IMG/VR virus record: IMGVR_UViG_3300044568_002560 | DNA: 64,000 bases | Reading direction: 5' to 3' (one strand) | Source of the DNA: an uncultured virus (IMG/VR IMGVR_UViG_3300044568_002560) | Taxonomy: Duplodnaviria; Heunggongvirae; Uroviricota; Caudoviricetes; Ackermannviridae | Shown: positions 1-64,000 of the stretch, one piece after another | Numbering within the stretch: position 1 is the first letter of the stretch | Layout: each line of letters opens with the position of its first letter | The notes under the pieces: model-generated | Database searches by the model: none | Told to the model about the DNA's origin: nothing | What the model saw: only the letters and a program-made list of their open reading frames with translations | Translations under genes and position numbers: made by a program

Positions 1-544
1 AGGGGATCAATCTGGTGGGAACATCACCTGGCCCGTAAATATAGCAAGGTCTGATCCAAGTCCAAGGTATTTGATTTTGTTGGCAAAATAGATTTGAAAT
101 ATTTTTGACTATACTTTTAGATAATCCATAACAAGAAATGGGTTTATCCTGATCGTCTTCTGTTGCTAGTTTGTTTATTGATCCGTATTCAGAAAAACTA
201 CCAACCCCAATGAATCTACAATCTTTCAATTCAGAAATAATTGACAATAATTCTATGGATCTTGGTATGTTGTTTTGATACTGATTTATGTCGTCTATGT
301 CTTTGTGTCTATTACCACCAACCCAAGCAAAATCCAAAACAAAATTTGGAGAAAAATTCAATATCTTTTCTTTGTGTGTGCTGTAACTATCTTGACATTT
401 GATAAATTCTATATCACACAAGATATCAGATATTCTGTCTGATTTTTTAGCCAAAACCATGACTTCATATCCCATATTGATAAATTGTCGGGCGGTATTA
501 GATCCCAAAAAACCATTACCGCCAGTTATTACAATTTTTTTCAT
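1..544 (-). CDS. NAD-dependent sugar epimerase/reductase (SDR family), truncated by window edge
   Basis: Manual translation from ATG at 544: MKKIVITGGNGFLGSN (Rossmann GxxGxxG), GSFSEYG, YGLSK (YxxxK), RPCYIYGPGD. TAATG overlap with the upstream gene. Confidence 0.9.
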   Translation of the reverse strand, partial: MKKIVITGGNGFLGSNTARQFINMGYEVMVLAKKSDRISDILCDIEFIKCQDSYSTHKEKILNFSPNFVLDFAWVGGNRHKDIDDINQYQNNIPRSIELLSIISELKDCRFIGVGSFSEYGSINKLATEDDQDKPISCYGLSKSIVKNISNLFCQQNQIPWTWIRPCYIYGPGDVPTRLIP

Positions 545-1335
545 TAGTGAATAAACTCAATATGTGTATCAATCTGTTCATATTTGATATCAGGATTTAC
601 CATCAACACATAACCAGACACATTACTAGCAGTTATGATTATTTCGTCGCAATTTGCCAACGAGGCTGCATCTGTCATAACATCTATTGCTAGTTTTTCT
701 TTGGATGGAAAATTGCTATAATGTATACTCTGCATATTGTCACTTCTTTTTATTTCTTGATTTGTAAATACGCGACTTCCGTATCTACGCTCAAATGCAC
801 TTACTATTTTATTTTCGTCTGTTGCTAAAAACAAATTATCATAGTGACCATTCAGCCGTTGGTCTATTTTGTTAAAATAGTATTCTAGAGGCAATAATTT
901 ACCATGCCTACTGTGATCTGTTCCTCTTACATGAACCCCTAAACTGTTTTGTTTTTTAGATGAAGCAGCATTGCAAGATTTGTAAATTTCATTATCAAAA
1001 TAATTATAGAATCGCAATACGGCATTCATCTTTCTATACACTTCTATTGGAGTTATAAAATTGAAAAAATGAACGCCTAATTGTACTGTTGTGTGAATCT
1101 TATCGAATACTATTTCATTAGAATCTGCTGACTTTTTCTTTAATCTTTCTTCTATGTTTTGTTTGAAAAAATATTTATCGAATAGATTTTCTGGGGTTTC
1201 CTGATAAAGAGGATTGGTCCAATGAAAGTAAAAATTATCTATTTTAGAATCATACAGGTGATTCAGACTTCCAACAATCAGGTTGAAATTGGAAAAAAAA
1301 CCTTCTGGTCTATTCTCTATTATAAGATGATTCAT
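544..1335 (-). CDS. NodZ/O-fucosyltransferase-like glycosyltransferase (GT-B)
   Basis: EGFFSNF N-terminal motif, GVHVRGTDH, LFLATDE and SNVS motifs typical of GT11/GT23-like fucosyltransferases. Confidence 0.75.
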   Translation of the reverse strand: MNHLIIENRPEGFFSNFNLIVGSLNHLYDSKIDNFYFHWTNPLYQETPENLFDKYFFKQNIEERLKKKSADSNEIVFDKIHTTVQLGVHFFNFITPIEVYRKMNAVLRFYNYFDNEIYKSCNAASSKKQNSLGVHVRGTDHSRHGKLLPLEYYFNKIDQRLNGHYDNLFLATDENKIVSAFERRYGSRVFTNQEIKRSDNMQSIHYSNFPSKEKLAIDVMTDAASLANCDEIIITASNVSGYVLMVNPDIKYEQIDTHIEFIH

Positions 1336-1344
1336 CAGTTTTTC

Positions 1345-2046
1345 TCACAAATGGTTAGCAAATTTATCACGCAACAAGTTGATTCTATCGTGGTTGGTGC
1401 ATCCTGTCAAGTGTGCCAAAAAACAATCATCACTCCACGGAGACACAATCCCTGTTCTGTTGTTGTCTGCTTTCCATGTTGGAGTTTCTGTTATGAAACT
1501 AGGAACAGCATTTAGAAATCTATGCTCTAGTGACTTCATCGTATTTTTTAGATTAGTATTTTTTTGCATATAATTCAGCACTTCCTGCTCTTGCATCAAA
1601 CGACCACTACATTGCTTTCCTATTTGCAAGAAAATATCGAACAGTTGATCGAATTCATTTGTTCGTTGGATTATAAAATTTCCAGTACTGAATGATTCTT
1701 TCCATGCCCAATCGTAAGAAGCACAGAACGAGTTATCTTCTATTGGAAAATCAGTTATTGGCATATGATTGGTGATTATAGAGTCCGCATCTATCCACAT
1801 CACAATATCATAGTATCTCAACATCTCAAATGTTCTTGTTGCTTTCAAAAAACCTATATCAGTATCTTTGAATCCATAAACATCACCATTTCCAAAAGAT
1901 CGCAATGCCAAAAGGTCATATCCGTATTTCTTGGAGTATCTCTGTTTTGATGGTAATGTTAAATCAAATACCTCTTCCATTGTGTTGTCATTTGAATTTG
2001 AAGGATCATTTGTTGTCCCAGTTAGCACTAAAACTCTTTTGTTCAT
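1345..2046 (-). CDS. GT34/MNN10-like glycosyltransferase
   Basis: YSKKYGYD, MWIDADSII (DxD), STGNFII, QEQEVLN, FLAHLTG. Confidence 0.75.
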   Translation of the reverse strand: MNKRVLVLTGTTNDPSNSNDNTMEEVFDLTLPSKQRYSKKYGYDLLALRSFGNGDVYGFKDTDIGFLKATRTFEMLRYYDIVMWIDADSIITNHMPITDFPIEDNSFCASYDWAWKESFSTGNFIIQRTNEFDQLFDIFLQIGKQCSGRLMQEQEVLNYMQKNTNLKNTMKSLEHRFLNAVPSFITETPTWKADNNRTGIVSPWSDDCFLAHLTGCTNHDRINLLRDKFANHL

Positions 2047-3359
2047 TTTCTAATTCCTTCAAAAAAACCATCCAACACCTTTTCAATGTAATCCAAATGC
2101 TCATCTGTTATCACAGGACTTGTGCCCAAGAAGAATGTATCTGTTGTTACTTTTCGTGCATTTGGAAAATCAGAAATAACCTTGCTTGCATCCATCATAC
2201 CTTCGTATGCGGGCTGAAGCATTATGTTTCCTGCAAAGTACGGTCGTGTTTGAATCTTGTGGTTTTCAAAATGCTCCACAATATCTATTCGTTTGAATGG
2301 ACTTCCGTCCTTGATTGTTACAGCAAAAGCAAACCAAGCAGGATCAGAGCCTTCAGTTGCTTTTGGTAAAACAAAATAGTCTTCATACATTGCAAATATA
2401 TTGCACAGGCGTGCGTGATTGTGCTTTCTCATCTCAATGATTCTTGGAAGTTTCTTGAGTTGAGCAAGACCCATTCCTGCTTGCAAATCTGTTGGCTTCA
2501 GATTGTAACCAATCTCATCGTACACATACTTGTGATCGAATATCTCATCAGGTAGTGCAGGCAACCAATTAGAAAATCTATTCTTGCAAGTTCCATTCTT
2601 TAGTAGATTTGCTTTTTGCCCAACGCAATAACACCCTCTTCCCCATTCCCTAAAACTTCGTGCAACGGTTTCCTGTTGGTGTGTCTTGCAAGCAACAAAA
2701 CCGCCCTCACCCATCGTGATGTGGTGAGCAGGATAGAATGAGCATGACGCAAACTCTCCATAACTTCCCAAAGCCTGTCCCTTATATGAGGAACCCAATG
2801 CGTCACAGCAGTCTTCCAAAAAGATCAAACCGTATTGATTCACGATATCCATCAGCCTGTCCATGTTTGGAGGATTCCCCAAAACATGGGCAAAGGTGAT
2901 AACCTTGCACCCCTGCTTTGCCTTTTCTTCCACTTGATCCAAATTAAGATTCAAAGTGTCTAGATCAATATCCACAAACTCTGGAGTGAATCCAACTTGA
3001 AATATTGGGTTGATTGTTGTTGGAAATCCTGCAATAGGTGTAATAACCTTTGTGCCTTTAGGCAGATTATACAGCCGCTTGGAAGCAAGAGCAGACATCA
3101 TTATGAGATTGGAACTGCTGCCGCTATTTGTAAGGATACCAAACTGCTTTCCCATAAGTTTGGGAAACAGAGTTTCAAATCTGATACCGTTTTCTCCCAG
3201 CACCAGCCAACCCTTCAACAAGGCTTTGGCAGATTCGGTATACTCTTCAGAATCAAAATACGGACCAGCATATTGAACCCAATCAACACCAGCCGTCCAT
3301 TGCTTGGTGGATGTTTTCTTGTCTGCGTACTCTGCTATTAGTTTTAGAATTTCTTCCAT
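2043..3359 (-). CDS. rfbH: CDP-4-keto-6-deoxyglucose 3-dehydrase (RfbH/DdhC, PMP and Fe-S dependent)
   Basis: TNSGSSSNL, EDCCDALG, SFYPAHHITMGEGG (His instead of the aminotransferase Lys), WGRGCYC, DHKYVY. Start placed at the TAATG overlap (3359). Confidence 0.93.
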   Translation of the reverse strand: MEEILKLIAEYADKKTSTKQWTAGVDWVQYAGPYFDSEEYTESAKALLKGWLVLGENGIRFETLFPKLMGKQFGILTNSGSSSNLIMMSALASKRLYNLPKGTKVITPIAGFPTTINPIFQVGFTPEFVDIDLDTLNLNLDQVEEKAKQGCKVITFAHVLGNPPNMDRLMDIVNQYGLIFLEDCCDALGSSYKGQALGSYGEFASCSFYPAHHITMGEGGFVACKTHQQETVARSFREWGRGCYCVGQKANLLKNGTCKNRFSNWLPALPDEIFDHKYVYDEIGYNLKPTDLQAGMGLAQLKKLPRIIEMRKHNHARLCNIFAMYEDYFVLPKATEGSDPAWFAFAVTIKDGSPFKRIDIVEHFENHKIQTRPYFAGNIMLQPAYEGMMDASKVISDFPNARKVTTDTFFLGTSPVITDEHLDYIEKVLDGFFEGIRK

Positions 3360-4192
3360 TAGTGTATTTCCATACCCCAATCATTCAAATTTGGGATATT
3401 AAACTCCTTGATTTTGTCCTTGATGAACTTGTATTTGTAACTTGATTTGATGTCTTGATCTGAATACACATCATACCTGATCTTCAACGGAAAGTCAAAT
3501 GCAGAATACTCCCATTGGAAATTTGCAACAGATTCGTCATATGCTGTGGGTGGTATTGTTTCTGCTTTGTACTTGTTTTTTGTTATATAATCGTTGATTT
3601 TCCAAAAGTATTGCTTTACCGCAACTGTTGGCTTATCTAACCATTGTGCGTGTGCAATAAACAGATGCGGAACATCAATTACTCCGTGTTTTCCGGGATA
3701 TGGGATGTGTTCAGAGTGCATCTGTGCAGGTCTAAATGTTGCTCTTTTACTATACGAGCCAACACGATCTTTGTAATTAACCTTCCAAGGCCCATCCACT
3801 CTGATTTGATTTTTATCTGTATACTGTATCCATCTCAAATAAATTATCGTATCTTTGTTGTTTTCTAGTATACTTTCCAATTCTGCTTTTTCTATATTGC
3901 CATCCAAATATTCATCGGTGTCTAGGCATATGATATTTCCAGAATGCTTAAGTGCCTCATCGTATAGTCTTTGTCTTGTTGTTGCTTCGTTTGAAAGTTC
4001 TGTGTCTGTGAGATTACTAGGCAACACATTGAGTATGTTGTATTTTTCTTTATTTTCCATCAGGTACTCGTAAGTACCATCTGTTGATCGGTCATCCATA
4101 AAAATAAAGGCATCTGCATATTTTTGCCAATGCGGCATCATCTCTTTGATGAGAAACAACTCGTTTCGTGTCATCGTGATCTGAACGATCAT
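3359..4192 (-). CDS. GT2-like (GT-A) glycosyltransferase
   Basis: MTRNE, FMDDRSTDGT, ICLDTDEY (DxD). Start trimmed to ATG at 4192. Confidence 0.8.
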   Translation of the reverse strand: MIVQITMTRNELFLIKEMMPHWQKYADAFIFMDDRSTDGTYEYLMENKEKYNILNVLPSNLTDTELSNEATTRQRLYDEALKHSGNIICLDTDEYLDGNIEKAELESILENNKDTIIYLRWIQYTDKNQIRVDGPWKVNYKDRVGSYSKRATFRPAQMHSEHIPYPGKHGVIDVPHLFIAHAQWLDKPTVAVKQYFWKINDYITKNKYKAETIPPTAYDESVANFQWEYSAFDFPLKIRYDVYSDQDIKSSYKYKFIKDKIKEFNIPNLNDWGMEIH

Positions 4193-4193
4193 A

Positions 4194-4895
4194 TTACTTC
4201 TTTTCTCCAAACATAACATCCATATCAAAACCACGAGCCAATCGGGCTTCGTATACCTTTTGATCTATACTGTACATGTCCCTGTTTTCGTTTCGTGCAT
4301 GAAGAGTATCAAATGGTTCTGGTGTCCATTCGTGTTTGATTATGCACAAATCACACTTTGCAAGTTTTCCTAAAGACGCGCACACCTGTGTTTGCTCATT
4401 ATCGCAATACAATGATGTGTATTCAGGATTATAGATGTATCCAAACTGCTTGTATAGGGGAAACCCCATAACGGTAAGCGTCATCAACGAATCGTTTATG
4501 TCACGCAATCCGTCCCAAAACTTGATGGCTCCATCAAAATCGGGAAATGCTTGCTCAAAGCACTTCACAATTACATCATCATATGACATCTGAACAGGAA
4601 CCATATCATCTGAAGCCAACAACAAAATATCGCCGTATTCGCCTTCCATATCTGCGTTACAGGCTTGAATCTTGCTCTTGGAGTACCCGTAGCAATACTT
4701 GATATCCACAGACTTCTTTTGCGTCTCAAACCACTCACGCATGGCATCGTTGTTCATGGTTGCGTCATCGGCATCCATACTGACAACAAAACGCACATCA
4801 TGCCGCCCACTCAGGAAGGTCATGTAGCGTGTAAACACAGACTTAAACTTTTCGGGTCGGTTCCGCGTTGGGAACTTTATCACGAGTCGGCTCAT
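4194..4895 (-). CDS. GT-A fold glycosyltransferase
   Basis: KFPTRNRP, LLASDDMVP, YTSLYCDNE, IIKHEW; lies in the GT cluster. Confidence 0.75.
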   Translation of the reverse strand: MSRLVIKFPTRNRPEKFKSVFTRYMTFLSGRHDVRFVVSMDADDATMNNDAMREWFETQKKSVDIKYCYGYSKSKIQACNADMEGEYGDILLLASDDMVPVQMSYDDVIVKCFEQAFPDFDGAIKFWDGLRDINDSLMTLTVMGFPLYKQFGYIYNPEYTSLYCDNEQTQVCASLGKLAKCDLCIIKHEWTPEPFDTLHARNENRDMYSIDQKVYEARLARGFDMDVMFGEKK

Positions 4896-4912
4896 TACGA
4901 ATATCTCCTTTT

Positions 4913-5359
4913 TCAGTCTTCAGATTCGGGCTTGTGTCCCGGTTTGCTCCGTCCTATGTGGTATTTAGGGCAGAGTTCCCACTCGCCCTTTTCTTTATGG
5001 GGCAGAATCTTTATTTTGTTCAGGGGCACTTTGTCCACAATCTTTTCTTTGTTTACAATCTTGAGCAGCCCCCACTCTTCTAGCAGACACGCAATAGTGT
5101 TGCGCCGCCCAATGTCTTCGCTGTCAATAGAGGTGGGCAGATCATCAAGTGCAAACATTTCCTTGAAGTGAACAATGTAGTACTTGCCACGCTTGTGAAG
5201 AATATGGCAGGACTGCCACAACTTCTTTTCTTTGCGAGACGACACCCCGATACGGGTCAGGGTTTCACGAACCTTGAGGAAGTCATCAGGCTTTGCAATG
5301 GTGACTTCTAGCAGATCTTTGGGTTCAAGATCAATATACCGTTCGTTGTTTTGTTCCAT
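4913..5359 (-). CDS. regA: Translational repressor RegA
   Basis: DDFLKVRETLTRIGVSSRKEKKLWQSCHILHKRGKYYIVHFKEMFALD. Confidence 0.97.
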   Translation of the reverse strand: MEQNNERYIDLEPKDLLEVTIAKPDDFLKVRETLTRIGVSSRKEKKLWQSCHILHKRGKYYIVHFKEMFALDDLPTSIDSEDIGRRNTIACLLEEWGLLKIVNKEKIVDKVPLNKIKILPHKEKGEWELCPKYHIGRSKPGHKPESED

Positions 5360-5407
5360 GCCTATTCCACTTTCTTAAAAAATATCGACACGGAACTATT
5401 TAGAAGA

Positions 5408-5794
5408 TTACGGCTTTCCACCCTTGGAAACGGCATCCATAATTTGTGAAACTTGTTTCTCGGTCAGAACAGTCAGGGCTTCCCGTGCCTTCTTGGCAGA
5501 GAACCCGTAGTACTCAATCAGGGCTTGCACCCGCTCGTCATTCTCCCGCTTGAGCCACTTGGAGAACCGCTTACGCTTTCGCACCGCTCCCCGCAGAAAG
5601 TCAAAGTGCATCTTGGGATCAATGTGGGCACGGGTATTCATCTCGTTCACGGCAAACAGCGTATCAGGAAAATACGAGAGACACCGACCCACCACAAACG
5701 GTGGATACGACGGCTTGCCCCATTCAGGGGTGTCCATCAACGGCTCCTTGGTTTCGTTGATGGCTTTCAAATAATCAGACAGTTGGTGGCTCAC
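5408..5794 (-). CDS. 62: Clamp loader small subunit gp62
   Basis: YPPFVVGRCLSYFPDTLFAVNEMN, RKRFSKW, EYYGFS; probable GTG start overlapping the gp44 stop. Confidence 0.92.
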   Translation of the reverse strand: MSHQLSDYLKAINETKEPLMDTPEWGKPSYPPFVVGRCLSYFPDTLFAVNEMNTRAHIDPKMHFDFLRGAVRKRKRFSKWLKRENDERVQALIEYYGFSAKKAREALTVLTEKQVSQIMDAVSKGGKP

Positions 5795-6756
5795 TTGAAC
5801 TTGCACTCCATCATTAGTTGCACCATGCAAGCAGTCAGGTTGATCTCTGCGTCTGCTGCAAACGCTGCCTTGTATTGGTAGTCTGCAAGCACAAGAATGG
5901 CTTGGGGAATAGAGCCACTTTCCAAAGACTCATACAGCCCGTCGTAAACTGCACGGAACACACGAGTTGCGTCGTTATCCAAGTTGTCCACCACCCACTT
6001 ACGGACTCCTGGAAAATCCTTGGTCTTCATGCTCTTGACCAATTCTTTGATTTGAACTTCAGCAATAGAATTCAGGATGCCCACATCAATCTTGCCGCAA
6101 GACGAATACCGCTGTAGTTCATTCAGAGTACGGCGGAAGTCAGGGAAGTACTTGCCCACCAATTGAGCAACCACCTTCTGATCGTATTCAATGCCTTCCC
6201 GCTTTAGAATATCCTCGGCTCGCTTCAGGAAACGAACAGCAAGTTTAGCCTTTTCCTTGTTGGGAATACGGAAATCAATACAGGTACACCGCGAGTGCAA
6301 CGGCTCAATCACCCTGTTCTTGAAATTACAGGTCAGGATGAAACGGCAGTTGGACGCAAACTCTTCAATGAAACCGCGAAGGGCAGGTTGAGTAGACTGT
6401 GCATTAGAGTAGTCAAACTCATCAAGAATAACCACCTTCTTTACGCCATCGGTAAGGGATATCGTGGACGCAAAACTGCGAATCTTGGTGCGGAGGGTAT
6501 CAATATTACCGTCTTCCGAACAGTTAATCATCATCCAATCACAACCAAGATCGTTACACAGTGCCTTTGCCACAGAGGTCTTGCCACAGCCTGCTCCTCC
6601 TGAAAGGAGTAGATTCTGCGGTTCATTACGCTGCACCATAGTGCTGAAAGCGTCCTGTGTATCCTGCGGCAAGATACAGTCCCCCACGCTCTGCGGACGG
6701 TATCGCTCAACCCACAAACCCTTCACGGCTTCATTAGTGTTCATTTTGCCTTTCAA
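5791..6756 (-). CDS. 44: Clamp loader large subunit gp44 (AAA+)
   Basis: LWVERYRP, GGAGCGKT, ILDEFD, LHSRC, FPDFRR. Confidence 0.97.
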   Translation of the reverse strand: MKGKMNTNEAVKGLWVERYRPQSVGDCILPQDTQDAFSTMVQRNEPQNLLLSGGAGCGKTSVAKALCNDLGCDWMMINCSEDGNIDTLRTKIRSFASTISLTDGVKKVVILDEFDYSNAQSTQPALRGFIEEFASNCRFILTCNFKNRVIEPLHSRCTCIDFRIPNKEKAKLAVRFLKRAEDILKREGIEYDQKVVAQLVGKYFPDFRRTLNELQRYSSCGKIDVGILNSIAEVQIKELVKSMKTKDFPGVRKWVVDNLDNDATRVFRAVYDGLYESLESGSIPQAILVLADYQYKAAFAADAEINLTACMVQLMMECKFK

Positions 6757-7454
6757 GCAGTGTACGAAGAATCAGCGTGAACAGCAATCCAATAGGTCAG
6801 CGGCTCGTTCTTGTTAGAGAACTTGCTTACCACCTTCTCGGAAATCTCCACCTGATAGTCACCGGGAAGAATCTTGAGATTCTCCACATCAAAAATAAAT
6901 TGGAAATCGGCAGTACCCTCGTAGTCGCCCACGATGATGGAGTACTGATTGGAAGTCACATCACTCTTGTCACGCGCCACAATCTCCACATGCTTGCCGT
7001 CTTCGGTGGGCTGAACAAAAAGGTTTTGCACCTGAAGCACGGACGCTGCCTTGAGGAGTTCAGAGAAGTCCTTTGCCTTCAGCGTGAAAGACACAACTGC
7101 CTTGGGCATACTAACCTTCTTGTTTGTGGACATGACCAACTTGGGATCGCAGTAGTAATACTTGAGTCCCGAGTTGCCGTTCTTGATAGTGATATAGTTC
7201 TGTTCAAAAATAAATTCAGGGTCTTTGAACAGACTCACCGTGCCAAGAAACTTGTTCAAATCCCAAATTGAGAACTGTCGCCCAAAGGTTTCATCCACCT
7301 TGGCTTCAGCCACAATGGTCTTGGTGTTGGAGAGAGTACTAATCGTATTCCCTTCGTTCACCAAAATACCGGGATTGATTGCTGCAAAGTTCTTGAGAAT
7401 ATCAAGAGTTCGCTTGCTGATCTTCATGCTTTCAGTCTTCGTCGCCATAGTCAT
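6753..7454 (-). CDS. 45: Sliding clamp gp45
   Basis: MKISKRTLDILKNFAAIN, IWDLNKFL, LKILPGDY, YWIA; synteny with gp44/62. Confidence 0.95.
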   Translation of the reverse strand: MTMATKTESMKISKRTLDILKNFAAINPGILVNEGNTISTLSNTKTIVAEAKVDETFGRQFSIWDLNKFLGTVSLFKDPEFIFEQNYITIKNGNSGLKYYYCDPKLVMSTNKKVSMPKAVVSFTLKAKDFSELLKAASVLQVQNLFVQPTEDGKHVEIVARDKSDVTSNQYSIIVGDYEGTADFQFIFDVENLKILPGDYQVEISEKVVSKFSNKNEPLTYWIAVHADSSYTA

Positions 7455-7608
7455 CGTGTCGTCCCTTTCTTCCTGAATTTATATCGTCCACCCAATTACG
7501 CAAGTTCTGACGCTCTTCGTGTCGCCGCCCACGCTTCTTCTTGTTGGCAGATGTCTTTCGTGCCTTTCTTGCTGAACGATCCATATCGTCCCAATTACGA
7601 TTCTCCAT
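7432..7608 (-). CDS. Small basic/acidic hypothetical protein (58 aa)
   Basis: Manual ORF MENRNWDDMDRSARKARK...DDYGDED fills the rnh-gp45 gap with a TGATG overlap. Confidence 0.65.
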   Translation of the reverse strand: MENRNWDDMDRSARKARKTSANKKKRGRRHEERQNLRNWVDDINSGRKGRHDDYGDED

Positions 7609-8462
7609 CAAAAGTCTCCTATATCTGAAATGAGGTTCTTGAGTCCTTTGCTAATCATGTAGTTTAAAATCTTTGAACGATTAGCAGTAAACGGTTTTCG
7701 CCACTCCTCCATGATACGCTCTTGGTACTCTTGGGGAATGCACAGATGCGAGATGAGAGTCTCGTTTCTGTTCCAATTGGCTGCAACGGCATCGGGAACC
7801 TTGCCGCTTTCAGCCCAAGACTTTTCCAATTCTTCAAGACGCTTACGGGTAATGGGCTTTTGCCGCTTGCCGTCCGTCACGAAGCAGTCGTCTTCCGACA
7901 ACACATTAGGCACACCGTCTGAAGAATCACCCTTCACGATATGCTCAAACAGGTAACTCTTTGGATTATCAACCGTTACAAACTTCTTCTGCATGGGCGA
8001 GTACTGCTGCACTCCGTTGTAGATTTGCAGTTGCCCAAAGTCTTTGTCTCCACTCAAGATCATAACAGGTTCCTGCCCGTGCAGGTTTCGTGTAAGCACA
8101 GCAATCACATCGTCCGCTTCGCACCCTCTCACGGATATATTCCGATACGGGAACACTTCACGCACTTCTGTGCGAACGGTGTCCATGATTTCATAGAATC
8201 GCTTCCACATATCAGGATTGTCTTTACGAGACTCACGACGCGCAGCCTTGTATAGCGGAAAGAACTTGCGTCGCCAAGAGTACTCACCGCCCTGCCCTTC
8301 TTGGCACAGGACAAGTTCGCCGTACTCCTTGCCGAACCGCTTGCGGTACATTCGGTAAGTGTTCAGCACCATATGACGAATCAGCGACTCGTCGGTGTAG
8401 TCCAAGTCCCGTTGTGCAAACAGGGACGACATAATCACTTGGCTGTTGTCTACGAGAATCAT
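7608..8462 (-). CDS. rnh: T4-like RNase H (5'-3' exonuclease)
   Basis: MILVDNSQ, SWRRKFFPLYKA, EADDVIA, SGDKDFGQL, GDSSDGVPN. Confidence 0.95.
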   Translation of the reverse strand: MILVDNSQVIMSSLFAQRDLDYTDESLIRHMVLNTYRMYRKRFGKEYGELVLCQEGQGGEYSWRRKFFPLYKAARRESRKDNPDMWKRFYEIMDTVRTEVREVFPYRNISVRGCEADDVIAVLTRNLHGQEPVMILSGDKDFGQLQIYNGVQQYSPMQKKFVTVDNPKSYLFEHIVKGDSSDGVPNVLSEDDCFVTDGKRQKPITRKRLEELEKSWAESGKVPDAVAANWNRNETLISHLCIPQEYQERIMEEWRKPFTANRSKILNYMISKGLKNLISDIGDF

Positions 8463-9562
8463 AGAGTCTTTAGCAACAAGCAGTGCTTGTTGATCCTTCC
8501 TGTTGGAGCCGCAGTCTTGGTCTTCATGTCTTCAAGTGCCTTGAGCATTCCCGCTGTCTTCTTCATCCACTCTTCCCACTTACGCACAGTCTTTTCATAA
8601 GACTTGGACACATCCCATCCTGTAATGGTAGACCCCTTGATACTCAACCCTGCTTTGGGTTCAGCGGCAACGAATACAGTAGCCTTGTGGTTCTTGGTGT
8701 TAAACACAACGAGTCCTTGAGCACCAATAATACCACGAGGGTCAACAGACTGCAAGCCGTTCCCCCCCTTTTGGCAATACTTTAAACCCTTGACCAATTT
8801 TTCAGGATTTGCTTTGCGGGGTTTGCGTGGCTTACGGGTAGTTGCCATGCCGCCAATTTTTGTATTTACAGCGTCCACGGCTTGTTCTAATATTTCAATT
8901 AACCGCTTCTGCACAGGTCTTTTCAAATATGAATACCCCTCAACCAAATCAGGATCGGTCTTGGAGTACGCTGCCTGCATTTCCCCAACAGCAGTTTGCA
9001 GCCTTTCCTTGACAATGAGTGCCGTTGGGCGGGTCATGGTCTTGGAAGCGATCCACGGGGCTATAGAGGGCTTGTATCGCTTGCTGCCTGCCTGTGAGAA
9101 CGCCTCGTCAATCAGCGGTTCCAGTTCTGTAAGGGTATCGTCAGCCTTGGCACGAAGACGATCTTGAATATTGGGAGCATCGTCATCCGCAGGAGCGGCA
9201 GACCGTGCTTCTGTCAACAGGTCTTCAATGTATTTTTGAATTGTGGCTTGCTGCTCTGTTGTCCACTGGTAGCCCCGTGTCTCCATACGGCAGTACGGGC
9301 ACACCAATCGCAGACTGCTCTTGGACGCACGAGACACCAACCGCGCATCGTCCTTGCGTCCATTGGTCTTTAGCCACTCGCTGATCCACTCCTTTGCATT
9401 GGAAGGGGAGAATGACTGTCTATAGAAGTACATTCCCCGATCCCATGCTCGGGCACGGGCTTCGTCTGATGCAAAGTCTTCAGGAGTGAATAGCGGCTCA
9501 TTGCCACCGTTCAAGATGCGCTGTACTCGTTCTTTGGATAGTTTCTTGCTCATGGTGTGCAT
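8459..9562 (-). CDS. Conserved T4-like hypothetical protein
   Basis: Long ORF with DLVEGYSYL, RKPRK and GLSIKGSTI motifs that I recall from environmental T4-like phages; function unknown. Confidence 0.7.
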   Translation of the reverse strand: MHTMSKKLSKERVQRILNGGNEPLFTPEDFASDEARARAWDRGMYFYRQSFSPSNAKEWISEWLKTNGRKDDARLVSRASKSSLRLVCPYCRMETRGYQWTTEQQATIQKYIEDLLTEARSAAPADDDAPNIQDRLRAKADDTLTELEPLIDEAFSQAGSKRYKPSIAPWIASKTMTRPTALIVKERLQTAVGEMQAAYSKTDPDLVEGYSYLKRPVQKRLIEILEQAVDAVNTKIGGMATTRKPRKPRKANPEKLVKGLKYCQKGGNGLQSVDPRGIIGAQGLVVFNTKNHKATVFVAAEPKAGLSIKGSTITGWDVSKSYEKTVRKWEEWMKKTAGMLKALEDMKTKTAAPTGRINKHCLLLKTL

Positions 9563-11268
9563 AGTCTACTAAAGTTGTTCACCTTCTTGAATGTAAGTAT
9601 GTTGGCAAACTTGTCAAGCAACTGGTCAGATTTGTGGCTAATTACGAATACATTGTTTGCTGCACCCATATTTTGGAGAATCTTTATGACTTCTTCTGTG
9701 CCTACTCCGTCCAAAGACGAATCAAATACTTCATCCAAAATAAGCAGGTTGGTGTTGGCTGAATTCTTCATTTTGGCAATGTCACGCCACGCCAACAGGA
9801 GCGACACATCTATTCGTAGTTTCTCACCTTCGCTAAAGTTTTCGTAGGAAAACTCGTCACGGTGACGACTCTTGATGATTTCCACAAAGTCCTCGTTCAG
9901 CGTGAACTGTGCAAAGAAATCCATAGACACCAAGTACTTGTTGATAATTTTATTCAGGGCAGGAATGTACTTCTTGATAATCTTGCGCTTGATGCCGCTG
10001 TCCTTGAGCAGCACGGTGGCAATCTCCATTGTGTGGAGGTCTTCAACCACGCCCTTGCGCTCGTCTTCCTTTTCACCCTGCTGCTGCTGAACGCTTTCAA
10101 GTGCTGTGCGCTCCGCAGCAATACTGTCTCGTTCTGCAATCGTTTTGGTTTGCAGATCACGCAACTGCTTGATGTACTTCTTGGAAGACGCAATAGCAGA
10201 ATCGGTTTTAGCCACTTCAGTCTGCTTGGTGTTCATGGCTTGTGATTCTTTTACCAAAGCGTCCAAGTGTGCCTTTTCTTTGCCGATCATTTCTTCAATC
10301 TTGCCGATAGCAGTTTGCAGTTCGTCTTGGCGAGCAGACTTCTTGGCAATCATGTCATCACGGAAAGACTGGGGTAGATCGTGCTTGCACACAGGGCAGT
10401 CTTCGTTCTTCTGATAGAAGTCACTCTCTTCCTGTGCCTTCTTGATGTTGCTGCTGATCTGCTTCTTGAGTGTAACCATTTGATTCAGCGAATCCCGCTT
10501 GGCATCAACCGCAGCAGTATTGGCAGTCATGGCATTTATCTCTGCCTGCAACTCGTCTTTTCGCTTTAGGAGTTCATCAAGCGTTTCCTGCTCTTCAGAT
10601 TCCTGCGAACGATACGATTGGAGTTGTGAATCAGACTTCTGCTCAATCTTGCCAATCAAATCCTTTTTGTGTTCCACCTTGAGTTTCAGGGTACTGATTT
10701 CTGCTTCCACTCCACGCAGAGACTCCTTTGCGTCTTGTAGACGGGACTTCAGCACATCATTCATCTTGGAGAACACATCAATATCCAACAGGTTTTCCAC
10801 GATGCCTCGTCTGTCTCCCGCAGGTAGACGCATAAACGGCACATAGTTGGTGGAACCCAAAATCACTACCTGACAAAAAGTCTTGTAGTTCATCTTGAGA
10901 ACTTGGGTTTCAAGTATTGCTTGGTAGTCTTTGGCATTGGCTGTCTGTTCCACAGGCTTGCCGTTTAGTTCCATAGTGAACAGTTTTGGAGCCAGTCCAC
11001 GAGTCACCTTGTACAAGTTGCCGTTCACGGTGAATTCTATCTCTACAAGACAGTCCTTGCCGTTGATGGAATTTACAAGTTGTGGCAGATTCACTCCACG
11101 ATACGGCTTTCCGTACAGCACAAAGGTCAAAGCATCCAACAGGGTGGTTTTGCCTGCACCGTTTTCACCACAGATCAGCGTGGTGGTGTGCTTGTCCAAC
11201 CGTACCTCTGTGAAAGTATTGCCTGTGCTTAACAGGTTCTTCCAACGAATTTTAGTAAACTGAATCAT
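9550..11268 (-). CDS. 46: Recombination endonuclease subunit gp46 (Rad50/SbcC-like)
   Basis: GENGAGKT, CPVC zinc hook, FSEGEK, LILDEVFD, VISH. Confidence 0.97.
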   Translation of the reverse strand: MIQFTKIRWKNLLSTGNTFTEVRLDKHTTTLICGENGAGKTTLLDALTFVLYGKPYRGVNLPQLVNSINGKDCLVEIEFTVNGNLYKVTRGLAPKLFTMELNGKPVEQTANAKDYQAILETQVLKMNYKTFCQVVILGSTNYVPFMRLPAGDRRGIVENLLDIDVFSKMNDVLKSRLQDAKESLRGVEAEISTLKLKVEHKKDLIGKIEQKSDSQLQSYRSQESEEQETLDELLKRKDELQAEINAMTANTAAVDAKRDSLNQMVTLKKQISSNIKKAQEESDFYQKNEDCPVCKHDLPQSFRDDMIAKKSARQDELQTAIGKIEEMIGKEKAHLDALVKESQAMNTKQTEVAKTDSAIASSKKYIKQLRDLQTKTIAERDSIAAERTALESVQQQQGEKEDERKGVVEDLHTMEIATVLLKDSGIKRKIIKKYIPALNKIINKYLVSMDFFAQFTLNEDFVEIIKSRHRDEFSYENFSEGEKLRIDVSLLLAWRDIAKMKNSANTNLLILDEVFDSSLDGVGTEEVIKILQNMGAANNVFVISHKSDQLLDKFANILTFKKVNNFSRLCTP

Positions 11269-12326
11269 TGCTGTTTAGTGTTTTCCAATGCCTGTGTTTC
11301 AGTGTACAGTTCACGCAGCAGCGTCTTGAGACGCGAAGCGTCCACATTCTGTAGCCCGTCAATCTCACGATTTATAATCGTAATGGTGTCTTCTGTCAAG
11401 TCCACATTCTCTTCCGCTACGGTTTCAGGAGCCAAGTCCTCAATCACCGTGACAGTTTGTGGTTGATGGGAGTACAACGAGTCCACGAATTTTTCAAACA
11501 GATACGGCTTGGTTTTGGTTTCCACCACAACCCGTACAAACTTGCCCCTGACACGAGACTCTTCCACTTGGATAGGAGTAGTTGGATCAGCGTCCTTGTC
11601 GTTGTATCGTAGTTGTGTAAAAATGGTATACGGATTAGGAATAAATTCCAAGTCGCCTGTATCGGTATCCAACACATGGAATCCCTTCTTGTCACCGTAA
11701 TCATTCATGGTGATCTGATACGGGCAACCCAAGTAATGCACATTGTCACGGCTATGGCGGCAATGGAAGTGTCCTGTGTACACAGCAGAGTATCGCTTGA
11801 ACAGGTCAGCATTCATGCCCCCATCAAACGGTGTGTTCCGCAACACATTGAATCCGTGTAGTTCAAGATGCCCACACAGGATGTCTGCGGGTGCAGTACG
11901 GATAAAATCAAGGCAGTCACCTTCGTTTTCCTTGTTGATCCACGGCACTAGAGCAAGTGGTCGCCCGTCAAATTCTTGAACCACAGGCTTTTCGTGAATC
12001 ACAAACTTTTCTGAAAACAGTTCACGAAGAGAGTTTACATTACTGGTGTTCTTGTAGAAGATATCGTGGTTGCCAAGAATCACATGGAATTCTGCACCTG
12101 TACGCTCAAGACGCTTTACGAACCCCTCACGCACCGCATTCAGGGTAGAGAAGTTCACAAACTTTCGGCGATCCAAGAAGTCACCCAAATGCAGGATATG
12201 AGTGGGCTGATGTGTTTCTACCCACGGGAAAAACACGCGGTCAAAAAACCGCATGAAGTGCTCCATGAATACAGGAGAATCGTTTCGTGCCCCAAAGTGG
12301 GTGTCAGTAATGATTGGCAGTTTCAC
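11265..12326 (-). CDS. 47: Recombination endonuclease subunit gp47 (Mre11/SbcD-like)
   Basis: ITDTHFG, LGDFLDRR, GNHD, GHFH. Confidence 0.97.
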   Translation of the reverse strand: MKLPIITDTHFGARNDSPVFMEHFMRFFDRVFFPWVETHQPTHILHLGDFLDRRKFVNFSTLNAVREGFVKRLERTGAEFHVILGNHDIFYKNTSNVNSLRELFSEKFVIHEKPVVQEFDGRPLALVPWINKENEGDCLDFIRTAPADILCGHLELHGFNVLRNTPFDGGMNADLFKRYSAVYTGHFHCRHSRDNVHYLGCPYQITMNDYGDKKGFHVLDTDTGDLEFIPNPYTIFTQLRYNDKDADPTTPIQVEESRVRGKFVRVVVETKTKPYLFEKFVDSLYSHQPQTVTVIEDLAPETVAEENVDLTEDTITIINREIDGLQNVDASRLKTLLRELYTETQALENTKQQ

Positions 12327-12871
12327 TTCTTGCCTTTAACTTTTTTCTTGATCTTGCTCTTGGTCTTTGGAGCGTCTTCAGGCTCCGTCTTCTTCTCAAA
12401 GTTTTGAATGTCTGTTTCGGTCAAAACAGATGGCTTATTTTCCGCACCACCAAGATAGTTCTCACGGAACCACTTCTTGAGGGTGGAGTCAATATTGGAA
12501 TTCTCAATCTTCTTGAGTTTAATATACGCCTGCTTCTTCTCCTTGGATATACGGCGAAGAAAAGCGTAGTAGATGATCTGTGTAAAGTACGAGAACGGAT
12601 TCGTGGACTTCTTGGGATCAAAGTTGTATGCGTACAGCAGGCAGTTCTCTATGCCGTCCGAAATCATCTCGTCCCTGTACGGGTAGTTGATGAAATTGGG
12701 CTTGCGAGACAGCCTGTCCGCGATGGACATAAAGCACTCTCCGATATATGAAGTAACTGGTGGGTGGGGCTTTTCGTCTTTGTCGGCGGCTTTCACTAAC
12801 GCCTTCCACACCTTCATCTCTTCAAAAAATCGTTTATTATCAATATAGTGTTCGGTCTTCTTCTTTGCCAT
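12323..12871 (-). CDS. 55: Late sigma factor gp55
   Basis: HYIDN, YIGECF, PNFINY, MISDGIENC, NPFSYFTQI. Confidence 0.97.
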   Translation of the reverse strand: MAKKKTEHYIDNKRFFEEMKVWKALVKAADKDEKPHPPVTSYIGECFMSIADRLSRKPNFINYPYRDEMISDGIENCLLYAYNFDPKKSTNPFSYFTQIIYYAFLRRISKEKKQAYIKLKKIENSNIDSTLKKWFRENYLGGAENKPSVLTETDIQNFEKKTEPEDAPKTKSKIKKKVKGKK

Positions 12872-12889
12872 GATGTCCTTTCATTACGA

Positions 12890-12917
12890 ATAGTATCACA
12901 CTTTCACGGTTTGTCAA
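12890..12917 (-). promoter_or_regulatory. Sigma70-like promoter upstream of gp55
   Basis: TTGACA-N16-TACTAT with a TGn extended -10. Confidence 0.65.
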
Positions 12918-13762
12918 GCACCATCTTGCGGATTTTCTCCGGTAAACCCGTGCATGTAGTCTTTCAAAAATGGCGACCAGTCATCAATCTTGTTGCCGTA
13001 ATCAGAACTCTTGGAGCGGTCTTCGGTGGGAGGCTTCCACTCGCTCTTGCTCTTGGACGGCTTCTGCTTCTTGGGCTGTCCGGGCTTCTTCTTTTTAGGC
13101 TTCATTACCGAGTCCATCATTTCAATATCCATGAAGTCCTCCATGCACTCTTTCATGTAATCCATTATTCCGTTTTCAATCCACTCGTTTAGAATATCGT
13201 TGGGAATTGAAAAACTAAACAGGATTCCGTTTTGTCGTGGCGGGAAAAGCGGAGGGAACGGAGGCAGTTTGCTTTTGCCTTTTGGTGGCTTGGGTGCGTT
13301 TGCGTCTTCAGGAAACGCAGGCTTGGTTCCCATCGGCTGATCCAATTTTGGAATGCCCATAGACTCTAGTAGGTCATCCAATTTCTTTAATTCTTCATCT
13401 GTTGGTGGAGGAATGGGTGCATCCAAATCTGCTTCAATTCCCCCTGTGCCACTAGCCCTAAAAGTGTCTTGTGCTTCGGATTGGGTGGCGTACAGTTTTT
13501 CCATGTCTGGATCAGGAGTCAAATCCAATAGTACAAACTCCCGTGGAATGTCTACCTTTAATTCCAGCGCACCACCAAGCCAATCAGTAAAATATAACAC
13601 ACTCTTTTTCACACCCGTAAAGGGATCAGCAGCCACAGAATAATTGATTCGCATAGGACGCTCTAGAGTAAACTTGCCACGAGGCTTGGCTGCAATCTTG
13701 GCAATAATCTCTTCACCGCTACGCAGTTTAAAGACTCGGAGTTTTGACTTCTTGGCTCTCAT
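12914..13762 (-). CDS. Hypothetical protein, N-terminal Sm-like domain and Pro/Lys-rich tail
   Basis: VFKLRSGEEIIA...LERPM; position between uvsW and gp55 as in cyanophage-type T4-likes. Confidence 0.65.
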   Translation of the reverse strand: MRAKKSKLRVFKLRSGEEIIAKIAAKPRGKFTLERPMRINYSVAADPFTGVKKSVLYFTDWLGGALELKVDIPREFVLLDLTPDPDMEKLYATQSEAQDTFRASGTGGIEADLDAPIPPPTDEELKKLDDLLESMGIPKLDQPMGTKPAFPEDANAPKPPKGKSKLPPFPPLFPPRQNGILFSFSIPNDILNEWIENGIMDYMKECMEDFMDIEMMDSVMKPKKKKPGQPKKQKPSKSKSEWKPPTEDRSKSSDYGNKIDDWSPFLKDYMHGFTGENPQDGA

Positions 13763-15264
13763 GTCTGTTTACCTCCTATGTCAACCTTTACTACCTTGTG
13801 CGCGAAGCCTTCGGATTCGTATATTTTCAGCCGCTCGGTCATGTGGCGCATGGTGTGGTTTACCCACGACTTCCACGACAGATCGTCACCGATATCAAAT
13901 AGTCTAGCAACCATCTTGTGTTCGGACACTCGTAACTGTCTGCCAATGCTCTGCAATACGCGAATTCGGGACTTTGAGGGAGAAGCAAAGATGATATTGT
14001 TGAGTCTTCGTATAGAGATACCAGTGCTGAATGTTCCGTAAGACGCGATGATGACTGCATTTTCTTGTGTCTCCACAATTTTGCGTATCTCTTCTCGTTC
14101 GCCTGCTTCTGTTCCTCCATGAACAAAGAAAACTTTACGAGCAGAATCAACACACTCACTCACTAACTTATGTAGTTCCGCACCGTGTCCCTCAACGAAT
14201 TGAAATAGTACAAGCGTGTTGCCTTTTAATTTTTCACACATGTTTGCAATAAATGTGTTTCGTCGTTGTGAAGAGATAAGCCATTTGATCTCGTCTTGGT
14301 ATTTGGCTCGCTTGAGTAATTGACGATCTTCTTGGGGATAGCCCAACACGATGCAATCAATTTTCAAATCGCTGAGGATTTTCTTTTCCATCAAGTCTTT
14401 GGTTTTGGTGACTTCATACGCACGACCAAACAGCCCTTCAAGCACAAGACGATGGGTTTGCGTACCGTCTAGTGTGCCTGTTGTGCCTACACGAAACGGG
14501 CAGGTCTTTAGTTTGGTCATAATAGAAGTAAGCGATTTGGCTTTAAACAGGTGAGCCTCGTCACCAACCACAGCACCAAACTGCTGAAAGTATTTTTCGT
14601 TCTGCTTGAACACGCTCTGCCATGTGGAAATCACCACACGCCTGTCTGTGGTCTTGCTTGCACCTGCCAGAATCTTGTGGCAGTTCTGATTCACGCGCCA
14701 ATTGTTGTCGTATGAGTAGTCAATAAAATCAGAGTACATCTGCTCCACAAGAGACACCGTAGGCACAATAATCAGCACCTTTTTGTCCTTGGGAATCTTG
14801 TCCAAGTAGTATCGTAGCAGCGAATATATGATAAGACTCTTGCCGCTACCTGTGGGAGACAGCAGCAAGCACCGCTCCCGTTCTATAGCATGATGCACAG
14901 CGTTTATTTGGTGTGTATGGGCTTTGGCTTTCTTGCCACCCACACACACCTGTAAGAAATCCTCTATAAAACTTCTTACAGCATCGGTGGTGGTTTTGAA
15001 TCCGTTTGTGGCAGGCATACCCACAGAATACCCACGCTCTGCGGCAAACTTTTCAATGTATTCAGCAAGCCCACCGTATATCTGTTGTGTGTGTATGTTA
15101 TACAGGCAAATCTCGCCGTTCCACATACGGCTACGATACGCAGGCATAAACTTGTAACCGGGAACCTTGAATGTAAAAAAGTCAGCCAACTCTTTGGCAA
15201 TACCGCGCTCGCATTGAACGCGAAGCCAAACAGAATCAACTATGCTTACATCAAGGTCTACCAT
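13759..15264 (-). CDS. uvsW: DNA helicase UvsW (SF2)
   Basis: SPTGSGKS, GDEAH, TGTL, QSIGRQLR. Confidence 0.96.
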   Translation of the reverse strand: MVDLDVSIVDSVWLRVQCERGIAKELADFFTFKVPGYKFMPAYRSRMWNGEICLYNIHTQQIYGGLAEYIEKFAAERGYSVGMPATNGFKTTTDAVRSFIEDFLQVCVGGKKAKAHTHQINAVHHAIERERCLLLSPTGSGKSLIIYSLLRYYLDKIPKDKKVLIIVPTVSLVEQMYSDFIDYSYDNNWRVNQNCHKILAGASKTTDRRVVISTWQSVFKQNEKYFQQFGAVVGDEAHLFKAKSLTSIMTKLKTCPFRVGTTGTLDGTQTHRLVLEGLFGRAYEVTKTKDLMEKKILSDLKIDCIVLGYPQEDRQLLKRAKYQDEIKWLISSQRRNTFIANMCEKLKGNTLVLFQFVEGHGAELHKLVSECVDSARKVFFVHGGTEAGEREEIRKIVETQENAVIIASYGTFSTGISIRRLNNIIFASPSKSRIRVLQSIGRQLRVSEHKMVARLFDIGDDLSWKSWVNHTMRHMTERLKIYESEGFAHKVVKVDIGGKQT

Positions 15265-15815
15265 TACACCAACGCTTCACTTCCTAGAACCTCTCCGTTG
15301 AATCGTATGGTGCGGCTGCTGTTTAGGTTGCCTTCCCATCCAATCACAGTTATTCCAGCGTCTCGCATCATGGCTAAACCCTCACGCACACTTTCTTGCC
15401 ACTTGGGGGGAGTGCGCTCAACCAAACGCCTGAAAGTCACAACTCTGCTGATATTAAACTCTATAATGGCACGAGCACATTCAGCACAGGCAATCCATGT
15501 GCCGTACATCTGAAGCCCACCAACACTCAAATTGTTGGCTACAGACTTGTACAGTACTCTGCGCTCTGCGTGTTCAAAACAGTAGTTTTTGGTTTCGGGA
15601 GTTCGTGGATACCCCTTGCCGCACAGGGCAGGAGGCAATTCATTCCATGCCGCAAGCACGATTCCACCTGCCCATGTTACAAGAGCAGACGCAACCTGTG
15701 TGTTAGGGTCTTGACTGTGTGCAGAAGCCATTTCCCAAATATCCCGCAAATAGCGTGCATCACGATCTTCGTTTTCAGGATCGCAGTCTAGCAGATCGTC
15801 CCATTCATTGCCCAT
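15264..15815 (-). CDS. dCMP deaminase family protein
   Basis: SQDPNTQV, HAE, ACAEC zinc motif. Confidence 0.85.
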   Translation of the reverse strand: MGNEWDDLLDCDPENEDRDARYLRDIWEMASAHSQDPNTQVASALVTWAGGIVLAAWNELPPALCGKGYPRTPETKNYCFEHAERRVLYKSVANNLSVGGLQMYGTWIACAECARAIIEFNISRVVTFRRLVERTPPKWQESVREGLAMMRDAGITVIGWEGNLNSSRTIRFNGEVLGSEALV

Positions 15816-16239
15816 TTACAAATTTCCTCCACTCAATAGCATTTCTGATTTTCCAATGGCGATTGTTGAGTTCTTTCACGATCTCTTCCAACAGCCCAAT
15901 CTTTTCTTTTTGGTAGTACATTTTTTGACGAGCCTTCACGATGTCCGTATCAGCATTCAGATACATGTCCAAATCGTTACGCAGAATCTTGAGATTGAAA
16001 GGCTCCCATCCACGCGCTGCTAACTGCTCTTCGCTCATCTTGCCTGTATAGTACTCCCACTTGTCACGAGTAACCACAGCCACCTCGTTTTCGTACTTGG
16101 CAAACATGAGGCGTTCTTCCAACAAGAAGTTCATGTACTTGTTGTGGAGTTGTGGAATGCGTAGCGATTCGGTGTCTAGTGCCGAATCGTCAATACGGGT
16201 GTCCCGCTCCAACTCTTTGCGAATGTCGTCTAGGGTCAT
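15805..16239 (-). CDS. uvsY: Recombination mediator UvsY
   Basis: ESLRIPQLHNKY, KWEYYTGK, IRNAIEWRKF; start trimmed to ATG 16239 after a GGAGA RBS. Confidence 0.93.
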   Translation of the reverse strand: MTLDDIRKELERDTRIDDSALDTESLRIPQLHNKYMNFLLEERLMFAKYENEVAVVTRDKWEYYTGKMSEEQLAARGWEPFNLKILRNDLDMYLNADTDIVKARQKMYYQKEKIGLLEEIVKELNNRHWKIRNAIEWRKFVNGQ

Positions 16240-16259
16240 AAACAAATCTCCGTTTGAGG

Positions 16260-16287
16260 AGTATACACGAGATTCTATGGAAGTCAA
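16260..16287 (-). promoter_or_regulatory. Sigma70-like promoter upstream of uvsY
   Basis: TTGACT-N16-TATACT at the boundary of the structural and replication modules. Confidence 0.65.
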
Positions 16288-16318
16288 GCGGTCGTACTTG
16301 TCCACTCAAATAAAAATA

Positions 16319-16846
16319 TTAGAGAGTCTCTATTTCGTAACTGCGGTATTTGAAAGTGCAGTTTGCAATAAACGGCTCTGGATCAACCACCGCAGAGTTA
16401 AAGTCTATAGCCGATAGACTGCGTGGATAGATGTCGTTGAATGTCACATTCAATTTGGGATTCTTCTTGGAATTCAAAATAATCAGATTGGCTGTGGCTA
16501 CATGGGTGTTCACGGGGCGGAACTCGTCGTAGTTTTCCACATTGGTCACAGACCGCATCCAATTATACAGTTCAAGCCAATTACCCATAGCCTCGTCCAC
16601 CACAAAACCAATGGTTAGTTCGTCAAAGTCTAATTTGGACGGTCTGGATATTTGAACAAACGGCGTGGGCATAATCACTTCACTCATGGTGATAGTGGGC
16701 AACGACACGCTTTGACAAAAATACGATACCTTGGGAAGCCGACTAACAGTAAACCGATAGTAGGTCGGCAGCAGCGGATTCATGTATTGAGGGTATCTGT
16801 CTAGAATCCCCTCTTCAATATCTGTAAAATTGTAGGGTATTGACAT
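16319..16846 (-). CDS. 3: Tail completion/sheath stabiliser gp3
   Basis: YFCQSVSLP, FVVDEAMGNWLELYNWM, FNDIYPRSLS; follows gp23. Confidence 0.85.
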   Translation of the reverse strand: MSIPYNFTDIEEGILDRYPQYMNPLLPTYYRFTVSRLPKVSYFCQSVSLPTITMSEVIMPTPFVQISRPSKLDFDELTIGFVVDEAMGNWLELYNWMRSVTNVENYDEFRPVNTHVATANLIILNSKKNPKLNVTFNDIYPRSLSAIDFNSAVVDPEPFIANCTFKYRSYEIETL

Positions 16847-16853
16847 GTGTAAG

Positions 16854-16860
16854 TATTTAG
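16854..16860 (-). promoter_or_regulatory. Late promoter CTAAATA (gp55-type) upstream of gp3
   Basis: TAAATA also at 5397, 20563, 27409, 30441, 62554, 62837, 63190 (minus) and 58401 (plus); variants TACATA/TAGATA at 19619, 22971, 25057, 32893, 56643; all just upstream of genes. Confidence 0.75.
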
Positions 16861-16865
16861 ACACC

Positions 16866-16900
16866 AAAAGAAAAGGGGGAGAGGTTTGAGCCTCTCCCCC
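16866..16900 (-). terminator. Rho-independent terminator after gp23
   Basis: GGGGGAGAGG-CTCAAA-CCTCTCCCCC followed by TTTTCTTTT. Confidence 0.9.
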
Positions 16901-16923
16901 AAGTCTTCAGGTTACTGTGACTA

Positions 16924-18375
16924 TTACGACGCTACGCCGTGTAGGTTATCTACGCGGAAGATGCGGTAGTAACGGTTGGTGCGGGCGGTGAGTGCGCCGC
17001 TACCAACATTTACGCCTTCAGCGAAGGGGTTCGCAACCATGCCGTAGCGGGTCTTGAACGCGATCTTGGGCTGGAAGGAGTTAGTATCAACGGCGCGCAT
17101 CATCTGTAGCGGGACATAGGGGCAGTAGAAGATACCAGCGTCGTATGGGCTGGTTCCCTTGTATCCTACACAGACAAAGTTAGAACCGCTAGTGGCAGCG
17201 GTGTCGATGTACGGATCAATGTACACCTTGACCTTGCCGTTTAGAGTACCAGCAAAGGTGTTGCCGGTATCGTCCACATCAAGGCTGACATTCAGCGCGG
17301 GGCTGATGTTCAGGAATCCACCCATTGCGAGGGCTGAAGCAACATCTGCCGAGCAGATGATGAAGTTGCCCTTACCGCGACGGGTATCCTTTGCGATCTG
17401 GTTGCACTCGCGCTCAATCTGGAACATTAGACCACGGAACTTTTCCGCGCTCCAACGACCGTCAGAGTCTTGAATGAGATCGTATACGCCACCTACTGTG
17501 GCTGAACCACTCAAACCACCTTGAACAGTCTTGTAGTACAGATCGCCCTGCTGTGCTCCGAGTCTTGCGCTACGATAAACGGTACGAACCACTTCGCGGT
17601 TGATTTCAGACAGAATTTCTGTGCTGAGAATGTTGGCGAGTTCGGTTTCAGCGTCTAGACCGTGAACAGCCTTAAGGTCTTGAGCCAATTCCACCGAGTA
17701 CGAAGCAGCAAGAGCACGAGTACGGGCTTCTACGGCTACGCGCTCAATGGTGAATGCCATCTGAGCAGGACTCAAACCTTCGCCAGCAGAGGTGTTGAAA
17801 CCTGAACCGCTAGTCATGCCAACACCGCTAGCAGCGGCGGGATCATTAAGTCCAGGCAAACCAAGAAACGGATCAACAAAGAAAGCAGCGAATGTTGAAC
17901 CTGCGGCAGTTCGACCGACACTACCAGCGTTGGAGTTGTTAGAAGTAACGCCCGAGAACGCAACCTGTGGTTCGTTGAACATGGCTTCTGCACCAAGAGC
18001 ACCACCGTCAGTAGTGGTGGCGTACTTGGTACGCATTGCAAAGATCAAGCCTGTCGGAGCCGACATAGCCTGAACGCCGCAGATGTCGTATGCCATTAGG
18101 TTGGGCATAGCGCGACGAACCAACTGGATTAGAATTGGATCGTAGCCCTGAATTTGAGCAGACGAATCGCCCGCGCCACCCACAACGCCGGTTCCACTCA
18201 TGTTGCTGGTTGGGCCTTCGGTTAGCATCTGCTGCTTGATTGCCTTCTCCTGATTCTCTAGGAGGGTGGCAGTTACGGCGCGACGATGGGGATCTGCAAT
18301 TGCAGCCATGTCGGCGTGGTCTAGAACAGGCTTCCACTTGCGGAGAGCGTGTTCGGTTAGCATCTTGTCTTCCAT
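16924..18375 (-). CDS. 23: Major capsid protein gp23
   Basis: LVRRAMPNLMAYDICGVQ, ELAQDLKAVHGLDAETELANILSTEI, YCPYVPL, FKTRYG. Confidence 0.98.
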   Translation of the reverse strand: MEDKMLTEHALRKWKPVLDHADMAAIADPHRRAVTATLLENQEKAIKQQMLTEGPTSNMSGTGVVGGAGDSSAQIQGYDPILIQLVRRAMPNLMAYDICGVQAMSAPTGLIFAMRTKYATTTDGGALGAEAMFNEPQVAFSGVTSNNSNAGSVGRTAAGSTFAAFFVDPFLGLPGLNDPAAASGVGMTSGSGFNTSAGEGLSPAQMAFTIERVAVEARTRALAASYSVELAQDLKAVHGLDAETELANILSTEILSEINREVVRTVYRSARLGAQQGDLYYKTVQGGLSGSATVGGVYDLIQDSDGRWSAEKFRGLMFQIERECNQIAKDTRRGKGNFIICSADVASALAMGGFLNISPALNVSLDVDDTGNTFAGTLNGKVKVYIDPYIDTAATSGSNFVCVGYKGTSPYDAGIFYCPYVPLQMMRAVDTNSFQPKIAFKTRYGMVANPFAEGVNVGSGALTARTNRYYRIFRVDNLHGVAS

Positions 18376-18442
18376 GATAGTGACTCCTTTGGTTGTTTAA
18401 CAGTCGGAATTGACTGGAAAGTGTGAATTGAAAAAGTGAAAT

Positions 18443-19597
18443 TTAGTCCTTGCTCTTGCTCATGGACTTGAGGTAAGCCTCCATGAGCGGAGAAGATTCA
18501 GAACCTTCCTCGTAGGACTCTTCTAGAGTCTCTTCTTCGGCAGATTCGGTGGCGGTGCTACCAATGTTCTCAATGTTCTCGCGGAGAACAGAGAGTTTTT
18601 CGGCAAACTGCTCTACGGACTCAAACTCAACGCTCTCGGCTAGATCGCGTAGTTTTTGAATCTCGGTGTCGGTTAGTCCTTCAGCCATTTCGCGGAACAG
18701 GAGTTCGCAACGGAGTTGTTCGCACTCTTCGTTGATCTCCATGTTCTTGGCAACCTGACCGTCTAGTTCGCTCTTGAGGCTCTCGTAGTCCTCAACAGTG
18801 GACTCAAACAGATCAAGTTTCTCCTCGGGGATTTCAATGTACGACTCGGCAAACACGCCCTTGAGACGCTCAATGAATCCTTCGGTGATCTCGGTGCGAA
18901 GACCGTTGCTGACAGCCAGACGGTTCTCCTGCATCCACTCTTCCACCACATAGTTGAGGTACTCATCAATACGCTCAACCATTTCTTCGGTGACGGCGAG
19001 AGTGTGCTCTTCTAGTAGAGTCTCGTACTTGGCTTGAATCTCTTCCTCAATCTCGTCAACGCGAGACGCAAGGTGAGCCTCAAACAAGGTAGCGGCTTCG
19101 GTCTTGAACTCTTCGGTTAGTTCCTTGCCAGCGAACAAGGTTTCAATGCTCTCCTTCATGGAGGGCTTCTCTACCTTGCCGTTGGCATCGCTCTTCTTAG
19201 CCTTGATGGTAGCCATGTTCTTGCCAGCGTTTGCGTTGTGCGGCTCTGGAATCTTAGCACCCTTCTTGTTAGCATCGTGACTAATGTCGGTAGATGCGTA
19301 GTCAGAGGCGGCTTCCTTGACTTCCTTCTTCTTGAAAGAGAACTTCTTCATGGGCTTGTCTTCCTCTTCCTCTTCGTCCTCGTCTTCAGACTCTTCGTCC
19401 TCTGACTCGTCTTCATCTTCTTCCTTGGCTTCTTCTAGTTCGCCTTCGTACTCTTCCTCCACAACCTCTTCCTCAACAACCTCGTCCTCACCCTCTTGGG
19501 CTTCGGTGGGTTCTTCGGTGGGTTCGGGGTTTTCCGCAAGGAAACCTTCGCCTAGAATTACCTTCTTGATGACATCTTCAATGTTTTCGTTAGCCAT
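18443..19597 (-). CDS. 22: Prohead core scaffold gp22
   Basis: Acidic; EEFKTEAATLFEA, YLNYVVEEWMQEN, MEAY. Confidence 0.93.
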   Translation of the reverse strand: MANENIEDVIKKVILGEGFLAENPEPTEEPTEAQEGEDEVVEEEVVEEEYEGELEEAKEEDEDESEDEESEDEDEEEEEDKPMKKFSFKKKEVKEAASDYASTDISHDANKKGAKIPEPHNANAGKNMATIKAKKSDANGKVEKPSMKESIETLFAGKELTEEFKTEAATLFEAHLASRVDEIEEEIQAKYETLLEEHTLAVTEEMVERIDEYLNYVVEEWMQENRLAVSNGLRTEITEGFIERLKGVFAESYIEIPEEKLDLFESTVEDYESLKSELDGQVAKNMEINEECEQLRCELLFREMAEGLTDTEIQKLRDLAESVEFESVEQFAEKLSVLRENIENIGSTATESAEEETLEESYEEGSESSPLMEAYLKSMSKSKD

Positions 19598-19630
19598 GAC
19601 TGGAGTTCTCCTTTAGAATATGTAGACGCT

Positions 19631-20275
19631 TCAGAGTTTTGAGATAAAGTCTTTGAACAGGTGGATTGCTTGCTCTTCCAAGCGACGAGATGAGGTTTTT
19701 TTGATGATCTTTTTGTAGTTTTCAATCACTACAGGCTTGAGAACCCCATTGTCCCAAATCCATTCCTTGCCTTCCATGATACCGTTAACAAACGCATTGG
19801 GTGCGGAGGGATCAGCCACCACATCCACTGCTGCAAGCATGAAGTCCTCTTGCACCACATTGACTCCATCCTGTTCCTTGAGACTGCCCATGCCACGAGA
19901 AGAAACGCCTAGTTTGGCTCCTTCGTCAATCAGATTCTTTACAATCTTGCCGTAGGGGGTGTCCATGATCTTGGCTTCACCAATAATCTGCTTGCCGTCC
20001 ACGGACAGATTTTTGATGATGTGAGACACGCGCTCTAGGTTGACGGTTGGGCCTTCGGGATGCCCAAGTTCACCCATTGCACGGTTCTGCTTCACATACT
20101 CGTTGTTGTAGCGTCCAATTTCCTGCTCCATGATTGCACCGGGATACACGCGACCGTTACGGTTCTTGGTATCCGATTCCATGAATACACCCTTAATGAA
20201 ATAATTCTTCTGACCGTTCTTTTCTTCGGTCAAGACTTGAATTTCACTCTGGGTTGTTTCGGTGATGAGTTTCAT
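19631..20275 (-). CDS. 21: Prohead protease gp21
   Basis: NRNGRVYP, GELGHP, GVSSRGMGS, DVVADPSAP. Confidence 0.97.
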   Translation of the reverse strand: MKLITETTQSEIQVLTEEKNGQKNYFIKGVFMESDTKNRNGRVYPGAIMEQEIGRYNNEYVKQNRAMGELGHPEGPTVNLERVSHIIKNLSVDGKQIIGEAKIMDTPYGKIVKNLIDEGAKLGVSSRGMGSLKEQDGVNVVQEDFMLAAVDVVADPSAPNAFVNGIMEGKEWIWDNGVLKPVVIENYKKIIKKTSSRRLEEQAIHLFKDFISKL

Positions 20276-20538
20276 TAGTTGCCTTCAGCCTCTTCGTACA
20301 TGGACGGCTTTTCGCTCTTGGTCTTCTTCTTCTTGGTTTCTTTCTTGTCTTCGCCGTCTTCGCCATCGCTGTACATGCCCATCTTCTTGTCTTCATTAAA
20401 CACGGCTTCAGCCACGGCTACACGCTGCTCGTCTAGCAGGAGGGAAGCCTTGGCGTACAGGGCATTGAATACATGCTCCTTGGCATCGGCGTAGTTCTTT
20501 TCCAGTAGGGCTTTTGCGATCTTTTTGTTGTTGTCCAT
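20275..20538 (-). CDS. Small prohead core protein (gp67/gp68-like)
   Basis: Position between gp20 and gp21, charged composition, own late promoter. Confidence 0.6.
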   Translation of the reverse strand: MDNNKKIAKALLEKNYADAKEHVFNALYAKASLLLDEQRVAVAEAVFNEDKKMGMYSDGEDGEDKKETKKKKTKSEKPSMYEEAEGN

Positions 20539-20609
20539 TGGTTCTCCTTGTCAGACCTTATTTATTTAGTATCCGCTATATTTCTCGTAAAATAGTGGAG
20601 TTTAAAGCA

Positions 20610-22304
20610 TCATTCCTTGGGGTTGCCAAACTCGTCTTCTTCATCGTCTCCCCCGACTATTTCACCAATTGTCACATTGGGAGCAGAGGGGGCTTGGGTT
20701 GTGTCTCCACCCATAGCAGCCTCGGGAGGTGCGCCTTCGGCTCCAGCGGGGGTCATCTGCCCTTCGGGGGGTAGAATCTTGCCCTCTGCCATTTCACTCT
20801 TGATAGCGTTGTCAATCTCCTCAATGTCTTCCGCAGTCTGCTTTAAAATATGCCGACGCACAAAATCGCGGGAGTAGTACTTGCCCACAAAGTCTTCGGC
20901 ATCCCGTGCGCTCTGTAGACGATCCTTGAGCACTTCGCTTTCCTTGAGTTCGCTGAAGTGGGAGTCCATGTTGAACTTGAACGCAATCTTGGGTTCAATG
21001 TCCGTCCACTCGTCTTCACGAATAACTCCCTTGAGAACCAGTTGTACGCGCAGCAGGTTCAAGAATACTTCAGAGAACTTCATGCGAAGTCGTTCCACAA
21101 ACTTGAAGAACTTTACTTCATCACGGCTAATTTCAGACGCACGACCAATATTAAAGCCTGTGTTTTCTTCTAGACGGGAAGTAGGCACATTAAGCGACTG
21201 GAACAGTTTCTTCTGGAAGTACTTGACATCTTCCATTTCACCAAGATTCTGACCGCCCTGTAGAGTGCTGACTTCTGTGCCCTTGCCGCCTTCACGACGA
21301 GGCATCCAAAAGTCTTCCAACATGGACAGGTGCTTGCGGCTATCAGTCATTTCTCCTGTAGCGGGATCGTACATGAGTTTGCTGCGATACCGCTGCATAA
21401 GCCCGCGCACATACTCTTCAGCCTTTTGCTTGGGTAGATTACCCACATCCACATAGAAAATACGGCGTTCAGGAGCGCGAGCCAAACGATAGATTACCAC
21501 TGCGTCTTCAATCATACGCAACTGGTTGAGTGACTTGATTGCCTTGTGCAGATAACCTAATATTTTCTTGCGTCGTGAGTCAAACAATCCGCTGTGGACA
21601 AAGCAGATAGCGTCAGGATTAATCTTGAGTCCGTCCAAGGTCATGCTAGTGGAAGCCTGATCCTGTTCAGCGTAGATGTAGAACTCTTCAATTTCTGACA
21701 CCAGTGAAACACTCATGGGGCTATTTCCCATATTTCCACTGCCGGTGGTTGCGTTGAGTGGCTTCTTCTTTACTCTGCGAACCTTGCGAATTTTCACAGG
21801 ATCAATAGGACGCAGTTCAAGAATACCCTTCTTGCGGTTCTTCTCGTCAATAATAATGTGGTAATACAGGCGGCTTTCCACATACCACTTGCGGAACACT
21901 TCGTAACCACGACGAGTAAAGTCCAGCAGATTCAGCACCTCGTGGAACTCGTCCTCAATCTTGTCTTTGATGGCTTTGGACTGCTTGACCGAAGACACAT
22001 CAATCTTGACTGCATCCAGTGTGTCGTTGTATACAATGCTCTCGTTGCAAATATCTGCAATGGCACTTTCACATTCAGGGTGTAGTGCCATCTCGCGGTA
22101 CTTGTAGATGAGTTCAATGTCTGACTTTACTGAACCGTCAAAGTCAACATACGCTCCGAAATATCCACCCACTTCAACAGGGGTTGCACCGTCATCGTAA
22201 TCAGGAGGGACAAAAGAAACCGGCTTCTTGAGGAGTTCCTCAGCAGAAGCCGGTTCTTTACCGTCCTTTTTTCCGATACTAAAACCGAACAGGTTGATTG
22301 CCAT
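20610..22304 (-). CDS. 20: Portal protein gp20
   Basis: NQLRMIEDAVVIYRLARAPERRIFYVDVGNLPK, EDFWMPRREGGKGTE. Confidence 0.98.
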   Translation of the reverse strand: MAINLFGFSIGKKDGKEPASAEELLKKPVSFVPPDYDDGATPVEVGGYFGAYVDFDGSVKSDIELIYKYREMALHPECESAIADICNESIVYNDTLDAVKIDVSSVKQSKAIKDKIEDEFHEVLNLLDFTRRGYEVFRKWYVESRLYYHIIIDEKNRKKGILELRPIDPVKIRKVRRVKKKPLNATTGSGNMGNSPMSVSLVSEIEEFYIYAEQDQASTSMTLDGLKINPDAICFVHSGLFDSRRKKILGYLHKAIKSLNQLRMIEDAVVIYRLARAPERRIFYVDVGNLPKQKAEEYVRGLMQRYRSKLMYDPATGEMTDSRKHLSMLEDFWMPRREGGKGTEVSTLQGGQNLGEMEDVKYFQKKLFQSLNVPTSRLEENTGFNIGRASEISRDEVKFFKFVERLRMKFSEVFLNLLRVQLVLKGVIREDEWTDIEPKIAFKFNMDSHFSELKESEVLKDRLQSARDAEDFVGKYYSRDFVRRHILKQTAEDIEEIDNAIKSEMAEGKILPPEGQMTPAGAEGAPPEAAMGGDTTQAPSAPNVTIGEIVGGDDEEDEFGNPKE

Positions 22305-22329
22305 AATGTAATTACCTTTTTAAAAAGGA

Positions 22330-22944
22330 TTAGAAGCCAATACCGATGTTGATGCCCAAGTTCTGTAGTAGTCCGTTCAGGTTGATGCCTACGCCGCTGC
22401 CAACCGCAGGAACCGCAGCACCCGGAGCAGCCTCCCACCACGAGTAGTTCAGAGTCACAGGGAATTCAGCGATAGAGTCGTTGTTCTCGTAGGACAGGTC
22501 AATGGTTCCTACTTCCGCAGGGAAGCAGCCAACAAAACTGTAACTACGCAGCGGCTCACCGTCACGATGGAGTTGAGTCACCGACCAAGTAGGCATGAAC
22601 TCCATGAAGTTACGGGGAGCAACATTGGAGGTGTGCGAGTTAAAGATTGCACTCCAGTTCTCAAATGCCGAGCGTAGAGCAAGGTTGGCATCAGAGATAA
22701 TGGTGAGCGACCAGTCTTGGAAGGTACGGTCACCCGGTAGTTTGATTCGGCGACCACGATACGGAACCTCAATGGTTCCTAGTGACGAAGCAGGAATCTG
22801 AGCAGCCTTGCACAAGAACGAGATGGCTCGGTTATTTGAGTATCCCGGAATTGTGCCGTTGACCACGAACAGGTTTGTGCGTACACCACCACCTGCAAAG
22901 GCGTTCACAAATCCTGAAATGTTATTGCTTGGATCTACTGGCAT
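22330..22944 (-). CDS. 19: Tail tube protein gp19
   Basis: FLCKAAQIPAS, VPYRGRRIKLPGDRTF, EFPVT. Confidence 0.95.
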   Translation of the reverse strand: MPVDPSNNISGFVNAFAGGGVRTNLFVVNGTIPGYSNNRAISFLCKAAQIPASSLGTIEVPYRGRRIKLPGDRTFQDWSLTIISDANLALRSAFENWSAIFNSHTSNVAPRNFMEFMPTWSVTQLHRDGEPLRSYSFVGCFPAEVGTIDLSYENNDSIAEFPVTLNYSWWEAAPGAAVPAVGSGVGINLNGLLQNLGINIGIGF

Positions 22945-22981
22945 TTATTTGCTCCTTTTGTTATCCGTAGTATCTATACGA

Positions 22982-25000
22982 TCAGCCGCCAACTTCTGTG
23001 AAGTTTACGCCAGTCTTGGTGGCGACAAAGTTCAACTGGATGAAGTTGATGCTGCGGGTTGGCTTCACGAAGATATCGGCTACAAACTCGTTGCGGTCGA
23101 TTACTTCGCCTGTGTTGTTGGTGTCATCGCACACCACCTTGAAGTCGGTGATGCCACGACGCTGTTGCACAGTCTTGAGGAACGGAACCACCAAGTTCTT
23201 GAACTGCGCTCGGGTAAACGCATCGTTCTGTTCAAACAGGAAGAACTTGCTTGCGGTGGCAATTGCCTTCTCAAGCACGATGAACAGGCGACGCACATTG
23301 ATGCGATCAAATGCGCTTGGGCGGGTCTGTGCGGTCTTGTCACCGAACAGGATTACGCCTTCGCCGGGGAACGACACCACAGGATTGATCTGACGGGTGT
23401 ACAGTTCGTCGCGGTGTGCTTCGGTTGACGGGTTGTACGCCAACTTGACCACATTCTTGACCTGCCCACGGTTAAATCCTGCGGGTGAGAACCACGCTTC
23501 GTTGGTGAACTCGGTACGAGCCACTAGACCTGCAATATCTGCGTTTAGTGGCACGGTGCGAATCACATTGTTGTAGGTGTCTAGTTGGTACTTCCAACCG
23601 CTGTCTAGAACTGCGTAAGACGAGTTGATGTTGAAAGTGCTGTCGCGGAAGGTCTTGAGCGAGTTCAAGGCTTCGTATGGTAGTTTGCTGACCACATCGG
23701 TGGATGCGGGAGACGCAAATGCCATGCAGTCTAGACGCTTTTCGCAAATGTTGTTTACGACCAGTTTGGCTAGAGTTGCAGAAGCGTTGCCTAGTGGCAA
23801 CAGAGACACATCCACGGTTTCTGCGTCAGCAAAGTAACTCCAACCGTCGTTCCAACGCTCTCCGTCTGCTGGTGTGCTGTCTGCACCCTGAGTAAGACCT
23901 AAAGAGATTACATTGTGACCCACAAGACGAGCACCAGCGATTCCGTTTAGAGTAGTCCAATCAGTCTTGGTGGAAACTCCACCAGTGTTATCTGCCAAAT
24001 CTGCCTGAATAGCGTAGATGTAGTTGGACTGATCTCGGATCACATTCTTGTAGTAGTTGCTTGATCCGTCTGTGTTTCGTGCATCGCTTGCACGAGACAC
24101 GGCTTCGTACTTCTCCAGTAGTGTTCCGGGAGTTCCTGTCCACTTGCCGTCGTTGTCAATCACCAACACGCTAATCATGTCACCGGAACCGCCTTGAGCC
24201 GCTGCGTAGTTTGTAGTGGTTGCAACAGTATTTACATAGTTGCTGTACACACTCTTTACTTGGAAAGTCATACCAGCAGTCTGTGCCTTTGGCAATCCGT
24301 TTTGGAAAGACAGTCTAATATTGCCAGAAGAAGTTAGTCCACTAAATTCGTTGTTTACTCCTGTTACTCCTACTACACTATCAAGCAATACTGTGGTTCC
24401 ATCGTTGAATATAATGGAATCGCCTTTGGTGAAATGGTATTTGTAACTGCTATTCACAGCAGCAAATGTCAATCCAGTTGCACCAAAATCCAAAGCAGCA
24501 CTGATTGTCATTCCGGTGCTCACTCCAGCATTGGCGTATCCTGTGAGTCCGTTACCAGCAACAACAACCACCTTGAGGCTGTTACCAAGTGCACCGGGAT
24601 ATTTGGCTGCAAATACTAGACCATTAGCCGCAGCAGTAGTTACAGCGGCAACAGGAGCATCGTATTCGCTTTCGTTGAAAATATCAAAAGTACCACCACT
24701 AAATCCACCGGTGATTCCAACAGCAGCATTGGCGGCACTAGCACCAACCACACGCACAACTTGAATGTTGTTGCCGTACTGTAGGAAGTTGGCAGGGGTA
24801 AAGAAATCCACAAAGTTGGTGCTGTCTGGCTTTCCAAACACATCAGCCAGTTCGCGTTCAGATGTAACTGTCACGATTTCTTTGCATGGTCCCCAGTAGA
24901 AGTACCCAGCGTAACCGCCGGGAGTGGTTGCTACTGCGGGTACAACTGTGGTCAGGTCGATTTCTTTGATGCTTACGCCGGGGCTTACTCTAAATGCCAT
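22982..25000 (-). CDS. 18: Tail sheath protein gp18
   Basis: SPGVSIKEIDLT, WFSPAGFNRG, FDRINVRRLF, KPTRSINFI. Confidence 0.97.
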   Translation of the reverse strand: MAFRVSPGVSIKEIDLTTVVPAVATTPGGYAGYFYWGPCKEIVTVTSERELADVFGKPDSTNFVDFFTPANFLQYGNNIQVVRVVGASAANAAVGITGGFSGGTFDIFNESEYDAPVAAVTTAAANGLVFAAKYPGALGNSLKVVVVAGNGLTGYANAGVSTGMTISAALDFGATGLTFAAVNSSYKYHFTKGDSIIFNDGTTVLLDSVVGVTGVNNEFSGLTSSGNIRLSFQNGLPKAQTAGMTFQVKSVYSNYVNTVATTTNYAAAQGGSGDMISVLVIDNDGKWTGTPGTLLEKYEAVSRASDARNTDGSSNYYKNVIRDQSNYIYAIQADLADNTGGVSTKTDWTTLNGIAGARLVGHNVISLGLTQGADSTPADGERWNDGWSYFADAETVDVSLLPLGNASATLAKLVVNNICEKRLDCMAFASPASTDVVSKLPYEALNSLKTFRDSTFNINSSYAVLDSGWKYQLDTYNNVIRTVPLNADIAGLVARTEFTNEAWFSPAGFNRGQVKNVVKLAYNPSTEAHRDELYTRQINPVVSFPGEGVILFGDKTAQTRPSAFDRINVRRLFIVLEKAIATASKFFLFEQNDAFTRAQFKNLVVPFLKTVQQRRGITDFKVVCDDTNNTGEVIDRNEFVADIFVKPTRSINFIQLNFVATKTGVNFTEVGG

Positions 25001-25091
25001 TGTGGAATCTCCTTAGTCTGTGAAGCACGGGGTGTGTGTATCGGTACTTCTACCTGTATGTATTATTTGGTTTTTTCCTGTAAACTGCCGT

Positions 25092-26744
25092 TTAACCCCG
25101 CTCGTCGCCCCAATTCCATGCTGTTCCGCTGTCGTCTACGGCGGTTGTTGAGTCAGAACCGTCGTCCACGAACCCAAAAGGGGTCATTTCTTCTTCTAAA
25201 TTTTTCATTTGGTCTTCGTACAGGTCTTTACGAATATCACTGCCTGTAATATCTTTAAAATACGCTTGGGTAGTTAGCCAAGAAAACAGCACCAGAGTCA
25301 TGGCTAAATCGTCGTGGTGGTTGTCTTCGGCTTCAAACGAGTCGCCTTTAGCCACAAAAGTACATAACTCGTCCACCACACCAAAATCTTCAACTATGAG
25401 TTTGGTGTCCTCAATCAAATTTTTGAGAATGGAGCACCCAATACGCTTCACGGCTGTGGAGGTTTTTACCCCCTTCATAGCCGAGCCGCCCTTGCCGAAA
25501 CCACCGTTCACTATCTGTCCCTTGCGCCCCTGCATCTGCACATAGATCAGATTGTCGTACTCTAAATCGTCATGCAGAATGTCGGCTACCTGTTGACCAA
25601 TATCGTTGATTTCCACCAGTACATACGCATTGTTGTACTGCCGTGCCACAGGATAGATGGCATTAGGGTACAACATGGGAGCCAACTGGTTGTTTCGGAA
25701 TGTGGCAACCACTCGGTACGGGATTTGGGTCACATCCACAACGCTGAAAGCGTGGTAGTCTTGCCCCTGACCACGCGAGGTGTCCACCACAAGCACATAC
25801 TTGTGATCGGGCTGTGGTCGGGAGTACACACGCAAACCCTCATTATTCAAATATTCAGGAGTGCGGTACACCATGCACTTGAGTTTTTCAGGGTGGATAA
25901 GTGTGTGAACCGAACCCAAGAATTCGGTTTCAAACTCCGTGCGGAACTGCTCAAGACTTGTATTAGAAATGGTTTGCTTTTTCCACTCGTCGTCACGACC
26001 GGGCACATCGCTCCAATGCACCTCAATAGGGTAGTACTCGTTCTTGCCTTCTTCGCCCGGTCGCTTGTTGGCATTTACCCATATGCGGTAGAACATGTTC
26101 AAGCCTTTGGGCGTTGACACAATAATCACTTTGGTTTCTTTACCGCTAGTAATGGTGGGATACACGGACGAGAAGAACTCTTCGGCTACATTCTGCGGCA
26201 CATACGCAAACTCGTCCAACATGATGCAGTTGAATGATCCACCGCGAACAGCCGAAGACGAAGTGGCTGCTGCCAGCACTTTTGAGCCGTTTTCAAGCAC
26301 AATAGAGCCTTTATTCCACTCCACTACACCCTGCTGTAGCCATATGGGCAGGTACTCGTAGGCTAGTTTCAAGCGTCCCAGTAGTTCACGGGCTGTGGCT
26401 AGTTTGTTAGCCAAGATAGCCACGCTCATGTTCTGATTGAACAGAATGTAGTGCAGGAGAAACGACACCATTGTGGTGGACTTACCGCTTTGTCGAGGCA
26501 TTTTGCAGATCACGAAACGGTTGGTGTGTACTGCTTCAATCATTTCTTCCTGAAACTCATACGGCTCAAAAGGAACCAAGCCCTTGTCGAGCGATACAAT
26601 TTTCACATAATGTTTGATGAAATACAGGGGGTCTTGAGAGCACCGCACATACTCTTCAATCTGCTTTTCGGAAAAGTTTACATTTACCCCTGCGGCTTTC
26701 AGGTTAGAGTTGCCCAGATACTTTTGACTTTTATTCACAGGCAT
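25092..26744 (-). CDS. 17: Terminase large subunit gp17
   Basis: PRQSGKST, LDEFA, VSTPKG, HDDLAM. Confidence 0.97.
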   Translation of the reverse strand: MPVNKSQKYLGNSNLKAAGVNVNFSEKQIEEYVRCSQDPLYFIKHYVKIVSLDKGLVPFEPYEFQEEMIEAVHTNRFVICKMPRQSGKSTTMVSFLLHYILFNQNMSVAILANKLATARELLGRLKLAYEYLPIWLQQGVVEWNKGSIVLENGSKVLAAATSSSAVRGGSFNCIMLDEFAYVPQNVAEEFFSSVYPTITSGKETKVIIVSTPKGLNMFYRIWVNANKRPGEEGKNEYYPIEVHWSDVPGRDDEWKKQTISNTSLEQFRTEFETEFLGSVHTLIHPEKLKCMVYRTPEYLNNEGLRVYSRPQPDHKYVLVVDTSRGQGQDYHAFSVVDVTQIPYRVVATFRNNQLAPMLYPNAIYPVARQYNNAYVLVEINDIGQQVADILHDDLEYDNLIYVQMQGRKGQIVNGGFGKGGSAMKGVKTSTAVKRIGCSILKNLIEDTKLIVEDFGVVDELCTFVAKGDSFEAEDNHHDDLAMTLVLFSWLTTQAYFKDITGSDIRKDLYEDQMKNLEEEMTPFGFVDDGSDSTTAVDDSGTAWNWGDERG

Positions 26745-27042
26745 CCACCTTTCCTAAAACAGTTCCACGCAATTTCAGAGTAAACACACCACCAACTGCT
26801 AGTACAGCATTTCTTTTTTCTGTGTCGGGGTACTGCACGATTTGGGTGTATTCGTTTTCCACATCTTCTTCTTTTATATTTTGCTTGCAAGTGGCACACA
26901 GAGAGTTGTCATAGACTCGTTTGGCTCGGGAATACCATCCAAACAAAGTGCTAGGCGCACGGCATATTCCTGTGGGAGTATTTTCTCCTGCATACAAGTG
27001 CTTTACCAAATCCACAGGGCTTTCAAAGGTGTACTCATTCAT
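26731..27042 (-). CDS. Small Cys-containing hypothetical protein
   Basis: 103-aa ORF overlapping both neighbours; resembles 32576..32887. Confidence 0.7.
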   Translation of the reverse strand: MNEYTFESPVDLVKHLYAGENTPTGICRAPSTLFGWYSRAKRVYDNSLCATCKQNIKEEDVENEYTQIVQYPDTEKRNAVLAVGGVFTLKLRGTVLGKVDACE

Positions 27043-27391
27043 GTGATAGATTCTTTATTGCCCAAGCAAACAGTAGATACGAAAGCAGCCCGCCTCCGTA
27101 AACCGCAGGCATATGGGAAAAGCATCCAAAAGCCCAACACCCAGCAAACGCTATCCACACACCAATACAGAACGGGCATCCACACATACGCACAAAAAAA
27201 GACGGGTACTTCATGGACAGGAACTCGCCGTACCGTAAAGTCATGTCGTGTTTACGGAACTCTGCGTATTCCCGTGTGTGAAATAATCGCTCACAAAACG
27301 GCAGCAGACGCAAATACTCGTATACCGCTGAAGTTTTGAATCCTATCCACAACACAAAAGCAGTCCAATACATGGCTAATACTGTACTCAC
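27035..27391 (-). CDS. Small membrane protein with CPFC motif (DUF1360-like)
   Basis: Hydrophobic segments, CGCPFCIGVWI; late promoter and GGAGG RBS upstream. Confidence 0.65.
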   Translation of the reverse strand: MSTVLAMYWTAFVLWIGFKTSAVYEYLRLLPFCERLFHTREYAEFRKHDMTLRYGEFLSMKYPSFFVRMCGCPFCIGVWIAFAGCWAFGCFSHMPAVYGGGLLSYLLFAWAIKNLSHE

Positions 27392-27411
27392 GCCGTACCT
27401 CCGTCTAGTAT

Positions 27412-27897
27412 TTATGGCGCGTCTTCCACCTGTGCTTCGATAAACGCTTTTTTACTTGAACGGGCACTGTTTATAATATCCTGCAAATCACGGGTAGACC
27501 CCACATAAATGGCGTTTGTTGTGGTGTTGTTTGTGGTGTTGTTTTCAGTTTTACGAATACCCTTCATCTTGTCGTGCATATCCAACAGATCACGATTGGT
27601 TTCCGAAAGTGTTTTAATCATTTGGGCTACCACTTCATACGCACGGGGCGAGTCGCCTTCTTGGGCTACGGCTAGCACTCCGTCCAGTGCGTTCTTGCCG
27701 CTCTCAACCAGTTCACGAAGGTTTTTACGAACCGTTTCGTAGTCGTGTTTCAGGTCTTTTTCCAAGTACTCTTGGGTTAGTGGTGGAGTTTCAATCCGCA
27801 CCACAGGAATAGGAGAAGACTTGACTACAGGCTGTGATTCGTTTTCTGATGGCACTCCACTCAACACCGATTCAATATGTTCAAATCCATCAGCCAT
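27412..27897 (-). CDS. 16: Terminase small subunit gp16
   Basis: DYETVRKNL, PRAYEVVAQMIK, AIYVGSTRDLQ; start trimmed to ATG 27897. Confidence 0.92.
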   Translation of the reverse strand: MADGFEHIESVLSGVPSENESQPVVKSSPIPVVRIETPPLTQEYLEKDLKHDYETVRKNLRELVESGKNALDGVLAVAQEGDSPRAYEVVAQMIKTLSETNRDLLDMHDKMKGIRKTENNTTNNTTTNAIYVGSTRDLQDIINSARSSKKAFIEAQVEDAP

Positions 27898-28783
27898 AGA
27901 AACCTCCTGCACTTTGTGTTGTTCCATTAACTCCAAACCAGCCCACAGTTACACCACCTGATGCCATACCCGCAGCGTATGTAGAGCCTCCACCCGAATC
28001 TGCTTGGTATATCTTGGCATACGGAGAGTAGGTGTACTTGTCGGAACTTGCACCACTTGCTCCAGTAATACCCACAAACACATTGAACAGATTAGACGCA
28101 GTTGATCCTGCACCAGTGTATCCTGCGGTGTATCCACCGTCGTAATACGACATGTCAAAGAACCGCGAGTTTATCTTTCGGATTTCGCTGTAACTGCGAA
28201 CAGGGCCAAACAGATACGACTTCATGGTAAAGTTCAGGGTGAATATAATGCTGCGGCGGTTTTGGAAATCGCCCTCGTAGTCTTCTTCTGATGTAACAGA
28301 ATTCAAGTAGATGGGCACATCCACTTTTGTGTTTACAGCATCAAAGTTCATGGACACAACAAATTCAGGAGCAAAGTACGGAAGTATCTGCTCTATAATT
28401 TGCAGCCCGTCATCCATGTTTCGGGTGTACACATACAGCCCAAAGTCAATATTGTACGGCACTTCTGCAAATGTATATTTCATCGCAGATGTTTGGGTGT
28501 CTCGTACAATGTTCCGCTGGGCAGAGTTTCGCTTACGAGACGGATCGTATGCAAATCCTGTAATTTCAAATGCAATACGGGGCAGAGTTATTTGAAACGG
28601 ATTCTGTAGATACGGGTCGCCTCCAAGACGCACTTTGTACTTTTCTTTGGGTGCGTATGCAATAGGCACTTCAATGTATTTGGTTCCACTGCTCTCTGTA
28701 CGAGAAATATGTATTTGGTTGAATATGGAACCAAAGGCTACCACCATTTTACGGATGGTTTGGTTGTAGAACTGTGTGAACAT
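27890..28783 (-). CDS. 15: Tail terminator gp15
   Basis: VVAFGSIFN, VPIAYAPKEK, LQIIEQILPYFAP, YEGDF; Gly/Thr-rich C-terminal extension. Confidence 0.95.
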   Translation of the reverse strand: MFTQFYNQTIRKMVVAFGSIFNQIHISRTESSGTKYIEVPIAYAPKEKYKVRLGGDPYLQNPFQITLPRIAFEITGFAYDPSRKRNSAQRNIVRDTQTSAMKYTFAEVPYNIDFGLYVYTRNMDDGLQIIEQILPYFAPEFVVSMNFDAVNTKVDVPIYLNSVTSEEDYEGDFQNRRSIIFTLNFTMKSYLFGPVRSYSEIRKINSRFFDMSYYDGGYTAGYTGAGSTASNLFNVFVGITGASGASSDKYTYSPYAKIYQADSGGGSTYAAGMASGGVTVGWFGVNGTTQSAGGFYG

Positions 28784-29664
28784 CAGAATGGGCCTTCGCT
28801 AAACGGATCGTTTTCGCTAAAATCAAAAATGTTGTCGCGGTTGGCTTCCAAATCAAGAGCCTCATTGTCTTGAATGTTGCTGTTCGTGGTACGGGTATCG
28901 GTATCAGTAATGGCTGTAATAGTGTAAGACGCACCGCTGGTTTTGCCTATCACGGTGTCTCCAATATCAAACGAGCCAGTGTTCATGTTGACTGTTAGAT
29001 ACTTTGCATCAAAGGTTGTGGTATACGCATCAACTCTGGCAGCAGCATGGGGATTAGCCAACAAGCCAGCGTATACTTCTTCGCCCACAGTATAGGTTCC
29101 GCTTCCGCTGCCAAGAGTCAAGCGTTTCTTGTAGGTTGCCACAACAGCCGCTACAGCGTCCATGTCGCTTTCTCCAGTATCCATTTCTTCCTGCGTGTAC
29201 TTGAAGGCTTCACAGTACAGTTTAAACGAGTACCGCTGACCCAATGGATAGAACGGATTGTCGTGTTCCACAAACTTGATTTCAAACATGTTATACGGAT
29301 AATCAAAGTAAATCAAATCACCTTCACGGGGGCGACCCAAATTGCGAATGGTAGTATTGTGCCCCATGACTTCTAGGAATCGTCGTTTGGACACAATAAA
29401 AGTGCAGTTCTCGCGGATATCCAACCCGAATCGGGTCATGTCACTTTCGCCGTCAAACCCTTCGGCGGTTTCCATGTACATCTCAATACGGTTTGCGTCC
29501 TTGAACTTGGACACCTCTTCGCCAAGAATCTTGTCTTCAGTAACCGTTTCTCGTGGAATATACACCATATCGTGACCGTGGATTTTGATAGCCTCGGTGG
29601 TCAACGATTCTAGGAGGTCTTGCTCTCCTTTTACATTCCGGCGAAAATACGGGTTTACTGCCAT
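28783..29664 (-). CDS. 14: Neck protein gp14
   Basis: IEMY, RPREGDLIYF, FEIKFVEH, DFSENDPF. Confidence 0.95.
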   Translation of the reverse strand: MAVNPYFRRNVKGEQDLLESLTTEAIKIHGHDMVYIPRETVTEDKILGEEVSKFKDANRIEMYMETAEGFDGESDMTRFGLDIRENCTFIVSKRRFLEVMGHNTTIRNLGRPREGDLIYFDYPYNMFEIKFVEHDNPFYPLGQRYSFKLYCEAFKYTQEEMDTGESDMDAVAAVVATYKKRLTLGSGSGTYTVGEEVYAGLLANPHAAARVDAYTTTFDAKYLTVNMNTGSFDIGDTVIGKTSGASYTITAITDTDTRTTNSNIQDNEALDLEANRDNIFDFSENDPFSEGPF

Positions 29665-29667
29665 GCT

Positions 29668-30423
29668 TTATCCTGTGATGAAATCGGGTGGCAGTTGGTA
29701 CTTGCTCTGGACATCTTCTTCTAGTTTGGTTATTTCTTCCATTGCCTCCTGATATATTTTGCTGCCGTTGAATGTGACATTTCCCGGAAGAGGCATTCCT
29801 TCGTACTTGGACAGATTAACTCCCCATTGCCGTTTAATAAGGGCAATGGTGTACTTCTTAAGAAAATTGTCGTTGTATATTTCTGTTGAGGTTTCGGGGT
29901 TGTTGGCTGTATATGCCTCAATCATAAGGAAATTACCTGCCTGCATATCAGTTGTGGCTGCATCAATGTATAAACGGTTGTTTACTCGGTTGAAACGAAC
30001 CTGCTTTTCAGGATCAAGCAACTGCTCCAACATTTCAATGTACTGCATGGTGGACACATAGTAGTTTAGATTGGTCTGCCCTGTACGCAACCCGTAAAAG
30101 TCGTTGAGTGCTAACTGGTAACGAATATTAAAAATATTGTTGGTTGTGATGTTGAAACCCATGTGAAATATACGATTAATGGTTAGAATAGACGGATCAA
30201 CTGGGGTGGTGTCTATAAATTTACGGTCGATGTCTTGTTGTGTTAGCGGATAGGTGTAGTACATCCGCATACCGCCATCGTGATGCCACTTGGCAAAGTA
30301 TTCTAGGGCTTCGTCAATACGGTCTTCAACCTGTGAGTCCTCCACATTCACCTCAATCATGGGCTGACCAAGGGCGCGAAGGCAGTAGTCTTTAAGTTCT
30401 TGGCGTGTGTGTGGGCGAGCCAT
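29668..30423 (-). CDS. 13: Neck protein gp13
   Basis: YCLRALG, QVEDRIDEAL, KRQWGVNLSKY. Confidence 0.95.
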   Translation of the reverse strand: MARPHTRQELKDYCLRALGQPMIEVNVEDSQVEDRIDEALEYFAKWHHDGGMRMYYTYPLTQQDIDRKFIDTTPVDPSILTINRIFHMGFNITTNNIFNIRYQLALNDFYGLRTGQTNLNYYVSTMQYIEMLEQLLDPEKQVRFNRVNNRLYIDAATTDMQAGNFLMIEAYTANNPETSTEIYNDNFLKKYTIALIKRQWGVNLSKYEGMPLPGNVTFNGSKIYQEAMEEITKLEEDVQSKYQLPPDFITG

Positions 30424-30492
30424 GCAGTCTCCTTTTCAAGTATTTAGACCAACCGCTGACTCGCATTTTTTACAAAAAAGAACCCCGCCAAA

Positions 30493-31173
30493 TCAACCAA
30501 TAAGAAACCCGTTCCACTGCGAATATCCTGCTGGATACGGGCTACCCACATATTTAACATTCATATAGTCCCCAATGTTTAAGTGCTGTATAGAAGTACC
30601 AGACACGGTGTAATAATTTATGTAATTTGTAGTGGGAGTATATGGGCTTTGTGAAATAACATGGTTCTTTGCTGCATTTTTTGCAAAATGCCAACTACCA
30701 CTTTCGGTAGTTATTCCCGGTCTAACATAAAAAAAGATTGAAGCAGAGAAAAAATAGTAGCCCTCAACAGGAGCAGTAAACCGTCCATTGGTGTTGTTAT
30801 AGCAACTACCCACATTCAAGTTAACACTATCAAAAATCAAATCATCATAAGAAAGTGCTTCCGTATTTGGTATTGGATCTGGAGTGGTCGAAATTGCAAC
30901 GGCGAACGCTGGATTAGTGTTCTTCATCGTACCATTCACTTGTAAAGCCACAGTTGCCGCAGTCGGGATAGTGGTTCCAATACCCATATTTCCGGTGCAG
31001 TAGAGTCCTGTAGACTTTACTGTTCCGTTTACATCTAGAGGAGTGGCTGGCGATGCTGTACCTATTCCTATGTTTCCACCCGTCAGAATACGCAGTCTTT
31101 CAGTTGCACTAGTAGAAAAGAGCAAATCAGAAGACGCTAAAGATGTAATGGTGTTGGAATTTATTGTACTCAT
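30493..31173 (-). CDS. Short fibre-tip protein with C1q-like head (paralogue A)
   Basis: GNIGIGT fibre repeats, then PAF...GRFTAPVEGYYFF...NGFLI C1q signature. Confidence 0.8.
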   Translation of the reverse strand: MSTINSNTITSLASSDLLFSTSATERLRILTGGNIGIGTASPATPLDVNGTVKSTGLYCTGNMGIGTTIPTAATVALQVNGTMKNTNPAFAVAISTTPDPIPNTEALSYDDLIFDSVNLNVGSCYNNTNGRFTAPVEGYYFFSASIFFYVRPGITTESGSWHFAKNAAKNHVISQSPYTPTTNYINYYTVSGTSIQHLNIGDYMNVKYVGSPYPAGYSQWNGFLIG

Positions 31174-31180
31174 TTAGATG

Positions 31181-31852
31181 TTAGCCTATAAACTGACCAT
31201 TAAAATTTGAATACCCAGTCGAATACGGACTTCCCTTATAGTATACGCTAATGGTATTAGTCGCAGCCAGCGTTACAGCGTAACTTCCACTTATACTAGT
31301 GTAGTTTATGCGATTAGATGTGTTTGTATTTGGCCCATGAAAAATTTGGCTACTCTGTGCGCCATTTTTTGCAAAGTACCAAAATCCATAAGAATTGTTG
31401 GCTGTGTTGCCGCTTATGGTAAAAAACAAATTAGCAGAGAAAAAATATACACCCGCAACAGGTGCAGTAAATCGTCCGTCGCCAGTATTAAAAGCACCAG
31501 CAGTATCTAAATCTTTAGAATTCCATACCAATTCTCCGGCTGATGCTGTAAACCCAACCACTGGGGGGGTGGTGGAATAACTTACTTCAAACACCGGATT
31601 GGTGTTCTTGACCGTACCAACCACATGTAGAGCCACAGACGGGTTAGCGGTTCCGATACCCACATTTCCGGTGCAATACATTCCGGTTGATTTTACTGTT
31701 CCGTTTACATCAAGTGCACAACTGGGATTTCGTGTACCAATTCCAACATTTCCATCAGAAGATACACGCATTCGCTCTGTTGCATTGGTGGAAAACAGCA
31801 AAGAGTCTAGCGAATTAACTGTTTGAATGGTATTGCTTCTTAATGTACTCAT
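31181..31852 (-). CDS. Short fibre-tip protein with C1q-like head (paralogue B)
   Basis: GNVGIGT repeats, GRFTAPVAGVYFF, FNGQFIG. Confidence 0.8.
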   Translation of the reverse strand: MSTLRSNTIQTVNSLDSLLFSTNATERMRVSSDGNVGIGTRNPSCALDVNGTVKSTGMYCTGNVGIGTANPSVALHVVGTVKNTNPVFEVSYSTTPPVVGFTASAGELVWNSKDLDTAGAFNTGDGRFTAPVAGVYFFSANLFFTISGNTANNSYGFWYFAKNGAQSSQIFHGPNTNTSNRINYTSISGSYAVTLAATNTISVYYKGSPYSTGYSNFNGQFIG

Positions 31853-32426
31853 TATAGTATCAACCTATAAAATAGCCGTTAAAATTGGCGTAGTCTGAAA
31901 TATACGGCTGTCCTCTATAGAGGACACTAATTCGATCATTAACTGCTAAATCTATAATCAAAGTACCACTAATACTAGCATAGTTGAGTATATTAGTTGT
32001 ACCCGGTGAAGGCCCATAAAAAAATGGAGAATTTCTTGGTTGTGTTGCTGTGGTTCCACTAGTTACAGTATTATTTTTCGAAAAAAAGAAAAGCCCGTAC
32101 TGTCTACTGGTTGATTCTCCGTCTATTTTGAAAAATATATTAGACGAAAAAAAGTATTTACCCGCAACAGGTGCAGTAAACCGTCCGTTTGTTGTATTGA
32201 AAGCAGAAGCCGTATCTATGACTTTGGTATCCCACACTAATTCACGATTATTCGCTGTTGGCGAAACCGCAGCAGCAGTAGGAGTTACGGTATATGTTAC
32301 TTCAAACACCGGATTGGTGTTCTTGACCGTACCAACCACTTGTAGAGGCACAGATGGGCTAGCGGTTCCAATACCCACATTTCCGGTGCAATACATTCCG
32401 GTTGATTTTACCGTCCCGTTTACATC
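31582..32426. repeat. 130-bp near-identical direct repeat shared by C1q paralogues B and C
   Basis: 31582-31711 versus 32297-32426, 7 mismatches by manual alignment. Confidence 0.9.
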
Positions 32427-32567
32427 CAACAGGGTGCTTGGAGTCGATGTACCTATTCCTATGTTTCCACTCGTCAGAATACGCAGCCTTTCAGATTCAT
32501 TGGTTTTCAATACCAAAGGGTCTGAACCAGTAAGCGGCTGAATGGTGTTGGCTTTTATTGTTCCCAT
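31860..32567 (-). CDS. Short fibre-tip protein with C1q-like head (paralogue C)
   Basis: GNIGIGT repeats, GRFTAPVAGKYFF, FNGYFIG. Confidence 0.8.
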   Translation of the reverse strand: MGTIKANTIQPLTGSDPLVLKTNESERLRILTSGNIGIGTSTPSTLLDVNGTVKSTGMYCTGNVGIGTASPSVPLQVVGTVKNTNPVFEVTYTVTPTAAAVSPTANNRELVWDTKVIDTASAFNTTNGRFTAPVAGKYFFSSNIFFKIDGESTSRQYGLFFFSKNNTVTSGTTATQPRNSPFFYGPSPGTTNILNYASISGTLIIDLAVNDRISVLYRGQPYISDYANFNGYFIG

Positions 32568-32575
32568 TTATAACC

Positions 32576-32887
32576 TTATTTATCAGAGATACGCTGTAGT
32601 TCTCCCAATACTTTTCCATTAGATTTCAGCGTAATGTGCGTCTCCCCAATAAAATACAGTAGTTCGTTCTTTTGTCGGATAGGCAGTTCTGTTATTTTTT
32701 GATAACCGTCTTCAATTTCCACTATGCCTCTGTCTTTGTCTGGGCACTCACAATTTGGATCGTAATATGCGTTTGCCCTGTATACCCAAATATACACTAA
32801 CGGACACACAGACGGATTGGGCACACACGACACCTTTGGGTACAGAAAACGAAAAAAATCAAAAGGGCTGTCAAAAATTTTAGGCAC
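32576..32887 (-). CDS. Small Cys-containing hypothetical protein
   Basis: 103 aa; FDSPFDF...C...W.YRA..YYD..C.C...LKSNGKVLG aligns with 26731..27042. Confidence 0.7.
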   Translation of the reverse strand: MPKIFDSPFDFFRFLYPKVSCVPNPSVCPLVYIWVYRANAYYDPNCECPDKDRGIVEIEDGYQKITELPIRQKNELLYFIGETHITLKSNGKVLGELQRISDK

Positions 32888-32903
32888 GGGTGTATCTACA
32901 GAA

Positions 32904-33506
32904 TTAAGAATTCTTTATAACATAAACCATACTACTGGTTTGTATAACTGTGCCTGCACTTGTGCTAACATTAGTCACGATGTTACCAGTAGTTTCAGCG
33001 GTAACATCCCTATTAGATATTTTGATGGGAATAACAAATGAATCGTAATTTTCTATATTTCCTCCTTGAGAAGTTGTGCTTATAGTATTACCAATTCCCC
33101 CCCAGTTAAATGATGCGCTTATTGTTGGGAGTGCTCCACCAGCATTTTGAACATATCCAATGATTTCTGCATAAAATGTGTAGTTTCCCGGTGGAAGTGT
33201 CATGCTTTGGGAAGCAGAAAGTTCAGCACTTGAATGGTAATATACACGATTTGTATCAAGTAATCTATCAATGTAACTTTTAGTCACTAAATGATCTGGA
33301 GAAACAGGAGTAGCATTACAAGTTAACAGAGACGCAGAAGTAAAACCACTCTGAAACAACGACTGTCCTGTTATTGTGAGGTTTCCGCTTGAAAGGGTCA
33401 GTCCACCACCACAAGAGAAATCAGAATAAACCGAAAGATCCCCACCAACCGAAACAGAAGGGGTTCCAGACAGAGGACTCACAGTTGCAATGGTAATATC
33501 GCTCAT
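32904..33506 (-). CDS. Short fibre-like protein
   Basis: HLVTKSYID motif, LPPGNY; paralogous to the next two genes. Confidence 0.7.
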   Translation of the reverse strand: MSDITIATVSPLSGTPSVSVGGDLSVYSDFSCGGGLTLSSGNLTITGQSLFQSGFTSASLLTCNATPVSPDHLVTKSYIDRLLDTNRVYYHSSAELSASQSMTLPPGNYTFYAEIIGYVQNAGGALPTISASFNWGGIGNTISTTSQGGNIENYDSFVIPIKISNRDVTAETTGNIVTNVSTSAGTVIQTSSMVYVIKNS

Positions 33507-33507
33507 T

Positions 33508-34131
33508 TTATGCTGCGTAAAAAGAAACTGTACACGAGTACGGATCTGGTACGCCTACTGTTGCAGTTGCAGATATAGTCAAAGTATTACTCGTGGTTGT
33601 AAGCAGTTCGAATGACGAAGACACAGCAATATTTTTAGTAACATCCCAAAGATAACCACCACACCCTGTTGCCTTTCCAATACGATGACCTGTGGTGTTA
33701 GATGCAGAAACAACACTTCCCCATGTGGCATCCAATGTACTAGTACTATTAGCCGCACCACCACCACCATTAACAAACAGCGCGTAAATAGCATCCACTT
33801 TCATTTTATATGTTCCTGGAGGCAGCGTAATTACCGCTAATCCGCCTACAAATGCTCCAAAAGCATAAAAGTACACCAACTGTCCCTTTTGTATATTTCT
33901 GCCGTCAACATACCCTTTATTTGCCAGATGAGAGGCTAGTGTTGGTGTGGCTGCACAACTACAAATACTTTTTGCCAAAACAGTATCAAAAGTGGAGTTT
34001 CCTGAAATATATGAAGTGCCGTTCACATTTAGATTGTTGCTCACGGTTATTCCGTACAGGGTGGAAAGCACGCTACTCACACACATTGGTGATCCGGCTT
34101 CATTTATAGTTTTTACTTTTAGGTTGCTCAT
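33508..34131 (-). CDS. Short fibre-like protein
   Basis: HLANKGYVD motif, LPPGTY. Confidence 0.7.
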   Translation of the reverse strand: MSNLKVKTINEAGSPMCVSSVLSTLYGITVSNNLNVNGTSYISGNSTFDTVLAKSICSCAATPTLASHLANKGYVDGRNIQKGQLVYFYAFGAFVGGLAVITLPPGTYKMKVDAIYALFVNGGGGAANSTSTLDATWGSVVSASNTTGHRIGKATGCGGYLWDVTKNIAVSSSFELLTTTSNTLTISATATVGVPDPYSCTVSFYAA

Positions 34132-34132
34132 A

Positions 34133-34852
34133 TTAGGCTGAAAAAATGTAAACTTTAATACTACTCAATACAAAGTTCGTTGTAGTGGGCGTTAAGTCGC
34201 TTCTGACCACGGTTACAGAAAAATTTGTAATATCGTTGTTTGTTATGGAAATTGGTGGGCTAATTATTCCAATTGCACCGTTATTCTTGAGTGTTCCTAT
34301 TGATCCACCACACCCTCCACCAGAAGAATAGTACCCTGCTTTCATTTCTTTGACATCTCTATATCCAGCAAATGTATAAGAAATGGTTGCCTTCAAGTTT
34401 CCATTATAAACACTAGAACGGTAAACATCTGTGCCGTCCGGTACATTAACAGAAGCAGCAGTTCCAACATAAATTCCTTCAGCATACAGTTTATAGTTTC
34501 CATCAAGCAGATTCGTTATGTTTCCCCATACTGTTGTGGGAACAGTAGGATAATCCCATGCTGTAATTTCGCTTCCAGTAAAGGCTTTAAAATATACCAG
34601 TTTTCCGCTACTGTTGTTTAATAGCGCATCAGTATACGACTTGTTTGCCAAATGCTGTGATGCTGTGGGAGCAACAGAACACGACACAGGAGAAGTAAAC
34701 ACCGCACCGTTTGCAAGTGTAACCAATCCGTTTGCGTTATAGTTTCCACTCACAGTCATTTTTTGCCCAACTGTGCAACCAGCAGCAACAACAGAACCAA
34801 CTTCAAGTGATCCTGATGTGGAAACCAAATTGTTTACATTAAGGATGCTCAT
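34133..34852 (-). CDS. Short fibre-like protein
   Basis: HLANKSYTD motif, LLDGNY. Confidence 0.7.
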   Translation of the reverse strand: MSILNVNNLVSTSGSLEVGSVVAAGCTVGQKMTVSGNYNANGLVTLANGAVFTSPVSCSVAPTASQHLANKSYTDALLNNSSGKLVYFKAFTGSEITAWDYPTVPTTVWGNITNLLDGNYKLYAEGIYVGTAASVNVPDGTDVYRSSVYNGNLKATISYTFAGYRDVKEMKAGYYSSGGGCGGSIGTLKNNGAIGIISPPISITNNDITNFSVTVVRSDLTPTTTNFVLSSIKVYIFSA

Positions 34853-34867
34853 ATGACACCAAACACA

Positions 34868-35503
34868 TCAAGCAAAAACAGCCACATATATTTCTGAAAG
34901 ATCGAATTTTGTAGGACCGTTACTAACAACTATCGTGAAACTGCTTGCGCTTTTCAGATATCGAGTATCTCCTGCTACTGGAGCAGCAGTATTTGCAGAA
35001 TAAATTTGAGGGTTGCCTTTACTTTGGTCGCTTTGGGTATAAGATATATTATTTGCAAGTATAACATAATTTGCAGACGGCATTGCCGTAGTAAAAGTTA
35101 TTGTGTATAATCCTGTCGAAACCCTAGTAACTGTGCAATTTGCAGAGTTCGAAACAGACCCATTAAATCCATTAAACACAATCCACGCTCTTGCTCCGTA
35201 TATGGGAGCACTTCCATTTGGATTACTTAATGTGCTAGTCCCTAATTGTATTCCATTGCTAAATTTTGTCAAAGAACTCATAGTGACTCCTCCAGTCACC
35301 GTCATAGTAGAGCCGAATGTCACCGCGCCATTAAATGTTGCAGAACTATTCACAGTTAGCGCGCTATTAAGCGTTACTCCACTAGAAAAATAAGCAGCAC
35401 CACTCACAGTCACTCCACCGGCTACAGTTAAACCAGCAAGAGAACCTCCAAGAGTAAGAGTTGATCCAATTGGACTTATATTATTTGCTTTAATAGTACT
35501 CAT
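34868..35503 (-). CDS. Short fibre-like protein with a distinct beta-sandwich head
   Basis: MSTIKANNI start; ARAWIVFNG...TGLYTITFTTAMPSANY head seen in phage fibre tips. Confidence 0.7.
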   Translation of the reverse strand: MSTIKANNISPIGSTLTLGGSLAGLTVAGGVTVSGAAYFSSGVTLNSALTVNSSATFNGAVTFGSTMTVTGGVTMSSLTKFSNGIQLGTSTLSNPNGSAPIYGARAWIVFNGFNGSVSNSANCTVTRVSTGLYTITFTTAMPSANYVILANNISYTQSDQSKGNPQIYSANTAAPVAGDTRYLKSASSFTIVVSNGPTKFDLSEIYVAVFA

Positions 35504-35521
35504 GTCTGTGTTTATTCCTGT

Positions 35522-36958
35522 TTACAGAATTACGATATATCCACCGGTTTGTACTGTGAGTGTTGCACCGCTTGGCACAACTAGAGTTCCTGCGATAAAC
35601 GCATTTTCATCGGCTGCTACTGTTATTCCAGCAGAAGGCAGAGTCATGCCCTTGTTTACAAAGAAACCATTAGATGGAATGCGAATGTCACCACGAACTT
35701 CTAGTTTGGCTGTGCTGGCAGGATACAGTCGTGGAGTCACAGCACCCTGCGTCAATCCAATTGCCACAGTTTTGTTGCAATACAGCCCACCACTCAACCC
35801 TATTGAGCCTGAACAAATACCTGATGCGTCTGTATATTCAAAAACAAATCCTCCACACGCACCAAGTGCTAAACCTTGATTGTATTGTACATACCTGTCC
35901 AAGCCAGTTGCGCCGTCTGCTGCTTTCCACGATAGTGATCCGCCACCGTCAGTGAATAAAACCTGACCAGCACTACCATCACCAGATGGCAAAGTCCATG
36001 TGGTATTACTTGTAACTCCTGTGGGTGCTCGGAATGCCACCCAATGGCTAGAATCTGCGTCAGCAAAACGGAGAGGAGTTTGTCCGAACAATAACACGGA
36101 ACCACAAACACCCAAGGTTGCACTTGTTGAGGTGCTGCCAACCGTTGTATTTCCTGTTACTTGTAGGGTGGAAGCAGTAACACCACCAGCAAATCGTGCA
36201 GCACCAGTATGATTGGTTGTGGACGCAAAAGTAGCACCACCACCAACATAGAATACACCAGCAAAGGTTGAACCACCTGATCCGTAAATGTTGGCTGCAC
36301 TCAAGCCACCGCCAACCGAAACATTAGATGCAAAGGTTGATCCAACAGATCCACCGTAGATGCTAGACGCGCTCAAGCCACCAGCAAATCGTGCAGCACC
36401 AGTATGATCGGTAGTGGACGCAAAAGTAGCACCACCACCAACATAGAATACACCAGCAAAGGTTGAACCACCTGATCCGTAAATGTTGGCTGCACTCAAG
36501 CCACCGCCAACAGAAACACTGGACGCAAAAGTTGATCCACTTGATGCGTAAATAGTAGACGCACTCAATCCATTAGCAAATGCAACAATAGATGCAAAGG
36601 TAGAACCCCCGCCCACATACAGACGATCAGCACTCAAGCCACCCGTAGTCCATATTCCAGCAATAGCCGTAATACCCCTGCTGCTGTACACACCCGCAGC
36701 AGTAATACCGTTAGAAAACACAATCCGCTGCGTAAAGGTCAAGCCTTCTGTGATTGTGGGAGCCAAAGATGCGCTCCACGCACCTGTGGAACCGTAAGTC
36801 ACACCAATAGAACCGCTTCCAACAGCGTCATAAATCTTGAGTTTGTTCAGTTTGTAAATAGCCGTATTGGTAGCGTCTCTCCAAAAGTTGAAGGTGTCAC
36901 CCAACTGTACTTCGGGGATGGTGTATGTATTGTTATCTGGTCCTGTGCTACCGGGCAT
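35522..36958 (-). CDS. Tail fibre shaft protein
   Basis: GDTFNFWRDATN N-terminus, GGLSA/GSTFA repeats, TWTLPSGDG, C-terminal NAFIAGTLVVPSGATLTV. Confidence 0.8.
   Translation of the reverse strand: MPGSTGPDNNTYTIPEVQLGDTFNFWRDATNTAIYKLNKLKIYDAVGSGSIGVTYGSTGAWSASLAPTITEGLTFTQRIVFSNGITAAGVYSSRGITAIAGIWTTGGLSADRLYVGGGSTFASIVAFANGLSASTIYASSGSTFASSVSVGGGLSAANIYGSGGSTFAGVFYVGGGATFASTTDHTGAARFAGGLSASSIYGGSVGSTFASNVSVGGGLSAANIYGSGGSTFAGVFYVGGGATFASTTNHTGAARFAGGVTASTLQVTGNTTVGSTSTSATLGVCGSVLLFGQTPLRFADADSSHWVAFRAPTGVTSNTTWTLPSGDGSAGQVLFTDGGGSLSWKAADGATGLDRYVQYNQGLALGACGGFVFEYTDASGICSGSIGLSGGLYCNKTVAIGLTQGAVTPRLYPASTAKLEVRGDIRIPSNGFFVNKGMTLPSAGITVAADENAFIAGTLVVPSGATLTVQTGGYIVIL
36183..36511. repeat. 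Internal direct repeat in the fibre gene, period 195 bp (65 aa)
   Basis: 36183-36316 nearly identical to 36378-36511. Confidence 0.9.
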
Positions 36959-36961
36959 TCG

Positions 36962-37138
36962 TTAGTCCTTTTTGTGGGCTTCCAAACGAAGCAATCGCTC
37001 GTTCAATGTATCTATCTGGGATTGTAATCCTTTAATTGTTTCTCGCAACGCTTCCTTTTCACGAATTTGGGATAAAATATTTGAGTCGCCTAGAACCACA
37101 CCCCGACCGTTTGCGTTTTTTATGTATTTACCAATCAT
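36962..37138 (-). CDS. Small coiled-coil protein (58 aa)
   Basis: Manual ORF MIGKYIKNANG...LNERLLRLEAHKKD with an ATGA overlap to the upstream gene. Confidence 0.7.
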   Translation of the reverse strand: MIGKYIKNANGRGVVLGDSNILSQIREKEALRETIKGLQSQIDTLNERLLRLEAHKKD

Positions 37139-40100
37139 ACTGTTCGGAGGCTAGCCATTCGCAAGTTACGAATCGCGGGCAACACAGAATAGGTCTTGGT
37201 TTGGTCGGTGATTACTGTCGAGTCAATTGTGAATACTAGTTTGATCTGATACCCACGAATACCTGTTGTGTTGTCAAATAGTGCCCATCGTGTTGGACGG
37301 AAATCGTATTCACTCTTGGACAGGTTAGAAGCCGCTGTAAACGGAATCTTGGGGCTACCAATTCCTTCAACGGCAGTCATAGCCACCCACGATTGACCAA
37401 ACAAATCAGACTCACCACGATTAGTATACCGCACATACGCACGAACTTGAGAACCGTATGGGCAGCACACTTCTGCTGTTGCAAATATTCCATTAGACAC
37501 CAAGTCTTCGGGCAGGGTTACTGCCTTGGACACATACGCAGACGAAGGCGATGCGGTAGTGTCTGTGGTGGCAATCATGGCAGCACCTACACCAAAGAAC
37601 ACACCTGTATCAACCGCAGGAGACAGATATGACTTGAATGGGATGGATGGGCGAGTCAAAGAGAATCGCAAATCCTTGGTACTGGTATAAACAGAAGACA
37701 GGTACTTGTTTTGATTATTCTGTAGAACCAATGGACTTGATGTGTCTAGAATTATCGCAGAAGTGCAATTCAATGGTGTGATTTGTGGCACATTCACCTT
37801 TATAACTTGACAGTTAGTTATATTTTGATTTGCATAATCTACTGTTCCACTTGAATAATCACCAAACTCGCAACGATTCACAGTAAACGCAATATCGGTT
37901 GACAGGTTTTGAGCAGCAGCACCAACCGACTGTGGTTGATACAGAGTTCCAACGGCAGGATTATTGCCACCACGACCAGTATTTGTAAGATCGACACCTG
38001 AATCGTAAGCACGCAAGGTGTAGTTCTTGCTGTTGGTCATAACAGCAATTGCGTACTCTCCCGGCTCTAAATAAATTGGGCTACTGAAAGTGAATCCTGT
38101 TCCAAGGGGTTCCACAGTACCGCCCACATATCCTGTATTGACCTGTGATGGCATCAAGGTCACGGTAGACATGGGGAAGGAAACCGAAGGTGATGGGTAT
38201 CCGTTTATAGTGGGACGCAACTGCACAGTTACAGGCAGAGTGGTGTCTTTGGTATCAAAATACAGAGTCACGCTGTTTGCGTACACGCCTTCGGGATACG
38301 CCTTTGCGTCAATAATAAAGGTTTGGCAAAGCGGATCAATCCACTGGTTGCTGTTGATGGTTTCTTGAATATTGTCGTAGGAAACATCGCGCTGGAAGGG
38401 GTCTTTAATGATGCCTTCACTTGTAACAGCCTGCCGTCTGTACTCTGGGTTTCGTGTGGAGTACACGCCATCAAACCGCTGACGCACATTTCCACCACAA
38501 TAGAAAATTCCATCGGCTGCTTGTGTGGCGTTCTGTGTGGTTGCGTTATCAGAAATTCGTACAGACTTTTCGCCTGACAGGTATCCTTCGCTGGTGAACG
38601 AGAAAGTGACACCAACGGTTCCGTTTGAGTTGGCAGAAAGCCCACTCTTGACTAGAACGCCGTCCACATACAGATTCAATCCTGTGGAACTTGGACGCAA
38701 TCCGTAAGCAGTAACACCAATATTGTTGTTTACAGGAACATACGGAACCACCGTTCGGTCTACCATTCGGTTGTCAAGTGTCTTGTACTTGGTGCGACCA
38801 ATCAACCTACTAGAGTTCAGCAGATTGCCAACCTTCTGATCGGTTGGTGTGGTGTTTCTGTTGATTGCTGTCTTTTCGTTTCCAGAGTTGGTTGTGGGAA
38901 TAGACGAAGGCGAATTGGTTCTTGGTGTTTCAAGAATTCGCTTCTGAACATCGTCCTTGCCATCGGTTCGGATTTGAGTACCAGTCCATAGGTACTCCCA
39001 ATCGTTCCATTGGGTTCCGAAACCGCGAGCGTTGTTTGCGTTGGAACCAACCCAATTGTCATTCTCTGACATGTTGTTATTGTAAACAACAGGGCGAACA
39101 CCTGTATCAAATCCAGTCTCGTACTGCTTGGTGAACTTCATAAATCCAAGCCAATTAACTGTGCCTGTGGGGTTTACTGCCACGCTCTTGTTGTATCCGT
39201 CATTTGTAATAAGCGGAGTAGAGGTGTAGTCTAAAGTAACCAATCCATCACTAGAAACAGTAGTGCCAGATGATGAAGTAATACCACCCAAACTAAACAG
39301 GTTGTGTGTAAACATTGGGCGCAGTTCACCGTATTGGTAGTCCACAGCGCATCGGTGGTCTTTATCTGAAACATCTCCACCAGCGTGCCCGTAGAAATCA
39401 TCGGTGTAGATTGATGTCTTGATGGGTTCTCCATTCAGACTAGAAACACCAAGCGATGCAGTAGAACCGCCGTTTGCAATATATCCGTCAACTATGGGCT
39501 TGACATCTCGCCCAGCCATTTCGGATTCAGACAGAGATAATTTTGCAAATGTCTCAATCTCATCAACACGCCTTTCCACATTATGAATATCTGTCATGGT
39601 ATACCGACGCACATCGTTCTTTATTACAACAACTTCTTGTGGTCTGTAGGTATAGGCAGGCACAGTTAGTGTAGCCACAGTCATTGAGTTTTCTGTTTCA
39701 GGTGGGGACTGTGGAGATAGTTCAGCAACACCTGAATCAACAGCAAACGATGTTGACAGGTCTGATGGATTAATTTTTAAACTCAACCGATCAATTCGGG
39801 GCAAATAATTGCTCCAAGACACTGTGGTTGCAGACAGCGACTCGTAATCTCCGTATGGCTTCGCATAGATGTTATCTAATGTTGGGCCACTATGTCGGAA
39901 GTCCACGCAGTTAGCCAACGAAACAGTTCGTCCAGTTTTGGGGTTCGTGAACAACGGAATTTGATCGTATGATATACCCAAATACGAGTGCTGCCCAACA
40001 AATGGGCCAAAGGTGGTTCCACCGTGTTGGAAATAATTGTATGAGCATGTAACAGTTTTATTAAGAGGAAGAGTATATGTACCTTCTTTTGATTTCTTGC

Positions 40101-42240
40101 AAACTAATGCAGAATAGTCATAGAACCCTTCGCGTTGACCGTCATCCAACTCAAAATCTGCAAGTTTATCAGCACCATCAAAAGACAATCCTGTAACAGA
40201 ATACACATCCCAATTAGGCAAAGTGAATCCAACACGACCGTTTATATTGGCAAAATTAAACGCTGTTGCGGTTACAGTTCTAGCGGTAGATACCTTGATT
40301 CTGCAAGTTCCAGAAAAACCTGATGCTGAAGCAAAATTAGCAGTGTACTTGAAAGGCAACACCATTCGCACACTCGGTGATGCTGCGGTAAATCCGGTTG
40401 GGCCACCAGATACTCCCATTACTAAATTTGATCCACTCTTGTACACCGAAACTGTAGCAAGAGGATCACCAGCATCGTTATTAGCGGGAGAGAACACGAT
40501 ACCACCACTGTTTATAAACTGATACTTGCTAATTGTTGATCTTACACTTGTTGATGTACCACTCAAATCAGGAGCAACATCAATAAAAGAAGTATTATAT
40601 GATCCAGTTGGAAGATCAAGATCACTTGGGGTAACTGTCCATGTGTTGGTTGGACTGGTAAAACTAACGCCCAATGTCTTGGATACAACTTTGCCGTAAA
40701 AAGACAAGGCAGTAAAAGCACTTACACCTTGTGTGGGAGTAATCTCATAAACCAAAGAGGTGTCGTTTGCTCCACTACCACCAATAATACCAAATGTGGT
40801 TCCTGTTATTGGGCCAAAAATACCGAATGTGATACCTGCACTTGCACCACCCGGACTTCCGTAAACTACTGCGCTGCTTGCCCCGCTAATCACCGAGTCT
40901 GTGCAAATTCCGTACAGGTACATGGAATACGCAGCAGAAGTCTTTCCAGATCCAACTGCTCGTGGAACCAACCCGTGTACTCCTGCTTGACCAATAAAAG
41001 CACCACTACTGTTTCGGAATCGCACAAGAGCGTATCCACCGTTCATATTATTAAAATAAGTGTAAGCCGTTGCACCATAATTGGCAGTGTCTAGCGAAAC
41101 ACCCAACACATTTCCAGTATTGAATCCAAATGATCCACCAGCAGATTGAGTGGTTCGTGCTTTGGTTATACCAATAATTGTAGGATACTTGGTTTCTACT
41201 TCATTGCCAAAAACATACGCTTTTCCTGGCCCAACTACCACATCTAGTTTAGTAGCATCGGTGCTAGAATTACGCACACTCACATCAAACGGACTAACCA
41301 CATACGAACCAGATTCGTCATAGGTTCTTTGAGCCAATGTTTTGGCAATATCCCCATAAACAACTTTGTCTGCCTTTTTGGTAACTTTGCCGTCCTCAAA
41401 ACGAAGGATTTCAACAAAATCGTTTGGTGTATCAGTCAGATCAACCTGTGTCAAATCCAAATTTATAACAAAACGATCCCCACCCGGTGCTTTATAGTTG
41501 GGAGAACCAAAAGACGGATCTAGCAGGGTTAAATCCTCTGCTGATGTGGTTGTATCTCGGGTAACAGCAAAACCAACCTTTTTATCCAAACCAGCAAATG
41601 TGACACCACTAGAAGTACCAGTTAAATCACGATAAGTGCCTGATATTGTATACGGAGTAAACGACTGTTCGGTGTTAAGCACAAACGCGCCGTCAACATA
41701 AAATATACCTTCACCCACAGTTACAAGTTTGCACAATCCGTTGTGGGAAGTACCCGCTGCAACCATTGGACTATACGATCCACCGTTGCTTGTGGTTATT
41801 CCAAGAGTAACACCTGTGGTTGGGATTTGAGCACCGTAACCACTCACATAATCCACAACCACGAACAGTTTATCGTCTGTTTCGGGAGGCAGCACATGGG
41901 CAATAGTGCCGCTAGCAGTTGCTCCCCAATAAATGGTTCCACCAACCAGTGAAGCCCAATCAGTAGAGCCGAATGCGTTGAACGGAGAACCGGAACCTGT
42001 CCTCAATCCCAAGAAGTTAGTGTTACGAACCGAGATGGGCGCACCCACAATACGGGAGCCGTCTTTAAACAGGTGATCGCCAATTTTTGAAATTTGATCC
42101 TGTAGAATTGACTGCATTTGGGTCAATTCACGGGCTTGAACCGCGTAACCGGGCTTGAAAAGAATTCTCAAGAAACGATTAGCAGGATCGTAATCGTCGT
42201 AATACGGAGAAATGTTGAAAATACTTGGGTCGTAAGCCAT
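37135..42240 (-). CDS. Large baseplate/structural protein (VrlC/DUF4815-like)
   Basis: SPYYDDYD, LFKPGYAVQARELTQMQSILQ, RTYDESGSY, DPLCQTF. Confidence 0.88.
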   Translation of the reverse strand: MAYDPSIFNISPYYDDYDPANRFLRILFKPGYAVQARELTQMQSILQDQISKIGDHLFKDGSRIVGAPISVRNTNFLGLRTGSGSPFNAFGSTDWASLVGGTIYWGATASGTIAHVLPPETDDKLFVVVDYVSGYGAQIPTTGVTLGITTSNGGSYSPMVAAGTSHNGLCKLVTVGEGIFYVDGAFVLNTEQSFTPYTISGTYRDLTGTSSGVTFAGLDKKVGFAVTRDTTTSAEDLTLLDPSFGSPNYKAPGGDRFVINLDLTQVDLTDTPNDFVEILRFEDGKVTKKADKVVYGDIAKTLAQRTYDESGSYVVSPFDVSVRNSSTDATKLDVVVGPGKAYVFGNEVETKYPTIIGITKARTTQSAGGSFGFNTGNVLGVSLDTANYGATAYTYFNNMNGGYALVRFRNSSGAFIGQAGVHGLVPRAVGSGKTSAAYSMYLYGICTDSVISGASSAVVYGSPGGASAGITFGIFGPITGTTFGIIGGSGANDTSLVYEITPTQGVSAFTALSFYGKVVSKTLGVSFTSPTNTWTVTPSDLDLPTGSYNTSFIDVAPDLSGTSTSVRSTISKYQFINSGGIVFSPANNDAGDPLATVSVYKSGSNLVMGVSGGPTGFTAASPSVRMVLPFKYTANFASASGFSGTCRIKVSTARTVTATAFNFANINGRVGFTLPNWDVYSVTGLSFDGADKLADFELDDGQREGFYDYSALVCKKSKEGTYTLPLNKTVTCSYNYFQHGGTTFGPFVGQHSYLGISYDQIPLFTNPKTGRTVSLANCVDFRHSGPTLDNIYAKPYGDYESLSATTVSWSNYLPRIDRLSLKINPSDLSTSFAVDSGVAELSPQSPPETENSMTVATLTVPAYTYRPQEVVVIKNDVRRYTMTDIHNVERRVDEIETFAKLSLSESEMAGRDVKPIVDGYIANGGSTASLGVSSLNGEPIKTSIYTDDFYGHAGGDVSDKDHRCAVDYQYGELRPMFTHNLFSLGGITSSSGTTVSSDGLVTLDYTSTPLITNDGYNKSVAVNPTGTVNWLGFMKFTKQYETGFDTGVRPVVYNNNMSENDNWVGSNANNARGFGTQWNDWEYLWTGTQIRTDGKDDVQKRILETPRTNSPSSIPTTNSGNEKTAINRNTTPTDQKVGNLLNSSRLIGRTKYKTLDNRMVDRTVVPYVPVNNNIGVTAYGLRPSSTGLNLYVDGVLVKSGLSANSNGTVGVTFSFTSEGYLSGEKSVRISDNATTQNATQAADGIFYCGGNVRQRFDGVYSTRNPEYRRQAVTSEGIIKDPFQRDVSYDNIQETINSNQWIDPLCQTFIIDAKAYPEGVYANSVTLYFDTKDTTLPVTVQLRPTINGYPSPSVSFPMSTVTLMPSQVNTGYVGGTVEPLGTGFTFSSPIYLEPGEYAIAVMTNSKNYTLRAYDSGVDLTNTGRGGNNPAVGTLYQPQSVGAAAQNLSTDIAFTVNRCEFGDYSSGTVDYANQNITNCQVIKVNVPQITPLNCTSAIILDTSSPLVLQNNQNKYLSSVYTSTKDLRFSLTRPSIPFKSYLSPAVDTGVFFGVGAAMIATTDTTASPSSAYVSKAVTLPEDLVSNGIFATAEVCCPYGSQVRAYVRYTNRGESDLFGQSWVAMTAVEGIGSPKIPFTAASNLSKSEYDFRPTRWALFDNTTGIRGYQIKLVFTIDSTVITDQTKTYSVLPAIRNLRMASLRTV

Positions 42241-42249
42241 ATTTTCCTT

Positions 42250-44667
42250 TTAGAATCCTACTCGTAGTCTGAATTCTTCGCTTTGGTTTTGTAGTCTCTG
42301 AACAGGCTGTATACTGTTTATGTATATGATTTCGCCAGAATGAATGTCTATCTGGGGGTTTGTAACACTACTAACTGTATATCCGTCATTTATTAAAGTG
42401 CGGTTTAGACGAGAGAAAGTTAATCCGCTACCTGAACTGGTTTTGAATATACCGAAAGGCTCGCTGATGTACAGTTTTCCTGTGGATGCGGTGATCTTGT
42501 CCCATTTATACACATAACCACTAGCGTAATCGTTTTCATAAGACGCACTCTTGCCCTGTTGAACAAAATCACCACTCACCCATGTGGTTTCACCGAAATC
42601 GTCTAGCGACGAACCCAATGGCTTATTCATGCTTAATACAGTCAGCCCTGTATACTTTGGAACAGTTGCTTCATCAAAATATGGAGGGCTTGCACTTATA
42701 ATTTTGAAAAGTTCAGCAGTACCACCTTCGGTTGCTAGCGACAGCCCCCTGTTCACAAAGGCAAGTTCGCCGTATGCCAAAGAAACACCACCCACATACG
42801 CAGTAACACCGCCACTAACTCCTGTAATCTTGAGAGATTCCGAGGCTCCGCGAGCAAAAGCATTCTTGGTTACACGAACACCCAATTTAGTCGTGGTTGC
42901 AGAAATAATTGTTCCTTCTGCGGTAATACCAAAACCGTATGATATACCACCGAATGCAGAAATACCCGCAGGAATATTTTGAGTAATGGTTTCGCCCACC
43001 GAGAATCCCGATTTAGGAGTAGACAGGTTAAGATCGTAAACATCCAAACGATCAGCCCATGTTACGGGAGTAGCACCTGTGTTTTTTACCTTTATCTGTA
43101 CTCGAATTTCACCGTTCACTGTGTTTGCCGATATCACAGAACTCACAGGGAAAGACGCATACGACTCTGCTCCTGTGATAAAGTTTTTGCTTCCACTAAA
43201 GAAATTAGTTTCAAACCCTGCCTTATCGGATGCCGCACTTCCAAGATACAACAACACAAGATTACGATAATACTGCTGATCGCTTCCTGCTAAATTTTCG
43301 CTGCCATCATTCAGTATTGGATTTCGGATAATTCCAAATTGACGATATGTTCCATCTGTGGGAATAATACTAGAATCATTGGTATCGTCTATTTCTGCAA
43401 TCATAATCACATCAGAAACATTGAGTTCTTTCAAGATGTTTGAACCGTGCCCACCCTTTGGAGACAGTATTGCATTCAATGTTGGGTGAACAGTATTTCC
43501 TGATGTTCCACCAGATTTTGGACTAACAACTTCTACCGCTGCTTGGCTGTAGTTCCGCCCACCATTAACCAAATCTATGCCTGTGACTTTACGCCAATCC
43601 GCGTCTCCTGTTTTTCCCAACCGCAAGAAACCGTAAGCCCCTGTACCGTCTCCAGAAATACGAGCATGGGGAAGAATATCATAAAAAACTCTATCACTTG
43701 AATTGTTAAAAGTTAAAACAAACGGCTCATACTCTCCACGAATTGTAAAAGTGTATGAACTAGAATCAGAAGTTACTCCGTATATGATGCCGTATTTATT
43801 TACATCGGTAATACTTCCACCACTCACACCCACAACTCGTAAAATATTTCCTTTATAAGTGTCTAGTTGTGATTGTGGAAGAGTAAACTGATTGGTGTTT
43901 GTGCTAGAATTGATGGTATAAAAATCACCAACACCATAAGAAACATTAGCAGCAGTAGTTCCTGTTCCACCAACCACAAATCGTGCACCGTATTCACTTC
44001 CAAGATAGGTGGCAGCAGACACACCACCGGTTGATGTGACTTCAAGAGCAGTAATTTGCCCGTTTACTGCTGACCTTTGAGCATTGAATTGGAGTGTGGT
44101 TTCGCTTGTGCTTGGGTCTGTAAGATTGTTCTGCTCAATCCTCACAAAATTGATAGGCACATAATCGGTAAGTTCATACGGAATATCCGATGCTTTTACG
44201 GTTGCCAAATACTTCCATGTGTATCCGTCCTGACCTGTCAGTGGGGTGGAAGTTGTATGAGTAGGCACATCTCTTGATGTTCCTGTTGTTGCTCCAACGC
44301 ACTTATAGATGTTGTTTGCGTCTGTCACTACATAAAAATTGCTTGGTGCGTCTTCGTTAAACAGTTCTACATCGTCACGATACGCATCGTAAACACCGCC
44401 TGCTGTCCAACCAATTCGTGGAAGAGCAAACACTATTTTACTGGGATCTATTTGCTTGTAGCCAATAATGCTACGCATAACATCGTATTCTGCACGAACG
44501 GTATCCGCAGGCACAACAGGAATAATATCAGCACTGGCTCCTGCTGTTTCGGGCCAAGGAGTAGTCTTGGCAATAAACAGGTAGTGGTTGGCACGATTTG
44601 CTGCTATTTCGGTTAGAAACGACTCTGCAAATGCTCGTTTAATGGATGTTTTCAGTAGTAGGGGCAT
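42250..44667 (-). CDS. 8: Baseplate wedge gp8-like
   Basis: NFYVVTD..IYKC, DGYTWKY, PKGGHG, YRQFGIIRNP, SGEIIYIN. Confidence 0.85.
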   Translation of the reverse strand: MPLLLKTSIKRAFAESFLTEIAANRANHYLFIAKTTPWPETAGASADIIPVVPADTVRAEYDVMRSIIGYKQIDPSKIVFALPRIGWTAGGVYDAYRDDVELFNEDAPSNFYVVTDANNIYKCVGATTGTSRDVPTHTTSTPLTGQDGYTWKYLATVKASDIPYELTDYVPINFVRIEQNNLTDPSTSETTLQFNAQRSAVNGQITALEVTSTGGVSAATYLGSEYGARFVVGGTGTTAANVSYGVGDFYTINSSTNTNQFTLPQSQLDTYKGNILRVVGVSGGSITDVNKYGIIYGVTSDSSSYTFTIRGEYEPFVLTFNNSSDRVFYDILPHARISGDGTGAYGFLRLGKTGDADWRKVTGIDLVNGGRNYSQAAVEVVSPKSGGTSGNTVHPTLNAILSPKGGHGSNILKELNVSDVIMIAEIDDTNDSSIIPTDGTYRQFGIIRNPILNDGSENLAGSDQQYYRNLVLLYLGSAASDKAGFETNFFSGSKNFITGAESYASFPVSSVISANTVNGEIRVQIKVKNTGATPVTWADRLDVYDLNLSTPKSGFSVGETITQNIPAGISAFGGISYGFGITAEGTIISATTTKLGVRVTKNAFARGASESLKITGVSGGVTAYVGGVSLAYGELAFVNRGLSLATEGGTAELFKIISASPPYFDEATVPKYTGLTVLSMNKPLGSSLDDFGETTWVSGDFVQQGKSASYENDYASGYVYKWDKITASTGKLYISEPFGIFKTSSGSGLTFSRLNRTLINDGYTVSSVTNPQIDIHSGEIIYINSIQPVQRLQNQSEEFRLRVGF

Positions 44668-44675
44668 ATTAGGTA

Positions 44676-47600
44676 TTACTCTCCCAGTGTATCGTATGTA
44701 TCTTGAGTCAGCACAGTTCCGTTCGCTAGGCGTGTGCCTGCCGACTTGTACACCAAGCCGTACAGGGACAGTAGGGCTTGTATGGTCATGTTACCCATGC
44801 TGATTCCTATTGGTACTGATCTAGAACCTGCCGTGTTTGGATGCTTGGAAATATACCAATACGGATACCCTGCGGCAACGGCAGCAGGATAACAACCAAA
44901 ACCTGCACCCTCAAAGAATTGCCCAAGAGAAGCCTCTAGTCTGTATTTTCTAGACAGATATGCGTACACCAATAGGCGTTCACTCTGATCCAAAACACGG
45001 TCGTATACAAGAATTTCGTAAATTACACCCTTGAACGAGTACGGTGTATTGGCAAGAGCAGCAGTCACAAAATTGGCAGACGCGGTAGAATCAGAATACG
45101 GAGCATCTAATACGGGCAAACAGAACGCACCAAACTGCCCCATATCAAGGGTTGCACCGTTGTACGAAACTTGAGATGCTTCAAAGTTGGAAGGATTGGA
45201 ACCACCCGGACTATCAGGGCGGGCAATTCGTCTAGCGGTTTCCACAGAGTAATTGGCAGACTCTTCGCCGTTATAGAACGACTGTATGCGTCCTGTAGTA
45301 TCTCGCCGCCACTCTCCTAATGAAATGTTTTCTAGGGACACACCAGTGGTTGTTGCCCTATACGGATTGAATGCAATACGAGACGCAGTAGTGCTGCCTG
45401 TGTTGCTACGCAAACCAACTAGACCACTTTCATACGGATAGAACGACTGGTTTGTGCTAGAGTTTACAAAATAATATCTACTGTTCTGTTTGGTGGAGTC
45501 TGCATCAATATCACTATACGATCTATGGTATAGCAGGTGGTCGGTTTCTGTGTTTCCGTAAGTGAATCCTGTTCCTGTGGCTGTGGTAAAGTCCTTGAAT
45601 TTCTTACTAGAAGAAACAAATCCTAATCCGTAATTTGAAGCAGTATATCCAGATGCAGTAGTACCTGCTCGGAACACTATAAACACACTCATGTCTTTGG
45701 TTAAAGATATGCCACGAGTTAAAACAAAATGCTGTCCTGATAGAATTTTTTCACCGGTAGTTCCTGGGCCAAAAGGCACAGTAGCAATACCACCAAGAGT
45801 TTTTCCTGTTCCGTAACCACCACATACTCCAGCCTGTGTCCATACTGTATGTGGCCCATACACAACACCGCCATTGAATTGAATACCAGTTCTACCCGCA
45901 AACCCTCTGTCATTGATTACTAGAGTGGGGCGTAGTTTATCAATTGTAACACCAGTATAAGAAGTAGTCCACGAATCCCACTTGGGAGGAAATGCGTGAT
46001 TTTGCGAAAGCGAGGCATCACTCCAAATATCCATGCTTGCACCTGTAATCAACGACCCACCACACACTCCAATATTTTCAGGCTTGAGCCACAGCGTTAA
46101 ACCAACCAACCCAAATGGGGAATTGCCCACAACATTAGGACCAAGACGAGACTCATTACCCAACAGCCATGCCGTAATGCCACCCAAAGGCGCACCAAGA
46201 GGACGGTGAGCCACCGTGCCGCCTTCAGGCACAAAGCAGTAGGTATACCCCAGGTTTCCACCCGAACCGCCTGCGGTGAATGTGGTTCCTGCTGGCGCAG
46301 TGTTTCCATTTGGCCCTAATTCTGCTGTGCTGCCAATATACGGATTGTAGCCTGCGGGATACAAGTCTCCAGTAGTTCCATATGTAATTCCGTACTCCTG
46401 AAACACCCAATTTCCAGCAGCGGTGATACCGTTGTTTCGTAAATCCAAAGTGGTTCCAAAGGTGTACGGCAAATAGTTGCCCATCACTGGAACGCCTTCA
46501 CGAGTAAGTTGAGACGATGCCACATGACGACACATCACCCTGTCTTCCAAAAGGATGGAACCAAACATCTTCATGCCAGCAGGATGCACCAATTGTTTCA
46601 ATACGGAATAGAAACGATCTATGCTGACTGCGGATTTTAATTCGTATGAAAATTCTTGGTAGTAGTCGCCGTCGTAAATCTTTGGAGTAGACGAAATCTT
46701 TCCTGTATTGCCTTTGTAGTATCCGGGATACCGAGTAATTGCAGACGGCGTAAACACGATTTGTGCGTTGGTGTTGACTCCGTTTGAACTGATAACCAGC
46801 GCACTTATGGTATTCACATAGTTGATGCCAGAGTTTTCAATCTGAATACGCTTAACAGCACCGTCTAGACCCGTCTGCTGCACCTTTGCGGAGAATCCCA
46901 CACCGTCTCCCTGCAAATACACCACATCTCCCACATTATAATTCGATCCTGCTGTTTGGATATAAAAATCACCAAGCACACTGAATGTGGTTTCTGTAAA
47001 CGGATCAAAGGTAGAATCAGGTGGTGTCAGTACTACTTCAACATTAGGCAAGAAATTACCAACCAAATCGGTCAGATACAGTTCTGTAATAGGCACACCG
47101 TTTTGATAGTACTGAAACACCCGATCAATGGTTGCATACGCTTGCAGCGTGTACAGGTCTTTGTACTGCTGCACTTTTCCGCCTTCTGCGTATTTGTGGA
47201 GTGTTTCATTGTTTCGTGTAACCTTGATAGACACCTGTTCCACCCATTTACCGTCAGATGCTCGCAAAATGTCGTTCTTGGGGTAGTAAAACTGCACATT
47301 GCTGTCAAACAGTAGACGGAACAAGAACCGATACGCACTCTCTGTGCCTTTGCTGCCGTAAAACTGCTTGATTTTTTTCAGCAGCGTCTTCTTGTTTGGC
47401 TTGAGTCCGTCTGTATTGGTTGCAAATATTTCAGGAAACGAATCCAAGAAAGTGGATTTAAAATGGGAGTAGAACTGCTCTAGATTGTTGTCAACATCAA
47501 TGGCTGAGTCAATATTATTGTTTACGAATCCAGCGTTCCCTTGAGTTTCTGCCCACTCGTAATACGCCTTGATAAACAGCACCAATTTCCTGTAATCACT

Positions 47601-47699
47601 ACGCATAAACGACGGAAACTGTTCCTCAATAAAAGGCGACAGAATGCTTTCAAGTGCTTCAGCAGGCGTATTCAGGATTATGGATTTGATTTCTGGCAT
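44676..47699 (-). CDS. 7: Baseplate wedge gp7-like with C-terminal lectin-like extension
   Basis: FIKAYYEW, KGTESAYRFLFR, YYQEFSY, HPAGMKMFG; LWLK...WSD...IYEILVYDR extension. Confidence 0.8.
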   Translation of the reverse strand: MPEIKSIILNTPAEALESILSPFIEEQFPSFMRSDYRKLVLFIKAYYEWAETQGNAGFVNNNIDSAIDVDNNLEQFYSHFKSTFLDSFPEIFATNTDGLKPNKKTLLKKIKQFYGSKGTESAYRFLFRLLFDSNVQFYYPKNDILRASDGKWVEQVSIKVTRNNETLHKYAEGGKVQQYKDLYTLQAYATIDRVFQYYQNGVPITELYLTDLVGNFLPNVEVVLTPPDSTFDPFTETTFSVLGDFYIQTAGSNYNVGDVVYLQGDGVGFSAKVQQTGLDGAVKRIQIENSGINYVNTISALVISSNGVNTNAQIVFTPSAITRYPGYYKGNTGKISSTPKIYDGDYYQEFSYELKSAVSIDRFYSVLKQLVHPAGMKMFGSILLEDRVMCRHVASSQLTREGVPVMGNYLPYTFGTTLDLRNNGITAAGNWVFQEYGITYGTTGDLYPAGYNPYIGSTAELGPNGNTAPAGTTFTAGGSGGNLGYTYCFVPEGGTVAHRPLGAPLGGITAWLLGNESRLGPNVVGNSPFGLVGLTLWLKPENIGVCGGSLITGASMDIWSDASLSQNHAFPPKWDSWTTSYTGVTIDKLRPTLVINDRGFAGRTGIQFNGGVVYGPHTVWTQAGVCGGYGTGKTLGGIATVPFGPGTTGEKILSGQHFVLTRGISLTKDMSVFIVFRAGTTASGYTASNYGLGFVSSSKKFKDFTTATGTGFTYGNTETDHLLYHRSYSDIDADSTKQNSRYYFVNSSTNQSFYPYESGLVGLRSNTGSTTASRIAFNPYRATTTGVSLENISLGEWRRDTTGRIQSFYNGEESANYSVETARRIARPDSPGGSNPSNFEASQVSYNGATLDMGQFGAFCLPVLDAPYSDSTASANFVTAALANTPYSFKGVIYEILVYDRVLDQSERLLVYAYLSRKYRLEASLGQFFEGAGFGCYPAAVAAGYPYWYISKHPNTAGSRSVPIGISMGNMTIQALLSLYGLVYKSAGTRLANGTVLTQDTYDTLGE

Positions 47700-47705
47700 A
47701 CTGTG

Positions 47706-49571
47706 TTATCGTATTAGTGATGTGACCGAAGACTCGTCTTCTGTGGTAACAGTCACCTGTACAGAATCCAAATATGTGCTGTTTATACGGAGAACTGCGT
47801 TGTCTTTGATAAAAATATTTGTGCTTTGCGGCTCAACTGTTAGTATTATAGGGAAAGCAGTAGACGAAGATGTAGGAGTAAATTTAGAGTTTACAACCAC
47901 AGTTCCCGCTGTGTAATCCACCGTCCCAACCGATGGATACACAGTTAGATAGTCACCCTCCGCAAGTGGATCAGGACGCACCACATTTACTACTCCGTTT
48001 CCGTCATCGCGCAGACTGCAATCAGTATAAACCACTCCAATAAGATCAGGGTGGGAGAATTGGTTGGTAGAAATAACTGATGTGTATCCGTCATACGGAT
48101 GGAAGAACTCATTACCAAAGTTGAAAGTATAACTCTTTGCAGTCAAAATTACGGACGAGTCTGTGCTCTTACGCATCTTTATTTTGGTGTACACACCCAA
48201 AACTGAACGATCCAGATTGTTGATTCCTTCTGCCATCTTGGAGTAGTAGAAATCAGAACCAAACCGCTCCACAACAGCAGCAGAGTAACTGTACACATAC
48301 GCATACACCAGTGATCGTAACACACCCGGAGAGATAGACATGGTGGTTGGTGAGTACACAACACGAATATCAAACACCAAATCTGTGAAATCCGCGTCAA
48401 CTATGACTGGAGAAACCGTAAGCAACGAGTAGTCTCTACGCAACTGGGCTTCTAGCGTTAGTTTTTCGCCTAGCGTTAGTTTTTCGCCTGACTTGGGCTT
48501 TATTGCCACATAAACAGTTCCGTATTGTGGTGGTGTTACTGTTTCACCACCGTACACATGAACCGATTGGGCATTTGGAAAAATTTTGTACACCAAAGCA
48601 GAGTAGTCGTTTTCTGTTACTGCGCGATTGCTTGTTTGGTAGAACTTGGGAGCCAAGAACTTGATTTTTGCAATACCTTCCAAGTCTGCACCACCAGAAG
48701 TCTGCGAGGCTGTGCTGCCAGTAACCGTATCGGCAACAAATTCCACGCTGCTTATACTGGCATCATCAGACTTGGTAAACGCCACAACACCGTTTCCTGC
48801 TTCGCCGTTTGTCTCCACATATTCAATGGAAACCACATTACCACTCTCAGGCTGCTGCCCTAAGATGCCGTCGCCAAAGTACACTTCATAGATTCCTGCT
48901 TCTTTTTCTTGTAAGAAATACACTTTGGAAGTGGGAGTCAAAGTCAGGTAGTCAGTTCCCAAACTCCACGCATCGTCAATGCCCGTGGTGTCGCTAATAG
49001 ACGAGTATACACGCACCTTTAGAGTACTAATATCTGCCTTGTTGTTTGGAATAATCAGGAACGAACCAATCTTGGTGTCACGGTTGTAGATGTATGTGAC
49101 TCGGCGAATGGTTCCTTCGTACAACTCCACATTTCTAATAGCGTTATCACCAGCATCAGCAAAAACCGTGTCTAGATTCACAAACTTGTACCGCGTACCT
49201 TCCAAATTGGTTCCGCTGAATTCTGTGCCTCTAGCCAAGTAGGTGTCTGCTGAAGCGGTTATGCCCAGCATGACATTCACCATGCCTTTAGATGCCGTTA
49301 TAGAGGACGGCAGGTAGCCCAAATGCTTGGCATGAGACACCACAGACGGGCGCAGCAATGCGCTGTCCAAGAACATCTCGTTTGCAACCATGTTGGAGTA
49401 GAACGCTTGGTAGTGCGTATTGTACGCCAACACATCCAACAAGGTGTTGAGTACAGAACCGTCAAAGTTGTAGTCCTTTAGATTACTCTGTGTCTCCAAA
49501 TAGGTTTTCAAGGACTGTTTGATTTCCTCAAAGTCAAGCCCTACAACATTTACTGTGTTATTCTGTGCCAT
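47706..49571 (-). CDS. 6: Baseplate wedge gp6
   Basis: LDFEEIK, DYNFDGS, LAYNTHY, NEMFLDSA, RAVTENDY. Confidence 0.93.
   Translation of the reverse strand: MAQNNTVNVVGLDFEEIKQSLKTYLETQSNLKDYNFDGSVLNTLLDVLAYNTHYQAFYSNMVANEMFLDSALLRPSVVSHAKHLGYLPSSITASKGMVNVMLGITASADTYLARGTEFSGTNLEGTRYKFVNLDTVFADAGDNAIRNVELYEGTIRRVTYIYNRDTKIGSFLIIPNNKADISTLKVRVYSSISDTTGIDDAWSLGTDYLTLTPTSKVYFLQEKEAGIYEVYFGDGILGQQPESGNVVSIEYVETNGEAGNGVVAFTKSDDASISSVEFVADTVTGSTASQTSGGADLEGIAKIKFLAPKFYQTSNRAVTENDYSALVYKIFPNAQSVHVYGGETVTPPQYGTVYVAIKPKSGEKLTLGEKLTLEAQLRRDYSLLTVSPVIVDADFTDLVFDIRVVYSPTTMSISPGVLRSLVYAYVYSYSAAVVERFGSDFYYSKMAEGINNLDRSVLGVYTKIKMRKSTDSSVILTAKSYTFNFGNEFFHPYDGYTSVISTNQFSHPDLIGVVYTDCSLRDDGNGVVNVVRPDPLAEGDYLTVYPSVGTVDYTAGTVVVNSKFTPTSSSTAFPIILTVEPQSTNIFIKDNAVLRINSTYLDSVQVTVTTEDESSVTSLIR
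48452..48489. repeat. 18-bp in-frame tandem duplication in gp6
   Basis: ctagcgttagtttttcgc x2, encoding GEKLTL twice. Confidence 0.9.
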
Positions 49572-49993
49572 CAGCGTATCCTTTCTAGTACCGTGTTAAC
49601 TGTGTCCTTTTCGCCAGTGGCACGCAACGAAAACTCAACACTAACTTCGTATGAATTCTGATCGGGAAAGGATTTGATGTCCACAAACAAGGTTCCGATT
49701 CGTGGTTCGTGTGTACGCAGTGTGTTTAGAATTCTGTCTCGCATCTCAAATGTAGTTATGGAGTCTATGGGTTCAAACAGCAGAGCACGCAGAGACGCTC
49801 CAATATTTGGCTGAAACAGACGCTCACCGTATGCGGTTGACAGCAGATTCAGTATGGACTGCCTAACCGCTTTGGTGTCTGAAAGGGTCAACAAATCGTC
49901 TGTTTTGGGATGCGCTCCCATTGTAGGATCAATATCTGTGTACACGGGGTCTTGTACACTTTTTCCCGTATTGGATGTTAGGTAGTTGGGCAT
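49571..49993 (-). CDS. 25: Baseplate wedge gp25
   Basis: YTDID, GERLFQPNIG, LLFEP, HEPRI. Confidence 0.93.
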   Translation of the reverse strand: MPNYLTSNTGKSVQDPVYTDIDPTMGAHPKTDDLLTLSDTKAVRQSILNLLSTAYGERLFQPNIGASLRALLFEPIDSITTFEMRDRILNTLRTHEPRIGTLFVDIKSFPDQNSYEVSVEFSLRATGEKDTVNTVLERIR

Positions 49994-49996
49994 TGG

Positions 49997-50668
49997 TTAC
50001 TTTTGTGCGTGGAACAGGTGGTTGTTTATGCTTCGTGTGGTGCTGTCTATCACATCCTGTAGATTGCTATCGGCTATTCCTTCCTCGTGGAGTTTGTCCA
50101 TATCATCCATATCACACCAATGGCAACACACAAAACCCATAGGAGTCAGCGAATCTTGGCATTTCAACGAACTCACAGAAAAATATACTACATTATTTAT
50201 CTCTAATATTGAACGAAGCGAGCAATCCGGCAAACTTGATACCCGTATGATTTCATTGGTTCGCTTGTCCAAAATATCAACCAATTCCATGTATCGTGTC
50301 AGCAGCACATCCTGCGACTCTAGCAACATACTGGGAATGCCACCCGCGCAGGATTCGTGTGTCACAGAGAACCGTTTAATGGAACTACCGTCTGCAAACT
50401 TGCCACCGTTGTGGAATTGAAATATTATTGCACGCGAGCAGCGCATGAGTACTCGCATCTCTGTGAGTAGTTCGTGAACCTTGCTGTGTATTTGGAGTTG
50501 GGTTGTTTCCTTTTTGGCTCGCCATTTAAGTGAAATATTCTTTTTCTTCAACATGGAAACCACACCAAGCCCAACACCAACACCCAAAACACCCACCAAT
50601 TCACCAATAGAAAACACAATGTCTCGTATACCACTCAAAGACGATGCCATTTCTGTTGGTTCGCTCAT
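49997..50668 (-). CDS. Single-TM protein with GAF-like domain (putative T-like holin)
   Basis: N-terminal TM, then RAIIFQFHNG...SVTHE...MGFVCCHW; the holin assignment is an inference. Confidence 0.5.
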   Translation of the reverse strand: MSEPTEMASSLSGIRDIVFSIGELVGVLGVGVGLGVVSMLKKKNISLKWRAKKETTQLQIHSKVHELLTEMRVLMRCSRAIIFQFHNGGKFADGSSIKRFSVTHESCAGGIPSMLLESQDVLLTRYMELVDILDKRTNEIIRVSSLPDCSLRSILEINNVVYFSVSSLKCQDSLTPMGFVCCHWCDMDDMDKLHEEGIADSNLQDVIDSTTRSINNHLFHAQK

Positions 50669-51525
50669 CGCGTTGTACTCCCGAATACTGGATTGGGTGA
50701 TTGATTAAGTGAGCCGAATCCCGGATTGGCTGCTTGATTGAGTGGGTTTGCTGCTCGCGCTTGCTCAATGAATTCGGGATTCAAAATGCCTTGTTGAAAA
50801 CCCACACCAAATTTGGTGCACGGATCGTTTGAAAAATTGATTGCAAAGTTGATGTTGGTGAACTGTGAAATAAAGTTAAGAGCATCGTTGAATAAGCCGT
50901 TCACAGCGTTTATGGAATCGTTTATCTCGCCTGCAATAGCATTAATTGCATTGGTGATTTTTGCTATTTCTGCTACAGCACTCTGCACTCCATTTAAAAC
51001 ATCAGCACCAGCGCCACCACCTGCAAGAATCTTGTCTAATATTTTATTGAGGTCTGCTTGTGCGTTAATAGCCACATTCAGTTTGAGTTTTCCGTTTTCA
51101 GTCATTAGACCTATACCCACACCAACATCCAGTCCATCAATACCCAAAGCACACTGAAAGTTGACAGCAGCACCCACAGCAGACACCAAAGACAGCAAAT
51201 CTGGGCCAGTTCCAGCATCGAATGGCAAACCAGACAATCGGTTTGATGTGTTTGAATAATTAGTAAGCACGCCCTGCATATTTCCGATAGTACTATACAA
51301 CTTACTCATTTGAGAAGTGTCAGCACCGGATACGCCAGATAAAATAGTTATTATATTACCTACTTTTGTGTAACCATCAGCAAACCCTCCCTGTGCATTG
51401 CTAATCTGTGATGCAACAGGGTTTTGGAAAACAGGGTTACTGCGCCCCCAAATTACAGCATTTCTCTGATCGTCAGAGACTCTTGCGCCACACGGGCATT
51501 CTGGTGTTGGGCCTACATCTGCCAT
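50665..51525 (-). CDS. Hypothetical helical baseplate-associated protein
   Basis: 286-aa ORF downstream of PAAR, amphipathic helices. Confidence 0.7.
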   Translation of the reverse strand: MADVGPTPECPCGARVSDDQRNAVIWGRSNPVFQNPVASQISNAQGGFADGYTKVGNIITILSGVSGADTSQMSKLYSTIGNMQGVLTNYSNTSNRLSGLPFDAGTGPDLLSLVSAVGAAVNFQCALGIDGLDVGVGIGLMTENGKLKLNVAINAQADLNKILDKILAGGGAGADVLNGVQSAVAEIAKITNAINAIAGEINDSINAVNGLFNDALNFISQFTNINFAINFSNDPCTKFGVGFQQGILNPEFIEQARAANPLNQAANPGFGSLNQSPNPVFGSTTR

Positions 51526-51534
51526 GCTTACCTC

Positions 51535-51798
51535 TTATGGTACAATTACTGAAGAAGTGGACGACGCAATGTGCCCACAAGTGCCTTTACTGATTCCTTC
51601 CACACAAACAGGAATACCGTCAATAATAAAATTTGAACTGCCGTTTATGATAATAGCGTTATTGTGTGGGCTATCACCGTGAGCGGATATTCTGTTGCCT
51701 TGAAGGGCTACAGGAAAACCGTCAATAAAAACTGTGGAACTTCCTCCCAAAATTAAACCTCCGGCTTTATCTATTCCTGCTCGGCATACTCTTGGCAT
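51535..51798 (-). CDS. PAAR-like spike tip protein (gp5.4)
   Basis: GSSTVFIDGFPVA, H...H, TCGH; follows gp5. Confidence 0.9.
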   Translation of the reverse strand: MPRVCRAGIDKAGGLILGGSSTVFIDGFPVALQGNRISAHGDSPHNNAIIINGSSNFIIDGIPVCVEGISKGTCGHIASSTSSVIVP

Positions 51799-51807
51799 GA
51801 CCCCTCC

Positions 51808-52911
51808 TTATTGAACATTTACCTTGGACGGACGAACCGTTGGGCTACCTGAATTCATTTCAATCCTTCCGCCTTGTGTCACCACCATGACACCAGCATC
51901 GCTGATGAACGACACCGATCTTCCAGAGAAACCCATATTACCCGCAGAAAAGAACTCCATTTGTTTAGCCGATGCCTTGAAGTCACCCTCGCATTGCAGA
52001 TTCACATTGTTCTTGGCAAGAATGTTTACATCTCCGTTTATTTGAATGTTTGATGCGGCTCCAACGGTAAGATTTACACCTCCATCCACAACTAAGTCCA
52101 ATCCACCGCTTCCAGCCACATACACCTTTTTGTCACCAAGACAAATCTCGTACCCGTTACCAACAATTTTCTCAACCTTTGTGCCGTTAGGATCTCCACT
52201 CACTCTCCATCCGTTTCCAACCTCCACAAACGATCCTGACTTGTGGTATTGGTGGATACGCTCTGCGCCCGGTGTATCATCAAACTCTTGAATATGACCA
52301 CTCTCTGTGTACCGCACATGATTTTTGGGATACACCGCAGCATACGGGGTCTGTGGTTCGTTCCAATTGCTCTTGCTCTTCATGTCAGGCACGGTGGGAA
52401 TGCCTTTTTTGAGTTCAACCACCTTTTTGGCGTAAACTGTAGACTCCATTTGTGCGGTGTCTTCGTTTCTTGCCAAGCGGTTAGTGTCTGGTTCTTCCAC
52501 AACCGAAACACCAACAGGATACAGTCTTGCGTCTACTCCTTCAGGAGTGGCAGGGTAGCGGTTAGATTGGTCGTAAAACCCTTGTGGCTTTACAGGGTTC
52601 TGTTTAGGTATGCCACCAAACGAGCCAATAATGACCGGATCTTGCCCGTCTTCATCGTCTCTGAAAAAACCAAACACATGGGAACCAACCAACAGCCCTG
52701 TGGGAGAGGTTCCAATTCCTGAAAGGGCAGCACTGGTGATTGGCTGCATGGGATACGCCCACGGCAGATCGCTTGTTGGAAGTTGCAGCAAATCATCGGT
52801 GTGGTATCCAAACACACGAACGCGACAACGCCCAAGCATCATGGGATCGGCAACATCTTCCACCACTCCGTGCCACCAATAAAAGCCTTCTCGTCCTGCA
52901 AATTCTTTCAT
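51808..52911 (-). CDS. 5: Baseplate hub/spike gp5, no lysozyme domain
   Basis: GVVEDVADP..LGRCRVR, LPWA, YPKNHV..TESGH..EFDDTPG.ERI. Confidence 0.93.
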   Translation of the reverse strand: MKEFAGREGFYWWHGVVEDVADPMMLGRCRVRVFGYHTDDLLQLPTSDLPWAYPMQPITSAALSGIGTSPTGLLVGSHVFGFFRDDEDGQDPVIIGSFGGIPKQNPVKPQGFYDQSNRYPATPEGVDARLYPVGVSVVEEPDTNRLARNEDTAQMESTVYAKKVVELKKGIPTVPDMKSKSNWNEPQTPYAAVYPKNHVRYTESGHIQEFDDTPGAERIHQYHKSGSFVEVGNGWRVSGDPNGTKVEKIVGNGYEICLGDKKVYVAGSGGLDLVVDGGVNLTVGAASNIQINGDVNILAKNNVNLQCEGDFKASAKQMEFFSAGNMGFSGRSVSFISDAGVMVVTQGGRIEMNSGSPTVRPSKVNVQ

Positions 52912-52912
52912 T

Positions 52913-54256
52913 TCAAACTCCCATACCGTTTCGGGACAGTTCTAGTGTGCAACTGTATTTTTTGCCTATCTTGTGACAGATAGAAGTAATCATGTACTCG
53001 CCACTCAAATTTTTGTCGTCCTTTTCGTCTTGCAAATGCCCGTCAGCAGCAATCTTGGGAACAAAAATTTCCATGAGTTGACCCACACGCTTGGTGCTGT
53101 CTCCGTAAATCTGAACGGTGAGTTTTTGGGTCATCATGGTGTTTACCATATACTTGCGCTTCAAGAAATACTCTTCAAACCGAACATTGTCTACTATATT
53201 GTTCTTTTTGGAGTACACCGTCAGCGGGGTGTACGGCAAGTAAAAATATGCAGAGGTGCTCTTTTGGAACAGTTCATTGGACTCTTGGTCTTGTGATGAA
53301 ATGTAGTGGGGATTCTTACCCATCTTCTTCATACCGTCAAACACATCACGCTCTTTGAAAGTGTAGTCCCGCTTTTCTTTGCGAACCATGTCGTGAACAG
53401 TCATCTTGGACGCAATAATTCCTGAACCAATGTTTTCAACCATGTCAAACCGCGACTCTTCTTGAAGCGACTGTATGCGGTTGTATAGGGCAGGAAATTT
53501 AGAAACGCCCTTGACCTTTATGCCGCTGCCTTCGTTGGTTTCAGGATTCCTGTTCACATTACTCTTCACGAAATAGTAAATGTCTTTCAACTGCTGACCG
53601 TCTTCTATTATCTTGGATAGACTCTGAAAGCGGTATCCGTCCATAGTTTCGTAGAAGAAGTACGGAGAGTAATCGGTATCAACTCCGCTAACCGCTCGTC
53701 TAGCCAAAAATGACAGGGCTTTAAATGGCGTGTACTGTGCAGGCAGGACATACGAAAAATTGTCACTAGTGGGCTGCACAACCAGCGAAGACTTCCAAAG
53801 GTACTCGGGAAAGTGCTTTTTGAACACTTCAGCAACCATGTTTGAAACTTTACCCTTGACAGAATACCCACACCGCTCGGTGTAGTTGAAGTATCCGCCT
53901 TCACTCATAAGGTGCAGCACATACTCCTGCCCACGACCGTTTTCGTCAATGGTTTGGCGATCAATCTTGTACACCTTGAAAATCTTCTTTACAGGATCAA
54001 CACCGGGCACATCTGATGAAAACTCTAATTCTAGCGTTTCTTGCCCACGAATAGGAAGAACTTCAGGAATATTGAGCGAGTCAATCATGTACACCTTTGC
54101 TGTCATGTACGGAGAAAACATGTCTTCGTAAATTTCAAACGAAGTGTACAGGGCGCGGATATCCAAGAACTCGTCTTTGATACCAGACCGCAAAACCATT
54201 TTGGTGATCTTGTAGTCTCCAGCCTTTGTAATATCACTACCATGAGTATTAGGCAC
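52913..54256 (-). CDS. Baseplate hub protein (gp27-like)
   Basis: IYEDMFSP, FFYET..GYRF, LSGEYMITSICH; upstream of gp5. Confidence 0.7.
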   Translation of the reverse strand: MPNTHGSDITKAGDYKITKMVLRSGIKDEFLDIRALYTSFEIYEDMFSPYMTAKVYMIDSLNIPEVLPIRGQETLELEFSSDVPGVDPVKKIFKVYKIDRQTIDENGRGQEYVLHLMSEGGYFNYTERCGYSVKGKVSNMVAEVFKKHFPEYLWKSSLVVQPTSDNFSYVLPAQYTPFKALSFLARRAVSGVDTDYSPYFFYETMDGYRFQSLSKIIEDGQQLKDIYYFVKSNVNRNPETNEGSGIKVKGVSKFPALYNRIQSLQEESRFDMVENIGSGIIASKMTVHDMVRKEKRDYTFKERDVFDGMKKMGKNPHYISSQDQESNELFQKSTSAYFYLPYTPLTVYSKKNNIVDNVRFEEYFLKRKYMVNTMMTQKLTVQIYGDSTKRVGQLMEIFVPKIAADGHLQDEKDDKNLSGEYMITSICHKIGKKYSCTLELSRNGMGV

Positions 54257-54259
54257 TGA

Positions 54260-55162
54260 TTAGACTCCTAGAGCATTCTTTAGTTCTTTGATTGCCTGTT
54301 CCATGTACGCAGGGGCAAGCACCTTGATGGTTCGTTTACTTTCGTTTTCATCGTTTTCGTACACATAGTTGCTAACTGCGTATGTGTTGATTTCGTCTCC
54401 TGAAACCCCCATATAACCACCAATATAGGTTTCCCAAAACGCAACAGTTGCGCCTGTCGCTCCACCACTAATCCCTGATGGTGGAATCTGTGTTCCCACA
54501 ACGGTTCCCAAATCCTCGTAGTCAGCCGATTGTTTGTTTAGAGGATCAACAAACGGATTCTCTTGTGAACCGTTTGATCCGTCTCCGGTGGTTGGTCTTG
54601 CCACAGCGAAATGGTGAAGCCCCTGATACGACGGCAAAACCTTCTGAATATAGATTCCTGTGGTGGAACCGCTAGGCAATTGAACCTCTGCGTTTCCAAC
54701 CGTGAAAACAGGAGAACCCACAGTAAACTCACAGAAAGTTTCACGATAGCCTGTAATGGCTTGGCTGTTGCTGTTTTGACTCAAAGTGCAACCACTTGCA
54801 AACGCGGTGTTGTACACAAAATCGTATGTTGCGCCTCTACCACTAAAATAAACAGCAGTACCCGAATACTTCTTCTGAATGTACTGCTCCATTGCCATCT
54901 GCGATTTGTACCACCCGTGATACGGATCAATAATATTGTTTGCCAGCAAAACAATCCAATGGTGATTTGCGTTTCCATACAGGCGATTGGCTATATGTTC
55001 AGGGCGTTCTCCGTCCTTGATATCGTACTCAATAAATGCGGATTGGCTGTTGATACGATCCGAGAACGCAACACGCCGCAGCACATTTCGTGCAACCGCA
55101 TACGATCTGGTATCCCCAATATAGAAAGGATATGGAACTACTGGAAATTCTTTGAAGTACAT
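54260..55162 (-). CDS. 53: Baseplate wedge gp53
   Basis: MYFKEFP, GERPEHIA..LYG...HWIVLLAN, YENDENESKRTIK. Confidence 0.9.
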   Translation of the reverse strand: MYFKEFPVVPYPFYIGDTRSYAVARNVLRRVAFSDRINSQSAFIEYDIKDGERPEHIANRLYGNANHHWIVLLANNIIDPYHGWYKSQMAMEQYIQKKYSGTAVYFSGRGATYDFVYNTAFASGCTLSQNSNSQAITGYRETFCEFTVGSPVFTVGNAEVQLPSGSTTGIYIQKVLPSYQGLHHFAVARPTTGDGSNGSQENPFVDPLNKQSADYEDLGTVVGTQIPPSGISGGATGATVAFWETYIGGYMGVSGDEINTYAVSNYVYENDENESKRTIKVLAPAYMEQAIKELKNALGV

Positions 55163-56616
55163 TAGTAGCCAACCTCCACATCCTGACGGGTGAGTTGAGC
55201 AATTTCAGAGAACGAGAGAGTAAGCACATAACCTGTGGGCGAGTTATCTGGCAGTGTGCTAAACACACCGTTTGGTGTGTAATCAACGCCGATGCCTGTT
55301 AGCACACACCTAGAAATCTTGGGAATGTATTCGTTTTCCACGAATCCGTTTTCTCCGCGTGTTCCGCTTGCAGACAAGAACTTGATTGTGAATTCGGCAG
55401 GAACGCGAAGCATGATTTGAGGATCTAGTTCGTTTCCGCCTTCGCTTGTTCGGGATGGATGTGAATGGTATCGGAAAGTGTCTATGATATTCTTGATGGT
55501 GTTTACTTCGTCTTGGTTGCGGGGATACAGTTCCCACGAAAAACTAAAATTACGAATTTCTTTTTGGCTGAACATTTTTTCTATTCGGGGATTCAGCACC
55601 AATCCAGTAACAGCAGGAACCACACCAGCCAACGGTGTTCCGTTTGCAGAATTAGTGGCAGCAGCAACGGCTGCTAGTTTTGCACCTTCTATTAATTTAT
55701 CTCCTAAAGATGCGCTGCTAAACAGAGAATTGAAGGCAGCAGCAGCACCAGTTGCAATTGCCATGTTTGCATCGGTGTAACTAAACGCATCTTCTCCGTT
55801 TATACGAGTACAAACAGGAAGATAAATGGAAACCATTTGATCGTATTGTGGATCGCGCTGTTGTAATCCTGCCATAGCCAAAAAAGAATTTACTGCTCCT
55901 AGAGCACCACCAGACAACTGTTTGTTGAATCGGTTTCCCAAGAAATCAGGATCTTTGCTGATTTCAGTTGCACCCAATCGTGCTTCTTTGGAATTTCCAA
56001 AGTCTTGTTGAATACTTTCAACCCGATCAGTTGCACTACGCACATTACGCTCCATCTGTCGGCGTGCTTCTTCGCGGGTTTCTGGATTGGAAAGCATATC
56101 CGTTAGTGTATTATCATTTGACGGATTTGACGGATTCGCAAAAGCCGGATCCATTAGCAATTTGTGTGCGTTCGCATATTCGTTTGTAGAAATCAATCCA
56201 CCCTGCTGTGACAATGACGCAACATTAAAGTTTCCGTCGTTCACTAGATTGGTAGCATCAACCAACTCGTTAATAGTGTTCTCTGATTCTGCTTTAAGTT
56301 TTTCGGCTGCTTGTCTGAATTCAGGGTTTTCCCATCTCCAAAATGCCTTGAACTGCATGACATGGGGAATTTCTCCACGCCCCATATCAACAGGATATTT
56401 CATAATTAGAGGCTTTTCCCGTGAACCACGCTTGGACGGCTGAAATGACTCTAGTTTATTGATTGTTGGATCATTACCTTGCGAAGCCACCAATTCATCA
56501 CGAATGATATTTCCACTCTGCGGGCGGTTTGTTGCAAATGTGTAATCGGATTCCAATGCCTCTTGTGGCTTTATGAGGGAGCCGATTCCTTGACCAGTGA
56601 TAGGTGGTAATGCCAT
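55162..56616 (-). CDS. 48: Baseplate tail tube cap gp48, with large insertion
   Basis: LNPRIEKMF, RNFSFSWELYPRN, CVLTGIGVDYTP, LSFSE. Confidence 0.85.
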   Translation of the reverse strand: MALPPITGQGIGSLIKPQEALESDYTFATNRPQSGNIIRDELVASQGNDPTINKLESFQPSKRGSREKPLIMKYPVDMGRGEIPHVMQFKAFWRWENPEFRQAAEKLKAESENTINELVDATNLVNDGNFNVASLSQQGGLISTNEYANAHKLLMDPAFANPSNPSNDNTLTDMLSNPETREEARRQMERNVRSATDRVESIQQDFGNSKEARLGATEISKDPDFLGNRFNKQLSGGALGAVNSFLAMAGLQQRDPQYDQMVSIYLPVCTRINGEDAFSYTDANMAIATGAAAAFNSLFSSASLGDKLIEGAKLAAVAAATNSANGTPLAGVVPAVTGLVLNPRIEKMFSQKEIRNFSFSWELYPRNQDEVNTIKNIIDTFRYHSHPSRTSEGGNELDPQIMLRVPAEFTIKFLSASGTRGENGFVENEYIPKISRCVLTGIGVDYTPNGVFSTLPDNSPTGYVLTLSFSEIAQLTRQDVEVGY

Positions 56617-56653
56617 TTAAGTATTTCCTCTTGGGTCTGTTCTACATATCTAT

Positions 56654-57097
56654 ATGCCCTACAAAGGATATTTTAAGCCAACCAACCCGTCCAAGTACAT
56701 GGGCAACCCCACTCAAATCGTGTATCGCTCCATGTGGGAACGCCGATTTATGAAATACTGCGACTTGAGCGAAACTGTGGTGCGTTGGGGGTCAGAAGAA
56801 GTGATCATACCGTACATCAGCCCACTAGATCGCAAACCACACCGCTACTTTGTGGATTTCATAGTAGAGATGAAAACTGTAGACGGTGGAATCAAGACTA
56901 TGCTGATTGAGGTAAAACCCAAAAAGCAGTGTTCTGAACCCAAGAAACCAAAAAAGCAGTCACGAAACTACCTGTACGAAGCCCAAACTTGGATCACCAA
57001 CTGTGCCAAATGGAAAGCCGCCAAAGAAGCAGCGACTAATCGTGGGTGGGAATTCAAAGTACTCACAGAAGACGACTTGTTCCGACACAAGAAATGA
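56654..57097 (+). CDS. 4: Head completion nuclease gp4
   Basis: YKG.FKP.NP.KY, YRSMWE, HRYFVDF, IEVKP. Confidence 0.93.
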   Translation: MPYKGYFKPTNPSKYMGNPTQIVYRSMWERRFMKYCDLSETVVRWGSEEVIIPYISPLDRKPHRYFVDFIVEMKTVDGGIKTMLIEVKPKKQCSEPKKPKKQSRNYLYEAQTWITNCAKWKAAKEAATNRGWEFKVLTEDDLFRHKK

Positions 57098-57696
57098 CCA
57101 ACCAAAACACAAAACAATCAGCAGAACTAAAAGAACTGCTATCAGAGACGGTGGCAGGGCTTGGTGGCACAGACCAGTCGTACATAAAACTGCTGCACTA
57201 TTTGGCAGACGAGAACGAACTACACATGCCGTCTCGGTTTCTGCCGGGTCAAATGGTGTTTTTCAAATATAAACCACAAGACCAACGGTTCTTGAATTCA
57301 AATGTGGCATACGATGTGTTTCCTTTGGTAATCATCACAGAAGTTCACCGTGACGGCTTTGAAGGCATCAACCTACACTTTATTGCTCAAAAGTGGAGAA
57401 AGCAACTGTTCAACGCCATAGAAAAGTCGCTGCCAGTACGACACAACGGCGACGAATCGCTGACTAGGTTGGGTACAACATACCGCAGAATACAAGGCCC
57501 AAAGAAATTCAAGTTTTTCAAGCCGTGCTACCGACGCTATGTAAGAGAGGGATTTCGTAAAAAACCCATACAAATTCCTTCACAATTTTGGGATGTGCTA
57601 GTGGATATTGATCTAGCCCTGTTTGTGAAAGGACGCAAAATGGGTATTCGTCGTATGTCGTACAACTCTGCTATCAACACCGAGAACAACCTATGA
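57094..57696 (+). CDS. 2: DNA end protector gp2
   Basis: PGQMVFFKY, YDVFPLV, GINLHF, KPCYRRY; start at the ATGA overlap. Confidence 0.8.
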   Translation: MTNQNTKQSAELKELLSETVAGLGGTDQSYIKLLHYLADENELHMPSRFLPGQMVFFKYKPQDQRFLNSNVAYDVFPLVIITEVHRDGFEGINLHFIAQKWRKQLFNAIEKSLPVRHNGDESLTRLGTTYRRIQGPKKFKFFKPCYRRYVREGFRKKPIQIPSQFWDVLVDIDLALFVKGRKMGIRRMSYNSAINTENNL

Positions 57697-58403
57697 CACA
57701 GTTTCAAGGCTCATCCAAAGTAGAAAACATAGTATCCAACATTATGGATAATGGGTTCTTGACCACTAATCGCTATGTGGCAGAAATTCAACTACCAAAG
57801 GCTATGGCAGACGAAGGTGCAAGCATACCAAACCTGATGATACGCTGCCAAAATGTAACCATTCCCGGCAGAAATGTGTCAACCGTTGGATACAGAATCT
57901 ACGGACCTGCTCGTCAGATGCCGTATGAAATCCTGTACGGTGGAGAAATTACCTTGACCTACATCATGTCACGAGACATGAGAGAGCGTGGCTTTTTTGA
58001 AAAATGGATGAGCAAAGTAGTAGACAACAACAACTACAAGGTGGGGTACTACGATGATTTTGCAGGAACGCTAGCCATCCATGTATTGGATCGCAGCGAC
58101 CAGTTGTCGTATATCTCACTGGTTGAAGAAACCTATCCAAAAATGATTGGCGATTTGAGTTTTGCAAACGACCGAGAAAACGAGTACCTGACTCAAGAAA
58201 TCACCTTTGCGTTCAGAAAGTACACCTCACAATTCTTTGTTCCGCAATTCCCAGAATACAACGGTGGAGAACTCCCCAAGGGCAACATTCCCAAGAACAA
58301 CGGAAACGGGTTGGGAATTGCTTCGTTCTTTACCGGTGTACGCGAAGGCGCGAACAATCTGTTTACGGGTATTGGCAATGCAATAACAGGAAACCAAGGA
58401 TAA
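57693..58403 (+). CDS. 54: Tail tube initiator gp54-like
   Basis: CQNVTIPGR, FFEKWM, YYDDF, ETYPK. Confidence 0.75.
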   Translation: MTQFQGSSKVENIVSNIMDNGFLTTNRYVAEIQLPKAMADEGASIPNLMIRCQNVTIPGRNVSTVGYRIYGPARQMPYEILYGGEITLTYIMSRDMRERGFFEKWMSKVVDNNNYKVGYYDDFAGTLAIHVLDRSDQLSYISLVEETYPKMIGDLSFANDRENEYLTQEITFAFRKYTSQFFVPQFPEYNGGELPKGNIPKNNGNGLGIASFFTGVREGANNLFTGIGNAITGNQG

Positions 58404-58444
58404 ATACCTTACTATCTGATCTGTATACTTGAAAAGGAAATACT

Positions 58445-59152
58445 ATGGAAAAACTTCGTCTTGCTCCGTCTACAGTACCCACCTATACCATGACTTTACC
58501 TGTCACAAAAATGGTTGTAAAGTACCGACCGTTTTTGGTGAAAGAAGAAAAGGTGTTGCTGATTGCTCTACAGAGCGGAAATCCAAATATCGTGATAGAC
58601 GCTGTGCGAAACATGATTCTTGCGTGCACCGAGAATCGCCTAGACACCAAGAAGATTCCAGCATCAGATGCCAACTACGCCATGTTGCAGATTCGCGCAA
58701 AATCCATAGGCGAAGAACTAAAGCCAACGGTAAAGTGCTCGTTCTGCGAGGGCAAGACCCCTATCAAAATCAATATTGATCGTATTCAGACCAAAGTAAA
58801 GGCTGAAGAAAAGTCACCCAACATAAAGATCAACGACGATGTTACGCTTATAATGCGGTATCCAACCATTCACGATTTGGATGTAACCAAAGACCAGACC
58901 ACCATGCTGTTTGAGATGGCGTACTCGTGCGTGGACAAGGTAATGTACAAAGACGAAGTGTACGAGCGTGGTGCAATAAAGGAAGAAGATGTGACCCTGT
59001 TTATTGAACACCTTCTACCCGATCAGTTCAAAGAAATTACCGAATATTTGGAATCTGCACCCTCTGTGGAGTACGAGTTCTCGTTTCCGTGCCCAAACTG
59101 CAAGAACAAAGTATCGGTACTTTTGGAGAATTTAACTGATTTTTTTCTCTAA
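58445..59152 (+). CDS. 26: Baseplate hub protein gp26
   Basis: YRPFLVKEEK, IRAKSIGE, MRYP, CPNC, DFF. Confidence 0.9.
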   Translation: MEKLRLAPSTVPTYTMTLPVTKMVVKYRPFLVKEEKVLLIALQSGNPNIVIDAVRNMILACTENRLDTKKIPASDANYAMLQIRAKSIGEELKPTVKCSFCEGKTPIKINIDRIQTKVKAEEKSPNIKINDDVTLIMRYPTIHDLDVTKDQTTMLFEMAYSCVDKVMYKDEVYERGAIKEEDVTLFIEHLLPDQFKEITEYLESAPSVEYEFSFPCPNCKNKVSVLLENLTDFFL

Positions 59153-59328
59153 TGCTGACACACAGTGATCTGTCAGCGTTTTACCGAACCAATTTTTCAT
59201 TAATGCAGCACCACAAGTACTCTTTGGAAGAGTTGGAGTCACTAATTCCTTGGGAGCGTGAGGTATACATAAATTTGCTGATATCTTATTTGAAAGAAGA
59301 AAAAGAGAAAGCAAAAAATAGAAAGTAA
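59152..59328 (+). CDS. 51: Baseplate hub assembly protein gp51 (58 aa)
   Basis: Manual ORF: YRTNFSLMQHHKYSLEELESLIPWEREVY. Confidence 0.9.
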   Translation: MLTHSDLSAFYRTNFSLMQHHKYSLEELESLIPWEREVYINLLISYLKEEKEKAKNRK

Positions 59329-59338
59329 CCAATAGCGC

Positions 59339-61492
59339 ATGGCGAAGAAATCAAAAAAAGGGCCAGGTAGAGGACGATCAGCAAGCGAGAAAGATCCGGC
59401 GACTGGTCGTTTTAAAACCAAAACCACTTCTGCCACAACCACAACAACCACGGTTACAGCAGCACCATCTGCACCTGCTGCGGCTCCTGCCGGCCCAACT
59501 GTAACACCTGAACAAATCACAGAAGAAATTTCTGGTTTCCGAAAAGCCCTTCTTCAAACCATGAATGACTTGGGAGGAGAACAGTCTGAACTTCAAGACG
59601 CTGTTCTTGACGGTTTACGCCAAACAGCAGAAGTATTGGTGTCTGAAAATGAAAACATCTTTGGCAAACGATACGACAAGACCGTAGATCAATCTGCTGC
59701 ATATGAAATTCTTGAAAGTGTGGTTCGTCTTGGAGAAATGGCAGTACGGGCTAAAACTGTACAAGAAAAACGCAAAATTCTACAACGCCTGCAAACCTAT
59801 AAAAAGGTAACAAACAAAGTATTTGGTACAGGTGGTGGCAGAGAATCAGCAATTGCAGGCAAGATACTAGAAATGATTGCCAAGATTGAAAAGCCACTTT
59901 CCAAAGAAAGCGGTGTCAAGGCTGCGGCTAAAGAAAAAATAACAGACTTTGCCAAAAAGATTCCCGAAAGAATGGCAGCAAAAATTCCACTCATTGGTGG
60001 TATTTTAAGTCGATCTCTGCAAAGCCGCCGTGAACGAAAAGAAGAAGAAGCAGAAGCCCTTTCAACACTGGCTGGAGAGATTTCTCAAGCAGGACGAACC
60101 AGCCTATACGGCAGACGGGGAGGAGCAGAAATAGAGCCGTCGCCGTCCCTGATGGGTGGGGCAGACACAACTCCACCAATTCCGGGTGGCACTACTGTGT
60201 CTAAAATTATGGGTGGAGGCAAATCCACAGGAGTGTTTGGTGGAAAGGCAGTAGTAGACACACTAACAAATATTCTATCCCAAGTAAAAGACATTAAATC
60301 CATTTTGGTTGACCAATACGATCCTGCCCAAGAAGAATTGAAAAAAGAAGAAGCCAAAAGAGAAGCAGAGAACGCCAAGGCTGGAATGTTTGGAAAACTA
60401 AAGAAAATGATGGGATTAGGTGGAGGAGGGGCTGAAGTTAAAAAAGAGGGTGGCGGCATAAGCGGAATGATTGGTAGTATGCTTGGTGGCATAAAAGAGT
60501 ACATACCCGCTGTTGCTAGCACGATAGCAGGATTTGCTCCTTCTGTTGTTGGTGGATTAGCGGCAGCAGCACCAGTGGCAGGAGCAGTTCTTGGTGGAGC
60601 AGCAATTGGATTAGGTGGTGCGTACTTGGTAAACAAAGGAGTTGACACTCTTTTTGGAACTAATCTAGCAGATAAAATGATGGAGTCTGATACTTGGACA
60701 TTTGGAGATGTGGAAAGAGACAGACAGCGCGCAGAAATGGACAAGAAAATAGAAACAGCACACCAAGCAGCAGTATCGTCTCCAGAATATACAGCAAAAA
60801 GAGCAACAGATCCAAGACAGTTAGCACAACTTGTGCGTGAAGGCAAAATGTCTGGCACTCAAGCACTAATGGAATTGTCAACCTATGAGAGTCAAAATGG
60901 TGCAGGAGAAGATACAGAATTTTTCAAAAGCAAGATCATGGAAGCAGATCCGACTGCTGTTGCTCTTCCACCTCTACCTCCTGTTCCCGAACAAATTCCA
61001 CCAGTCGCGGGAACAATTGAGAAAACAACACCTGCCGCAGCAATTCCAGAAGCATCAAATGGAAAAGCATCAATACAAAGAGAAATTGACACAATCAATG
61101 AAGAGATGCGAAAACTAGAAGTTGTCGCTCAAGACCCCGATCCTTCAAATCCATATAGAACTATTGAAGGACAAAATAAACTAAACGCACGGCGAGCAGA
61201 ACTAAACACAAGGCGGCAAAGTCTGTACACTCAAATGTATTCAATGGAGAGCGGAACCATTGTTCCCCCATCAACCCCGTCAACCGATGTGGGCAGAACA
61301 ACCATGCAACTAGACAGCGCACGAGATGCAGCAGAACAAGCCAAGCAAATGGATTCCGCACCTGCACCCACAGTAAATGCAGTCAATGCTCCCAAGACAA
61401 CCAACAACGCTATTACCGTGAACAACAACACGGGAGCGGGTGTACGAAACAACGATCCCACTCTAAAGTCCGCAGAACGCGCATCTCTATAA
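59339..61492 (+). CDS. Tape-measure-like protein (gp29-like)
   Basis: 717-aa helical, Gly/Ala-rich hydrophobic core, VNAPKTTNN C-terminus; follows gp26/gp51. Confidence 0.6.
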   Translation: MAKKSKKGPGRGRSASEKDPATGRFKTKTTSATTTTTTVTAAPSAPAAAPAGPTVTPEQITEEISGFRKALLQTMNDLGGEQSELQDAVLDGLRQTAEVLVSENENIFGKRYDKTVDQSAAYEILESVVRLGEMAVRAKTVQEKRKILQRLQTYKKVTNKVFGTGGGRESAIAGKILEMIAKIEKPLSKESGVKAAAKEKITDFAKKIPERMAAKIPLIGGILSRSLQSRRERKEEEAEALSTLAGEISQAGRTSLYGRRGGAEIEPSPSLMGGADTTPPIPGGTTVSKIMGGGKSTGVFGGKAVVDTLTNILSQVKDIKSILVDQYDPAQEELKKEEAKREAENAKAGMFGKLKKMMGLGGGGAEVKKEGGGISGMIGSMLGGIKEYIPAVASTIAGFAPSVVGGLAAAAPVAGAVLGGAAIGLGGAYLVNKGVDTLFGTNLADKMMESDTWTFGDVERDRQRAEMDKKIETAHQAAVSSPEYTAKRATDPRQLAQLVREGKMSGTQALMELSTYESQNGAGEDTEFFKSKIMEADPTAVALPPLPPVPEQIPPVAGTIEKTTPAAAIPEASNGKASIQREIDTINEEMRKLEVVAQDPDPSNPYRTIEGQNKLNARRAELNTRRQSLYTQMYSMESGTIVPPSTPSTDVGRTTMQLDSARDAAEQAKQMDSAPAPTVNAVNAPKTTNNAITVNNNTGAGVRNNDPTLKSAERASL

Positions 61493-61523
61493 AAGAAAAA
61501 GGCACGCCGAAGCGTGCCCTTTT
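61491..61523. terminator. Bidirectional terminator between convergent gp29-like and gp32
   Basis: AAAAGAAAAA-GGCACGC-CGAA-GCGTGCC-CTTTT (UUCG loop on the minus strand). Confidence 0.9.
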
Positions 61524-61543
61524 CGTGCCGTGAAGGTGAGCGA

Positions 61544-62491
61544 TTACTCGTCGCCTGCCAACTTCTCAAAGTACGACAGCGCGTCCTCCGAGTCATCACT
61601 AGACTCCACCACACGCTTCTGCTCCTTATTGGGAGCAGGAGCAGCCACAGGCTTGCGCGTCTGGGGACGCGGGGTTTCGTCTTCATCATCAAAAGAGGCA
61701 GTTTCCGCACCACCCTTCGCAGCGGATTCGTTGACAGACGCACGGATATCACCACCGAGAATCTCGTGGAGCCGTGTCTTCAACTCATCGTAAGACTTGA
61801 AATTCTTGGGATCAGTAAACTCCTTGAGAGGATGCTGCTTCTTCCACAACTCCTCAAGAGCCTTGTCGTCTCCACCCATTAGCGGAGCAGATTCAGCGAA
61901 CTCGCTGCGGTCGTAGTTCACATAGCCGTCCACCTGACGAATCTTCAACTTGAAGTCTGCGCCACCCCAAAAATCAAATGGGTTCAGCGGCTTCTCGTCC
62001 TGATATTCAGGATTCATGGCACTCTGAATCTTCTCAAAAATCTTCTTGCCGTAACGGAACAGGAACACCTTGCCCTCGTTTTCAGGATTCTTGGGATCGC
62101 TGACCACAAGAATGTTGCTGACATACGACAGGCGACGCTTGCGGTCACGAGCCAACTTCTTGTCCTCGTCGCTACCGCTGTTCCACAACTGCGAATTCAG
62201 TTCCGAAACCGGATCCTTTAGACCAATGGTGGTGAGCGAATTCTCAATGTACCAACCACCCGGACCACGGAAACCGTGATTCCACACTCGTGCCCACGGC
62301 AGGTCTTCACCTTCAACCGCAGGTAGGAAGCGGATCACCGCGTATCCGTTAGAAGTCTTGTCTAGTGCGGGCTTCCAAAATCGGTCGTCCTTGTAGGACT
62401 CTGAACGCTTGTTCAGTTTTTCCATTTCAGCCGCAAGGGACTGGTAGGAAGTGGGCGACTTGGAACGGCTCTTCATATCCTTGAAACTCAT
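61544..62491 (-). CDS. 32: ssDNA-binding protein gp32
   Basis: DDRFWK, AVIRFLP, WYIENSLTTIG, YGKKIF, acidic tail. Confidence 0.97.
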   Translation of the reverse strand: MSFKDMKSRSKSPTSYQSLAAEMEKLNKRSESYKDDRFWKPALDKTSNGYAVIRFLPAVEGEDLPWARVWNHGFRGPGGWYIENSLTTIGLKDPVSELNSQLWNSGSDEDKKLARDRKRRLSYVSNILVVSDPKNPENEGKVFLFRYGKKIFEKIQSAMNPEYQDEKPLNPFDFWGGADFKLKIRQVDGYVNYDRSEFAESAPLMGGDDKALEELWKKQHPLKEFTDPKNFKSYDELKTRLHEILGGDIRASVNESAAKGGAETASFDDEDETPRPQTRKPVAAPAPNKEQKRVVESSDDSEDALSYFEKLAGDE

Positions 62492-62553
62492 GCGTATCTC
62501 CTTGTACTATTTGTACTGTGTGTTGATGTGTTGACGAACAATTCAGACACAGG

Positions 62554-62593
62554 TATTTAGGAGCAATATACCCCAATACCTACGGCTTGTCAA
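62554..62593 (-). promoter_or_regulatory. Tandem sigma70-like and late promoters for gp32
   Basis: TTGACA-N17-TATATT followed by CTAAATA. Confidence 0.75.
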
Positions 62594-62596
62594 GTG

Positions 62597-62830
62597 TCAA
62601 ATAGGAAGTTTTGCCTTCTTGGGAAGCAGATTCAAATTCTGTCCTTCAGCCCGTATCTTTTCAATTATGGGCTTGTTCAGGAATTTAGCGGCTACTTGGG
62701 GTTCAATCCCGTACCGCTCACACACCGCAATCACGGAGTCAATATACGAAACTCCATATTTTTGAGCGTGTACTTCTACTTCTTTAGGAAACCGTGCATT
62801 GTTTACTTCCATATCCAACCTTTCGTTCAT
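62597..62830 (-). CDS. 33: Late transcription coactivator gp33
   Basis: SYIDSVIAVCE..IE, EKIRAEGQNLNLLPK. Confidence 0.88.
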   Translation of the reverse strand: MNERLDMEVNNARFPKEVEVHAQKYGVSYIDSVIAVCERYGIEPQVAAKFLNKPIIEKIRAEGQNLNLLPKKAKLPI

Positions 62831-62873
62831 GCGTCATATTTAGCGTGCTGCATTCCACTGATGCGTTGGCAGC

Positions 62874-62901
62874 ATCATACACGCAAAAACCGCGTTGTCA
62901 A
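62874..62901 (-). promoter_or_regulatory. Sigma70-like promoter upstream of gp33
   Basis: TTGACA-N16-TATGAT. Confidence 0.65.
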
Positions 62902-62940
62902 CGCTGAAATAATGCGATTTCTGTTTAAACGGTTTTGCAG

Positions 62941-63085
62941 AAGGAATGGGGCGTTTTACCCCTTAACCGTGCCGCCAGTCTATCCGCACCCCCAAATGCA
63001 GCACAGGGCATCCACGGCGGCTGTACAGCACGGAAATCCCTGTTTCCACCACCCTATGCCGTAGATTATGGGACTGCCTGTTATC
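62941..63085 (-). ncRNA. Candidate structured RNA, family unknown
   Basis: GC-rich intergenic stretch with several complementary segments including G-U pairs (see findings). Confidence 0.4.
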
Positions 63086-63089
63086 GGAC

Positions 63090-63188
63090 TTATTTGAGAG
63101 ACAGCAGGTACTTGGTTTGGTTCAGCACCGCTAGCATCTCGTCCCGAATATTTGAAAGATCGGTATCATCGTCTTCCAAATACTTCAA
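63090..63188 (-). pseudogene. C-terminal fragment of a ferritin-like DUF5856-type protein
   Basis: Manual translation LKYLEDDDTDLSNIRDEMLAVLNQTKYLLSLK*; in-frame stops lie just upstream. Confidence 0.7.
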
Positions 63189-63373
63189 GTATTTAGGAGG
63201 CGGCTATCCTTCCGATTAGAGCGTTCTGCGGATTTCCATAAGCCTTCGCTAAACCCTGCGTGGCGACCGTGTGCGTATCCCGTGGAATACGCCCGTCTGT
63301 AAAACCACATTTGGGCAGCAACGAATGCGGACAGCCCCGAAACAATAAGAAATACAATCTGTAGGTCTTCCAT
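63185..63373 (-). CDS. Small single-TM protein
   Basis: MEDLQIVFLIVSGLSAFVAAQMW, then a GY..G...GF motif. Confidence 0.65.
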   Translation of the reverse strand: MEDLQIVFLIVSGLSAFVAAQMWFYRRAYSTGYAHGRHAGFSEGLWKSAERSNRKDSRLLNT

Positions 63374-63425
63374 ACTGGTATGTTGATTTGGGAAGAGTGT
63401 TGAACTAGGTCTTAACAATGAAAAA

Positions 63426-63498
63426 TGGCGAAGGTTGGAATTGAACCAACGACTTATCCCGTATGAAAGGATTGTTCTGCCATCTGAACTACTTCGCC
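63426..63498 (-). tRNA. tRNA-CAU (probably elongator Met), no encoded CCA
   Basis: Cloverleaf: GGCGAAG/CTTCGCC acceptor, ATCCT-TTCATAC-GGGAT anticodon arm, GTTCAA T-loop. Confidence 0.9.
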
Positions 63499-63519
63499 AA
63501 ACAACAAACGCAGATTAAG

Positions 63520-63592
63520 TGAGCCTACGGAGATTCGAACTCCGGTCAAGAGGATGAAAGCCTCCTATCCTAGACCACTAGACGATAGGCCC
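63520..63592 (-). tRNA. tRNA-Glu(UUC), no encoded CCA
   Basis: GGGCCTA/TAGGCTC acceptor, GGAGG-CTTTCAT-CCTCT anticodon arm, GTTCGAAT T-loop. Confidence 0.92.
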
Positions 63593-63647
63593 GTAATCTG
63601 ATCTTTTCAACCGCTGCGAGGGAAAGACCAGTAGAAACCTGAACGGT

Positions 63648-63977
63648 TCAGTAGGGGTATCCGTACTGACCGTAGTTAGGAACAACCACGGGAACCACAG
63701 GAACTGCACCGTAGCCACCATACGGCATACCCATACCAACACCACCCATGCCCATGCCACCGCCGTAGATTGGGCCGTAACCGTAATCACGCACATGAAC
63801 CGACTGCTCGTTCGTGCCCGTGAAGTTGGGATTATAGTTGTAGCCATTGCTCTTGTTCACATAAGTCTCCACCTTGCCATCAGGCATGGTCACGGTTCGC
63901 GTGATGTCGGTTTGCGTGTAGCAACCAAAACCACAGAACAGGAAAGACGAAACAAGGGCAGTAGACGCGAATCGCAT
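63648..63977 (-). CDS. Putative lipoprotein with Gly/Tyr/Pro-rich tail
   Basis: Signal peptide ending FGC (lipobox-like); GGAGA RBS. Confidence 0.6.
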   Translation of the reverse strand: MRFASTALVSSFLFCGFGCYTQTDITRTVTMPDGKVETYVNKSNGYNYNPNFTGTNEQSVHVRDYGYGPIYGGGMGMGGVGMGMPYGGYGAVPVVPVVVPNYGQYGYPY

Positions 63978-64000
63978 TTTGAATGTCTCCGTTTTCAGAA

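Follow-up and report, generated by a model that had tools for sequence, protein, structure and literature searches.

Several short sequons direct protein glycosylation, among them N-X-S/T, the D-S/T-hydrophobic motif of Bacteroidetes O-glycosylation and the atypical sequons of chlorovirus capsids. Among the enzymes, GmaR is the O-GlcNAc transferase of Listeria flagellin, and SunS and ThuS are S-/O-glycosyltransferases of glycocins; Cys is the acceptor for the SunS family, and ThuS uses Ser as well as Cys. For virions, an excerpted account of mycobacteriophages reports glycans measured at the C-termini of capsid and tail-tube subunits (PMC12619734, on Freeman et al. 2023). Hypervariable islands of glycosyltransferase (GT) genes are described, in the excerpt of a further study, for the cyanomyoviruses S-SCSM2R, S-SCSM1 and P-SSM2 (PMC12801897). 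Few parts of aquatic T4-like phage genomes are as variable or as poorly understood as such sugar-gene islands, which are usually attributed to modification of the host surface or of DNA. Their purpose would become directly testable with an acceptor motif recognisable in the sequence.

The window, which is the whole 64,000-nucleotide stretch of viral DNA analysed here, has such an island at its left edge. An initial annotation had counted the tripeptide G-[AVILMF]-[T/S/C] (hereafter G-phi-[T/S/C]) by hand and proposed it to be a virion-wide glycosylation sequon served by the island at 1-4895. We found that the ordered motif is in two- to six-fold excess in the outward-facing tail, baseplate and fibre proteins of this uncultured T4-like phage and its relatives. 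Judging from sequence, we put the probability that it is an O-/S-glycosylation sequon on outer virion surfaces at roughly one half.

An ordered motif in outer virion proteins

In six virion proteins pooled, the motif occurs 99 times, while 36.1 occurrences are expected from composition-preserving shuffles (2000 per protein; pooled z 11.2), an enrichment that the initial annotation had made a test of its proposal. The reversed motif is at expectation in the same proteins (41 versus 36.3), and the remaining five orderings of the identical residue classes occur 27-48 times each. When the shuffling was confined to blocks of 40, 20 and 10 residues, the z of the forward motif was 10.2, 10.1 and 9.8; local composition was therefore rejected as the cause by the block shuffles and the ordering controls. 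A cause at the DNA level was rejected as well, because the codons at the sites are diverse: Gly is encoded by each of its four codons, the middle residue by 20 different ones and Ser by both of its codon families. The excess is thus confirmed to be ordered, independent of composition and acting at the amino-acid level.

The highest z among these proteins (5.9) belongs to a 478-residue fibre protein (35522-36958 on the minus strand, which also encodes the seven motif-bearing proteins that follow), which has 22 sites versus 7.3 expected and matches no Pfam or PHROG family. It contains an internal duplication of ~65 residues, so that a few of the 22 sites are copies, and 77 sites remain in the pooled set without this protein. 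The gp18 tail sheath (22982-25000; z 5.8) contains 15 sites where 3.9 are expected, and its outer domain (residues 85-370) accounts for 13 of the 15. The other enriched proteins are the 805-residue gp8-like baseplate wedge protein (42250-44667; 17 versus 5.5, z 5.0), the 1701-residue DUF4815/VrlC-like virion protein (37135-42240; 26 versus 11.5, z 4.6), the gp53 baseplate wedge protein (54260-55162; 5 versus 1.4, z 3.3), with four sites at residues 230-252, and the 1007-residue gp7-like baseplate wedge protein (44676-47699; 14 versus 6.5, z 3.2), with 13 sites from residue 424 on. Our recounts agree with the manual counts for the fibre, VrlC-like, gp18 and gp7 proteins; for gp8, 16 sites had been given, and the abundance itself holds. 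Of the smaller clusters pointed out earlier, that in gp53 is significant, while two others are not so in the window alone and are enriched across the clade. These are in the gp15 tail sheath stabiliser (27890-28783; 4 versus 1.6, p 0.07, all in the C-terminal tail at 238-277; 3.75-fold across 37 clade orthologues) and the gp23 major capsid protein (16924-18375; 4 versus 2.9, in an internal insertion at 142-287; 1.76-fold across the clade).

A position scan of 39 surface proteins (27,903 residues) shows how specific the motif is. At position 1, Gly is enriched 2.41-fold and every other residue at most 1.3-fold; at position 2, Ile, Val, Leu and Ala are enriched 2.3-3.4-fold. Position 3 favours Cys (6.2-fold, 32 versus 5.2), Thr (2.69-fold) and Ser (1.91-fold), while the isosteric Val (0.94-fold) and Ala (0.87-fold), Asn (0.92-fold) and Asp (0.80-fold) are not enriched. 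This bears out the use of Cys at position 3, which we find at seven window sites and from which the initial annotation had suggested selection for a nucleophile. Gly or Ala is preferred at position 4, and the four-residue form G-phi-[T/S/C]-[G/A] occurs 44 times versus 7.3 expected (6-fold); without the leading Gly, phi-[S/T]-[G/A] is at 0.86-fold, and the tripeptide [S/T]-G-S is at 1.18-fold. The motif is best written G-[IVLA]-[T/S/C]-[G/A], in which position 3 takes Thr, Ser or Cys only, and G-phi-[T/S/C] has the form of a sequon, namely a short ordered motif with a nucleophilic acceptor and position-specific constraints.

The motif is restricted almost entirely to outer virion proteins of certain lineages. 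In the other 56 window proteins all five alternative orderings outnumber it (53-76 versus 43), and, as had been counted before, gp17, gp46, gp47, gp44 and gp32 have no site and UvsW and the portal have two each. The term virion-wide proved too broad, since the tail tube has no site in the window (0.16-fold across the clade) and seven C1q-like small fibre paralogues (30493-35503) have 9 sites versus ~13.6 expected, six or all seven of them not being enriched. In a confident predicted model of the sheath, the Gly of the 13 outer-domain sites is in coil at nine and in strand at four, with none in helix; the sites lie mostly in coil or at strand edges, about a third of them at coil-to-strand transitions.

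Turnover and lineage distribution

Summed over 17 orthologue pairs, the window proteins have 240 sites, of which 85 (35%) are shared, and the orthologues have 199, about twice their expectation. Because ~65% of the sites are unshared while the density stays about two-fold, selection acts on the density. The VrlC-like orthologues illustrate this with 26, 24 and 23 sites, seven of which are shared. Sites are nevertheless shared more often than control tripeptides (35% versus 9-25%), and a few of them do not vary in 120 sheaths, for example those at positions 8 and 616. Recurrent alignment columns number 39 for the forward motif and 14-26 for the other orderings.

Across the whole of G032, a complete clade genome, the forward motif reaches p<0.01 in 8 of 185 ORFs and the reversed one in none; six of the eight are virion proteins, and a non-structural Mom-like protein is also enriched (5 versus 0.7). 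The gp8 orthologues of G003 and G005 are not enriched. The bias is intermediate in G010, whose contig ends before regA, and G007 was rejected as a member of the G010 lineage.

We found no bias in complete or near-complete genomes without the GT2+TPR enzyme described below, which are those of T4, DLP_6, the cyanomyoviruses ACG-2014d and P-SSM2, and the 99%-complete relative G012. The structural proteins of T4 and cyanophages are at 0.7-1.07-fold; the ACG-2014d sheath has 8 sites versus 4.1 despite the absence of the enzyme, and 150 diverse sheaths pooled show a slight forward excess of 1.23-fold. A generic property of beta-proteins was rejected on the basis of T4, DLP_6, ACG-2014d, P-SSM2 and the 150 sheath representatives. 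The sheath outer domain of DLP_6 is homologous to that of the window at 32% identity, and its Gly, Thr and Ser contents are 10.2, 10.2 and 8.7%, against 12.9, 10.5 and 8.7% in gp18. Fold does not explain the motif, because this homologous domain of the same composition has 0 forward sites versus 13; at the aligned motif positions DLP_6 keeps G-phi, and position 3 is N, P, V, Y or G.

The sugar-gene island and its candidate enzymes

The island follows the gene of the translational regulator RegA (4913-5359, minus strand), a conserved landmark before the island in every relative examined. Directly downstream of regA, its first gene (4194-4895, minus strand) encodes a conserved soluble GT-A glycosyltransferase of 233 residues. 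The variable part (2-4234, minus strand; low G+C, 36%) contains an epimerase/dehydratase gene cut by the window edge, two GT-like genes, a DegT aminotransferase gene and a GT2-like gene. The order of regA, the conserved soluble GT-A gene and a variable sugar cassette is found in every clade member, and in relatives a GT2+TPR gene forms the end of the cassette.

Homologues of the GT-A protein were found at 68 viral loci. Its AF2 model (mean pLDDT 88.5, pTM 0.88) predicts a single Rossmann-like alpha/beta/alpha GT-A fold, which VIA-align matches to WrtF (Z 18.1), RmlT (16.8), TarS (16.5) and GalNAc-T1/T3 (~16), and Foldseek to SpsA/WrtF-type enzymes (E 4.5e-9). By sequence it matches PHROG 14945 'glycosyltransferase' (E 1.3e-8), and no Pfam family (even at E 10) or PDB entry. 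All 26 aligned homologues keep H188 and a DxD-type acidic motif, S95-D96-D97, which follows a hydrophobic strand; judging from the family, these residues are probably catalytic, serving metal and nucleotide sugar. Most of the enzymes that the predicted fold resembles act on glycans, and the acceptor cannot be read from it.

Segments resembling transmembrane (TM) helices are present in none of the six window cassette proteins and in 4 of 102 ORFs of relatives, and the cassettes of both contain no flippase, polymerase or multi-TM protein; GT25 and WavE-type LPS families are present. The T4 late promoter TATAAATA has no match in the window. A few genes, among them those of GT-A and RegA, have CTAAATA/ATAAATA at 18-67 nt upstream; gp23, gp18 and gp20 do not.

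The part of the initial proposal that held is the ordered, lineage-specific motif on the outer virion; the part that failed is the role of five of the six island genes as its reader. Neither G002 nor G004, in which synteny is conserved and the same bias is present, has a homologue of these genes (2-4234). The five genes cannot read the motif, because relatives with the same bias have no homologue of them, and they were rejected as motif enzymes. GT-A as the sole reader is weakened, since G036 has the bias without GT-A and G009, with a GT-A at 54% identity, has a weak bias only (~1.7-fold forward versus 1.3-fold reversed). A GT-A profile matched none of 21 records of neighbouring lineages, most of which are fragments ending short of regA. 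We also rejected the possibility that any large GT complement gives the bias, since P-SSM2, which is without both conserved clade enzymes, has many GTs and no bias.

The GT2+TPR enzyme seen in relatives is a GT2 catalytic domain fused to TPR-type repeats, which is the architecture of GmaR, SunS and ThuS. In G032 (68019-69260), it shows Glycos_transf_2 at residues 8-93 (E 3.5e-13) and TPR/ANAPC3 matches at 182-299; its best PDB sequence matches, weak and mostly to the catalytic domain, are GmaR (4.9e-6), 7msk (6.8e-5) and SunS (0.011-0.016). A contig that carries the gene is 91.6% identical to the window island over 3341 nt, and the gene of the window phage probably lies beyond the window's left edge. 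The motif co-occurs with this enzyme: the sheaths of six records of other GT2+TPR lineages have 48 forward sites versus 20.1 expected and 20 reversed. In G036, which has GT2+TPR, 6 of 169 ORFs are enriched and the forward motif is counted 216 times versus 104-178 for the other orderings; its VrlC-like protein is not enriched (8 versus 7.0). The co-occurrence with particular GTs that the initial annotation had suggested testing is seen for GT2+TPR and is imperfect for GT-A. The association of enzyme and motif could reflect shared ancestry, since the independent lineages number no more than about four (the window clade, G036-42, G037 and G038).

We suspect that nucleotide sugars are made in the cytoplasm late in infection by the soluble enzymes of the island. 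The motif, in loops and at strand edges of virion proteins that have folded or are being assembled, would then be recognised by a GT2+TPR enzyme of the GmaR/SunS type, which would attach an initial sugar to the position-3 hydroxyl or thiol. Thr, Ser or Cys at this position would fit, given the Cys substrates of SunS and the Ser and Cys substrates of ThuS. The conserved GT-A and the strain-variable transferases would extend the sugar, and the resulting particle would have a coat whose glycan varies from strain to strain. In its fullest form, which we hold tentatively and rate somewhat short of an even chance, G-[IVLA]-[T/S/C]-[G/A] would be a true sequon. A GmaR/SunS-like GT2+TPR enzyme would O-/S-glycosylate some hundred sites in loops of the sheath, baseplate, fibre and capsid proteins throughout a widespread freshwater and marine T4-like group, and the strain-variable cassette would extend the glycan.

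Rival readings and known systems

The motif might instead be a structural or biophysical device of the lineage, for example a Gly turn followed by a hydrophobic residue packed inside and a hydroxyl on the surface, which would be selected for the folding, stability or solubility of exposed loops and have no enzyme reader. The coil-to-strand transitions at a third of the sheath sites, the higher conservation of shared sites, the few invariant sheath positions and the slight excess in diverse sheaths are consistent with such a device. We consider it unlikely, however, in view of the empty DLP_6 outer domain and the unbiased T4 and cyanophage structural proteins. In addition, the bias spans unrelated folds (sheath, gp15 tail, gp7, gp53 and fibres) in mixed secondary-structure contexts, most sites turn over, and position 3 is enriched for Cys but not for isosteric Val or capping Asn and Asp. 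Improbable, too, is a reader other than a glycosyltransferase (a kinase, an acyl-, methyl- or nucleotidyl-transferase, or an assembly or host factor) beside an island that serves host-envelope remodelling or DNA modification. The GT25 and WavE-type families, the resemblance of the GT-A fold to glycan- and teichoic-acid-acting enzymes and the Mom-like DNA-modification protein encoded by clade genomes point in this direction, as do excerpted accounts in which cyanomyovirus islands are interpreted as host cell-wall or DNA modification (PMC12801897) and virus GTs hypermodify DNA (PMC13326640). The entry point of known glycosylated pyrimidines is a thymidylate-synthase-family hydroxymethylase or hydroxylase, according to the latter excerpt (PMC13326640), but neither was found in nine clade records, including the complete G032, by a search whose control was positive in 10 of 14 known genomes. 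The lack of flippase, polymerase and multi-TM proteins, the GT-rich but unbiased P-SSM2 and a conserved island end enzyme nearest in sequence to protein glycosyltransferases also argue against it.

A functionless by-product of internal repeats, fibre-module exchange or shared ancestry inflating the counts would fit the several sites carried by the fibre duplication, the derivation of the clade counts from related sequences and the collagen-like fibre segments of G036. It is very improbable, since the excess survives removal of the fibre, the sheath outer domain is orthologous to that of DLP_6 and not an acquired module, and density is kept although 65% of the sites are private to one orthologue. 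The surplus of recurrent forward columns and the rarity of the motif in the other window proteins speak against it as well.

If the sequon reading is true, phage virion glycosylation would have its first defined sequon and virus particles their first S-linked glycans, and the hypervariable sugar islands of aquatic T4-like phages would be explained as virion-coat factories. Glycosylated virion surfaces would become predictable from metagenomes if the motif is the acceptor. If tails and fibres have a glycan coat that varies by strain, this would matter for the adsorption, host range, decay and grazing of aquatic phages, and for the recognition of phage particles in general.

The island resembles those of cyanomyoviruses in its large clusters of soluble GT, epimerase and aminotransferase genes with strain-variable content; in contrast, the excerpted account reads those as host-surface or DNA modification and proposes no acceptor motif (PMC12801897). 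With the mycobacteriophage system it shares phage-encoded soluble glycosyltransferases, structural virion proteins as the proposed targets and, as a prediction, a glycan coat. However, its glycans are predicted from sequence whereas those of mycobacteriophages were measured, its proposed targets are sheath, baseplate and fibres, an ordered motif is proposed, and its GT genes adjoin regA, ~18 kb from the sheath gene. Because the tail tube has no sites and the capsid sites are internal, unlike the C-terminal glycans of mycobacteriophages, we regard the system as possibly analogous to the mycobacteriophage one and not a member of it. As in GmaR, SunS and ThuS, the island end enzyme seen in relatives has a GT2 catalytic domain followed by TPR-type repeats, with weak similarity (E 5e-6 to 0.016, mostly in the catalytic domain), but those enzymes have a single substrate or a small number of them, against the ~100 sites, spread over many proteins, that are proposed here. 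To our knowledge, the combination of a leading Gly, a hydrophobic middle and acceptance of Cys matches no known sequon, and a literature search for a sequon of the form G-phi-[T/S/C] found none. Like N-X-S/T and the Bacteroidetes and chlorovirus sequons, the motif is an ordered stretch of three to four residues that includes the putative acceptor and is present in many copies on surface proteins.

An ordered tripeptide excess in the virion proteins

The window covers the part of an uncultured T4-like myovirus genome that encodes replication and virion proteins, in which Pfam assigned gp23, portal, gp18, terminase, gp15, gp6, gp7-like, gp8-like, gp53, gp5, gp32, regA and a giant DUF4815/VrlC-like protein. 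No close cultured phage was found at the DNA level, where the best matches reach ~72% identity across a few hundred nucleotides. Among cultured phages, Stenotrophomonas phage DLP_6 has the most similar sheath (46% identity full-length), and metagenomic sheaths 64-98% identical to the window gp18 form a large uncultured clade that includes a complete genome, G032 (147,410 bp, terminal repeats present). The window also encodes a dCMP/cytidine deaminase at 15264-15815 (−), which has weak matches to APOBEC/AID-like deaminase families as well.

We recounted the tripeptide G-[AVILMF]-[TSC] (G-phi-[TSC]), and the manual counts of the initial annotation held to within one site. The recount gave 22 sites in the 478-aa fibre, 15 in gp18 (13 within aa 85-370), 17 in the gp8-like protein (16 by hand), 26 in the VrlC-like protein, 14 in the gp7-like protein (13 from residue 424 on), five in gp53, four each in gp15 and gp23, two each in UvsW and portal, and none in gp17, gp46, gp47, gp44 and gp32; Cys occupies position 3 at seven window sites. 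The expected enrichment over composition-preserving controls was also found, with z values of 5.9 to 3.2 in whole-protein shuffles for the six main proteins (fibre, gp18, gp8-like, VrlC-like, gp7-like and gp53), which together contain 99 sites vs 36.1 expected (z 11.2). In this pool, the reversed tripeptide occurs about as often as expected (41 vs 36.3). Counts of 27-48 were obtained for the five alternative orderings of the same residue classes, which have an identical composition expectation, and all other residue classes are under-represented after G-phi. In the remaining 56 window proteins, no ordering is rarer than the motif itself (43 vs 53-76). When shuffling was confined to blocks of 40, 20 or 10 residues, z was still 10.2, 10.1 and 9.8, respectively. 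Codon usage at the sites is diverse (all four Gly codons, 20 middle codons, Ser codons of both families), indicating that the signal lies at the protein level. A few fibre sites are copies due to an internal duplication of ~65 residues, and 77 sites remain when the fibre is left out. The motif excess is confirmed to be real and ordered.

The preferred form of the motif was examined by position in 39 surface proteins (27,903 aa) from the window and four relatives, which are mutually related and are not independent samples. At position 1, Gly is enriched 2.41x and every other residue at most 1.3x; position 2 favors I (3.4x), V (2.65x), L (2.4x) and A (2.3x), with polar and charged residues below 1x. 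Position 3 is enriched for C (6.2x, 32 vs 5.2), T (2.69x) and S (1.91x), while V (0.94x), A (0.87x), N (0.92x) and D (0.80x) are not, bearing out the earlier suggestion that this position needs a hydroxyl or thiol and not just a small or beta-branched residue. At position 4 the preference is for G or A, and the four-residue word G-phi-[TSC]-[GA] occurs 44 times vs 7.3 expected (6.0x), compared with 0.86x for the same word without its leading Gly.

Spread and turnover of the sites across the clade

The motif bias characterizes the clade and its outer virion proteins. All 120 of 120 sheath homologues carry 7-16 sites each vs ~4 expected (1304 vs 494 summed, reversed 0.83x), and in 80 related viral contigs the motif is enriched in gp18 (2.71x), gp15 (3.75x), gp23 (1.76x) and unassigned fibre-like ORFs (1.99x) and depleted in the tail tube (0.16x) and terminase (0.14x). 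In long relatives the bias recurs in gp7, VrlC-like, fibres, gp15 and gp23. In G032, 8 of 185 ORFs are enriched at p<0.01 for the forward motif and 0 of 185 for the reversed one, namely gp7, gp8, VrlC-like, a fibre (34 vs 11.6), gp15, a 663-aa virion protein, a 641-aa unknown and a Mom-like protein. The last is an exception as a non-structural protein (5 vs 0.7); further exceptions are gp8 in two relatives (G003 and G005) and the VrlC-like protein in another (G036), which are not enriched, as well as seven C1q-like fibre paralogues in the window (9 vs ~13.6 expected).

The Mom-like DNA-modification protein (G032 73528-74448, L353:13528-14448; PHROG 1384, E 1.8e-14) is the sole clearly non-structural enriched ORF. 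The seven paralogues, at 30493-35503 (−), are tandem genes for proteins of 200-240 aa with a common N-terminus of the type MS-T/N-I/L-K/R-x-N-T/N-I; three match C1q domains (E 5e-10 to 8e-6) and one matches tail-fibre PHROGs, so that the locus resembles an array of small fibres with C1q heads, not motif-enriched, unlike the adjoining 478-aa fibre. Three small adjacent ORFs in G003 (65208-66362; 83, 96 and 111 aa) contain 4, 5 and 5 sites vs 0.6-1.0 expected.

Individual sites turn over. In the sheath alignment, the motif starts in 65 columns in total, a few of which are fixed (window positions 8, 221, 300 and 616), and recurrent columns number 39 for the motif vs 14-26 for other orderings. The window sheath and that of G002 have 15 sites each and share four, and three VrlC-like orthologues with 26, 24 and 23 sites have only seven in common. 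Of 240 window sites summed over 17 window-orthologue pairs, 85 (35%) recur in the orthologue, compared with 9-25% for control orderings, and the orthologues have 199 sites, ~2x their own expectation. The gp7 orthologues show a Ser-Cys swap at one site and three conserved Cys sites. Since density is kept while sites turn over, selection appears to act on motif density and not on fixed positions, the pattern expected if a trans-acting factor recognizes a short motif.

The comparison phages show that the bias is not general to proteins of this kind. Observed/expected ratios in structural modules are 1.05 in T4, 0.85 and 0.69 in two stretches of DLP_6, and 1.07 in cyanomyovirus ACG-2014d, and the ordering is not distinctive in P-SSM2, which has many sugar genes (98 vs 69-93). 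Pooled, 150 diverse sheath representatives gave 1.23x forward and 1.04x reversed; four were individually enriched, one of them the window clade's own representative. The window sheath and the DLP_6 sheath have homologous outer domains (32% identity) of almost identical Gly/Thr/Ser content, yet these contain 13 forward and 2 reversed motifs in the window phage vs 0 forward and 4 reversed in DLP_6. At aligned sites, G-phi is often kept in DLP_6, with N, P, V, Y or G at position 3. In the sheath model, confident at residues 80-390 (pLDDT ~90), the 13 sites lie in mixed contexts, with the Gly in coil at nine, in strand at four and in helix at none. Taken together, these comparisons indicate that fold, composition or a single structural element explains the motif poorly. 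In the conserved C-terminal domain of gp18 (residue 616, within 22982-25000), G-I-T is invariant in 120 of 120 clade sheaths and is G-I-Y in DLP_6 and T4, a fixed Tyr-to-Thr change that creates the motif in the sheath core.

The sugar island and the candidate reader

The island at the left end of the window encodes an epimerase/dehydratase, two GT-like proteins, a DegT aminotransferase and a GT2-like protein, all of low G+C. The 233-aa ORF at 4194-4895 (GT-A), the first gene of the island, is conserved at 68 viral loci, mostly at 69-100% identity and always directly after regA, with no homologue among 50,697 deposited phages. It matches PHROG 14945 and has an invariant S-D-D motif and one invariant His; its model (pLDDT 88.5) scores Z 18.1 to WrtF and ~16 to TarS, RmlT and GalNAc-transferases. 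This ORF is a predicted soluble GT-A enzyme, the acceptor of which is not readable from the fold. Distant homologues (37-40%, L166-L168) form the N-terminal half of a ~460-aa protein on viral contigs with a different gene neighbourhood. The T4 late-promoter core TATAAATA is not found in the 64 kb (1.5 expected); CTAAATA/ATAAATA lies 10-67 nt upstream of several genes, including gp13, gp32, regA, GT-A and a baseplate gene, and not upstream of gp23, gp18 and gp20.

Downstream of GT-A lie 8-16 soluble sugar genes whose make-up changes from relative to relative, ranging from GT2, GT10, GT25, GT47-like and GT32-like families to epimerases, DegT, nucleotidyltransferases, sugar methyltransferases and UDP-galactopyranose mutase. 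A TM-like segment is present in just 4 of 102 cassette ORFs, and no flippase or polymerase was found among them. The G002 island includes a RuBisCO large-subunit-like protein (L127:14129-15322; PF00016, E 4.6e-37), and cassettes of other relatives contain a DHBP synthase and a split transketolase-like pair.

The last island gene in G032 (68019-69260) encodes a 413-aa protein in which a GT2 domain is fused to TPR repeats, with GmaR, 7msk and SunS as best sequence matches among solved structures. This GT2+TPR gene occurs at 125 related viral loci; its only homologues among deposited phages are distant ones, from a few megaphages and one jumbo phage, and Tunturiibacter phage Tunturi_5 encodes a 37% homologue. 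The gene is carried by a contig with 91.6% identity to the window across 3341 nt of the island, so the window phage very probably has the gene just beyond position 1, outside the window itself.

Lineages bearing GT2+TPR number only about four, and within this small set the gene and the bias tend to occur together. It is present in G032, G002, G007 and G008, and six sheaths from other GT2+TPR lineages contain 48 sites vs 20.1 expected (reversed 20). G036 (86% complete, sheath ~50% identical) has GT2+TPR beside regA and no GT-A; 6 of its 169 ORFs are enriched, including a tail fibre (40 vs 13.9) and another large protein (35 vs 11.7), and its ordering counts are 216 for the motif vs 104-178. The gene is absent from complete P-SSM2 and 99%-complete G012, and sheath counts in genomes without it are 4/3.3 (observed/expected) in T4, 1/2.9 in DLP_6, 8/4.1 in ACG-2014d, 6/5.0 in P-SSM2 and 4/4.3 in G012. 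Against a simple enzyme-bias link, G009, with GT-A at 54% identity, has a bias of only ~1.7x forward vs 1.3x reversed, and the bias in G010, a contig that stops before regA, is intermediate. The lineage of G036, G039, G040 and G042, a neighbouring T4-like one, has two tandem sheath-like genes with similar N-termini (~635 aa and ~900-945 aa; G036 115150-119819, L438 and L446).

Readings of the motif and known systems

The best reading, to which we give a probability of about 0.5, is that the motif is a predicted sequon-like tag. The initial annotation had proposed a sequon possibly served by the glycosyltransferase island, and this proposal is partly supported; the island genes at 2-4234 lack homologues in relatives where synteny and bias are conserved. 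The likely reader would be the GT2+TPR enzyme rather than any product of the island genes that lie within the window.

The island might instead serve DNA glycosylation. For the known glycosylated pyrimidines, a viral thymidylate-synthase homologue makes the base from which synthesis starts (PMC13326640), and this idea is weakened by nine clade records, including complete G032, in which no such homologue was found by a search that was positive in 10 of 14 known genomes. Host envelope remodelling is a possible role, given as the field's usual reading of such islands in PMC12801897 and matched by GT25 and WavE families in the cassettes, but it would leave the motif unexplained.

As for the predicted tag, our full-text literature search found no description of a phage sequon of the form G-phi-[TSC]. 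Virion glycosylation itself is established in mycobacteriophages, where the glycans sit at the C-termini of the capsid and tail tube, as stated in PMC12619734. The window clade would differ from that pattern in that its tail tube is motif-depleted (0.16x).
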